The position numbers and the translations under genes were made by a program. Shown here in pieces: positions 1-64,000 of a DNA stretch of 64,000 nucleotides. Position 1 is the stretch's first letter. The number at the start of each line of letters is the position of its first letter. The notes beneath the pieces are model-generated. The model ran no database searches. It worked only from the letters and a program-made list of their open reading frames with translations, and had not been told where the DNA came from. Origin of the DNA: Anaeramoeba ignava BMAN (lineage: Eukaryota > Protista > Anaeramoebae); assembly GCA_028826165.1 (NCBI GenBank), contig JAPDFW010000014.1:1-64000 (forward strand), given 5' to 3'.

Positions 1-3000
1 TTATTCTTTCAATATTCAGATTTATTGATTTATTAAATAAAAATTTCCTCAAAAATAAAAATGAAAAATTTATATTGTTTATTTGAAATAGATTATTGAT
101 AAATCTTTCCTTTAATTATTTAAATTAAAATCAACTGGAGAAAAATCAATCAATCAATCAAAAAAAATTGAATTTAAATTTTTATTTGGGAATTTTGATT
201 AAAAAATGGGATTAAAACTTTGGAAAAAAAAATGAAAAAAAAATAAAAAGAATTATTAGGGAAATTATTTATTGTTAATTTCAAAAATAAGAGAATAATT
301 CTCTTCTTTTCAAAATTTTGGATAATTTTTATGTATTCAATTTTATTCAATTTTATTTTATTTGTTCATGTTAAAATATCTCTTCAAAAATAATGATAAT
401 GATAATGATAATATAATCTATTTTCTTTACAAATCCAAAAAAGAATAAAGAAGATATATCAATAAATCAAGAGTTAGAAAAGGAAGTAAAACAATTAACA
501 GATAGTCTTATAAATGAAAGAAATCATAAAAAAAATAATAATTCAATTTCCCAATACTTATTGAAAATTACAAAAAAAATTATCATACATTCCAAAATCT
601 TTTGTAGATGATTTATTGAATTTTTATTTATTCTCAAAATTGATACATAATTTATCTCTCTTAATTATTCAAAATTTTTAAAAAGTTTTTTTTTTAATTG
701 ATTAGTTAATTATTCAGAATTAAAGTAAAATTTACTCTTTATAATTGATGAAATTAATGAACCTCATTTTTTATAAGAATAATTAACAGAAATTTTAAAA
801 AAAAATGAATTAAAGTAAATTATCAAAGTATGAGATGAGGGAAATTAATTGATTAATAAAAATAAAAAATATTTTTTCTTTCAAATTAATGGAAGAAAAG
901 TGGAAGATTAGAAGTTGAAATATCTTAAATATAAATAATAAATTTTGATAAAAAATTCTTCAATATCAAATATTTAAGTGAATATTTAACAAAATAAATA
1001 TATTTTCATATTTGAAAGTTTCATTGAAAATGATAATTTTTATGAATTTTTGGAGAATAATAATAATAACAATAATGAATAGAAAAAAAAAGAAATCAAG
1101 ATAATATTCAAAATGAAAAAAAAAATAAATGATAATCAAAAAAAAAAGAGAAAAAAATGAAGAAAAGTAAGTTCTCAAAAACCAAAATAATAAGTAACAT
1201 TAATCAAATAATCTGAAAAAAAAATTGTTATTTCTTATTTCTTATTTCTTTTTTTTTTTTAATTAATATTCATCATAAATCTATTGATTTATTGATTGAT
1301 TGATTATTTGTTGATAAAAATAGAATAAAATTCTTGATGAAAAAAGGGATATTCTTCATTTCATAATTTTTTCTGTTTCCCCCTTAATTTTGAAGTATGA
1401 TTTAAATGAATCCCAAAAATAATGAGAATATGAATAATTAAAATGTTTGAATCAAATTTTACATTTTAATTCTTTTTATTATTTTTTTTTGAATTGAAAA
1501 TATTCAAATTTCTTTCTTTTAAAACAAATTTTTATAAAAATTCATTCAATAATAAAAGAAAAGAAATATTTACATAAAAAAATCAATCTTTATTTTCAAA
1601 AAAAAGATACAAATAAATTAATCTTAAATTTATTAAAAGTTCATTGTAAATAAGAATTGAAAATTTATTTATTCATTCATTCATATTCTTTTTTTTTCTG
1701 AATCTTAAATCAAGATTAATTAGATTTAGGATATATTTCTGTTATTTTAATTCATGTTTTCTTGAAATAAATATTAATTACAAAAAAAATGAACAAAAAA
1801 AAAAAGAAGAAGTAACTCGAAAACTTGAAAATTATTTTAGAGATAATAGAAAAGGAATGGAAATGATTGTTTTTTTTGGTTGATGAATTTTTTGATTATT
1901 TCATTCAACTAAAGGAATTGAAAATTATCCATCAAATTTTTTTTATGTTTAAATAAAAATTTTTGAAAAATAGATAACAAATTAGAATATTTCGATTATG
2001 AATTTTTTAACTCAAAGAATCTCTTAAGATGAAATTTTTATCACTTTAATGTTCTATTACTTCATTTAAATGGAATTTTTTTCAAAGATATCGAAAAGAT
2101 AATTATATTAAATGAAATGAAGAAAGAAATTTTCAAAAAAATAAAATCTTTTTTTTTCCTTTTTCTCTCAAATCTATCTCAAAATTTCAATATTATAATT
2201 CAATATAATTTTTTTTTCTTCTTCTCACATAAGGGAGAAATAATGATATTGATTTTGTAAAAAAAAAAAAAGGAAATGAAAATATGTAAAATTGAGAAAA
2301 GTATCCAAATGTTTTTATTCAAAATATTTTTCATTTTGAAATTATGTTTTCCACAAAATTAATTCGTTATTATCAACCAAAAAAAAATGAAAAGGATTAA
2401 AGAGATTAAGTAATTCTTTTTTTTTCATTGTGAATTTCTTCTAAGGGTGATTTTTTCAATTTTGGGAAAAACAAATTTTCTAATTTTTGAAATTTAAATT
2501 CTGTTTTTTATTTTAAATAATAAATCAAAATCAAAGAAAATAAATATCTTCTTTATGGGAAAAAAAAGAAGATAATAAAAGGAAATTGTAATAAAAAATC
2601 AGAAAAAGAAATAATTCAATTTTTATAATCTCAGAAAAAAAAAGGGAAATAAAATAAATTTGAGATTGGTTTCAGATAATTCTTAATTTGTTGGTTATCT
2701 GCTCTTATCATTTTTTTTTCAATTTCAACAAAATAAAATCAAATGGAAAAAACTTCCTGATTTTTATTTTATTGTTTATAAATTTTGAGAAAAAAAATTT
2801 AATAATTTTAAAATAAATTAAAATTGAATTTTCTTTTGTTAATAAAAATAAAATAATAAAAATAAATATTAATAAATTTAATAAATTTGAATTTGAATTT
2901 ATTTGAAAATAATCAAAATTATTAAATTTTTTTTAAAATTAATTATAATTATTATTATTAAATAAAAATAAATACATCTTGTTTATTCCATTCAGATCTT

Positions 3001-4725
3001 TTTTTGAATAAAATTTGGAAAATTTCAAAATCAATTGGTTTCTTTTTTGAAAAGTAATGAAATAAAGTTTCCTAAATTTGAATAAAAAAAATAAATAAAG
3101 AATAAATTAAAATTAGTTAAAAAGAATTAATTTGTTAAATTAAATAATTTGTTTTTTTTTGAATTGATAAAAACTAAAAAAGAATAATTTAAATTTTTTA
3201 TTAACTCAAAATTAATTAATTTAAATTTGTGTTTTTTTTTGAAATTAAAATAAAAGGAATTGAAAAATAATAAATTAAGAATGAATAAATAATAATTATA
3301 ATTATCAATTTTTCTTTAGAAATTTTACTTTATTTCCTTCATTCTTTTTAATTTTCCATTAAATCAAAAATGAAAAACAAAAATTTATTTATTTATTTAT
3401 TTATTGGGAAAAAGAAAATAATAAAGATATTATCTGGATTATGAATTATGAATAAAAAAAATTTTTTGATAAATAAATTAATTTTCAAATTGAATTTATA
3501 TTTTTGATTTTTAATAATAAATTTCCAAATAATAAAATAGATTTAAAATTTTTTGTTATTAAAAACAATTTAATTTAGATTTAATAATCAAAAAAACAAA
3601 AATTATTTTAAATTAATTATATCCTAATCAAAAAAAGAAAATATAAATAAATTGGGAAAATAAATGATTAGAGAAAATATTATATTTATTATTATTATTG
3701 ATTTCCAATTTTTTTTTCAAAAAGAGAAAATTTAATTTTATCAAATAAATATCTATTTTTTATTTCTTTATTTTTTATCAATTTTTTTTATTATAAAAAA
3801 AAGAATTGAATTTAGTTATTATTGATAAAAATAAATAATCATTAAAAAAGAAATCAAATATCTCTTTGTTTTTTGTTAATCTTTCTTCATTCTTGAATTC
3901 TATTAATTTCTTATCTAATCAATAATAATTAATAATAAAATTTTGAAAGAAAAAAAAACAAACTTTATTTTCAAATTTGTTTTCAAATAATTTTTGATAT
4001 AAGAATTATTTATTTAGTTTTTTTTTTTTGATAAATATATCTCTAATCTTTTATTTTTATTATTAATTTAAATTTAATCATTTCAATTTTCCCAAAAGGA
4101 ATTTAATTAATTTGATAAATGTTTCTATTATCAACTTTCTCAAATTTTGAAAATAATATAATAATAAAAAAATTATAATTTGTTATTTTTAAATTAAATT
4201 AAATTAAATTAAATTAAATTAAATTAATCAATAATAATAATCAATTTTTTTTTGAAATTAATAAATCTTATTTAATTTAATTCCTAAAATAAAAAAAAAA
4301 GAAAAAGAGAAAGAGAAAGGAGAAATATGTTTGTTTTTTTCCAAAATGGTAAAAATAAAGAAAATAGTTATTAATGCAAAAAAATGAAAAATATTATGTT
4401 AGTTTTAAATTTTAAATTAAAAAAATTTTATTTTCTTTTTCTTTTTGGCAAAAAGAAAAAAATAAAAAAAAAAAAATAAATTATTATGATTTGAGAAAAT
4501 AATTATGATAGAGAGAAAATATTGAATTTTTTTTGTTTATGAAATAATATGAAGTTTATGAAAATTGAAATAAAAAGAAATAAATTATATTTTTATATTT
4601 TTATATTTTGAAATGAAATAATAAAAAAACGAACCTTTTCTCCCTAATAAAATAAAAGAAATAAAAAGAAAAAGAAATAAAAATTAATTTTTAAAAAAGA
4701 AAATTTATTTTTAAATTAAATTAAA

Positions 4726-6982
4726 TTAAATTTTTGTTGTATTATTTACAGGTTTTGATTTTCTATATTCTTTTTTTAATGGGTTTAATTTCTTTTCTTC
4801 TTTTTCAATAATGTCTAAATCAAAAATAAAATTAAATTAAATTAAATTAAATTGTATTTATATTTGTTTTTTATATTTAGAAAGATTTTAATAAAAAAAT
4901 TATTTTGTTGTTTTGTTGTTTTAATTAATTTTACTTTTCTTTTCTTTGAATAGTTTTTGAATCTCTATTTTGTTTTATGAAATTTAATAAAAATTAATAT
5001 TTATATTTGTTTTTCAAATTGAAATAAATTTATATCCAATCAAAATAATTTTTGTATTTTGTTTGTGAAATAATAAATATGAAAAGAAATTTACCTTTTT
5101 TGTCTAAACCTAGAACTCCTAAAGCTTCAATTCCTTTGTTATAAATTTCTTTATCTTTTGTAAAATTAACCATTGTTGAAATTATTGTATCAATTCCAGA
5201 ATTAGTTTCAATTTGTGTTTTGTTTTCTTTTTTATTTTTTATATTTCAAAAAAAAATGAAAATTAATTTATTTTTGTTTTGAATTTTGAATTTTGAATTT
5301 ACCGTTTTCTTTTCCAATATTAATAATAATTAAAATAGATTGAAGTTGAAGAAATCTGTTAAATGGGAAATTATTCATTGCTTCGATAATTAAATTAAAT
5401 CCATTTAAATTTGGTAAATTAAATGAAATTCCTATTTTAAATTGATAATTATTATTTGTTTTGGTTTTTTTTTGTAAAAACAAAAGAAAAAAGAAAGAAA
5501 GAAAGAAAATTTAAATAATAAAATTAAAAAGATTTTTTTGTTAATAAATAAAATCTAAATTTAAAACTTAATTTTTGTTTTTGTAAAAAAGTTTTTACTC
5601 TCTTTTGTTTTATCAGTAAATTTTCTTAAAGCTAAACAACAATTTTCTTGAATAAATTCATTTGTTGGAAAATTATTCATAGATTCAAAAATTAAAGAAA
5701 TATCAATTTTCATTAATTCTTTTGTTTCATCTATTATTTTTGTTAAATAAATAATTTAAATAAAATAAAATAAAATTGTTTTTGTTTTTGTTTTTGTTTT
5801 TGTTTTTATTTTTAAAATTGAAAAAAATTATACCTTTATCATTTTCTTGAATTGAATTTTTAAGTTTTGTAAAATAAATTTTTGCTTTATCTAATGATTG
5901 AGTAATTTCTTGTTTTTGTTCTTGTTTTTGTTTTTGTTTCATTTGTTCAATTTTTTCTTTTTTTCTTTTTAATTTTCTTGTTTCTGATTTAATTTGTTCT
6001 TTTTTTTCTTCAATTCTTTTTTCTGTTTGATATTTAATTGAATTGAAGTTATAATAAGATATTATTCTTTTGTCTTCTTCTTTAAGTTCTTCTTCAATAT
6101 TTGAATTTAATAAAATGGATTTGGTTTCATTTAAATTAAATGATTTTTTTTTGATTTGTTGAAATTGTTGAAAATTAAATGTTTGTGTTTGTTGAATTTG
6201 TGTGAATAAAATTGAAAAGAATTTATCATTATCAAAATATTCTTCTTTTTCTTGAGAATTAATAGTTTCGTTTTGGTTTAATTTAATTAATGAATTTCGA
6301 TTTAATCCTTCTTTCTTTTTTGTTTTTTTGTAATAATTTGTAAATGTTTTCTTGGGAATTTTCTTTCCATTTTTGTTGAAAAAGTTGTAATAATTGAAAT
6401 TTGTTTTGAATTGATTGATGTAAGGAAATTAATCCAACAAAACTGATATTTTGTTCAAGTTGTGAATTTTTGAAATCAAATCTTTGAATAATTTGTTGAA
6501 TATTTGGAATAATAAATTCTTCACATTTTTCAATAAGAAATTTAGATGAAATGTTTTGACTTTTGAAATAAATGTTAGCAATATTATCAAGTTGTAGATA
6601 TTCTTTCATTTCAAGTTCAATTTGTTTTTTAACATCATTTAACTTATTTTGATTAGCAAATTCCCAATATTTATCAAATTCTTCTTTATTAAAAGATAAT
6701 TCTCCACTATAAATATATTCCATTATTGGTGTAACAATATTTGAATGAAAATTATTAAATGTTAATTTTGTCTGTTGTTTTTCAAAAATTTTGGTTAAAA
6801 AAGTTAATGAACGAGCAGTCAAAATGGATTTATGGCAATAAAGTATTCTTTTATCAATTCCACAATAAATTTGGATATCTGATGTTTTTTTTATTGAATA
6901 TTGATAAAATTTGTTTCTGATGTTTTTTTATTAAAAATTCTTTAAGTTTTTGTAATTCGTTTTGGTTTTGGTTTTGATTCAT
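4726..6982 (-). CDS. BTB/POZ-BACK protein with coiled coil and C-terminal armadillo-like helical repeats; frameshifted (assembly error or pseudogene)
   Basis: ATG at 6982 ([12 protein letters not shown]). BTB motif [31 protein letters not shown]. Later GT-AG exons give [45 protein letters not shown] and [25 protein letters not shown]. Stop at about 4726. Frameshifts in A-runs near 6890, 6320 and 6020. Confidence 0.65.
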
Positions 6983-6984
6983 TT

Positions 6985-8654
6985 TTTCCTTTTTTTTCAA
7001 ATAAATAAAATAAATTTAATTAATAATTTATAAATAATTTTGATTATTTAAATAATTTAGATAAATAATATTTTTATATTTTTAAATAAATAAAATAAAT
7101 AAAAATTAAATAATTTTAATTGATAATTTATAAATATTTTTATTATTTAAATAATTTATGTTTAAAATAATTATTATATATTTATTTATAAATCACTTAC
7201 TTTTTATTGTCTGATGTTTTCTATTTTGTTTTTCAAATAAATAAAATAAATTTAAATAAATAATTTATAAATATTTTTATTATTTAAATAATTTAGATAA
7301 ATAATTTATGTTTAAAATAATATTTTATATCTTTTTAATTAAATATTGTTTTGCTCTTTTTTCAAATAAATAAAACAATTTAAATTTAAATTTAATTAAT
7401 AATTTATAAATATTTTTGATTATTTAAATAAATTAAATAATAATTTATGAGTAAAATTATATTTTTATATTTTTAATTAATTTTTTTTCCTTTTTTTCTA
7501 ATAAATAAAATAAATTGAAATTAAATAATATTAATAAATAATTTATAAATATTTTGATTATTTAAATAATTTAGATAAATAATTTATGTTTAAAATAATA
7601 ATTTAATATTTTTATATTTTTAAATTTTTTTTTTTATTCTTTGATGTTTTCTGTTTTTCCTTTTTAATAAATAAAATAAATTGAAATTAAATAATATTAA
7701 TAAATAATTTATAAATATTTTGATTATTTAAATAATTTAGATAAATAATTTATGTTTTAAAATAATAATTTAATATTTTTAATTTAATTATTTTTTAATT
7801 TTGTTCTGTTTTTCCTTTTTAATAAATAAAATAAATTTAAATTAAAATAAATATTAATTAAAAAATAAATAAATATTTTGATTATTTAAATAATTTAGAT
7901 AAATAATTTATGTTTAAAATAATAATTTAATATTTTTAATTTAATTATTTTTAATTTTTTAATTTGTTTTTCCTTTTTAATAAATAAAATAAATTAAAAT
8001 TAAATAATATTAATAAATAATTTATAAATATTTTGATTATTTAAATAATTTAGATAAATAATTTATGTTTAAAATAATAATTTAATATTTTTAATTTAAT
8101 TATTTTTAATTTTTAATTTGTTTTTTTCCTTTTTAATAAATAAAATAAATTGAAATTAAATAATATTAATAAATAATTTATAAATATTTTGGTTATTTAA
8201 ATAATTTAGATAAATAATTTATGTTTAAAAATAATAATTTAATATTTTTAATTTAATTATTTTTAATTTTTAATTTGTTTTTTCTGTTTTTCCTTTTTAA
8301 TAAATAAAATAAATTAAAATTAAATAATATTAATAAATAATTTATAAATATTTTGATTATTTAAATAATTTTAAATAATTTAATTATTTTTAATTTAATT
8401 TATTTAATTTTTTTTCCTTTTTAATAAATAAAATAAATTGAAATTAAATAATATTAATAATAATTTTATAAATAATTTAAATTATAATAATTTAATTTTT
8501 TTTAATTTTTAATTTATTTTTTTTTCTTTTTTTTTTAATAAATAAAATAAATTAAAATTAAATAATATTAATAAATAATTTATAAATATTTTGATTATTT
8601 AAATAATTTAGATAAATAATTTATGTGTAAAATAATAAATATAAATAAATTACT
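6985..8654 (-). repeat. Tandem array (about 125-170 bp units) in the putative 5'UTR intron region of the BTB-ARM gene
   Basis: Unit anchor CCTTTTT(T)..ATAAATAAAATAAA at 6988, 7489, 7659, 7814, 7972, 8128, 8292 and 8416. Confidence 0.85.
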
Positions 8655-9099
8655 TTTATTTCTTTGTGTTTACTTTTGTGAAAAAAAAAATGAAAAAAAA
8701 ATGAAAAATTTGTTTTTTTTATTTTTTTAATTAAAAAAAAGAAAAAGAAAAAAAGAAATTAAAAAAGAAAATTTCTTATTTATTAAGTTTTGAATAAATT
8801 TCAAAACAAATTGTTTATTTAATTTATTTTTCAAAAATGAAATAAAATTGATAAAATTGTTCTTAATCATAATTTTGAATTTTTTTAATTAAATTTATTT
8901 ATTTTTTCCAAATAAAAATCAATTAAAATATTTTTTTGAAAGAATTTATAAATAAATTAAATCTATTTAAATATTGAATTTCTTTCTATTTTTTTTTTGG
9001 AAATAATTTAATAATAATTTTTAAATCAAAACAATTCAATTCTATCTATTTTTTTTTGGAATTTAAATATTAATTCTATCTATTTTTTTTTGGAATTTA

Positions 9100-12000
9100 A
9101 ATATTAATTCTATTAACAAAAAAGAAAATTTTTGAATATTTTATATTTTGTAATAAAAAATCAAGAAATATTTCTTTTTTTGGAAATGTTTTGATTTGAG
9201 TTTGAGGTTTATAAAGGAAATAAATTTGGAAATTTTGTTGAATAAAAAAGGAATGAATAAATAAATAATAAATAGTTTTTTTCAAAGTTATTCAAAAGTA
9301 GAATTAAATAAAATCTTCCAAAATTTGAAGATAAATATTTTAAAGAAGATTTGTTGAGTATTTATATAATAATTGATTTATCTCTATAATATTTGTGAAT
9401 TTGGAAATATTTTGAAATCAAATTTGTTTTGGATTATATTTTGGATTAAGTAAATGAACAGATATCATGTTTTTAAAAAGAATTTTGAATATTTCTTGAT
9501 TAAATTGATTTAAATAATAAATTAAATAAGAGTTAGAATTTTGATATTTATATCATTTTCCAATATTTAAGTAAAGAGAATTGAAATTTAAAAGTGATTT
9601 TGGGATTTTGAAGATTATTTTCATTTGTTTCATTTTGTTTTTCCAATAAGGATTTAATTTCTCAATTTTAAAGAAGTTAGAATTTATAAATAATTTTTTT
9701 TGTTGTTAAATAATTAAGATTAATGAACAGAAATAACTTGTTATTGTTTAGAATTTTGTGAATTTAAATTGGATTTGAAATTGAATTTAATATTTTGAAA
9801 AAGAGTTTTCTTGTTTGATATTAATGGAAATCTCTTCAAAATGGAATGATTAATAAATATTTATGATTAGGAATTTTGTAATTTTATCAATTATTTTGGA
9901 GAAATGAAGAATAATTTTGTATTAATTAAATTAAATTAAATTAAATTAAATTAAATTAAATTAAATTTATTGATAAAATTGAGTTCTATCTGTTATATTT
10001 TTTGAATAGATTAAATAGAAGTATATTTCCTTGAAATAAATAAAGAATTTGTGAATATTATTGAAATTATTAAGAAATGTATTTTCAATTCAATTCAATT
10101 CAATTTAATATTCTTTTTCTTGAAGAAAATAATTGAATAATAATTTTGAAATGGAAATAAATAATATTCTGGAAATTGGAAATATTTCTAAAGAAAGGAT
10201 ATATAAATTATTCAAAAATGTTGTTGAATTTTGTTAATTTTGTTTTAGAATATAAAAAGTTGTAATTAATCATCAATTTCAAAATATTTGTGGAAAATAT
10301 TCTTTTTGTGTATTTTGAATAATTGATATTTACAAATAAAAGGAGAAATATTTTGTGAAGATTTGTGAAAATAAGTATTCATTGATATCAGTAATTTTTT
10401 ATTCAAAAAAAAATATTTAAGAAATATATTTTGATTTTATCTTTTTTTTCAGTTTCAAGAAAATGGAAAAAATTTCATAATTTCAATATTTGGTTAATTG
10501 TTTATTTGTGATATTTTGATTCAAGAAATAAATAAATATTCAAATTAAAATTTTAAGTTATTGAATATATGTATCAAGTGTTTCCAATGCAAAAGTAAAT
10601 TGAAGATATTTAAATAATTTTCATAAATTCTTGAAATAATAAAAATGGAAATAAGTATTTCTGTTTATGGATTAAATTGTTGAATATATGTAAGATAGAT
10701 ATTTTTGTTGTTGATAATAATTCAAATTCTTCTTTCTTTTCATAATATAAATAAAATAAAATAATCTTGAAAAATTGTGAGATTTGAGAAATATTGATTA
10801 AAGTGGAAGAAAATATTTCTGTAATGATGTAAACAGTTAGAAAGTTTGTTTTTGAAAGGGAAATGAATGAAAATTGTTGTATATTCAATATTAAAAGATC
10901 AAATAAGTGTTGAAATATTTTGGAAATCAAGAATATATTTTCTTTTCTTTTTATTGTAAATGTTTCAATTTGTGGATTATCTCTTAATTGTTATTCATTT
11001 TTTCTTAATAGAAAAATCTATATTAAATAAAATTCTTTCTTTCTTTCTTCTTTTAAATTTCTTTTTAAAATATCCAATAATGTTAAATATCAATACTTTT
11101 CATTTAGTTCAAATATTAAAATGAATTCTGTAATAAGATCTATAAAAAAAACAAGAGAAACAAATAAGAATTAATAAAATATTTGATGTGTTAATTATAG
11201 ATTTTTAAGGAAATATTTTGTTTATTAATTTAATTCCACAAATTTCTTCTTCTTCTTTTTTTCGAATAAGAAATAACATTAAAAAGAGAATATAAAGGTT
11301 TTTCTTTATAATATCAATAAATAGATTATGAAAATACAGTAAGCTTGTTATTGTTTGTTTTATGTTAATTTCTTTTTTTGATTTTGAAATGTAGAATTGT
11401 TTTAAAATATCCATTTTAAGTTCTTTTTCTTTTTCTTCTGTAAAATATTCCATAATAATATTTGGTTTTATCTTGATATTTAATTTATTGATTTCAAATT
11501 TTTTTTCAATTAGATTCAATCTATTTTCTTTGTGTTTCTATTCAAAGATTCTGTTTTAATATCAATTTTATCAACTGAAATATATATTTTTTATTGTATT
11601 ATTTTTGAATTGAGAAAAGAGATATAATGTTATTGGTGAATTTTTTTTTTGATTTAATACAAAGGTGAAAACTTGAATATTTATCAATTTGATTTCCTTT
11701 TTCTTTTATTATTATTTTTTTTTGTTTTTGCAATTAAATTTTCATAATCAAAATTAATGTAAATTTGATTTGATTTCTTTTAAATATTATGAAGAGATAT
11801 ATTTATTTTGTTGATTATAATTTTGTTTGAATTTCATTTCAATTTGTAAATAATTTGATAATTTAAATTATTTGTTTTTTGATAATTGAAATTTATTGTT
11901 AGATTTCTTTTTTTGTAGAAAATGTATCAATTTTTGATTTTTGATTTGGGAATTTTGTTTCATAATTTTATTCAATTAATATAATAAGTTTCATTTTCAA

Positions 12001-12322
12001 AATTATTTTTTTTTGAATATAAGGAAATATTTTATAAATTTTTGAGAGTTTTTATTTGATAAATTCTATTGTATTCCTTTTTTAAATAAATAAAAAATTA
12101 TTTTGGAATTTGAATTAAAAAAATTTTAAATCAAATAAAATAATTTACTATTGAATAATAATAATCATCTTCTTCAATTTTCTAAATTGTTTTAATAATT
12201 ATTTCTTGAATAAAATCAACAATTTCAAATCATTTTTGAAGCAAAAATTTGAAATTTTCTTTTAATAATAATATCTAAATATTTCTTCAATTTTTAATTT
12301 CTTCATTATTAATTTTTAACAT
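9100..12322 (-). pseudogene. Decayed coding-like sequence, product unknown
   Basis: Minus-strand codon-like K/E/I/F-rich text from ATG 12322 with many in-frame stops and shifts. Fragment ORFs at 10610-10930 and 11205-11519. No recognisable domain. Confidence 0.35.
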
Positions 12323-13050
12323 ATTTATATTTATTTTTAAATCAATTTTGAATTAATTTAGATAATAAAATTCTTTTTATAAATTATATAAATAAATTAT
12401 TTTACATTTTAATTTTAATTTTTATTATTTAATTTTTGATTAAATTTATATTAAAAATGTTTAAATTATTTTATTAATTATTTAATAAGGAAAATAAATA
12501 ATAAAAATTATATTTTATATTATTAATTTATTTCAAAAAATTAATTTATACTTTAAATTTAATTAAATATTATTATTTAATATTATTTAAAATTATTTTA
12601 TTTTTTTGGAAATAAAATTAATTAAATTTATTTTTTTGATTTAAATTTATATTTATTTTTAAATCAATTTTGAATTAATTTAGATAATAAATTCTTTTTA
12701 TAAATTATATAAATAAATTATTTTACATTTTAATTTTAATTTTTATTATTTAATTTTTGATTAAATTTATATTAAAAATATTTAAATTATTTTATTAATT
12801 ATTTTAATAAGGAAAATAAATAATAAAATTATATTTTATATCATTAATTTATTTCAAATTAATTTATACTTTTAAAATTAATTAAATATTATTATTTAAA
12901 ATTATTTAATATTATTTTATTTTTGGAAATAAAATTAATTAAATTTAATTTTTTTGATTTAAATTTATATTTATTTTTAAAATCAATTTTGAATTAATTT
13001 AGATAATAAATTCTTTTTATAAATTATATAAATAAATTATTTTACATTTT
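12322..13050. repeat. Tandem repeat, about 320 bp, two copies plus a partial third
   Basis: ATTTATATTTATTTTTAAATCAATTTTGAATTAATTTAGATAAT starts at about 12323, 12645 and 12963. Confidence 0.85.
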
Positions 13051-13189
13051 AATTAACATTTTCTCTTTATTTTTTTTTATAATTTTGTTTTTAAAATTTT
13101 TATTTGATTTTTTCTTTTTATTTTTCTTTTTATTTTTTTAATTTAGAAAAAAAACAAAAAAAAATGAAAAAAAATGAATAAAAGTTTTA

Positions 13190-14145
13190 AAATCATTTCT
13201 TAATTAATTTTATTGTAAAATAATAAATTAAATTATTATTAAAATTAAGTAAAATAATAAATAAAATATTTTAATTAATTTTATTTTTTTTATTTTTAAT
13301 AATATTTATTTAATATTAATAAAAATTCTTTTTAAATCATTTCTTAATTAATTTTATTGCAAAATAATAAATTAATTATTATTAAAAATTAAGTAAAATA
13401 ATAAATAAAATATTTTAATTAATTTATTTCTTTATTTTTAATAATATTAATTTAATATTAATAATAAATTCTTTTTTAAAATCATTTCTTAATTAATTTT
13501 ATTACAAAAATAATAAATTAATTATAATTAAAAATTAAATAAAATAATAAATAAAATATTTTAATTAAATTTATTTCTTTATTTTTAATAATATTAATTT
13601 AATATTAATAATAAATTCTTTTTTAAAATTATTTTTTAATTAATTTTATTACAAAATAATAAATTAATTATTATTAAAAATTAAATAAAATAATAAATAA
13701 AATATTTTAATCAATTTTATTTCTTTATTTTTAATAATATTTATTTAATATTAATAATAAATTCTTTTTAAAATCATTTCTTAATTAATTTTATTGCAAA
13801 ATAGTAAATAAATTATTATTAAAAATTAAATAAAATAATAAATAAAATATTTTAATTAATTTTATTTTCTTTATTTTTAATAATTTTAATTTAATATTAA
13901 TAATAAATTCTTTTATAATCATTTTTGATTAATTTTATTTAAAATATTAAATAAATTATTATTAAAAATTAAATTAAATTTATCTAATTTTTGTTTTAAA
14001 TTTATTTCATTATTTTTAATAATAATAATTTAATTTAAATAATAAATTCTTTTAAAATCATTTCTTAATTAATTTTATTGCAAAATAGTAAATAAATTAT
14101 TATTAAAAATTAAATAAAATAATAAATAAAATATTTTATCAATTT
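13190..14145. repeat. Tandem satellite, about 145 bp, about 6.5 copies
   Basis: AAATCATTTCTTAATTAATTTTATT-like anchor at about 13190, 13334, 13479, 13625, 13770, 13917 and 14056. Confidence 0.85.
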
Positions 14146-14250
14146 TATTAAATTATTGGGAATAATTTTATACTATTTTAAATAAAGAAAGATTAATAAA
14201 ATATATAAAATAGAATTAATTTTAAATTTGATCACTTAACAATCTTGATT
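14141..14250 (+). promoter_or_regulatory. Conserved element upstream of BTB-TLDc genes (TTATTGGGAATAA...TAAAGAAA...AAAATATATAAAA)
   Basis: The GGG lies 143 nt before ATG 14301, and the homologous copy lies 141 nt before ATG 45264. Further copies at about 16290, 44820 and 44965. Promoter role is inferred. Confidence 0.55.
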
Positions 14251-14300
14251 TCAATTTTTCATTTTTTTTTCATTTTTTTCATTTCAAATTTTTAAATAAA

Positions 14301-15794
14301 ATGGAAACTTATTCAAATTTAGAAAAACTTTCAAATGATTTAAAAAATTTATTTCAAAATCAAAATCAAAATCAAAACCAAGAAGAAAGTTATTTTGATT
14401 TTGAAATAATTTGTGAACAAAATAAAATTTCATTTAAAACTCATAAATCAATTCTTTCTTCAAGAAGTGAATATTTTAAAAATCTTTTCAAATCAAAAAT
14501 GAAAGAATATCAAGAAAATAAATTAATTCTTCAAGATGTTTCAAGTTCAATTCTATTTCCAATTTTGAATTACTTTTATTCAGGAAAAATTGAAATTAAT
14601 TTAGAAAATGCAATAGAAATTTTATTTTTTTCATCAAAATATTTAATTGATGAATTAATTGAAATTTGTTCAAATTTTATCAAAAACAATTTACAAATTG
14701 AAACTATTGTTGATATTCTTAAACTATCTGAAGCAATGAACTTCAATCAATTATTGGATTCTTCTTATCAATTTATTTTAGATAATTTTAAAGAATTTAT
14801 CAAAACTTTATTCTTTCTTGGACTTGAAGAAAATCATTTAAATTCAATTTTATCAAATGATGAAATTATAATAAATGAATTTGAACTTTTCCAATCAATA
14901 ATAAAATGGGGAAAACATAAATTGAATATTAATCATGAAAAAGAAATTAGAAAAGAAACATTACAAAATCAAATTTCAAATATTATTGATAAAATCAGAT
15001 TTATTGATTTTTCAGAACAAGAACTTGAAGATACATTAAAAGAAGATTTAATTCCAAATCAAACTTCACAAAAATTATTTGAATTCCAAAACCTTCAAAA
15101 TCAAAATAATACAAAAAAATTAAATCAATTTATTGAAAAAGAAAATTCATTAATTTTCCAACCAAGATTTAAATTAGATTCAGAAATTATTCAATCAAAA
15201 GAACATATTAAGAAATTAAAAGAATGGATAAATGATGATGATTTCTTTTCCAAAATGAAAAAAGGATTTTCAGCAAAAAGAGATGGGTTTTCTTCTAAAA
15301 CTTGGCATAAGGCAGTTGATGATAAAGGAAAAACATTAGTTATTATCAAAACCAAAGATAATTTTATTTTTGGAGGTTTTACTCAAATTGGATTCTTCCC
15401 AAAAGATAGATCAAAATGGAGTAGAGATTATACATTTAGAAATTATCGATTTGGAAGACAAAATGATCCGAATGCATTTATTTTTTCATTAAGAAATGAT
15501 GAAAATGATAGAAAACCAGAAAAGTTTACAATTAAACAAGATCAAAAATTATTTTCAATTTTTTCTCATTTAGATTATGGTCCATATTTTGGATGTGGGC
15601 AATTTTTTGGGTATGGGAATGATTTACCAGATTTTTGCTTATATTCTGATTTTAATAAACCTGGTTTGTCAAATTTTGGGCATAGTTACAATCTACCTAA
15701 TGAAATTAGTTATGAATCAAATGAGGCTGATAGTTATTTAGCTGGTTCTTTTAATGAATGGGTTATTGATGAACTTGAGACTTATTTCATTTAA
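14301..15794 (+). CDS. BTB/POZ-BACK-TLDc protein, intronless, 497 aa
   Basis: BTB: DFEIIC..FKTHKSILSSRSEYFKNLF..YFYSGKI. BACK: EFELFQSIIKW..IRF. TLDc: SAKRDGFS..WH..VDDKGKTLVIIKT..IFGGFT..AFIFSL..GPYFG..ELETY. Confidence 0.92.
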   Translation: METYSNLEKLSNDLKNLFQNQNQNQNQEESYFDFEIICEQNKISFKTHKSILSSRSEYFKNLFKSKMKEYQENKLILQDVSSSILFPILNYFYSGKIEINLENAIEILFFSSKYLIDELIEICSNFIKNNLQIETIVDILKLSEAMNFNQLLDSSYQFILDNFKEFIKTLFFLGLEENHLNSILSNDEIIINEFELFQSIIKWGKHKLNINHEKEIRKETLQNQISNIIDKIRFIDFSEQELEDTLKEDLIPNQTSQKLFEFQNLQNQNNTKKLNQFIEKENSLIFQPRFKLDSEIIQSKEHIKKLKEWINDDDFFSKMKKGFSAKRDGFSSKTWHKAVDDKGKTLVIIKTKDNFIFGGFTQIGFFPKDRSKWSRDYTFRNYRFGRQNDPNAFIFSLRNDENDRKPEKFTIKQDQKLFSIFSHLDYGPYFGCGQFFGYGNDLPDFCLYSDFNKPGLSNFGHSYNLPNEISYESNEADSYLAGSFNEWVIDELETYFI

Positions 15795-16429
15795 TTTCAA
15801 ATTATTTTTTTCAAAATTTAATTCAATTTTCATTTACTTTCAATCAAATTAATTCCTTCAAATAAATAAATAAGAAAAGAACCAAATTTTAAATAATTTA
15901 ATTTTAATTTAAAATTATTATTAAAAATTTGAATTAATGGAAAAAATTTAATCTAATAAAAAAATGAAAATTGAAAATAGAAATTAATAATAATTAAATT
16001 TCAATTCATTTATTAAAATATTAAAATAAAACAAATTAATGAAAACTTATTATTAAAAATATTTAAAATTCAATTTATATTTTTATTAAAATATTTATTC
16101 CACTTTTTTGAATATATTTTATTATAATTAAAATTGGATTAATAAATAATCAAAAATATTAATAAAATAAATGAAAATATTAATTAAATTTAAAATAAAA
16201 AGTATCTAAATTAATTTTTAATTAGTTATTATTAAAATAAAATATTTATATTTATCAAAATATTTCAATTTTCTTTTAAATATTATTTAGTTATTGGGAA
16301 TAATTTTATACTATTTTAAATAAAGAAATGTTAATAAAATATATAAAAAAGAATTAATTCCAAATCTAATTATTTAATAATCTTTATTCCATTTTTTAAA
16401 TAAATTAAGTAAATTATTTTTAAAATTAA

Positions 16430-17005
16430 AAAATATTAATTTATAGAAAATAAATAATAAATTATTATATTTAAATATTTTATTTATTTTCAATTTGAAT
16501 TTAAAAATATTGAAATTAAATAAATTAAAATTATTAAAAATAATGAAAAAATTAAATCAAAAATTAATCAAAATATAAATTATTTTTATAAAGAAAATAT
16601 TAATTTTTAGATAAATAATAAATTAATATATTTAAATATTTTATTTATTTTTAATTTGAATTTAAAAATATTGAAACTAAATAAATTAAAATTATTTTAA
16701 ATCAAAAATTAATCAAAATCATAAATTATTTTATAAAGAAAATATTAATTTTTAGATAAATAATAAATTAATATATTTAAATATTTTATTTATTTTTAAT
16801 TTGAATTTAAAAAATAATGAAACTAAATAAATTAAAATTATTAAAAATAATGAAAAAATTAAATCAAAAAATTAATCAAAATATAAATTATTTTATAAAG
16901 AAAATATTAATTTTTAGATAAATAATAAATTAATATATTTAAATATTTTATTTATTTTCAATTTGAATTTAAAAAATATTGAAACTAAATAAATTAAAAT
17001 TATTA
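16430..17005. repeat. Tandem satellite, about 145-163 bp, about 3.5 copies, upstream of FTHFS
   Basis: ATAAATAATAAATTA(A/T)TATATTTAAATATTTTATTTATTTT at about 16450, 16610, 16755 and 16917. Confidence 0.8.
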
Positions 17006-17088
17006 AAGGAAAATTTTTTTTTTCAATTTAAATTTTTCATTTTTTTTTTGATTAAAAAAAATTTAATAAAGAAAATAAAAAGAAAAAG

Positions 17089-19355
17089 ATGAAAAAATTA
17101 GAAATTAAAACACCAACACCAACAGATATTGAAATATCACAATCAAGTGAATTATTAACAATAGAAGAATTAAGTAAAGAAATTGGATTATTATCAAATG
17201 AATATGAAATACATGGAAAATATCGAGGAAAAATAACACTTGAAGTTTTAGAAAGATTAAAAAATCAAGAAAATGGAAATTATGTTTTAGGTTTTTATTA
17301 TTTTTTAAATTGATTTAAATTTATTATTTTTAATTGATTTGATTATTTTTAAATTGATTTGATTTAAAGTTACTGGTATTAATCCTACTTCTTTTGGTGA
17401 AGGAAAAACTACTACTTCTCTTGGTTTATCTCAAAGTTTAGGTGCTCATTTAAATAAAAAAGTTTTTACTTGTTTAAGATGTCCTTCAAGAGGTTTTTAT
17501 CATTTAAATAAAAATAAAAATCAAAATCAAAATTTAAAATTAAAATTAAAATTAAAATCAAAATCAAAATCAAAATCAAAATTTAAAATTAAAATTAAAA
17601 TCAAAATTAAAATCAAAATCAAAATCAAAATCAAAATCAAAATTAAAATTAAAATCAAAATTAAAATTAAAATTAAAATCAAAATTAAAATCAAAATTAA
17701 AATCAAAATCAAAATTAAAATTAAAATTAAAATCAAAATTAAAATTAAAATCAAAATCAAAATCAAAATTAAAATCAAAATTAAAATTAAAATCAAAATT
17801 AAAATTAAAATCAAAATTAAAAATCAAAATCAAAATCAAAATCAAAATTAAAAATCAAAATCAAAATTAAAATCAAAATCAAAATAAAAATCAAAATTAA
17901 AATTAAAATTAAAATTAAAATTAAAATCTAAAATCAAAATTAAAATCAAAATCAAAATTAAAATTAAAATCAAAATCAAAAATTAAAATCAAAATCAAAA
18001 TTAAAAATCAAAATTTAAAATTAAAATTAAAATCAAAATTAAAATCAAAAATCAAAAATTAAAAAGAATTAAAATCAAAATCAAAATCAAAATCAAAATT
18101 AAAATCAAAATTAAAAATCAAAATTAAAATTAAAAATCAAAATCAAAATCAAAAATCAAAATTAAAAATCAAACAAAAATCAAAATTTAAAATTAAAATC
18201 AAAATCAAAATCAAAATCAAAATCAAAATCAAAACTAAAATTAAAATCAAAATTAAAATCAAAATCAAAATTAAAATTAAAATCAAAATTAAAAATCAAA
18301 AATTAAAATCAAAATTAAAATCAAATTAAAAATCAAAATCAAAAATTAAAATCAAAATTAAAATCAAAATCAAAATTAAAATCAAAATCAAAATTTACTA
18401 AAATCAAAATTAAAATCAAAATTAAAATCAAAATTAAAAATCAAAATCAAAATCAAAATCAAAATCAAAATTAAAATCAAAAATTAAAATTAAAATTAAA
18501 ATCAAAATCAAAATTAAAATCAAAATCAAAAATCAAAATCAAAATCAAAATCAAAATCAAAATCAAAATTAAAATTAAAATCAAAATCAAAATCAAAATT
18601 AAAATCAAAATCAAAATCAAAATTAAAATCAAAATCAAAATTAAAATTAAAATCAAAATAAAAATCAAAATTAAAAATTAAAATCAAAATTAAAATTAAA
18701 ATAAAAATCAAAATTAAAATTAAAATCAAAATTAAAATCAAAATTAAAATCAAAATTAAAATCAAAATTAAAATCAAAATCAAAATCAAAATTAAAATTA
18801 AAATTAAAATCAAATTATTAGGACCAACATTTGGAATAAAAGGAGGAGCATCAGGAGGAGGTTTTTAATTCAAAAAGAAAAAGAAAAAGAAAAGAAAATA
18901 ATAACAAATAATAATTGAAAATAAAATAAAAAATAAACAGGATATTCACTTGTTGTTCCAATGGATGAATTTAATTTATTTCTTCCAGATATAGATGCAG
19001 TTTCAATAGCAAATAATTTATGTGCTGCAGCGATTGATACAAGAATGTTTCATGAAAGTTATCAAAAAGATATAGATTTATTTAATAGATTATGTCCTAA
19101 AGATAAAAATGGAAACAGATTATTTACTAAATCAATGTTAATAAGATTGAAAAAACTTGGAATTGAAAAACAAAAACCAGAAGATTTAACAGATTTAGAA
19201 ATTAATCAATTTTGTAGATTAAATATTGATCCTCAAACTATAACTTGGAAAAGAGTTGTTGATGTTAGTGATAGATATCTTAGAAAAATTACAGTTGGTC
19301 AATCTCAAACAGAAAAAGGAAGAATTCGTGAAACTGGGTAGATTATTTATTTATT

Positions 19356-19389
<34 letters not shown>

Positions 19390-22300
19390 AATTTTACATT
19401 TAATTAAGAAAGGAAATCAATTTATAAAATATTAATGAAATGAATTTATAAAATATCAAGGAAATGAATTTATAATTAATTTATAAAATATTAAAGAAAT
19501 TAATTTATAAAATATCAAAGAAATGAATTTATTTGAAATTAATTTATAAAATATTAAAGAAATGAATTTATAATTAATTTATAAAATATTAAAGAAATGA
19601 ATTTATTTGAAATTAGTTTATAAAATATCAAAGAAATGAATTTATAATTAATTTATAAAATATCAAAGAAATGAATTTATTTGTAATTAATTTATAAAAT
19701 ATTAAAGAAATGAATTTATTTATAATTAATTTATAAAATATTAAAGAAATGAATTTATTTAAAATTAATTTATAAAATATTAAAGAAATGAATTTATTTG
19801 AAATTAATTTATAAAATATTAAAGAAATGAATTTATAAAATATTAAAGAAATGAATTTATAAAATATTAAAAAAATTTTGAATATTAAATATTAATAGTT
19901 TTGATATTGCTGTAGCATCTGAAGTTATGGCTATTCTTGCACTTGCTAATTCTTTACAAGATTTAAGAGAAAGAATAGGAAGAATTGTTGTTGCAAGAGA
20001 TAAAGATTCAAGACCAGTATTTAATCAAAAAAAAATAATTTAGAAAAAGGAAAAGAAACTGAAAAAGAAAATATTTATTTTTTATCCGATTTTAATAAAA
20101 ATAATAATAAGGTTACAACAGAAGATTTAGGAGTAGCAGGAGCAATGACAGTATTACTTAAAGATGTTATTAAACCTAATTTAATGCAAACAATTGAAAA
20201 AACACCAGTTTTAGTTCATTCAGGACGTAAAATATTAAAATATTCAAATATTCAAATATTCAAAAAAATAATTGATTTTGATTTTGATTTTGATTTATTT
20301 ATTTTGATTTAGCATTTGCAAATATTGCTCATGGAAATTCTTCAATAATTGCAGATAAAATTGCATTAAAACTTGTTGGAAAAGATGGATATGTTGTTAC
20401 AGAAGCAGGATTTGGAGCAGGTAGATTAAAAAAAACACAAATTTTATTTGAAAAGAAAACAAAATTGATATAAAATTGATTTAAAATTAATTTAAAATTG
20501 ATATAAAATTGATATAAAATTGATATAAAATTGATATAAAATTGATATAAAATTGATATAAAATTGATATAAAATTGATATAAAATTGATATAAAATTGA
20601 TATAAAATTGATTTAAAATTGATTTAAAATTGATATAAAATTGATTTAAAATTGATATAAAATTGATTTAAAATTGATTTAAAATTGATTTAAAATTGAT
20701 TTAAAATTAATTTAAAATTGATATAAAATTGATATAAAAATTGATTTAAAATTGATTTAAAATTGATTTAAAATTGATTTAAAATTGATTTAAAATTGAT
20801 TTAAAATTGATTTAAAATTGATTTAAAATTGATTTTAAAATTGATTTAAAATTAATATAAAATTGATTTAAAATTAATATAAAATTGATATAAAATTGAT
20901 ATAAAATTGATATAAAATTGATATAAAATTGATATAAAATTGATATAAAATTGATATAAAATTGATATAAAATTGATATAAAATTGATATAAAATTGATA
21001 AAATTAAATTGATTTAAAATTGATATAAAATTGATATAAAATTGATTTAAAATTGATTTAAAATTAATATAAAATTGATATAAAAATTGATTTAAAATTA
21101 ATATAAAATTGATATAAAAAATATAAAATTGATTTAAAATTGATATAAAATTGATATAAAATTGATTTAAAATTGATTTAAAATTGATTTAAAATTGATT
21201 TAAAATTGATTTAAAATTGATTTAAAATTGATATAAAATTTATATAAAATTGATATAAAATTGATATAAAATTGATTTAAAATTGATATAAAATTGATAT
21301 AAAATTGATTTAAAATTGATATAAAATTGATTTAAAAATTGATATAAAATTGATATAATTAAAATTGATTTAAAATTGATATAAAATTGATTTAAAATTG
21401 ATTTAAAATTGATTTAAAATTGATTTAAAATTGATTTAAAATTGATTTAAAATTGATATAAAATTGATATAAAATTGATATAAAATTGATATAAAATTGA
21501 TATAAAATTGATATAAAATTGATATAAAATTGATATAAAATTGATATAAAATTGATTTAAAATTGATTTAAAATTGATTTAAAATTGATATAAAATTGAT
21601 TTAAAATTGATTAAAAATTGATTTAAAATTGATTTAAAATTGATTTAAAAATTGATATAAAAATTGATATAAAATTGATATAAAATTGATATAAAATTGA
21701 TATAAAATTGATATAAAATTGATATAAAATTGATATAAAATTGATATAAAATTGATTAAAAATTGATTTAAAATTGATTTAAAATTGATTTAAAATTGAT
21801 ATAAAATTGATTTAAAATTGATATAAAATTGATTTAAAATTGATATAAAATTGATTTAAAATTGATTAAAATTGATATAAAATTGATATAAAATTGATTT
21901 AAAATTGATATATAAAATTGATTTAAAAAATTGATATAAAATTGATGTAAAATTGATTTAAAATTGATATAAAATTGATTTAAAATTGATTTAAAATTGA
22001 TTTAAAATTGATATAAAATTGATATAAAATTGATATAAAATTGATATAAAATTGATTTAAAATTGATTTAAAATTGATTTAAAATTTATATAAAATTGAT
22101 ATAAAATTGATATAAAATTGATTTAAAATTGATTTAAAATTGATATAAAATTGATTTGTAAATTTAAAAAAAATATATATAAAAGATTGTGGAGCTGAAA
22201 AATTTTTTAATATTAAATGTAGATCAAGTGGATTAACACCAAATTGTTGTGTAATTGTATGTTCACTTCGAGCATTAAAAACACATGGAGGAATACCATT

Positions 22301-23025
22301 ATCTGAATGTAAAAAGCCAAATATTGAAGGAGTTATTAAAGGATGTTCAAATTTAAAACAACATATTGAAAACATATCAAAATTTGGAATACCAACAGTT
22401 GTTTGTATTAATCAATTCATCAACGATACAGACGAAGAAATTGCAGCAGTTATTACCGAGGCAAAAAAAGCAGGAGCATTTGATGCAGTTTCTTCTACTC
22501 ATTATGCAAGGGGAGGTGAAGGTGCAATTCAGTTAGCAACAAGTGTGATTGAAGCGTGTCAAATGAAAAACAATTTCAAGTTTCTTTATGAATTAAATCT
22601 TCCAATTAAATCAAAGATTGAGATTATTGCGAAGGAGATTTATCGGGCAGATTCTGTGAAGTATGAAGGAACAACTGAGGAAGATATTGAAAATTTTGAG
22701 AAAAATGGATTTGGAAATCTTCCAATTTGTATTGCTAAGACTCAGTATAGTTTTAGTCATGATCCTAAACTTTTGGGTACTCCAAATGGTTTTGTTTTTC
22801 CTATTAGAGAGATTAGAGCAAGTATTGGTGCTGGTTTTATTTTCCCTATTTCTGGAGATATTTCAACAATGCCTGGATTGGTAAAAACTAAATAAAATTT
22901 TTTTATCCGATTTTAATTTTAATTTTAATTTATTTTTAATTTTTAATTTTTAATTTTAGCCAACAAGACCTGCTTATTACGATATTGATATTGATGAAAA
23001 AGGAAATATTACTGGACTTTTTTAA
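17089..23025 (+). CDS. fhs: Monofunctional formate--tetrahydrofolate ligase (FTHFS), 9 exons, 620 aa
   Basis: Exons 17089-17290, 17370-17492, 18822-18860, 18941-19337, 19899-20016, 20112-20226, 20313-20420, 22186-22880 and 22960-23025 join in frame (1863 nt). Motifs [58 protein letters not shown] and MPGLPTRP. Confidence 0.95.
17515..18815. repeat. (AAAATY)n hexamer microsatellite filling FTHFS intron 2
   Basis: AAAATC/AAAATT mosaic seen directly; source of the spurious ILIL/FNFD ORFs. Confidence 0.95.
19420..19870. repeat. Minisatellite in FTHFS intron 4
   Basis: Repeated TTTATAAAATATTAAAGAAATGAA with variable linker. Confidence 0.85.
20461..22156. repeat. 11-bp satellite (AAAATTGATWT)n, about 150 copies, FTHFS intron 7
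   Basis: Seen directly; two variants GATAT and GATTT. Confidence 0.95.
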
Positions 23026-23970
23026 ATCAAAATTAAATCAAAATTAAATCAAAATAAAATTAAATTAAATCAAAATAAAAATTAAAATAAAAATTAAATC
23101 AAAATTAAAATTAAAATTAAAATTAAATAAATAAAAATTAAATTTCAAAATTTAAATTAAAAAAAAATTAAATTAAAATTAAATCAAAAAAATCAAAAAT
23201 TAAAATTAAATTAAAAATTAAATTAAAATTAAATTAAAAAATTAAATCAAAAATTAAATCAAAATTAAATCAAAATTTAAATTAAAATCAAAATTAAATC
23301 AAAAAAATAAAATTAAATTAAAATTAAATTAAATTAAAATTAAATTAAAAAATTAAAATTAAATCAAAAAAATTAAATTAAAATTAAATTAAAATTAAAT
23401 CGGATAAAAAAACCAAAATTAAATTAAAATTAAATCAAATTAAAAATCAAAATTAAATAAAAAAATAAAAAAATTAAAAATTAAAATAAAAAATTAAAAT
23501 TAAATTAAAATTAAAATTAAAATTAAAATTAAAATTAAATTAAAATTAAATTAAATTAAATTAAAATTAAATTAAATCCAAAATTAAATTAAATTAAATT
23601 AAATTAAAAAATTCAACCGAAAATTAAAATTAAAATTAAATCAAAATTAAATCAAAATTAAAATTTAAATTAAATTAAAATTAAAAATCAAAAATCAAAA
23701 TTAAATCAAAATAAAATTAAAATTAAATTAAAATTAAATTAAAATTAAATTAAAATTAAATCAAAATTAAATCAAAATTAAAAAAATTAAATCAAAATTA
23801 AATAAAAAAAAATTAAAATTAAATTAAAATTAAAATTAAAATTAAATTAAAATTAAATCAAAATTAAATTAAAATTAAATTAAAATTAAAATTAAATTAA
23901 ATTAAAATTAAATTAAAATTAAAATTAAAATTAAAATTAAATTAAAATTAAAATCTAAATTAAAATTAAA
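23026..23970. repeat. Low-complexity (AAATT/AAAATT/AAAATC)n intergenic array
   Basis: Seen directly between the convergent FTHFS and BUD31 genes. Confidence 0.9.
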
Positions 23971-24102
23971 TAAAATTTTTCATTTTCAAAATAATTTTTT
24001 AAATAAATTTAAATTCAAAAATAGTTTTATTATTTAAAATAATAATTAAAATTTTCTAAAAAAAAAATAAACGAAATAAAAGGAAAGAAGAATAAAAACA
24101 AA

Positions 24103-24714
24103 TCAACCACAACCACGACAACCACAATTAAAGCATTGAACAGGTTTTTGAGATTTCCTATCTTTTTTTGGAACTCTACAAATACAACAATTACCATGAG
24201 TTGTATCACGAGTTTGAATACATTGTAAACAACAAAGCCTTTCAAAACTAAAAATCCAAATTAGAAAATCAAATCAAAAGAAAATAATCTCATTGAAAAA
24301 CTTACCCAGGTTGTTTCCATTTTTCCATAAGAGGTCCATCTGCAATTTTATATTTTACACAATATTCAAATAATTCTTTTGATATTTCTTTTTTTTTATA
24401 ATACATTTCAAAAATATATCTTGATCTTTGATGATTTATTTGGAAAATTGGCCATAAAGCTTCATTCTTTCTTTTTCCTTGATGAGGTTGAGATTCAGCT
24501 TTATTTAAAGAAGAAAAAAAAAATTAAATTAAAAAATTAAATTAAAAAATTTAAATTAAAAAATTTTAAATTAAAAAATTTAAATTAAAAAATTAAAGTA
24601 ATTTTTAATTTAAAAATTACCTTCTCGCATTTTTTGGTCAAATTCTTCTATTTTATCTGATATAATTTCCCAACCTTTTGGAGGTTTAGTTTTTCTTCTT
24701 CTTGCTAAAGACAT
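24103..24714 (-). CDS. BUD31: Splicing factor BUD31/G10, 3 exons, 143 aa
   Basis: Exons 24714-24621, 24498-24306 and 24247-24103. PPKGWEII..FDQKMREAE..EALWPIFQINHQRSRYIF..KWKQPGFERLCCLQCIQ..CICRVPK..CFNCGCRGCG. Confidence 0.96.
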
Positions 24715-24719
24715 TATTT

Positions 24720-24790
24720 TTAAAAAAAAAATGAAAAAAAAAATGAATTTAAATTTTTTCATTTTTTTTCATTTTTTTTCAATTTTTTTA
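24720..24790. promoter_or_regulatory. Compact bidirectional promoter with back-to-back TTTTCATTTT clusters
   Basis: AAAATGAAAAAAAAAATGAA / TTTAAA / TTTTTTCATTTTTTTTCATTTTTTTTCA between divergent ATGs at 24714 and 24810. Confidence 0.65.
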
Positions 24791-24809
24791 AAAACAAAAA
24801 CAAAAACAA

Positions 24810-27800
24810 ATGACATCAAATCAAAATCAAAATCAAAATCAAAATCAAAATCAAAATCAAAATCAAAGTCAAAATTTAATTAGAAAAGTTTCTTCTGAAG
24901 AAAAAATAACAACAGAATCTCAAAATTTTTTTAGTAATTTTTTTAATCAAAGAAAAAGTAGAATTTTAAAACATTTAGACAGAACTTTAAGTTTTTCAGA
25001 ACAAACACAAAAAAAAGTAAAATAAATTTTAAATAAAAAAAAATATAAAATTAATTAAATAATTTTATAAATAATTTAGACACTTGAAAAATGGGTTCAA
25101 TTTAATTTAAATGAAAGAAATTTAACTTTTGATGATTTAAAAACAGATTTTCAAGATGGAATTAAATTAATAAATCTTCTTGAAGTTTTAAGTGGAAAAA
25201 CGTAAATAAAATTTAAAATAAAATTTAAATTAAAAAATTAAATTAAAAAATTTAATTAAAAAATTAAATTTAAAAATTAAATTAAAAAATTAAATTAAAA
25301 TTTAAATTAAAAAATTAAATTAAAAAATTTAAAGTATTCCAAAATATCAAACAAAACCTACTACAAGAGTACTTCAATTAGAAAATATTACTCTATGTTT
25401 AAATTTAGCAAAATCTATAGGAATTTCTTACTCAATTTGTGCTGAAGATATTCTTGAACAAAATGAAATTTTAATTTTAGGAATGATTTGGAATTTTGTT
25501 CAATTTTTCTCAATTTATTCATTAATTCCAAACAAAGAAATTAAACCATTAAATTTAATCCTTTTTTGGTGTAAAAAATGTGCTTCTTCTTTTAAAATTC
25601 GTGTTGATAATTTTTCTACAAGGTTTTTATTTTAAAAAATAATTTTTTTATCATTTAATTTAATTTAATTTATTTTTATTTTTAGTTTTTATGATGGATT
25701 TGCTTTTGCTTCAATTATTAAAACTTATTTTCCTGATAAAATTGATTTAAAAAATTTAGATTCTGTAAAAAAAAATTTATAAAATAAAATTAATTTAAAT
25801 TTAAATTTAATTTTATTTAAATTTAAAGAATGAAAATGAAAAAAATGTTAAACAAGTATTTGATATTCTTCAAGAATTGGGAATACCTCAAATTATTGAT
25901 ATCCAAGAATTTTTAGAACGTAAAACAGATGAAAAATCAATTTTTATTTACATTTCAATTTTATTTCAAAAATTTGTAAAAAAAGAAGAGGTAAAAAAAA
26001 ATTAAAAAGAAAAATTATATCTTTTTATACATTTTATTAATATATATATAAAAAGGCAAATAAATTAATTGAACAATATAAAGTTAATATAAGAGAAATG
26101 AAGAAAAGATTACAAAGAAAAAATTCAGTTGATGATTCTCAAAATATTCAACAAGGAATATCAAAAACAAACAAATCACCATCTTTATCAAAAATCAAAG
26201 CAGTTAAATTCCAAAATGAAAATCCAGATTTTTCATTAGAACAAATGCATGATAAACATAGAAAAGAAGTACAAAAAATTGAAAAGGAAAATGAAATGCA
26301 AATTTTACAACTTTTTAAACAACTTCAAGAAACACAAAAAAAAATTCAACAAACTCGACTTCAAATTAAAAAACAAAAAGAAAGAAAAGGAATCAAATCA
26401 AATTTACCTTCAAATCAAGATTTCAATATTAATATTAATATCAATATTGAAAATGAAAATCAAAATGAAAATCTTCCAGACAAAACGGAAACAATAACTA
26501 AGATTGAAAATTTAAAAGAAAACCTAAAAAGTATTGAAAGTGATATAAATTCATCTCAAACCAAATTTAAAAATGAAAGTGAGCAATTTGAAGAAAAAAT
26601 AAAATTGCTTGAAAAAGAAATTTCGGAACATCAAAAAAGCCAAGAAGAAGAACAAAACGAAAAAACAAGTTTAATTACAGAGAAAAATCAACTCGAAATT
26701 GAATTATCTGTAATGAGAAAAGAATATGAAAAAATGGATGCACGATTACAAAAAATTAGAACAAGAAGATTGAAACAAGAAAAACAACTTAAAAAAGTTT
26801 CCAAAATTTCACAAAATGAAACCAATTTGAAAATTGAAGAAAAAAATGAAAATTTGAAAAAACAAATTGAGGAAAATCAATTGGAAATTGATGATTTAAT
26901 AGATAAAAACAAACAAAAGAAAACAAATCTTGAAAAAAATGTTGTTAAATTGAAAATACTTTGGGAACAAAAAAGCCTCAAAAATCAAGAACTGAAAAAT
27001 CAATTAATAGATGATCGAAAAAATTTTGAAAACGAAAGAGTTCTTCTTGAAAAACATGCAGAAAGTTATCAAGAAAAATTAAATGTTTACACAGAAAAAA
27101 TATCAAAATTACAGAATAAAAAAAAAGGTATTAAAAACTCAATAAAAGAACTTGAGGTGAAAAAACAAGGAATTGAAGAGGAAGAGAAACAAATATTGGA
27201 AGAACAAAATTTAATTGAAAAAAACATTTTGGGAATTGAAGAAGAAATTAGAAAAAACGAGGAAAAACTTGAGAAATTAAAGGAAGATAAAGGAAGTGAA
27301 ATTGATTTGAAAAACGAGGAAATTCATTCGAGTCTTTCAAAAGAACTTGAAGAATTGAAACAAAAAAACAGGGATTTAGAAAGGAAAAATAACATGAAAC
27401 AAAGAAGTCTTAAATTGGAAATTTCAAGAAATGAAGATTTAAAAAACTTGATAGATTTAAATCAGAAATTAGATCGAGAACAAATTTCTCAGTTAAAAAA
27501 CGAAATTTCAAGTTTGAAAATGATGATTAAAAACGATCAAGAAAATTTTCAAAAGCAAATGGAACAAAGACTTTTAGAACTTCGTAAAATTAATGGGATT
27601 CTTATTGATAAAAATGAAAAAATACAATCATTAGAAGATGAGGTTAATGAATTGCAGTTTAAAATTGATAATGATAATAAAAGACATGGTAAAGCAATTG
27701 TTCAACTTGAAGAGGAAATTGAGAAGGAAAAATTGCAGTCAGAAAAATTAAGCAAAGCAAATTCTGCTTTATCAAGAGAATTTGAAGATTCAATTGCAAA

Positions 27801-28593
27801 ATATAGCACTCAAATTGAAATTCTTAAGGAAAGAGTTGATGATATTGAAGAAAATGCTAAAAAAAAGAGGAAAAATGCAAAAACTAAACTTATAATTGAA
27901 AAAACCTTTGAATTGTCAAGAGAATTGAATTTTGAACAACAAGAATCACAAATCAAACAAGTTCATTCAGATTATGATACTTTGTCAAGAATGCTAAATA
28001 GCAAAATTCAAGAAATTATTAATAATAAAAAGAAAATTCAAAACGAACAAGAAAATGAGGAAAATATGAGGAAATTAATTGAAAATTTTGTGGAAAAAAA
28101 CAATGAATATATTTTAAGAATCAAAGAACTTGAAGAAACACTTAAAATCAATCATGAGAAAAATAACGAAAATGAAGAAAAAAATCGATTGTTATCTGAA
28201 TTAAAAGAAAAAGAAAGTAAATATCAAGATTTATTAAAAGAATTGAAGAAATTGCAATTTGAAGGTGAAATTAATAGGCAAGAAAGTATTCGAATTTTAA
28301 ATCAATTAATTAAAACAAGATTGGAAAATGATTCAAAAGAAAAAGATTTAAATGAAAATGCTCAAAATCAAAATTTAAAAGAATTGGTTGAAAAATTAAT
28401 TAATTCTTTTGCTGATTCTTTAATTCATGTTAAAAAATTAGAAAATGAAAAAACTGAAATTGAAAAAGGAATTCTTTCTGATGAAGAAATGATAAAAATT
28501 CAAAAAATGAATACTTATTCAAAAGAAATTGAAGATGATCAATTTAATTTATTATATGAACTTGAAAGATTAAATTTATTAAGTGAAATTTAA
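24810..28593 (+). CDS. Actinin-type tandem calponin-homology protein with long coiled coil (cortexillin/interaptin-like), 6 exons, about 1131 aa
   Basis: Exons 24810-25016, 25080-25201, 25335-25622, 25686-25764, 25829-25990 and 26056-28593 join in frame. QKKTLEKWV..DFQDGIKLINLLEVLSGK, LILGMIWN, LFWCKK..VDNFSTSFYDGFAF, DEKSIFLYI. Confidence 0.88.
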
Positions 28594-28620
28594 AAATTTA
28601 AAATTAAATAAAAAATTTCT

Positions 28621-31600
28621 TTAATTAAATTTTGTATTTGGAAATCTTGTTTGTGGTTTTAAAAAAGTTCCTTTAAAATATTCTGAGAAAATTAATTCAT
28701 GTTTTTGGATTCCATGATAATAATTGATTTTCTTTTCATTTGCTTCTTTTTTAAGTTTTGAAATTTTTTCATTTAATAAAAATAAAGAAGAAATTTCTTT
28801 TGAAAAATTTCTAAGAAATTCAACATGAAGAAGACAAATTGATAATTTATCTTTAATATTCAATAAAGATTCATCAGAAGTTGCTCTATTAAATAAATCA
28901 ATAACTTTTGAAATATTATCGTCTTGAATAATTTGGATTTCGAAGTTAATATAACTAATCCATAAATGAATAAAATGTTCAGAATAATCAAAAGCTCTTT
29001 CAAAAAGTTCTCTAATTTGGTTGATTAAATCACTTTGGGATTGATTTGAACTCATTAAGTTATCCATTAATTGATTTGTTAAAAAACGACAGAGTTCGAT
29101 TGTTATTATTGCGTAAATTTTATTGTTTTTTCTTTTTGTTAGTCTTGAATTAGCATAATATTCAGTTAATTCTGAAAGTGTATTTTCAAGTGAATTTATA
29201 AATATTTCATTTGATTTATTTGATATTCTGTATTCAAAATGAGCTAATTTAATAAATCCTTCAGCAATTGCTTTTTGATTTTTTTGTTTTTTATATTTTG
29301 CTATAAAATCATTATAAATGTTTCTTGATTGTTCATTATTTTTTTGTCTTTCTTCAAATTCTGCAAATGAAAAAACAATTTTTGGTCTATTTGGAATAAA
29401 TATTTGTGTTGCTTTTTGGAATATATTTCTTGCTTCTTGAATTTTATTATTTTCTTCATAAAACAAAGCGAATTTTAACCAAAAAGAAGGATAAAGAGAC
29501 TAAATTTTTTTAAAAATTTTTTTAAATTTTAATTTTAATTTTTAAAATGAAATATTTTTTAAATTGAAATATTTTTTAAATATTAAATTGAAATATTTTT
29601 TTAATATTAAATTGAAATAATTTTTAAATATTAAATGAAATATTTTTTAAATATTAAATTGAAATATTTTTAAATATTAAATGAAATATTTTTTAAATAT
29701 TATATTGAAATATTTTTTAAATTTTAATTTTAAATTTTAAATGAAATATTTTTTAAATTTTAATTTGAAATATTTTTAAATATTAAATTGAAATAATTTT
29801 GAAATATTTAATGAAATATTTTTTAAATATTAAAATGAAATATTTTTAAATTTTAAATTTTAATTTTTAAATTTAAATATTTTTAATTTTTAAATTTTGA
29901 AAATTTTTAATATTAAAATGAAATATTTTTTTAAATATTAAATTTAAATATTTTTAAAATATTAAATTTAAATATTTTTTAAATATTAAATTTAAATATT
30001 TTTTAAATATTAAAATGAAATATTTTTTAAATATTAAATTGAAATATTTTAAATATTAAATTGAAATATTTTTTAAATATTAAATTGAAATATTTTTAAA
30101 TATTAAATTGAAATATTTTTAAATATTAAATTAAAATAATTTTTAAATATTAAATTGAAATATTTTTAAATATTAAATTGAAATAATTTTTAAATATTAA
30201 ATTGAATAATTTTGAAATATTTAAATGAAATAATTTTAATAAATTTTAAAATGAAATATTTTTAAATATTAAAATGAAATAATTTTTAAAATATTTAAAA
30301 TGAAATAATTTTTAAATATTAAAATGAAATATTTTTAAATATTAAATTGAAATATTTTTTAAATATTAAATGAAATATTTTTTAAATATTAAAAATGAAA
30401 TAATTTTTAAATATTAAATTGAAATAATTTTTAAATATTAAATTGAATATTTTTAAATATTAAATGAAATATTTTTTAAATATAAATTGAAATATTTATT
30501 TTTAAATATTAAATTGAAATAATTGAAATATTTTTAAATATTTAATGAAATATTTTTTAAATATTAAAATGAAATAATTTTTAAATTTTTAATTGAAATA
30601 TTTTTTAAATTTTAATTTGAAATATTTTTAAATATTAAAATTGAAATATTTTTAAATATTAAAAATGAAATATTTTTTAAATTTTAAATTGAAATATTTT
30701 TAAATATTAAAATGAAATATTTTTTAAATATTAAATTGAAATATTTTTTAAATATTAAATTGAAATAATTTTTAAATTTTTAATTTGAAATATTTTTTAA
30801 ATATTAAATGAAATATTTTTAAATTTTAAAAAAATAACAATTTTCTTTCATAAATTTTTTATAACAAATTCAAATGATTCTAAATTTGATTTATATTGTT
30901 CTTCTGCATAATTTAAATAAGAATTCCAAATATAAAGTTGTTGATCATCTAATGGATGAATATGAAAATAAGGTCTTAATATTCCTGATTCATAAATTAT
31001 AATTTTGTTAAATTTAACTAATGTTTTTTGAAATTCTTGTTCTTGTTTTTGTAATATTGTTTGTAATTTAAAAAGATTGTTTTGTTCATTTTCTTTTTTT
31101 TCTTCTAAAATTAATAAATAAATTAATAAATTAATTAATAAATAAATTAATAAATAAATTAATAAATAAATTAATAAATAAATTAATAAATAATTTGATA
31201 AATAAATTAATAAATAAATTAATAAATAAATTAATAAATAAATTAATAAATAAATTAATAAATAAATTTATAAATAATTTAATAAATAAATTAATAAATA
31301 AATTAATAAATAAATTAATAAATAAATTTATAAATAATTTAATAAATAAATTAATAAATAAATTAATAAATAATTTAATAAATAATTTAATTAATAAATT
31401 AATAAATAATTTAATAAATAATTTAATAAATAAATTAATAAATAATTTAATAAGTAAATTAATAAATAATTTAATAAATAAATTAATAAATAATTTAATA
31501 AGTAAATTAATAAATAATTTAATAAATAATTTAATAAATAAATTAATAAATAAATTTATAAATAAATTAATAAATAAAAATTAATAATTTTAATAAATAA

Positions 31601-32725
31601 TTTAATAAATAAATTAATAAATAAATTAATAAATAAATTAATAAATAAATTAATAAATAATTTAATAAATAATTTAATAAATAAATTTAATAAATAAATT
31701 AATAAATAATTTAATAAATAATTTAATAAATAATTTAATTAATAAATTAATAAATAATTTAATAAATAATTTAATAAATAAAATTAATAAATAAATAAAA
31801 AATTTTAAAAATTTAATAATTTAATAAATAATTTAATAAATAATTTAATAAATAAATTAATAAATAAATTAATAAATAAATTAATAAATAAATTAATAAA
31901 TAATTTAATAAATAATTTAATAAATAATTTAATAAATAAATAATAAAATTAATTAATAAATAAATTAATAAATAATTTAATAAATAATTTAATAAATAAT
32001 TTAATAAATAATTTAATAAATAATTTAATAAATAAATAAATAAATTAATAAATAAATTAATAAATAATTTAATAAATAATTTAATAAATAATTTAATAAA
32101 TAATTTAATAAATAATTTAATAAATAAATTAATAAATAAATTAATAAATAAATTAATAAATAAATTAATAAATAAATAAATAAATAAATTAATAAAAATA
32201 AATAAATAAATAAATAAATTAATAAATAAATTAATAAATAAATAAATTTAATAAATAATTTAATAAATAATTTAATAAATAAATTTAATAATAATTTAAT
32301 AAATAATTTAATAAATAATTTAATAAATAATTTAATAAATAATTTAATAATAAATTAATAAATAATTTAATAAATAATTTAATAAATAATTTAATAAATA
32401 AATTAATAAATAAATTAATAAATAAATTAATAAATAAATTAATAAATAATTTAATAAAAAAAATTAATAAATAATTAAATAATTTTAATAAATTAAATTA
32501 ATAAATAATAAATAAATTAATAAATAATTTAATAAATAAATTAATAAATAATTTAATAAATGTTTTTGAAAATAATAAATAAAATTATAATAAATAAATT
32601 AATAAATAATAAAAAATATAAAATAAATCAATAAAAATCAATAAATAAATTTTCAATCAAATAAAAAAATAAAAACAATAAATAAATAAATAAATAAATA
32701 AAATAAAACAAATAAATAAATAAAA

Positions 32726-32776
<51 letters not shown>

Positions 32777-32803
32777 AATTAAATAAATAATTAAATAAAC
32801 AAA

Positions 32804-32866
<63 letters not shown>

Positions 32867-32892
32867 AAATTTTAAATAAATAAATTTTAAAA

Positions 32893-32951
<59 letters not shown>

Positions 32952-34368
32952 TAATAAATAAATTTTAATAAATAATTTAATTTTAAATAATTTTAATAAA
33001 TAATTTAATAAATAATTTAATAAATAATTTAATAAATAAATTAATAAATAAAATTAATAAATAAATTAATAAATAAATAATTTAAATTTCCATTTCTAAT
33101 CAATCTTCTAAATTAAAAACAACATTAAAATTGTTTTTGGAAATATAATTTTTCAATCTAAAAAATATATCTATATCTTTTTGTTTCAAATATAAAATAT
33201 AAAATATAAAATATAAAATATCAATAAAAACCATTTTCATTTTTGAGGATAAATTTTCAGGTTCTAATTCAGATAAAGGTCTTGTTTGAGCGTAATGTCT
33301 TTTATAACTAAATTAATTTTTAAATTAAAATTTAAATTTATTACAAAAAGAAACAATTTAAAATTAAAGAGAAAAAAAACTATTACTTTTGCCAATAAAT
33401 TTCAATTTGTTGAATTGGAATTTGAATAACTTTTTGATAAATTTTTGTAACATTTTCTGGTTTATTTTGTGAAAATTCCCATTCAATATAATCATTCCAA
33501 AGATTTGTAGAAAAAAAATCAGTTCCAACAGCTTCAATAGCTCTTTCAAATAAACTTAATTTTAATTTTAATTTTAATTTTAATTTTAATTTTATTTTTA
33601 ATTTTGATTTTGATTTTCATTTTAATTTTAATTTTAATCTTAATTTTATAAATGAATTTTAATTTTATAAATGAATTTTAATTTTAATTTTAATTTTAAT
33701 TTTAATTATAATTTTAATTTTAATTTTAATTTTAATTTTAATTATAATTTTATAAATGAATTTTAATTTTAATTTTAATTTTAATTTTAATTTTAATTTT
33801 AATTTTAATTTTAATTTTAATTTTAATTTTAATTTTAATTTTAATTTTAATTTTTAATTTTAATTTTAATTATAATTTTAATTATAATTTTAATTTTAAT
33901 TTTAATTTTATAAATGAATTTTAATTATAATTTTATAAATGAATTTTTATTTAAATTTCAATTAAAAAAAATACTTTCTTGTAAAATCAGGAGGTTTATT
34001 TTCAATTGAATAACGACAATAAAAAATCCAAATATCAACACAATAATAAGCAACTTTAACAGCTCTTTCATAAATTTGTTCTTGATTTTCTAAATCTAAA
34101 AGAGAATATTTATTCCAATAACCAAAAGCAAATGGATAAATTGATAAAAATAAATCAAAACTCTTTCTAATTTGATTTATTTTTCTTCCATTTTCTGCAA
34201 CTGTTAATATTTTAATCCAAGTTGAAAAATCTTCTCTATTTTTTTCAAGAAATTGAATATATTTATCAAATTCATTCTAAAGATAATTTTAATAAAAGAA
34301 AAATTTAATATTTTTTATTTATTATTTTTTATTTATTTTTTATTTTTTACATCTTCTAAAGTTGTCAT
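28621..34368 (-). CDS. PRP39: Pre-mRNA processing factor 39 (U1 snRNP HAT-repeat protein); two internal junctions unresolved
   Basis: Exons 34368-34351, 34276-33975, 33554-33387, 33307-~33232, 31104-~30840 and 29499-28621. DFSTWIKIL, FLSIYPFAFGYWNKY, IYERAV..VDIW, LFERAIEAVGTDF, YESGILRPYFHIHPLD..W..YL, LYPSFW. Confidence 0.85.
29510..30830. repeat. About 24-bp minisatellite (AAATATTAAATTGAAATATTTTT)n in a PRP39 intron
   Basis: Seen directly. Confidence 0.9.
31107..33080. repeat. 12-bp (AATAAATAAWTT)n plus (AAAT)n satellite in a PRP39 intron
   Basis: Seen directly; source of the spurious INKL ORF. Confidence 0.92.
33557..33950. repeat. (TTTTAA)n microsatellite in PRP39 intron 2
   Basis: Seen directly. 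Confidence 0.9.
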
Positions 34369-34640
34369 TTTTAATTTTTTTATATTTATTTTTCTTTTTA
34401 TTTGAAAAAAATGAAAAATGAAAAATGAAAAAATGAAAAAAAAAATAATTTTTAGAATTTAAAAAAAAAAAGTGGAATAAAATTTCAAATTAAAAAAATA
34501 AATGAGAAAGTGATTTGTTTTTGGATTGGATTTATTTTTTTTGAAAGGAAAAAAATTCATCAAAAAGAAATAATTTTCTTTCTCATTTCTTCTTCTTAAT
34601 GAATTATTGTTGTTTGAAAAAAAATTTGATTGAAAAAAAT

Positions 34641-36711
34641 TCAAAAGAATTGTAGAATCATCATCATTAATCCAATTATCAAAATTGAGAAAAGAATTTC
34701 TGAACTTGATGATGGTGGTGGATTTGGTGGATTTGGAACTGAAAATTGTATAAATGGAACTGGATAATTATTATATCCTGAAGCATATTCATATCTTGAT
34801 GTCGAATCATATACTCCAATAAATCCATTCAAATATAGACCAATTGATGTGTTTGAAAGTAGTTGATTTGAAATTGTTTCAATTTGGATTATTCTTGTTT
34901 CATATTCTCCAGTTTCATTATTCAAAAAATCACTCACAAAAAATCCATAAGTTTGACTTGATTCAATAAATGAACCAACGAAATTATTAACTCCTTCAAT
35001 TTCAAGACAATAAAAAAGTTCCGTATTAGTTAATCCAAGTCTACAAATTTCAGAATATGTTGCATCAGTCCCAAAATAAATGTATTGATGATTTGAATCA
35101 AGGAATATTACGGAAACATTATAATTTGATAAATAAGTTGAATCAATAACTTCACTTAAATTTGATAAAGCAACTTGATTTATGAAATAACCTGAAACCT
35201 TCAACAATTCATAAAGAAATCCTTTTGAAGAATAAACTATCAAATAATCAATTTCATTGTTATCCAAAATAACAGTATCAACAATTTCAAAATTAGGTGA
35301 GTTGATTTTACTGAGTGTGGAAACATTAGAAGTATGATTATCAAATCCAACATAAACGAAATGGTTTTGATTATCAAATGCACTTACTATAAATGAACAA
35401 TTAGAATCAAGTATTATAACTCCATCAACTGAAAAATTTGATAATCTGAGTTTGATAGCTCCTAATCCAGAAGAAGATAAGAAGAAATAAGCAAATCCAT
35501 TTGTTGAATCAATTTCTCCTCCAGTAAATGAATCACTAACTCCAGTATTCAAAAAATCAACAAGTTGAAATGAATCAAGATCAACTTTAGCAATTGTTCC
35601 AACACCATTACTAAATGCAACATAACCAATATTATTTGGTTCATCAACCAAAATTACTGATGGATATCGACAATTTGGAACTATTATTTGATCAGTTTGA
35701 TTTAATACTGTTAAATCAACTTCAGAAACTCCTATCTCTGATAATCCAATAAATGCTTTTTGAATGTTTAAATCAACAGACATTGAATTAGGTGTGAAAG
35801 TAAAACTTAATGAATCAATTCCGGTGAAATCAGTTAAATTGATTTTGACAAGAAGTTTTGATCGAGATACGAAATAAGCTAATTCATTATCAATATCAAT
35901 TCCTGTTCCTAAGCAATATGAACATGAAGTTGCAATTGAATCTACTTTTGTGAAATCTGTTAAATTCACCCTTCACAATCATCATTGGAGCTGAGTTAGT
36001 TCCCAAATACATAAATCCTGTTGAAGAATCAATCACTGCACAAAATGGTTGTGCTTCTGATGAATCCAAAGCAAGAGATCCAACTTCAGTAAAATTTGAT
36101 AAATCAATTTTGGAAATCACTGGAGTTCCTCCTACTGGTGTGCAACAATCTGTGAAAACATAAAAAAATCCATTTGGAATATCAATAGCAGAACCCCAAA
36201 AATTTTGATTTGAAGTATTAAGTGTTAAATTTGCTTCTTCAGTAAACGTTGTTAAATCAATTTTGACAACACCAACGATTATATTAACAGCAAAATAAGC
36301 TTTTTGATTTACAACATCAATTTGGCCAGTCCAAACACCATCACCATTTGTTGATAAAGTGAGAATATCAACAACTGTGAATGTTTTTAAATCCACTTTC
36401 GCAATTTTATTAGGATTAGTATATGCTCCAAAATAAGCAAATTTATTAACAGTATCAATCACTCCACATTGAATATTATGAATTTCCAAATCAAGAACAT
36501 TAACAGGTTGAAGAGTATTTATATTAAACTTATAAAGAGTCTTATAATCATAATCAGCAAAGTAAACAAATCCTTCATCAACATCGATTAGAGAAACATA
36601 AGGACTAGATATTCCAAGTGGGAAATTGAATGAATTTGATGGAGTAATTTGAGGTTTAACAATCAAAATGAGAAAAATTAATGAAGAAAAAAAAAGCAGA
36701 AAAGTATTCAT
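34641..36711 (-). CDS. Secreted/membrane-anchored repeat protein (predicted beta-propeller), about 690 aa, split by a 1-nt insertion near 35970
   Basis: Signal peptide MNTFLLFFSSLIFLILIVKP. About 43-46 aa repeats such as GVIDTVNKFAYFG..NKIAKVDLKTFT. Pro/Ser linker then a hydrophobic C-terminus. ATT GTG AAG G GTG AAT TTA: removing one G joins the two ORFs as IVKVNLTDFT. Confidence 0.75.
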
Positions 36712-37743
36712 TTGTTTGTTTTTTTTGTTTGTTCCTATTTTCAAACAATAATAAATAAAAAGAAAAGAAAAACAAAACAAACAAATTAATTAAATAATTA
36801 AATAATAAAAAAAAAAGTTTTTTAAGTGTGTTTTTTTTTTGTGGATTTAGATCCAAAATTATTACTTTAAAAAGCAAAACAAAAGTAAATGGAAAATTTA
36901 AAAAAGAAAGAAATGAATTTAGAAAAAAAAAGAATTAAAAATTTATCCAAAATCAAGATGAGGTTGGAATTTCAGGAAAAAATTTTTTTCTTTTTCTTTT
37001 TCTTTTTAAATTTAAATTAAAAATTATTTTGAGAAAATTGGTTTTCAAAAGGAAATTTATTTTTTTTTATTAAGTACATTTAATACTTTAATTTATTTTT
37101 ATTTTCTTTTTTTGATCATTTTGATGATTTCAGTTTATTTTCTTTTAAATTATAAAGAACTTCTTTTCTTTTCTTTTTCTTTTTTTACTAAAAAGATATT
37201 TATTGAAAATTCTAACTATTTTAAAGGAAAAGTTGTTAAAAAATTGATAATTGAGTATTTTTTATTTATTTTTTTTTTGATCAAAAAAGTATAACAAAAT
37301 TAATTAAACTGAGTACAGAAAACAACTTAATTATTAACAAAAGTTTTGAAAAATAAATTTGTCTCATTTTTCTCTTTTTTCTTTTGTTTTTGAATTGATT
37401 TTGATAATTTGAATTAATAATTTCTTTTCTTATTTAATTTTCCAATTAAATTCAAATTTTTCTTCTTTATTATTTTTCTTCTTTAACAAAATATTTTTTT
37501 TGAGTTTTTTTTCCAATAAATGAATTAAGAAAATAGATTAATCTTTCTATGAAATTTTGAAAATAAATTTTCTTTAAAGATTTTCTTCAATTTTTTATCC
37601 GATTTTAATTTTGATTTTAATTTTTTATTTTTGAAAAGAAAAAGTAATTCTTGATTTTTGTTTTTAAAAAAATTGAAAAAAAAAAAACTTTGAGAAAATT
37701 CAATCATTTTCTTTTAAAAAAAAAAATCAATGAATGAATTTAA

Positions 37744-39893
37744 TTAATCAATATTCATTTGATTATCATTATTTAAATCCATATCATCCAAATCATCTTG
37801 AGGTTGAACTCTTTCTAAAAACTTTTCCAATTTATCTTTTTCTAAAAATTTAAAAGGAGTATCAACTCCAACAATTCCAACTGAACAATTATCTTTAGTT
37901 AAAACTTCTTTACTTGATGATTCTTTAATTGCTGTTAATCCATGAAAAATTAAATCATCTAAACTTAATTTTTTAAAATTTTCAAAATTCTTTTCTAAAT
38001 AAGTTTTTGCACTTTGTGCTCGTGACCCTATTGCTTGTGCATAATAATTAAAATAATTTCCTGATGGACTTGTTTCAAATAAATGAACTCCTGATTTCTT
38101 TTTTTAATTTTAATTTTAAATTTAAATTTAATTTTAATTTTAATTTTAATTTTAATTTTATAAATGAATTTTAATTTTAATTTTATAAATGAATTTTAAT
38201 TTTAATTTTAATTTAAATTTTAATTTTAATTTTAATTTAAATTTTAATTTTAATTTTAATTTTAATTTTAATTTTAATTTTGATTTTAATTTTAATTTTA
38301 ATTTTAATTTTAATTTTAATTTTAATTTTAATTTTAATTTTAATTTTAATTTTAATTTTAATTTTAATTTTAATTTTAATTTTAATTTTAATTTTAATTT
38401 TAATTTTTAATTTTAATTTTAATTTTAATTTTAATTTTAATTTTAATTTTAATTTTATTAATTTTAATTTTATAAATGAATTTTAATTTTATAAATGAAT
38501 TTTAATTTTATAAATGAATTTTAATTTTATAAATGAATTTTAATTTTATAAATGAATTTTAATTTTGATTTTAAATTTAATTTTAATTTTAATTTTATAA
38601 ATGAATTTTTAAAAGAAATAAATTGAATGAAATGCTCTCTGTTTAAAAATAAATATAATATAATATACATCATGACCAATAACTAATAAACCAACACCAT
38701 AAGGTCTTTTTCCATATCTTTGAGTATGAATTTGAGATTCTTAATTAATTAATAAATTAATAAATTGAATTTAAATTTAAAAAATTTGAGATAAAATTTA
38801 AATTATAATAAAATATACTATCAGCAATTTGAGAAACTAATTTTTCAACACTCATTGGTGATTCAAAAACATATTTATGATTTAAAGTTTCATTCTGCAT
38901 ATATTTCAATAAAACTCTTGCATCAGCAGTAAGTCCTGCAATTGCTATTCCAATATTTTCATCAACTTTAAAAATTTTCTAAAAGAGAAAAAATATTTTT
39001 TAATTTTAATTTTAATTTTAATTTTAATTTTAATTTTTAATTTTAATTTTAATTTTAATTTTAATTTTAATTTTAATTTTTAATTTTAATTTTTAATTTT
39101 AATTTTAATTTTAATTTTAATTTTAATTTTAATTTTAATTTTAATTTTAATTTTAATTTTAATTTTAATTTTAATTTTAATTTTAATTTTAATTTTAATT
39201 TTAATTTTAATTTTAATTTTAATTTTAATTTTTAATTTTAATTTTAATTTTTAATTTTTAATTTTAATTTTAATTTTTAATTTTAATTTTAATTTTAATT
39301 TTAATTTTAATTTTAATTTTAATTTTAATTTTAATTTTAATTTTTAATTTTAATTTTAATTTTAATTTTAATTTTAATTTTAATTTTAATTTTAATTTTA
39401 ATTTTAATTTTAATTTTAATTTTAATTTTAATTTTAATTTTAATTTTAATTTTAATTTTAATTTTAATTTTAATTTTAATTTTAATTTTAATTTTTAATT
39501 TTAATTTTAATTTTAATTTGAATTTTAATTTTGATTTTAATTTTAATTTTAATTTTAATTTTAATTTTAATTTTAATTTTAATTTTAAATTTAATTTTAA
39601 TTTTAATTTTAATTTTAATTAAATAATAAAAATAATTGAATATAAATTAAATAAATGAATTAAATTTAAAATATATATTATAAATAAAATTATAAATAAA
39701 TTAATAATACTTGTTGATAAGAACTAAGATCTGAACTAGATCTAAGAAGAGTAACAACAATAGCATGAGTTTCACTTTTTAAACCAATTGCAGTACTTCC
39801 TTGTTTAACAGCTTCCATTGCATATTCTATTTGATGTAATCTTCCTTGTGGAGAAAATGTTGTTACATCTGAATCATATTGTGTTCGAAACAT
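37744..39893 (-). CDS. PSMA1: 20S proteasome subunit alpha type-1 (alpha6), 4 exons, 255 aa
   Basis: Exons 39893-39711, 38978-38819, 38739-38669 and 38097-37744. [62 protein letters not shown]. Confidence 0.96.
38101..38610. repeat. (TTTTAA)n with TATAAATGAA interruptions, PSMA1 intron 3
   Basis: Seen directly. Confidence 0.9.
39000..39620. repeat. (TTTTAA)n, PSMA1 intron 1
   Basis: Seen directly. Confidence 0.92.
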
Positions 39894-40089
39894 TTTTTAA
39901 AAATGAAAAAAAAAATGAAGAAAAAAAATGAAAAAATTTTTTTGTTTTTTTTTTTAAATTTGGAACTGAATAAAATTTTTATTTAAATTTTAATTTAAAA
40001 AGGAATTAATTTTAAATTTAATTTTAATTGTAAATTTTGCTTTTAATTTTAATTTTAATAAAAAAAATTCTTTTTAAAAATTTATCCGA

Positions 40090-40490
40090 TTTTTAATTTT
40101 AATTTTAATTTTAATTTTTAATTTTGATTTTAATTTTGATTTTAATTTGAATTTTGATTTTAATTTTTTATTTTATTTTTAATTTTATTTTTATTTTTAA
40201 TTTTAATTTAAATTTTAATTTTAATTTTAATTTTAATTTTATTTTTAATTTTATTTTTAATTTTAATTTTAATTTTAATTTTAATTTTAATTTTAATTTT
40301 AATTTTAATTTTAATTTTAATTTTAATTTTTTTAATTTTAATTTTAATTTTAATTTTAATTTTAATTTTAATTTTAATTTTAATTTTAATTTTAATTTTA
40401 ATTTTAATTTTATTTTGAAAATTTAATTTTAATTTAGAATTTTAATTTTAATTTTAATTTTAATTTTAATTTTAATTTTAATTTTAATTT
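40090..40490. repeat. (TTTTAA)n intergenic microsatellite
   Basis: Seen directly. Confidence 0.9.
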
Positions 40491-40502
40491 TGGAATTGAA
40501 AT

Positions 40503-41574
40503 TTATTTAATAAATGGAATATAAGTTGGTGTTTTTGAACGATATTTTCTGTATTCATCTCCAAAAAATTTAATTAAATTTAATTCTTCATCTTGAATTC
40601 TTTCATTGAAAAATTTCCATAAAATTATTGCAAAAGCAATTGGAGAAAGAATATTGCATAAAAATATTTGAGTTCCACAAGCCCAAATTAAAAATCCAAG
40701 ATAACCAGGATGTCTTATATATCTAATAAATAATAAAAAATTAAAATCGGATAAAAAATTAAAATTAAAATTAAAATTAAAAATTAAAATTAAAAATTAA
40801 AATTAAAATAAATTAAAATTAAAATTAAAATTAAAATTAAAATTAAAAATTAAAATTAAAATTAAAATTAAATTAAAATTAAAATTAAAATTTAAAATTA
40901 TAATTAAAATTAAAATTAAAATTAAAATTAAAATTAAAATTAAAATTAAAATTAAAATTAAAATTAATATTTAATATTAAAATTAATATTAAAATTAAAA
41001 TTAAAATTAAAATTAATATTAAAATTAATATTAAAATTTAAAATTAAAATTAAAATTAAAATTAAAATTAAAATTAAAATTAAAATTAATATTAAAATTA
41101 AAATTAAAAATAAAATTAATATTAATATTAATATTAAAATTAACTTATAAATTCCAAAATCAACTAATCTATGATTAAATCTCTTTTCTTCTTGAACTTC
41201 ATGAGTGAAATTATGTTGAGCAGTTATCATTGAAACTTTTCTAATAAGTTCACCAATAATAATTAATAATAATCCCAAAATTTGCATAAAACTATTTTGT
41301 TTAAAAGAAGAAATAAAAAAGGAAGATAAAATATATTCAGTTAATCCACCTAAAACTGAATAAGTATAATCCCAAGTTATCAAAGTTGCTAAAAATTTAA
41401 TTTTTAATTTTCAAAAAAATTAATCAAGTTTTTGTTTTTAAATTTTGCTTTTTTTTTTTTACATTCCCAACTTAAATGAGATGGATTATAAATATATGTT
41501 AATAAAACTTCTGATAAATGGAAAAAAAGATAAATTGTTATTAAAATTAAAAATGTTGCAAAAATCCCAAACAT
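40503..41574 (-). CDS. ICMT: Protein-S-isoprenylcysteine O-methyltransferase, 3 exons, 191 aa
   Basis: Exons 41574-41463, 41388-41145 and 40722-40503. FFHLSE, GELIRKVSMITAQHNFTH, HRLVDFGIYKYIRHPGYLGF.IW..GTQ, RIQDEE..LIKFFG.EY..Y..KTPT.IPFI. Confidence 0.95.
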
Positions 41575-41624
41575 TTTAATAAAATAAAAAAATGAAAAAA
41601 AATGAAAAAAAGGAAAAAAAAAGA

Positions 41625-42390
41625 ATTAATTTAAAAATATAATTTAATAATTAATTTAAAAATATAATTTAATATTTAATTTTATTATTAAAATATTTAA
41701 CATATAAATATAAAAAATGAAAATAGGTTTAATTTAATATTTAATTTATAAATTAATTTAAAAATATAATTTAATATTTAATTTTATTATTAAAATAATA
41801 ATTTATTGTTTTAGATTTAAATATTTTATTATTTAATTATTTAAACATATAAAAATATAAAAATAAGAATAGATTTAATTTAATATTTAATTTATAAATT
41901 AATTTAAAAATATAATTTAATATTTAATTTTATGTTTAAAAATAATAATTTATTGTTTTAGATTTAAATATTTTATTATTTAAATATTTAAACATATAAA
42001 TATAAAAAATAAGAATAGATTTAATTTAATATTTAATTTATAAATTAATTTAAAAATATAATTTAATATTTAATTTTATTAAAATAATAATTTATTGTTT
42101 TAGATTTAAATATTTTATTATTTAAATATTTAACATATAAATATAAAAAATGAAAATAGGTTTAATTTAATATTTAATTTAATAAATTAATTTAAAAATA
42201 TAATTTAATATTTAATTTTATGTTTAAAATAATAATTTATTGTTTTAGATTTAAATATTTTATTATTTAAATATTCAACATAAAAATATAAAAAAATAAG
42301 AATAGATTTAATTTAATATTTAATTTATAAATTAATTTAAAAATATAATTTAATATTTAATTTTATTATTAAAATAATAATTTATTGTTT
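41625..42390. repeat. Tandem satellite, about 145 bp, about 5 copies, between divergent ICMT and BTB-TLDc
   Basis: TAATTTAAAAATATAATTTAATATTTAATTTTAT at about 41652, 41755, 41901, 42047, 42189 and 42333. Confidence 0.85.
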
Positions 42391-42807
42391 AATTTTATGT
42401 TTAAAAATATTTTGAAAATTGATTTTTTTTAAATTAAAATTTTATCTTTTTTTTTGAATTAAATTGAATTAATATTAATTTGAAAATTTGTTTTAAAATT
42501 TAAATTTATTAATAATTTTTAAATTCCAAAAAAAAAAATTAAATTAAAAATTAAATTAAAATAATTTTCCTTTTTTTTTAATAAAGAAAATTAATAAAAA
42601 ATAATAATAATTTATTAATAAATTAATTTAAAATAATAAATTAAAAAGAAAATTAAATTAATTATTAATTTAAATTTATTCTCATTTTTTATATTTTTAT
42701 TTATTTTCAAAATCCACTTTTTTTATTCATTTTTTTTTTTTAAATTTTTTTTTTCATTTTTTTCCTTTTTTTTAAAACACAAAAACAAAAACAAAAACAA
42801 AAACAAA

Positions 42808-44381
42808 ATGGATAACAATAATAATAACCAAATTGAAAATCAAAATCAAAATCAAAATGAAAATGAAAATGAAATGAAAAATTTAGAAAAAAAAGTAACA
42901 AAAAATTTAATTAAAGATTATTCAAACCTTTTAAATGGAAATTTATTTAAAGATTTTTCAATTTTTGTTGAGAATAAATCAAATCCTTTTGAAATTAAAG
43001 TTCATAAATCAATTTTATCTTCAAGATCTCCTTTTTTTAATAAGTTTTTAAGAGGACAAAACGATATTAATAAGATTTTTTAAGACAATTTAATAAAAAA
43101 GAAATGGAATCAATTTTGAGTTATATTTATTATGGAAATATTTCTTTTGAGAATCAAGAAAATCTTCTCCAATTATTGGAAATTTCAATTTATTTTAAAT
43201 TAAATTTATTGAAAGAAATTATTCAAAAAAAAATTTTAAATTCAATTAATTATTCAAATTTTTTCCAATTTTTATTCCAAAATCGAAATTTAAATTCAAA
43301 TGAAATTGAAATAAAATGTTTTGAATTAATAAATCAAAATTTTTCCCAAATTCAGAATAATGAGAATTTATTCAATTTAACTAAAGAAGAAATTATCAAA
43401 TTTATTCAATTTAAACAAGAAAAAAAAGAAATTTTTCAATTTGATTTTTTTCAATTTTTAAGTAATTGGATTCAAAAAAGAAATAAGAGATTAAAAGGAA
43501 AAAGATTTAAGCACAAAATTAATGAAAAGAAAAGATTATTTCATTCTTTTTATTCATTATTTGATAAAGATTCAATTTCAAAACAAGATTTTGATAAATT
43601 AAAACAATTTGAAATTTTTCTTCCAAATTCTTTTTTAATTGAAAATCAAAAAAAAGTTATTCAAGATAAAGAGAAAGAAAATCAACAAATGAAAAAAGAA
43701 ATTGAAGCGAAAGAGAAAGAAATTGAAGATAAATGGAAGAAAGAAATCAAAGTGAAAGAAAAAGAAATTGAAGAGAAATGGAAGAAAGAAATTGAGAAAA
43801 TGAAGCCAAAAATAGAAATGGAATTTGGAAATATTTTTTCAGATTCAGAAATTATTAAAGATATTGAATATATTCAAAAATTAAAAGAATGGATAAATGA
43901 TAATGATTTATTTTCCAAAATGAAATTAGGATTTTCAGCAAAAAATGATGGATTTAATTCTCAAAATTGGCATAAAGCAGTTGATAATAAAGGAGAAACA
44001 TTAATTATTATCAAAACCAAAGAAAATTTTATTTTTGGAGGATTTACTCAAGTTGGATTTAATGGAAATTCAGGAAAAATTTATGATTCAAATGCATTTA
44101 TTTTTTCATTAAGAAATGATAAAGGAGATAGAAAACCTGAAAAATTTACTTATAAACAAGGAAAAGATGGATATGCAATTTATTCTCATTTAAGTAGAGG
44201 TCCAAAGTTTGGTGCAAATGATTTTTGGTTGAATTCTGAGTTACAACCTGGTTATTCAAATATTGGTCATAGTTATAATCCACCTAATGGAATTACTTAT
44301 AATACATATCAAGCTCAAAGTTATTTAGCTGGTTCTTATAATTCATGGGTTGTTGATGAACTTGAGACTTATTTCATTTAA
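42808..44381 (+). CDS. BTB-BACK-coiled-coil-TLDc protein (divergent BTB subtype); 1-nt deletion near 43080
   Basis: FKDFSIFV..IKVHKSILSSRSPFF. ATT TTT TAA GAC: adding one T gives IFLRQFNKKEMESILSYIYYG, joining ORF 43104. TLDc ends SYLAGSYNSWVVDELETYFI. Confidence 0.85.
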
Positions 44382-44809
44382 TTTTAAATTTTTCTTTTTT
44401 TTTTCAAAATCCAATTCAATTTTAATTTAATTTTAATCAAATTAATTTCTTTAAATTAATAAATAAGAAAACAAATCTAAATTTAAAAAAATAAAAATCG
44501 AAAATAGAAATTAATAATAATTAAATTTAAATTCATTAATTAAAATATTAAAATAAAAAAAATTAATTAAAATTTATTATTAAAAGTTATTTAAAATTCA
44601 ATTTATATTTTTATTAAAATATTTATTCCACTTTTTTTTCAAATATTTTATTATAATTAAAATTGAAATAATAAATAATCTAAAATATTAATTTAATCAA
44701 TAAAAATATTATTTCAATTTAAAATAAAATAAATTTAAATTAAATTCTTTTTAACTATTATTAAAATTCAATTTTTCTATTTATTAAAATATTTCAATTT
44801 TTTTTCAAT

Positions 44810-45220
44810 TTTATTTAATTATTGAGAATAAATTTATATTATTTTAAATAAAGAAATATTGATAAAATATATAAAATAAAATTAATTTTAAATTGAATTA
44901 TTTAATATTCTTTATTCCATTTTTGAAATAAATTAATTAAAATATTTTATTAAATTTATTAAATTATTGGGAATAAATTTATATCATTTTAAATAAAGAA
45001 ATATTGATAAAATATATAAAATAAAATTAATTTTAAAAAATTTGGATTATTCCATTTTAATAAATTTATTTTATTTTTTAAATAAATTAATTAAAATATT
45101 TTATTAATTTTATTTAATTATTGGGAATAAGTTTATATTAATCTAAATAAAGAAATATTGATGAAATATATAAAATAGAATTAATTTCAAATTGGATTAT
45201 TTAATATTCTTGATTTTATT
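44810..45220 (+). repeat. Three tandem copies (about 145-155 bp) of the BTB-TLDc upstream element
   Basis: TTATTG(A/G)GAATAA..TAAAGAAATATTGAT.AAATATATAAAATA at about 44820, 44965 and 45119. Confidence 0.8.
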
Positions 45221-45263
45221 TTTTAATTTTTTTCATTTTTCATTTTTCATTTTTTTATTTAAA

Positions 45264-46753
45264 ATGGAAACTTATTTAAATTTAGAAAAACTTTCAAATG
45301 ATTTAAAAAATTTATTTCAAAATCAAAATGAAAATCAAAATCAAAATGAAAACCAAAATGAAAGTTATTTTGATTTTGAAATAATTTGTGAACAAAAAGA
45401 AATTTCATTTAAAACTCATAAATCAATTCTTTCTTCAAGAAGTGAATATTTTAAATCCCTTTTTAAATCTAAAATGAAAGAATATCAAGAAAATAAATTA
45501 ATTCTAAAAGATGTTTCAAGTTCAATTCTATTTTCAATTTTGAATTATTTTTATTCAGGAAAAATTGAAATTAATTCAGAAAATGCAATTCAAATTTTAA
45601 TTTTTTCATCAAAATATTTAATTGATGAATTAATTGAAATTGTTCAAAATTTATCAAAAAGAATTTACAATTTGAAACTATTGTTGATGTTCTTAAATTA
45701 TCTGAATCAATGAACATAAATCAATTAATAGATTCTTCTTATCAATTTATTTTTGAAAATTTTGAAAAATTTATTAAAACTCCATTTTTTCTTGAACTTG
45801 AAGAAAATCATTTAAATTCAATTTTATTAAATGATAATATTCCAATAAAAGAATTTGGACTATTTCAATCAATAATAAAATGGGGAAAACATAAATCAAA
45901 TATTAATCAAGAAATGAATAAAAAAGAAAAAAAGAAATTACAAAATCAAATTTCCAATATTATTGATAAAATTAGATTTATTGATTTCTCAAAACAAGAA
46001 CTTGAAGAAACTTTGAAACAAGATTTAATTCCAAATCAAATTTCAGAAAAATTAATTGATTTCCAAATATTACAAAACAGAAATCAAAAAATCAAAAAGA
46101 ATTGGAAAAAATTAACACAATTTATTGAAAAAGAAAACTTATTAATTTTCAAAAGAAGAATAAAATTGAGATCAACAATTATTGAAGAAAAAGAACATTT
46201 TGATAAATTAAAAGAATGGATAAATGATAACGAATTCTTTTCCAAAATGAAATTAGGATATTCAGCAAAAAGATATGGATTTAATTGTAAAAACTGGCAT
46301 TCAGTAATTGATAATAAAGGAAAAACATTAATTATTATCAAAACCACAAACAATTATATTTTTGGAGGATTTACTTCAGTTGGATTTTTAAGTGATGAAA
46401 CAAAATGGAGTATTAAACGTTCTCCAATAAAAGGATGTATTAAAGATGAAGACGCATTTCTATTCAGTATCAAAAATCCAAGAAATGATCCTCCTCAAAA
46501 ATTTCCAATTAGAAAAGAAGAATCAGATAATGCAATTATGTATAATTTAGAAAATGGTCCAATTTTTGGATATTCTTCAGATTATCTTCAGAATGATATT
46601 TGCTTATATGGAAATCTTCAAGGTTACACAAATTTTGGTTGTAGATACACTCTTCCTAATGGATTAACTTTCAATACAAACAAAGCTAAAAATTATTTAA
46701 CAGGTTCTTTTAAAAAATGGAGAGTGAATGAACTTGAATGTTTTTTTATTTAA
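45264..46753 (+). CDS. BTB-BACK-TLDc protein; 1-nt deletion near 45640
   Basis: METYLNLEKLSNDLKNLFQ start, near-identical to the 50006-51547 gene. GAAATTGTTC here versus GAAATTTGTTC in paralogs. TLDc at the C-terminus. Confidence 0.87.
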
Positions 46754-46786
46754 AAACGAATTTTTTGATTTGGTTAAAAAAGAAAA

Positions 46787-48296
46787 TTATTTTTGAATAT
46801 GAATTATTGCTTTAAGTTTAATTTCTTTCTTGTTTTCTCCTTCTTCTAATTCAATATTAAATTCCAATCTTAAATTTAAGAATTTTTCTTTGATTTCTTC
46901 TTGAAGAGTAATAAATTCTTTAATATAAACTTTATTGTTATAAATTGCAATATTTGATGATTTCAAATCTTCGATTATTGTTTGTTTAGATGGACTTCCA
47001 CTTTGGAAAAAAGATTCTTGAAATTTTTGAACAATAAAATTAGTTGGAGAATTTTGATTTTCTAATAATGAAGATTCAAGAGAGAATTTTAAACTGTTGA
47101 TTTGAATTGAAGTTGAAGATAAATTTGTGAAAACAATAAAAACTTCAGTTTTTTCTTTTGTTTTGAAAATGGGATAATTTAATAAAGTAATTTTAGGTAA
47201 TTCTAATAATCCAAAATTTTGGATTTTAAATCGAACATTTTGTTGAAGATCAGGTTTAATAAGAGGATGTCCACAAGATAGACAAAGTCTTCCTTTCTTT
47301 GATTTGAGTTTAATTCTTTTTGGAAATAAATCCCTTAATTTTTTAAAATAAATTTTCAGATAAATTTTTGAATAAAATAAAATAAATTTTTTAAATTGAA
47401 TCAAATTTACTTCTCATTTTTTGGTTGATTTGGAATTTCTTGTAATTTTCGTTCTAAATTAATTGCTATAAATTAAAAATTAAAATTAAAATTCATTATA
47501 AAAATTAAAATTGAAATTCAAATTTACATTCATTTAAATCAATATTTCCAAATAATTCCTTTTTTTCAATTTCATCATCAATAATTGAATCTTTATCAAC
47601 ATTTTTACTTCTAATAATAACTTCTTTTTCTCTTTTTTCCAATTCATTTTCCAATTCAGAAACAGTAACTCTTTCTTTAGGATTATTTGACAAAACAGAA
47701 GAAAATTGAGTTGATAAAGATTGATTTGAAATGGGATGATATAAATAGTTTGATTTATAAGGAGAAGAAACCATTTTTAAAGGTGAATTTAAAGGTGAAT
47801 TTCTTGGAGATGAATATTTAAATAGATTTTTTGTTGGATTAATTTTCTTGTTATAATAATTAATCAACTGTTTCAGTTGCTTTTGATTTTCAACTGTAAT
47901 TTTTTGCTCCTTTTCATTCTGAATAATTATATTGATTAATGACTTAATATTTTCAGTTTCAATTCCAATTTCTTTAGTTGTCCAATTGCAATAATTGCAT
48001 TTTAAAGAATAACTTGATATAGTTTCATTTTGGTTTTCAACCATTGGCGAAAGTTGGCTAGAACATCTTGGACATTCAAAATGCTTTTGTGATTTTCCTT
48101 GTATTTGATTTATTTCTGATAATCCAAATGTGTCAAAACTAACTGGACAATAATATTGAATTATTTCTTCAAATGTGCAATTATTACAATAGAATTTCCC
48201 ACATGATTTGCAATAATAAGTATCTTCTGCCCCTACTTTCTCTCCACAATTACATTCATAGAGTATATTTACTTTATTTGCTTCAGGATTTAACAT
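46787..48296 (-). CDS. DCTN4: Dynactin subunit 4 (p62), 3 exons, 456 aa
   Basis: Exons 48296-47528, 47465-47411 and 47333-46787 join in frame. Cys pattern YYCKSC...CNNC..EEI..YYCP, HFECPRC...L, YSLKCNYCNWTTKEIG, and LFPKR..L.SK.GRLCLSCGHPLIKPD. Confidence 0.85.
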
Positions 48297-48344
48297 TTTT
48301 ATTTTATTATTTTTTTTTGAAAAGAAAAAAATGAATTTTAAAAA

Positions 48345-50000
48345 AATTGAAAAAAATATTTTTAATAATTTTAATTTAATTAATTTCAATATTTTTTAAA
48401 TTTATTTTGAAAATGAACGAAATATTTAAATTATTTAATTTAATATTGATTTGGAAATTTATATTTCTTTATAAATTAATTTTTAATTTTTTAATAATAT
48501 TTTTAATTAATTTTTTAATAATTTTAATTTAATTAATTTCAATATTTTTTAAATTTATTTTGAAAATAAACAAATTATTTAAATTATTTAAATTAATATT
48601 GATTTGGAAATTAATATTTCTTTATAAATTAATTTTAATTTTTTAATAATTTTTTTAATTAATTTTTTAATAATTTTAATTTAATTAATTTCAATATTTT
48701 TTAAATTTATTTTGAAAATAAACAAATTATTTAAATTATTCAAATTATTATTGATTTCAAAATTAATATTTCTTTATAAATTAATTTTAATTTTTAATAA
48801 TATTTTTAATTAATTTTTAATAATTTTAATTTAAATAATTTCAATATTTTTAAATTTAATTTTAAAATAAACAAAATATTTAAATTATTTAATTTATTAT
48901 TGATTTCAAAATTAATATTTCTTTATAAATTAATTTTAATTTTTAATAATATTTTTAATTAATTTTTAATAATTTTAATTTAATTAATTTCAATATTTTT
49001 AAATTTATTTTGAAAATGAACGAAATATTTAAATTATTTAATTTAATATTGATTTGGAAATTTATATTTCTTTATAAATTAATTTTTAATTTTTAATAAT
49101 ATTTTTAATTAATTTTTAATAATTTTAATTTAATTAATTTCCAATATTTTTTAAATTTAATTTGAAAATGAACAAAAATATTTAAATTATTTAAATTAAT
49201 ATTGATTTGGAAATTAATATTTCTTTATAAAGTGTTTTTGATTTTTTTAATAATTTTTTTAATTAATTTTTAATAATTTTAATTTAATTAATTTCAATAT
49301 TTTTAAATTTAATTTGAAAATAAACAAATTATTTAAATTGTTTAATTTATTATTGATTTGGAAATTTATATTTCTTTATAAATTAATTTCAATTTTTAAT
49401 TATATTTTTAATTAATTTTTAAATAATTTTAATTTAATTAATTTCAATATTTTTAAATTTAATTTGAAAATAAACAAATTATTTAAATTATTTAATTTAT
49501 TATTTATTCCAAAATTAATATTTCTTTTATAAATTGTTTTTAATTTTTAATAATATTTTTAATTAATTTTTAAATAATTTTAATTTAATTAATTTCAATA
49601 TTTTTAAATTTAATTTGAAAATAAACAAAATATTTAAATTGTTTAATTTATTATTGATTTTGAAATTAATATTTCTTTTATAAATTAATTTCAATTTTTA
49701 ATTATATTTTTAATTAATTTTTTAATAATTTTAATTTAATTAATTTCAATATTTTTTAAATTTAATTTGAAAATAAACAAATTATTTAAATTATCTAATT
49801 TATTATTGATTTGGAAATTTATATTTCTTTATAAATTAATTTCAATTTTTTAATAATATTTTTAATTAATTTTATTAATAATTTTAATTTAATTAATTTC
49901 AATATTTTTTAAATTTAATTTGAAAATAAACAAATTATTTAAATTGTTTAAATTAATATTGATTTCAAAATCAATATTTCTTTATAAATTATTTTTAATT
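48345..50000. repeat. Tandem satellite, about 150 bp, about 11 copies, upstream of DCTN4
   Basis: AATAATTTTAATTTAATTAATTTCAATATTTT at about 48361, 48513, 48666, 48815, 48965, 49114, 49270, 49421, 49571, 49721 and 49876. Confidence 0.9.
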
Positions 50001-50005
50001 TTTTT

Positions 50006-51547
50006 TTAAATGAAATAAGTTTCAAGTTCATCAACAATCCATGAAGAATAAGAACCAGCTAAATAACTATTTGCTTCATTTGTGTTAAAATCAATTCCAT
50101 TAGGCATATTGTAACTAAAACCAAAATTTGAAGCACCAGTTTTTAAATTTTTATTTAGAAAAAAATCGCACCAATATCCAAAAGCAGGACCATTCTCTAA
50201 ATAATTATAAAAAAGTGCAGTTTTTTCTTTTCCTTTTTTAATTGTAAATTTTTCAGGATTTCTATCATTTTTATCATTTCTTAATGAAAAAATAAATGCA
50301 TCTTTATCTAAAATATATATTCGTTCATCATAATAATCTTCATAATCTTCATCTTCATAATCTTCATAATCTTCATCTTCATCATAAATAAATTCATTCA
50401 ATTTTACTTCATTCCATTTTGATTGATCATTTGTAAATCCAACTGAAGTAAATCCTCCAAAAATATAATTATTTGTGGTTTTGATAATAATTAATGTTTT
50501 TCCTTTATTATCAACTTTATCATGCCAATTTTTACAATTAAATCCATCTCTTTTTGCTGTATATCCTAATTTCATTTTGGAAAAGAATTCGTTATCATTT
50601 ATCCATTCTTTTAATTTATCAAAATGTTCTTTTTCTTCAATAATTGTTGAAGAATTCAATTCAAATCTTGTTTTGAAAATTGATAAGTTTTCTTTTTCAA
50701 TAAATTCTTTTAATTCTCTTTTATCTTTTTCGTTTTGAAGTTTTTGGAATTGGATTAATTTTTCTGAAATTTGATTTGGAATTAAATCTTGTTTCAAAGT
50801 TTCTTCAAGTTCTTGTTTTGAGAAATCAATAAATCTGATTTTATCAATAATATTGGAAATTTGATTTTGTAATTTCTTTTTTTCTTTTTTATTCATTTCT
50901 TGATTGATATTTGATTTATGTTTTCCCCAGTTTATTATTGATTGAAATATTTCAAATTCATTTATTGGAAATTCATAATTTAATAAAATTGAATTTAAAT
51001 GATTTTCTTCAAGTTCAAGAAAAAATGGAGTTTTAATAAATTTTTCAAAATTTTCAAAAATAAATTGATAAGAAGAATCTATTAATTGATTTATGTTCAT
51101 TGATTCAGATAATTTAAGAATATCAACAATAGTTTCAATTTGTAAATTCTTTTTGATAAATTTTGAACAAATTTCAATTAATTCATCAATTAAATATTTT
51201 GATGAAAAAATTAAAATTTCAACTGCATTTTCTGAATTAATTTCAATTTTTCCTGAATAAAAATAATTCAAAATTGAAGATAGAATTGAACTTGAAACAT
51301 CTTTTAGAATTAATTTATTTTCTTGATATTCTTTCATTTTAGATTTAAAAAGAGATTTAAAATATTGACTTCTTGAAGAAAGAATTGATTTATGAGTTTT
51401 AAATGAAATTTGATTTTGTTCACAAATTATTTCAAAATCAAAATAACTTTCATTTTGGTTTTCATTTTGATTTTGATTTTGATTTTGATTTTGAAATAAA
51501 TTTTTTAAATCATTTGAAAGTTTTTCTAAATTTGAATAAGTTTCCAT
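50006..51547 (-). CDS. BTB-BACK-TLDc protein, intronless, 513 aa, acidic loop insertion
   Basis: Intact ORF with the same motifs as the 14301 gene; DEDEDYEDYEDEDYEDYYDE loop inside the TLDc domain. Confidence 0.92.
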   Translation of the reverse strand: METYSNLEKLSNDLKNLFQNQNQNQNQNENQNESYFDFEIICEQNQISFKTHKSILSSRSQYFKSLFKSKMKEYQENKLILKDVSSSILSSILNYFYSGKIEINSENAVEILIFSSKYLIDELIEICSKFIKKNLQIETIVDILKLSESMNINQLIDSSYQFIFENFEKFIKTPFFLELEENHLNSILLNYEFPINEFEIFQSIINWGKHKSNINQEMNKKEKKKLQNQISNIIDKIRFIDFSKQELEETLKQDLIPNQISEKLIQFQKLQNEKDKRELKEFIEKENLSIFKTRFELNSSTIIEEKEHFDKLKEWINDNEFFSKMKLGYTAKRDGFNCKNWHDKVDNKGKTLIIIKTTNNYIFGGFTSVGFTNDQSKWNEVKLNEFIYDEDEDYEDYEDEDYEDYYDERIYILDKDAFIFSLRNDKNDRNPEKFTIKKGKEKTALFYNYLENGPAFGYWCDFFLNKNLKTGASNFGFSYNMPNGIDFNTNEANSYLAGSYSSWIVDELETYFI

Positions 51548-51624
51548 TTTAAATAAAAAAAATGAAAAAAATGAAAAAAATTTTTGATTTTGATTTTTAT
51601 TTTGATTTATTTTGATTTTGATTT

Positions 51625-54060
51625 TGATTTTATTCCATTTTTTATTAATAAATTATTAATTAATTTTATTCCATTTTTTTATTAATAAATTATTAATTGA
51701 TTTTATTCCACTTTTTATAAATAAATTATTAATTAATTTTATTCATTTTTTATTAATAAATTATTAATTAATTTTATTCCATTTTTTATTAATAAATTAT
51801 TAATTAATTTTATTCTATTTTTATTAATAAATTATTAATTAATTTTATTCATTTTTTTATTAATAAATTATTAATTAATTTTATTCCATTTTTATTAATA
51901 AATTATTAATTAATTTTATTTCATTTTTATTAATAAATTATTAATTAATTTTATTCCACTTTTTATAAATAAATTATTAATTAATTTTATTCTATTTTTA
52001 TTAATAAATTATTAATTAATTTTATTCCATTTTATTAATAAATTATTAATTAATTTTATTCTATTTTTATTAATAAATTATTAATTAATTTTATTCCATT
52101 TTTATTAATAAATTATTAATTAATTTTATTCCATTTTTATTAATAAATTATTAATTAATTTTTATTCCATTTTTATTAATAAAATTATTAATTAATTTTA
52201 TTCCATTTTTATTAATAAATTATTAATTAATTTTATTCCATTTTTATTAATAAATTATTAATTAATTTTATTCCATTTTTATTAATAAATTATTAATTAA
52301 TTTTATTCCACTTTTTATTAATAAATTATTAATTAATTTTATTCCATTTTTTATTAATAAATTATTAATTAATTTTATTCCACTTTTTATTAATAAATTA
52401 TTAATTAATTTTATTCCATTTTTATTAATAAATTATTAATTAATTTTATTCCATTTTTATTAATAAATTATAAATTAATTTTATTCCATTTTTATTAATA
52501 TATTATTAATTAATTTTATTCCACTTTTTATTAATAAATTATTAATTAATTTTATTCCATTTTTATTAATAAATTATTAATTAATTTTATTCCACTTTTT
52601 ATAAATAAATTATTAATTAATTTTATTTCATTTTTATTAATAAATTATAAATTAATTTTATTTCATTTTTATTAATAAATTATAAATTAATTTTATTCCA
52701 TTTTTATTAATAAATTATTAATTAATTTTATTCCATTTTTATTAATAAATTATTAATTAATTTTATTCCATTTTTATTAATAAATTATTAATTAATTTTA
52801 TTCCACTTTTTATTAATAAATTATTAATTAATTTTATTCCATTTTTATAAATAAATTATTAATTAATTTTATTCCACTTTTTATTAATAAATTATTAATT
52901 AATTTTATTCCATTTTTATTAATAAATTATTAATTAATTTTATTCTATTTTTATAAATAAATTATTAATTAATTTTATTCCATTTTTATTAATAAATTAT
53001 TAATTAATTTTATTCTATTTTTATTAATAAATTATTAATTAATTTTATTTCATTTTTATTAATAAATTATTAATTAATTTTTATTCTATTTTTATAAATA
53101 AATTATTAATTAATTTTATTCTATTTTTATAAATAAATTATTAATTAATTTTATTCTATTTTTATTAATAAATTATAAATAAATTTTATTCCACTTTTTA
53201 TTAATAAATTATTAATTAATTTTATTCCATTTTTATAAATAAATTATTAATTAATTTTATTCCACTTTTTATTAATAAATTATTAATTAATTTTATTCCA
53301 TTTTTATTAATATATTATTAATTAATTTTATTCCATTTTTATTAATAAATTATTAATTAATTTTATTCCACTTTTTATTAATAAATTATTAATTAATTTT
53401 TATTCCATTTTTATTAATAAATTATTAATTAATTTTATTCCACTTTTTATTAATAAATTATTAATTAATTTTATTCCATTTTTTATAAATAAATTATTAA
53501 TTAATTTTATTCCATTTTATATTAATAAATTATTAATTAATTTTATTCCATTTTTATAAATAAATTATTAATTAATTTTATTCCATTTTTATTAATAAAT
53601 TATTAATTAATTTTTATTTCATTTTTATTAATATATTATTAATTAATTTTATTCCACTTTTTATTAATAAATTATTAATTAATTTTATTCCATTTTTATT
53701 AATAAATTATTAATTAATTTTATTCCATTTTTATTAATATATTATTAATTAATTTTATTCCACTTTTTATTAATAAATTATAAATAAATTTTATTCCATT
53801 TTTATTAATAAATTATTAATTAATTTTATTCCATTTTTATAAATAAATTATTAATTAATTTTATTCCACTTTTTATTAATAAATTATTAATTAATTTTAT
53901 TCCACTTTTTATTAATAAATTATTAATTAATTTTATTCCATTTTTTATTAATAAATTATTAATTAATTTTATTCCATTTTTTATTAATAAATTATTAATT
54001 AATTTTATTCCACTTTTTTATTAATAAATTATTAATTAATTTTATTCCATTTTTTATTAA
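51625..54060. repeat. 35-36 bp satellite (TTTTATTCCAYTTTTATTAATAAATTATTAATTAA)n, about 68 copies
   Basis: Head-to-tail units with no spacers, between divergent genes. Confidence 0.95.
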
Positions 54061-54133
54061 AAGAAGAAAAAAAATTTTTTTTAATTTTTTCATTTTTTCA
54101 TTTTTTTTAAATCCATTTTAATACAAAAAAAAA

Positions 54134-56846
54134 ATGGAAAAAAAAAAAGACAAATATAAAAAAAAGAACAAATTGCCAGAAGGAGATAATTTTATAGCAA
54201 CAAAATTACTTGGAAAAGGTTCTTATGGAACAGTTTATTTAGGAGAAACTAAAGATACAAAAGAAACTTGTGCAATTAAAGAAATTATTATAAAAAAAAG
54301 TAGAAATGAAAGAAAAATGGTATTAAGAGAACTTAAAATAATGGAAAAAATTAAACATGAAAATTGTGTTGATTTATTTTTTATTGAACCAAAAAATTAT
54401 CAAAAAGTAAATTTAATTTAAAAAAGCAAAAAAAAATTTAATTAAAAAATGGAATAAAAATTAAAATTATTAAAAAATTAATAATAAATAAAAAGGCTGA
54501 TTTAGTTTATATTGTTATGGAATATTGTGATATGGGTGATTTAAAAGAATATATAAATTCAAAAACAAATATTTCTATTGAAGAAGTTAAAGAAATATTT
54601 GGGCAAATGGGTATAATTTATTTTTCTTTTTCAAATTAAAATCAAAATTAAAATCAAAATTAAAATCAAATTTCATTTACAAAATTAAAATCAAAATTAA
54701 AATCAAAATTAAAATTAAAATTAATTTATAAAATTAAAATTAAAATCAAATTTAAAATTAAAATCAAAATTTAATTTAAAATTATAATTATAATTAAAAT
54801 CAAAATTAAAATCAAAATTAAATTTAAATTTAAAATTAAAATTCATTTATAAAATTAAAATTAATTTATAAAATTAAAATTAAAATTAAAATTAAAATTA
54901 AAATTAAATAGTTATTATGATGCAAGTTCTTGATAAAAACAGAATTGTTCATAGAGATTTAAAACCACAAAATATTCTTCTTTTATCAAATCCACAATCA
55001 AATTTTGAATATACACTTAAATTAGCAGATTTTGGATTAGCAAGAGAAATTCCAAAAGAAGATGAAAAAAATGAAGGAATTCAAACTCTTGTTGGAACAC
55101 CTTTATATATGGCACCAGAAGTTAGAAATTTAACAATAAAAATCAATCAATCAATTAATCATTTAATCAATTGATTTAATTCAAAAAAAATTATTTAAAA
55201 ATAGATTTTATCCAATAAACCTTATACTTCAAATGTTGATTTATGGAGTTTAGGTGTAATTTTATATGAAATTATTACAACAAAATGTCCTTTTCTAGGA
55301 TTTAAATTATCAGATTTATCTGAACATTTTAGAAGTTTTACAAAAAAATCACTTCCAAAAGAATATTTAGTAAATCTAAAATATATTTAATTCAAAAATA
55401 TATTTAATTCAAAAATATATTTAATTCAAAAATATATTTAATTCATATTTAATTCATATTTAATTCAAATTTAATTCAAATTTAATTCAAATTTAATTCA
55501 AATTTAATTCAAATTTAATTCAAATTTAATTCAAATTTAATTCATATTTAATTCATATTTAATTCATATTTAATTCAAATTTAATTCAAATTTAATTCAT
55601 ATTTAATTCAAATTTAATTCAAATTTAATTCAAATTTAATTCATATTTAATTCATATTTAATTCATATTTAATTCAAATTTAATTCATATTTAATTCAAA
55701 AATAAATTTAATTCATATTTAATTCAAATTTAATTCAAAAATATATTTAATTCATATTTAATTCAAAATCAAAATCAAAATCAAAATTAAAATCAAAATT
55801 CAAATTTAATTCAAAAATATATTTAATTCATATTTAATTCAAAATCAAAATTAAAATCAAAATTAAAATCAAAATTAAAATCAAAATTAAAAAAGAAAAT
55901 TGTTCCAAAAGAATGTAATGACTTAGTTGAAAAATTATTAACTGTTGATCCAAATTCAAGAATTACAAGAAAAGAATTATATAATCATTCTTTCATTTCT
56001 GCAAAATTAGTAAATTATTCCAAAATTGAAAATTTTAATCTTTATTCACAAAATTAAAAATTCAAATTTCATAAATAGAAAAATTTATCCAATAATTTTG
56101 TTGATAATACAGAACAAGAAAAGGAAATGATTGGAGTTACAAAAGAGACATTTCAAAGCACAGAAAATGGAAAACTTTCATTTAAAAAAGAAGATGTTAT
56201 TGAAATTATTAAAATCAATAAAGATGAAGGAATTTGTGAAGGAAAATTAAAAGAAAAAGAAGGAATTATTGAATTAAAAAAGATTGATTTATATAAAGAA
56301 ATTCCAGACATTTTTTCAATGATTCAATCAAATAATAATAATAACAACAATCAATTAATTAATTTCGAAAAAAGAATTATTGGAATTTCTAAATTTGAAT
56401 ATAAATCAAATGAAATTTCATTATCAAAAGGAGATTTAGTTAAAATTATCAAAATTAATCAAGAAAATGATTATTGCAAAATTAAATTCCGAAATCAAAA
56501 AGATGAAATTCTTTTATTCTTTTTGATTTTTTATGAAATAATTGAAAAAAATGATGAAATTAATGAAAATGATAATGAAAATGATAATGAGAAGAAAAAG
56601 AAAAACAAAAACAAAAACAAAAACAAAAACAAAAATCAATTAGTTGATGAAATAACAAAAAAAAAATTTGGAATTGCAAAAGTTAATTCAGGAAATGATG
56701 AAGATGATGATGATGATAATTTCCTTTCTTTTTCAAAAGGAGATGAAGTTGAAATTATTGAAGATGATGGAGAAATGGGAATTGGAAAATTAAATGGAAA
56801 AGAAGGAGAAATTTTTATGGATGATTTTGATATTCAAGAAAATTAA
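54134..56846 (+). CDS. ULK/ATG1-like Ser/Thr kinase with three C-terminal SH3-like domains, 6 exons, 547 aa (K1)
   Basis: Exons 54134-54406, 54496-54610, 54912-55120, 55205-55369, 55896-56009 and 56079-56846 join in frame. [44 protein letters not shown]. Three LSF/LS.KGD..I.I..G.L..KEG-like units. Confidence 0.88.
55378..55890. repeat. (ATTTAATTCAW)n 11-mer array in K1 intron 4
   Basis: Seen directly. Confidence 0.88.
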
Positions 56847-56922
56847 ATTTAAAATCAATTCCACTTTTTTTTTCTTTTTCATTTTTTAATTTTTCATTTT
56901 TCATTTTTCAATAAAAAACAAA

Positions 56923-59340
56923 ATGGAAAAAAAAAATGAAAAAGAAAATCTTCCTCAAGGAAATAATTTTATTTCAACACAATTAATTGGAAAAGGTTCT
57001 TTTTGGAAAAGTTTATTTAGGAAAAATTAAAGATACAAAAGAAATTTGTGCAATTAAAGAAATTAATTTAAAAGAATTTGAAAAAGAAAAAGAAAAAATA
57101 ATCAAAGGAATTGAATTGATGAAAAAAATTAAACATGAAAATTGTGTTGAATTATTTTTTATTGAACCAGAAAATTATCAAAAAGTGAATTTAATTAAAA
57201 TTAAAAAATTAAAATTATTAATTAAAATTATTAATAAATAAAAAGGCTGATTTAGTTTATATTGTTATGGAATATTGTTCTATTGGTGATTTAAAGAAAA
57301 TTATTCGATCTCAAAATCAAAGATGTGAAAGAATTCCTATTGAAGAAGTTAAAGAAATATTTGGACAAATTTGTATTATTTTTAAAAATTTAAATCAAAA
57401 TCAAAATCAAAATCAAAATCAAAATCAAAATCAAAATTAAAATTAAAATTAAAATCAAAATCAAAATCAAAATTTAAATTAATTAGTGAAAGGATTGAAA
57501 TATTTATATCAAAATCAAATTGTTCATCATGATTTAAAACCCGAAAATATTCTTCTTAAACAAGATTATAATTCTAAATTTGGATATTCAATTAAATTAG
57601 CAGATTTTGGATTTGAAAGAATAATTCAAAAAGAAAATGCAAAAAATGAATTAGAAATTGAAAAATTTTTTGGAAAATCTTTATATATTGAACCAGAAGT
57701 TTGGAATAATATTTTATAACTGAATTGAATTGAATATTGAATATTGAATATTGAATATTGAATATTGAATTAAATATTGAATATTAAATATTGAATTGAA
57801 TATTGAATTAAATATTGAATTGAATATTAAATTGAATAAAAATTATTGAATTGAATAAATATTGAATATTGAATCGAATATTGAATTGAATATTTGAAAT
57901 TGAATATTGAATTGAATATTGAATTGAATATTAAAATTGAATAAATAAATATTGAATTGAATATTGAATTAAATATTGAATAAATTGAATTGAAATTGAA
58001 TCGAATATTGAATATTGAATATTGAATATTGAATATGAATATTGAAATTGAATATTGAATATTAAATATTGAATTAAATTGAATAAATAATAAATTAAAT
58101 ATTGGAATTAAAATATTGAATTAAATATGAATAAATCGAAAAATGAATATTGAATCGAAATTGATATTGAATAATGAATATTGGAATGAATGAATTGAAT
58201 AAAAAAATGCCAAAAATGAATATTGAATGAATATTGAATTAAATATTGAATCGAATATTGAATATTGAATGAATATTGAAAATTGAATTGAATATTGAAT
58301 TAAATTGAATTAAATATGAATTGAATTGAATATTGAATTAAATATTGAATTGGTGAATAATTAAATTAAATATTGGAATTGAATCGAATTGAATCGAATA
58401 TTGAATTGAATATTGAATGAATTGAATATTGAATTGAATATTGAATGGAATTGATTGAATGAATATTGAATTGAATATTAAATATTGAATTGAATATTTG
58501 AATATTAAAATAATAAATGAAATTGAATATTAAATATAATGGAAAATTGAATGAATATTGAATCAAATATTGAATTAAATATTGAATTGAATATTGAATT
58601 GAATATTGAATTGAATATTAAATATTGAATTGAATATTGAATTGAATATTGAATATTGAATTGAATATTGAATATTGAATTGAATATTAAATATTGAATA
58701 TTAAATTGAATATTGAATTGAATATTGAATTGAATTTAATATTAAATATTGAATTGAATATTAAATTAAATTTTTTCAATCAAATTTATTTAAAAATAGA
58801 TTTTATTCAATCAACCTTATACTTCAAATGTTGATTTATGGAGTTTAGGTGCAATTTTATATGAAATTATTGCAAGAAATCCTCCTTTTGAAGCTAATGA
58901 TCTTGATGATTTAGAAAAACAATATCAAAACACAATAAAAAAATCACTTCCAGATTCTTTTTTAGTAAATTTAAAAATTAATTACTTTAAATCATTTCAA
59001 AATTTAATCCAAATAATTGTAAAAATAAAAATAGAAAATTATTCCAAAAGAATGTAATGATTTAGTTGAAAGATTATTAACTGTTGATCCAAATTCAAGA
59101 ATTACAAGAGAAGAATTATATAAACATCCTTTTATTTTTGAAAAATTAGTAAATTAATTCAAATTCCCAAAATTTTCCAAAATTTAAAAATTAATTAAAA
59201 ATAATTTTTATTATTATTATTTAATAGAAATAATTAATTAATGAAAATTCAAAGAAGAAAATATTTGGAATTGCTAAAATTGATTCTCAAAATGATGATG
59301 ATGATTTCCTTTCTTTTTCAAAAGGAGATAAAGTTAAAAT
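56923..59340 (+). pseudogene. Kinase-SH3 paralog K2, probable pseudogene
   Basis: Extra T at about 57001. HHDLKPEN and GKSLYIEPE. Last exon begins AAA TAA (59228-59233) where K3 has AAA AAA. SH3 breaks off into low-complexity DNA at about 59340. Confidence 0.75.
57722..58770. repeat. (ATTGAAT/TTGAA)n array in K2 intron 3
   Basis: Seen directly; same family in K3 (60972-61585) and K4 (63572-63795). Confidence 0.88.
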
Positions 59341-59605
59341 CAAAATTAAAATAAAATTAAAATTAAAATTCCAAAAAAGGAGAATAAGAATAAAAAAATA
59401 TTTTAAAAAATTCCATCAAAATTCAATTCAAAATTAAAATCAAATTAAAATTAAAATTCCAAAAAAGGAGAATAAGAATAAAAAAATATTTTAAAAATTC
59501 CACTTTTTTTTCTTTTAAAAATAAATTTCGAAAAATAATTTTTTTTAATTTTTATTTTTCATTTTTTTTTTCAATTTAAAAAAACAAAAACAAAAAAACA
59601 AAAAA

Positions 59606-62249
59606 ATGGAAAAAAAGATAATTTTAGAAGGAGATAATTTTATTGCAACAAAATTAATTGGAATACATTCTTCTGGAAAAGTTTATTTAGGAGAAACTAA
59701 AGATACAAAAAAAACTTGTGCAATTAAAAAAATTAATTTAAAAAAAGATAAATCAAAAAGAAACACGACATTAAGACAAATTAGAATAATGAAAAAAATT
59801 AAACATGAAAATTGTGTTGATTTATTTTTTATTGAACCAAAAAATTATCAAAAAGTAAATTTAATTTAATTTAATTTAATTTAATTTAATTTAATTTAAT
59901 TTAATTTAATTAAAAATGGAATAAAAATTAAAATTATTAAAATTTAATAATAAATAAAAAGGCTGATTTGATTTATATTGTTATGGAATATTGTAGTATG
60001 GGTGATTTAAATCAGTATCTTAAATCAAAAACAAATATTTCTATTGAAGAAGTTAAAGAAATGCTTGGTCAAATTGGTATTATTTATTTTTCTTTTTCAA
60101 AATCAAATTAAAATTAAAATCAAATTCAAATCAAATTCAAATTCAAATTCAAATTCAAATTAAAAATCAAAATCAAATTCAAAATCAAATTCAAAATCAA
60201 ATTCAAATTCAAATTCAAATTCAAATTCAAATTCAAATTCAAAATCAAAATCAAAATGAAATTGAAAATCAAAATCAAAATCAAAATCAAAACCAAAATC
60301 AAAATCAAAATTAAAATCAAAATAAAAATCAAAATTATAAATTAAAAATTAAAATCAAAATCAAATTCAAAATCAAATTCAAAATCAAAATCAAATTCAA
60401 AATGAAAATCAAAATCAAATTCAAATTCAAATTCAAAATCAAATTCAAAATTAAAATTAAAATTAAAATCAAAATCAAAATCAAAATTAAAATTAAAATC
60501 AAAATCAAATTCAAAATTAAAATCAAAATCAAAATTAAAATTAAAATTAAAATCAAAATCAAATTCAAAATTAAAATCAAAATCAAAATCAAATTCAAAA
60601 TTAAAATTAAAATTAAAATAAAAATCATAAATTAAATTCAAAATCAAAATTAAAATCAAAATCAAAATTAAAATTATAAATTCAAATTCAAATTAAAATT
60701 AAAATTAAAATCAAAATAAAAATTAAAATTAAAATTAGTGAAAGGATTGAAATATTTATATCAAAAAGATATTCTTCATCGAAATTTAAAACCTGGCAAT
60801 ATTCTTCTTCAATCAAATGATAATTCTGAATTTGGATACACAATTAAAATAGCAGATTTTGGATTTGCAAGAATGATTCGAAGAGATGATTTAGGAGAAA
60901 CTATAGAAATGGATTTATATGTTGGAACACCTTTATATGTTGCACCAGAAGTTTGGAATAATATTATATAATTGAATTAAATTGAATTAAATATTGAATA
61001 TTGAATTGAATATTGAATATTAAATATTAAATATTGAATTGAATATTGAATTGAATATTGAATTGAATATTAAATATTGAATTGAATATTGAATATTGAA
61101 TATTAAATATTAAATATTGAATTAAATATTGAATTGAATATTGAATTGAATTAAATTGAATTAAATATTGAATATTGAATATTAAATATTGAATTGAATA
61201 TTAAATTAAATATTGAATTAAATATTGAATTGAATATTAAATTGAATATTGAATATTAAATACTGAATTGAATATTGAATTAAATATTGAATTAAATATT
61301 AAATATTGAATTGAATATTGAATATTTAATATTGAATTAAATATTGAATTGAATATTAAAATATTAAATTAAATATTGAATATTGAATATTAAATTGAAT
61401 ATTAAATTGAATATTAAATTGAATATTGAATTGAATATTAAATTAAATATTAAATATTGAATATTGAATATTAAATTGAATTAAATTGAATTAAATATTA
61501 AATATTAAATATTGAATTAAATATTAAATTAAATATTAAATTGAGTATTAAATTGAATATTGAATATTGAATTGAATATTGAATTTTCAATTAAATTTTT
61601 TCCAAAAATAGATTTTATCCAATAAACCTTATACTTCAAATGTTGATTTATGGAGTTTAGGTGCAATTTTATATGAAATTATTACAGGATATCCTCCTTT
61701 TGAGGCTGAAAATCGCAATGATTTAGAAAATCAATTAAAAAAAGCAACAAAAAAATCACTTCCAAAAGAATATTTAGTAATTTAAATAATTCAAAATTTA
61801 AATAATTCAAAATTCAAATAATTTAAAAATTTAATTGTTAAAAATTTTAAAGAAAATTATTCCAAAAGAATGTAATGATTTAGTTGAAAGATTATTAACT
61901 GTTGATCCACATTCAAGAATTAAAAGAGAAGAATTATATAAACATCCTTTTATCCCTGAAGAATTAGTAAATTAATTCAAATTCCCAAAATTTTCCAAAA
62001 TTTAAAAATTAATTAAAATAATTTTTTATTATTATTATTTAATAGAAAAAATTAATTAATGAAAATTCAAAGAAGAAAATATTTGGAATTGCTAAAATTG
62101 ATTCTCAAAATGATGATGATGATTTACTTTCTTTTTCAAAAGGAGATAAAGTTAAAATTATTGAAATTGATGGAGAAATTGGAATTGGAAAATTAAATGG
62201 AAAAGAAGGAGAAATTTATATTGATGATTTTGATATAAAAAAAAAATAA
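59606..62249 (+). CDS. Kinase-SH3 paralog K3, intact ORF, predicted pseudokinase, 352 aa
   Basis: Exons 59606-59854, 59962-60076, 60739-60950, 61612-61776, 61853-61966 and 62046-62249 join in frame. GIHSSG loop, RQIRIM, HRNLKPGN, DFG retained, one SH3-like domain. Confidence 0.85.
60103..60736. repeat. (AAAATY/AAATTC)n in K3 intron 2
   Basis: Seen directly. Confidence 0.9.
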
Positions 62250-62447
62250 TTTCCAATCAAAACCAAAATCAAAATCAAAATCAAAATCAAAAGAAGAAAA
62301 AATATTTTTTAAAAAATTCCACTTTTTTTTCTTTTAAAAACAAAAAAAACAAAAAAAGCAAAAAAATTAAAATAAAAAAAGGAAAAATAATTTTTTTTAA
62401 TTTTTCATTTTTTTAAATTTAAAAAAACAAAAACAAAAAAACAAAAA

Positions 62448-64000
62448 ATGGAAAAAAAGATAATTTTAGAAGGAGATAATTTTATTGCAACACAATTTAT
62501 TGGAGAAGGTTCTTTTGGAAAAGTTTATTTAGGAGAAACTAAAGATACAAATCAAATTTGTGCAATTAAAAAAATTAAGTTAAAAAACAAAGAAGAATTA
62601 GAAAGAAAAATGACATTAAGAGAACTTGAAATAATGAAAACAGTTAAACATGAAAATTGTGTTGATTTATTTTTTATTGAACCAGAAGATTATCAAAATG
62701 TAAATTTAATTTAATTTAATTAAAAAAAAAAAAAGCAAAAATTTAATTAAAAAAAAAAGAAGCAAAAATTTAATTTAATTAAAAATGGAATAAAAATTAA
62801 AAAATTATTTACTTTATAAAAATTATTAATAAATAAAAAGGCTGATTTAGTTTATATTGTTATGGAATATTGTGGTATGGGTAATTTAAACGAGTATATT
62901 GATTCAAAAACACAAGGAAATGAAAGAATTCCTATTGAAGAAGTTAAAGAAATATTTGGACAAATTTGTATTATTTATTTTCCATTTTCAAATAAAAATT
63001 AAAATCAAAATCAAAATTAAAATTAAAATTAAAATTAAAATTAAAATTAAAATCAAAATCAAAATTAAAATCAAAATCAAAATCAAAATTAAAATCAAAA
63101 TCAAAATCAAAATTAAAATTAAAATCAAAATTAAAATTAAAATCAAAATCAAAATCAAAATCAAAATTAAAATCAAAATCAAAATTAAATTCAAATTCAA
63201 AATCAAAATTAAAATCAAAATCAAAATAAAAATTAAAATCAAAATCAAAATCAAAATCAAAATCAAAATCAAAATCAAAATAAAAATCAATTTCAAAATT
63301 AAAATCAAATTCAAAATTAAAATTAATTTTAAAATTAGTGAAAGGATTGAAATATTTATATCAAAAAAATATTGTTCATCGAGATTTAAAACCTGAAAAT
63401 ATTCTTCTTCAAAAAAATATTGATTCTAAATTTGGATATACAATTAAATTAACAGATTTTGGATTTGCAAGAGAAATTCCAAAAGATGATTTAGGAAAAA
63501 CTCAAATAATGAATACATTTATTGGAACACTTTCATATGTTGCACCAGAAGTTTGGAATATTATTATATAATTGAATTAAATTGAATTAAATATTGAATT
63601 GAATATTGAATATTGAATATTGAATTAAATATTGAATTAAAAATTGAATTAAATATTGAATTAAAAATTGAATTGAATATTGAATTAAATTGAATTGAAT
63701 ATTGAATTGAATATTGAATTGAATTTAATATTAAAAATTGAATTAAATATTGAATTAAAAATTGAATTGAATATTGAATTAAATTGAATTAAATTTTTTA
63801 ATTAAATTTTTCCAAAAATAGATTTTATTTAATAATTCTTATACTTCAAATGTTGATTTATGGAGTTTAGGTTCGATTTTATATGAAATTATTACAGGAA
63901 ATCCTGCTTTTCAAGCTTTTGGTCGTAATTCTTTAGAAACAAAATACCAAAACACAATAAAAAAATCACTTCCAAAAGAATATTTAGTAATTTAAATAAT
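62448..64000 (+). CDS. Kinase paralog K4 with catalytic motifs intact, cut by the window end
   Basis: Exons 62448-62699, 62841-62967, 63339-63550 and 63822-63986. [32 protein letters not shown]. Confidence 0.87.

Follow-up and report, generated by a model that had tools for sequence, protein, structure and literature searches.

Gene conversion with a tract ending inside the TLDc domain as the probable origin of a mosaic pair of BTB-BACK-TLDc genes in Anaeramoeba ignava

Two neighbouring genes of Anaeramoeba ignava, 45264 and 50006, are nearly identical in their 5' part and very different in their 3' part, and this mosaic was most probably produced by non-allelic gene conversion without crossover, the tract ending where homology collapses: a case of ordinary concerted evolution. 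There is no pointer to a dedicated shuffling mechanism. Both genes lie in a window (the whole stretch of DNA analysed, 64,000 nucleotides of contig JAPDFW010000014.1) with two further relatives, 14301 and 42808. Genes are named by their lowest coordinate and divided, as in the initial annotation, into segments A (the BTB-BACK side), B (the first half of TLDc, up to the GGFT..GF strand) and C (its second half).

Four BTB(-BACK)-TLDc genes had been annotated at the places listed in Table 1, and Pfam agrees. The two frameshifted genes, 42808 and 45264, were searched in separate pieces. All four genes scored between 48 and 77 bits with the TLD profile (PF07534, cut-off 24.5), and the BTB profile (PF00651, gathering cut-off 20.5) was passed by 14301 (80.8 bits), 50006 (81.8 bits) and the first pieces of 45264 (74.8 bits) and 42808 (25.4 bits). 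BACK (PF07707) scored 34 to 44 bits in 14301, 45264 and 50006, and the BACK profile search of the 42808 pieces gave no match. For 14301, the Pfam values are 1e-22 (BTB), 2e-11 (BACK) and 2e-12 (TLD). The N-terminal modules are of two unrelated kinds, which we call type 1 (14301, 45264 and 50006) and type 2 (42808).

Table 1. Coordinates of the features discussed (window positions unless a contig is named)
Feature	Position	Strand	Description
14301	14301-15794	+	Intact type-1 BTB-BACK-TLDc open reading frame, 497 aa
14301 segments	A 14301-15179; B 15180-15395; C 15396-15791	+	
3' flank module of 14301	15795-17005	+	162/307-bp repeats (TRF)
Duplicated block	27578-51580		Collinear, inverted, with C112 from 155900 to at least 180000 (blastn)
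42808	42808-44381	+	Type-2 BTB-TLDc gene, reading frame broken
42808 segments	B 43845-44060; C 44061-44378	+	
45264 (X1)	45264-46753	+	Type-1 gene, 1-nt deletion relative to 50006
45264 segments	A 45264-46171; B 46172-46387; C 46388-46750	+	
50006-like tract in X1	45250-46387	+	Mismatch map; triplet test
Linker patch in X1 tract	46010-46130	+	Twin-like, unconverted; mismatch map and triplet test
Dynactin p62 gene	46787-48389	-	Between the inverted pair; Pfam Dynactin_p62 1.5e-13
50006 (Y1)	50006-51547	-	Intact type-1 gene, 513 aa
50006 segments	A 51547-50651; B 50650-50435; C 50434-50009	-	
Syntenic twin X2	C112:160858-162351		
Syntenic twin Y2	C112:155982-157475		

The initial annotation described 45264 and 50006 as nearly identical in A and B and very different in C, and the identities bear this out: 95% nt and 90% aa in A, 95% and 93% in B, 66% and 50% in C. 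The switch falls at 46387/46388, with dense mismatches starting exactly at 46388, directly after GGFTSVGF; in 50006, the loop past this motif carries an acidic D/E/Y insertion. Genome-wide, 50006 is the nearest relative of 45264 in A and B (94%, the runner-up reaching 85 to 88%), and the C half of 45264 is kin to the genes at C112:160858 (78% aa), its syntenic twin, and C111:113516 (72% aa).

The locus occurs a second time, on contig C112, and this twin is part of that copy, which could be either a segmental duplication or a haplotig that has diverged. Positions 41624-51580 are collinear with C112:166269-155947, with gene order and orientation unchanged, and the C112 copy was used as an outgroup for X1 and Y1, with the dynactin p62 gene as an internal control of divergence. 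This gene differs from its C112 counterpart by 11 substitutions in 1503 coding nucleotides and by none in its 100-nt intron; ordinary genes in the duplicated block are 0.7 to 0.8% diverged, and the twin of 42808 (C112:163507-164777) is 98.6 to 99.7% identical to it. The type-1 twins, in contrast, are 4 to 27% diverged, with a dS of 0.13 to 0.35, 15 to 40 times that of the neighbouring genes, and a dN/dS of 0.7 to 0.9. Given that dS is raised in the twins while ordinary genes are so little diverged, whole tracts must have been replaced, rather than selected point changes merely accumulated. Positive selection by itself does not explain why the twins diverged, since dS is up as much as dN.

With the twins as reference, the history of 45264 can be read along its length. 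In the quartet test, informative sites before alignment column 1500 group X1 with Y1 and X2 with Y2, rather than each gene with its twin, by 29 to 9, and the ratio turns to 2 to 39 after column 1600, a flip across the junction with Fisher p=2.9e-11. In the triplet test, X1 is Y1-like at 86 sites and twin-like at 23 inside 45311-46349, and Y1-like at 13 and twin-like at 252 outside (chi-square 217, the highest of 200 permutations being 30). X1 thus resembles Y1 over approximately 45311-46349, and its twin in both flanks, in the linker patch and in the C half. FastTree trees of the single segments recover Y1 as the sister of X1 for A and B, and X2 for C. In BACK and B, X1 and Y1 are 97 to 99% identical, against 85 to 89% between twins. 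Their dS is 0.036 in A, 0.074 in B and 0.47 in C (an N being set at the frame break of 45264 in the codon alignment), and synonymous and non-synonymous sites were replaced jointly in the tract. That recombination or gene conversion had shaped this pair, as first proposed, is thereby supported by the comparison with the syntenic twins.

The 50006-like tract begins some 15 to 40 nt upstream of the ATG and ends with the last residue of GGFTSVGF. It is interrupted by the linker patch, which shows a 15-nt indel and dense mismatches relative to 50006. What had been taken for an A/B junction in this pair is therefore an unconverted patch within one conversion zone, with the same partner on either side. 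The shared A tract is closer to Y2 in BACK and closer to X2 beside the linker, and the direction of conversion is ambiguous. The locus being fully collinear with its twin, neither crossover nor inversion took place, and an inversion by crossover between the inverted repeats is ruled out in the same way.

In the mechanism that we propose, 45264 and 50006, convergent neighbours forming an inverted pair around the dynactin gene, would have been homogenised over a stretch of about 1.1 kb that opens shortly before the ATG and closes with the GGFT..GF strand. The short indel-bearing linker patch would have been skipped by conversion, and past the B/C junction heteroduplex would no longer be tolerated, such that the C halves and all flanks would have retained their original identity. 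Most likely, the tract ends here because the family's nucleotide similarity breaks down at this point, together with variation in length. Interlocus gene conversion between tandem or inverted paralogues is a known source of concerted evolution in multigene families. Like it, the present case combines a tract of near-identity within diverged DNA, a conflict between phylogeny and synteny, and no crossover; close copies are favoured, and tracts stop where homology drops. We see no essential difference, the special features here being that a duplicated locus allows the event to be dated and that conservation drops very steeply inside a single protein domain.

The family to which these genes belong is specific to A. 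ignava and comprises several hundred genes, at roughly 600 loci. A sequence search at E<=1e-20 gave 286 matches, and all of the 120 that were listed come from this species; the type-2 A module of 42808 has at least 150 relatives (64 to 97% aa, the majority 75 to 90%). The main text and supplement text of the A. ignava genome paper do not mention a family of several hundred BTB-TLDc genes. In public annotation, most of the proteins are called 'pep-cterm sorting domain-containing protein', a label that is probably wrong.

Family-wide recombination analyses covered 74 type-1 genes; type-2 genes were compared at the protein level only. Mean nucleotide identity in the family is 0.90 in A, 0.84 in B and 0.72 in C. 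At the B/C junction, per-site entropy rises from 0.38 to 1.66, and the loop that follows ranges from 10 to 44 residues. Mean dS climbs smoothly from 5' to 3' along type-1 genes (BTB 0.115, BACK 0.17, linker 0.23, B 0.26, C 0.42). Across the family, homogenisation by conversion is strongest in the 5' part and weakest in the 3' part, and the C half stays diverse. The TLDc core glycines and the C-terminal Leu/Glu positions are invariant in the family alignment. Significant tracts mostly link physically adjacent genes. Tracts stop repeatedly at the B/C junction, and independent pairs from C111 and C104 do so at the same column: the identity of C111:109953 and C111:113516 is 99% as far as column 1571 and 68% past it, and tracts in the C104 cluster have edges at columns 1332-1373 and 1578.

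Three other scenarios were considered. The first is a dedicated combinatorial system, in which modules A, B and C are swapped at two preferred junctions, and selection or a specific mechanism favours new combinations, yielding diversified receptors. Modules do recombine, as a few type-1 genes with type-2-like segments indicate: in one (L003) B alone is type-2-like (93% aa), and in another (L025) both B and C are (92% and 80%). Likewise, had the A types separated cleanly, one change of A-type label would suffice, but the B tree requires 9 and the C tree 19. Tract ends are also enriched at the two proposed junctions (11/57, against 7.4% when placement is simulated as uniform; about 2.6-fold, p=0.003), so that this part of the expected clustering holds; however, these ends are not independent, five coming from one cluster and the whole representing about five loci, and the other 46 of 57 (81%) lie elsewhere rather than being confined to the junctions as three-cassette shuffling implies. 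Moreover, distance matrices of adjacent blocks are scarcely correlated anywhere along the gene and show no block structure, which, with the gradual rise in dS, speaks against a discrete three-segment architecture. Swapping B, a conserved segment (84% nt), would add little diversity, and no donor archive or signal sequence was noticed in passing. Shuffling had also been expected to yield new combinations; in the window, conversion instead homogenised the conserved A and B and made two genes more alike. Finally, the junctions coincide with homology drops and indels, so that a special mechanism is unneeded. Altogether, we consider such a system improbable.

Older exchanges are difficult to trace in this family. 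PHI is not significant family-wide (p=0.06), four-gamete incompatibility stays near 50% whatever the distance, and old events are therefore indistinguishable from homoplasy in a family that is star-like; for AU tests, in which each segment's tree is rejected on the other segments, the star-like shape likewise leaves little weight.

The second scenario is an artefact of assembly or polishing, in which reads of one paralogue built or polished the other into a chimeric consensus and the frameshifts are homopolymer errors. The published assembly combines Nanopore and Illumina reads (PMC11550330), and both frameshifts lie in T runs: 42808 has a 1-nt frameshift in a T6 run at 43076-43081, where its C112 twin has T5, plus a 4-nt deletion, and 45264 lacks a T at 45639. 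We nevertheless hold this to be highly unlikely, as the two copies still differ at about 3 to 5% of sites, which are clustered, the mosaic pattern repeats at unrelated loci, and unique flanks bound the tract on both sides within 1.5 kb, an easy distance for long reads. Exact look-ups of a 347-aa piece of 45264 and of the 50006 protein in other assemblies, from which the genome itself was possibly excluded, came back blank. If the frameshift in 45264 is genuine, one of the conversion partners may be a pseudogene.

The last scenario, no recombination at all, with strong purifying selection on A and B and a fast C making recent duplicates alike in front and unlike behind, is scarcely credible for 45264 and 50006: it accords with the strong rate heterogeneity in the family and the non-significant PHI, but it is contradicted by the quartet and triplet tests and leaves unexplained why 45264 goes with its twin in the flanks and C yet with 50006 in A and B, why X1 and Y1 exceed the twins in identity in BACK and B, and why synonymous divergence between twins so exceeds that of neighbouring genes.

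Such rate heterogeneity does fully account for the similarity among 14301, 42808 and 50006, which in B, C and the 3' flank is the family average. The C half of 50006 had been matched to those of 14301 and 42808; it shares 54% and 63% aa with them, where family means are 58 to 60%, and at E<=1e-40 it finds no locus in the genome. As for 14301 and 42808, their A modules are indeed unrelated (29% aa), and B (87% nt), C (77% nt) and the 3' flank (about 75%) are all alignable as noted, but a specific kinship does not follow. Among 77 type-2 genes ordered by similarity to 14301, 42808 comes 59th in B and 27th in C, and 22 of 72 other type-1 genes in B, and 7 of 72 in C, are nearer to 14301 than 42808 is. 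The nearest relative of the 14301 C half is at C137:281775 (76% aa), and the C half of 42808 groups among type-2 genes (72 to 80% aa). In a DNA search of the genome, more than 30 loci, of both types, align over the full length of 15180-16500 at 68 to 79%, and tandem arrays on C93 and C137 align with its 3' part. The 3' flank of 14301 is a satellite module that lies beside more than 100 family loci with either A type, 42808 among them.

The question arises as to what these proteins do. The AlphaFold model of 14301 (pLDDT 82.5) has a BTB-BACK fold similar to those of adaptors in Cul3 complexes, with TM scores by target of 0.62 for KLHL11 (4ap2), 0.79 for A55-Cul3 (6i2m) and 0.70 for KLHL3-Cul3 (4hxi), and the A. 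ignava genome holds at least seven cullin loci. The type-1 genes have a BACK domain after BTB, and the model of 14301 has a fold like that of Cul3 adaptors, the two features by which a BTB-BACK adaptor is recognised. Domains and predicted fold suggest that the proteins may be CRL3-type substrate adaptors, the variable C half of TLDc being the putative recognition part. None of the solved TLDc chains matches by sequence.

Cullin-3 or SCF adaptors whose recognition domains vary have expanded in particular lineages, as the MATH-BTB genes of nematodes and grasses and the F-box genes of plants show. As in A. ignava, the N-terminal, ligase-docking module is conserved and the C-terminal domain attached to it evolves fast, and the copies, clustered and species-specific, number in the hundreds, many of them pseudogenes. 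Here, however, the variable module is TLDc rather than MATH, Kelch or LRR, the organism is an anaerobic metamonad amoeba, and a single pool of TLDc domains serves two unrelated BTB-side modules. The same three-domain architecture occurs in insects, where Bombyx mp and Drosophila CG7102 are single-copy developmental genes (bioRxiv 10.1101/2021.07.26.453796), against several hundred copies in A. ignava, and the ESM Atlas contains arthropod clusters with it. The TLDc proteins Oxr1, NCOA7, TLDC2 and mEAK-7 bind V-ATPase (PMC8608904; see also PMC8804929 and PMC9263379). The A. ignava genes likewise carry a Pfam TLD domain; their C half, however, is hypervariable, whereas that of the binders is conserved.

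On a speculative reading, which we think rather doubtful, the family would be an inherited library of CRL3 adaptors maintained by recombination, with the hypervariable C half of TLDc as a surface recognising targets such as symbiont, prey or parasite proteins; the step after GGFT..GF would be held by selection, so that conversion refreshes docking and scaffold without erasing specificities.

Returning to gene conversion, the pair 45264/50006 offers a clean and dated view of the evolution of a very large adaptor family, and turns the reading of the locus from three-segment shuffling into ordinary concerted evolution with a homology-defined boundary. Conversion would keep the conserved docking end uniform and leave out the putative recognition end. 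If the C half of TLDc is a binding surface, the family would represent a new variable-recognition scaffold in a eukaryote that manages bacterial symbionts.

Four genes of the family lie in the window, whose DNA is extremely AT-rich (GC about 15%). Each comprises a BTB(-BACK) segment (A), the N-half of TLDc up to the motif GGFT..GF (B) and the C-half (C); the N-terminal module is of one kind (type 1) in g14301, g45264 and g50006, and of another (type 2) in g42808.

Family genes and related features in the window
Feature	Position	Strand	Remark
g14301 (type 1)	14301-15794	+	intact, 497 aa
g42808 (type 2)	42808-44381	+	frame broken, T6 run at 43076-43081
g45264, or X1 (type 1)	45264-46753	+	one T missing at 45639 relative to g50006
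g50006, or Y1 (type 1)	50006-51547	-	intact, 513 aa
Weak BTB-like fragment	6703-6879	-	40% identity to type-1 BTB over 63 aa
162/307-bp repeats	16430-17005		downstream of g14301, within 15795-18814
AAATCA hexamer array	17506-18814		downstream of g14301, 215 copies

No GT..AG intron accounts for the frame break of g42808 or of X1, and we compared both genes piecewise, each ORF piece being a separate query. The T6 run corresponds to T5 in the twin of g42808 on contig C112 (the frame would be intact with T4 or T7), and this twin is also missing four A, at 43225-43228. These one-nucleotide breaks in T runs may mark either pseudogenes or homopolymer errors.

The initial annotation described X1 and Y1 as nearly identical in A and B and very different in C, and this description is borne out: identity is 95% nt and 90% aa in A, 95% and 93% in B, and 66% and 50% in C. 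The similarity starts 15 to 40 nt upstream of the ATG, is broken by a linker patch rich in mismatches and indels (46057-46118), and ends exactly after GGFTSVGF, at 46387. Genome-wide, Y1 is the closest relative of X1 over A and B (94%, the next best being 85 to 88%), while in C, X1 belongs to a small subtype together with its syntenic twin X2 and C111:113516. The deviant element in the pattern is the C half of X1.

Window positions 27578-51580 are collinear, in inverted orientation, with C112 from 155900 to at least 180000, which provides syntenic twins of X1 and Y1 (X2 and Y2) as a natural outgroup. The block measures at least 24 kb, and its collinearity stops about 35 nt upstream of the Y1 ATG, which places its edge at the conserved 5' end of a member of the family. 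Either a diverged haplotig or a segmental duplication, produced by family genes recombining with one another, could account for it. Between the two copies, the dynactin p62 gene differs by 0.7% (11/1503 nt), ORF2 of g42808 by 0.8% (10/1278 nt), and ordinary coding sequence, like an intron of 100 nt, by 0 to 0.8%; AT-rich intergenic DNA (window 41600-51700) differs by 4 to 6%, and low-complexity DNA seems to change much faster than coding or intron sequence in this block. X1 and X2 differ by 4% in BTB and 12 to 16% elsewhere, and Y1 and Y2 by 4 to 27%. The twins' dS of 0.13 to 0.35 and dN/dS of 0.7 to 0.9 rule out a mere build-up of selected point changes, and show tract-wise sequence replacement.

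Two tests locate this replacement. Quartet sites grouping X1 with Y1 and X2 with Y2 outnumber those grouping each gene with its twin by 29:9 before column 1500, and the ratio flips to 2:39 after column 1600 (p=2.9e-11). In a triplet test that takes X2 and Y1 for the possible parents, X1 resembles its twin in the 5' flank, the linker patch (about 46010-46130), C and the 3' flank, and Y1 over 45311-46349: Y1-like and twin-like sites number 86 and 23 inside this interval, versus 13 and 252 outside (chi-square 217, with a maximum of 30 among 200 permutations). As gene order is moreover unchanged relative to the C112 locus, we conclude that the mosaic is a conversion without crossover between two convergent genes separated by about 4 kb.

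Directly after GGFT..GF, per-site entropy rises from 0.38 to 1.66 and the loop that follows varies from 10 to 44 residues, such that conversion tracts requiring homology would be expected to halt at the B/C junction. In the predicted structure of g14301 (pLDDT 82.5), this junction appears as the end of a beta-strand followed by a variable hairpin; the modelled BTB-BACK part resembles adaptors solved with Cul3, and the A. ignava genome holds at least seven cullin loci.

The resemblances proposed for g14301 and g42808 fared less well. Their amino-acid identity is 76% for B and 62% for C, but the link is not specific: among 77 type-2 genes, g42808 ranks 59th in B and 27th in C by identity to g14301, 22/72 (B) and 7/72 (C) other type-1 genes are closer to g14301, and the common 3' flank is a repeat module that recurs next to numerous loci of either type and also occurs in tandem arrays. 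Nor does the C half of Y1 specifically match these genes (54% to g14301 and 63% to g42808, versus family means of 58 to 60%). C-half identity is 67% within type 2, 56% within type 1 and 58% between types; the more conserved type-2 C halves therefore look similar to everything. The 162/307-bp and AAATCA repeat kinds also flank family genes on other contigs, with long arrays on C93 and C137. The 5' flank of X1 (45021-45212), unrelated to that of Y1, is 82 to 89% identical to those of g14301 and the C112 twin, which may reflect a promoter module in common.

The type-1 module has at least 86 full-length relatives (68 to 80% aa) and the type-2 module at least 150 (64 to 97%, mostly 75 to 90%), the two kinds giving no BLAST alignment to each other; a first-look genome search matched the TLDc C half to about 600 loci. 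A 522-aa ORF (C112:143924 onwards), only 41% identical to g14301 over almost all of the latter, probably represents a third, more distant branch. Among the matches listed, 120/120 homologues come from A. ignava and bear M0811_ locus tags; the majority are named 'pep-cterm sorting domain-containing protein', and the remainder carry 'E3 ubiquitin-protein ligase', 'BTB' or 'TLDc' names. The first label, present in NCBI and UniRef, is at odds with the BTB and TLDc domains, and seems to be an annotation error that has been propagated. The BTB-BACK-TLDc architecture is already known from insects (bioRxiv 10.1101/2021.07.26.453796), and is also found in arthropod and fungal clusters; the main and supplement text of the A. 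ignava genome paper, as far as consulted, do not mention the family.

Does the three-segment pattern extend to the whole family? Among 74 type-1 genes, an LLR scan for shared tracts gave 27 to 31 significant pairs, mostly of physically adjacent genes; type-2 genes were compared as proteins only. Several tracts stop at the proposed junctions: a C111 tandem pair is 99% identical up to column 1571, then 68%, and a C104 cluster has tract bounds at columns 1332-1373 and 1578. Overall, 11/57 internal tract ends are no more than 20 columns away from a junction, versus 7.4% for uniformly placed tracts simulated with the same detector (p=0.003, the pairs not being independent). The remaining 46 are scattered, correlations between the distance matrices of neighbouring blocks are low throughout (0 to 0.34), and family mean dS climbs smoothly along the gene (BTB 0.115, BACK 0.17, linker 0.23, B 0.26, C 0.42). 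The four-gamete test shows incompatibility of about 50% whatever the distance, and the PHI test yields p=0.06. On the B tree the A-type label switches 9 times and on the C tree 19 times, versus about 50 with shuffled labels. On sequence comparison, module exchange is clearer in two cross-type chimeras than in anything in the window: both are type 1, one (C7:81426-82844) with a TLDc that is type-2-like in B and C (92% and 80% aa), the other (C24:116886-118346) in B only (93% aa). The family is only partly built of three shuffled segments.
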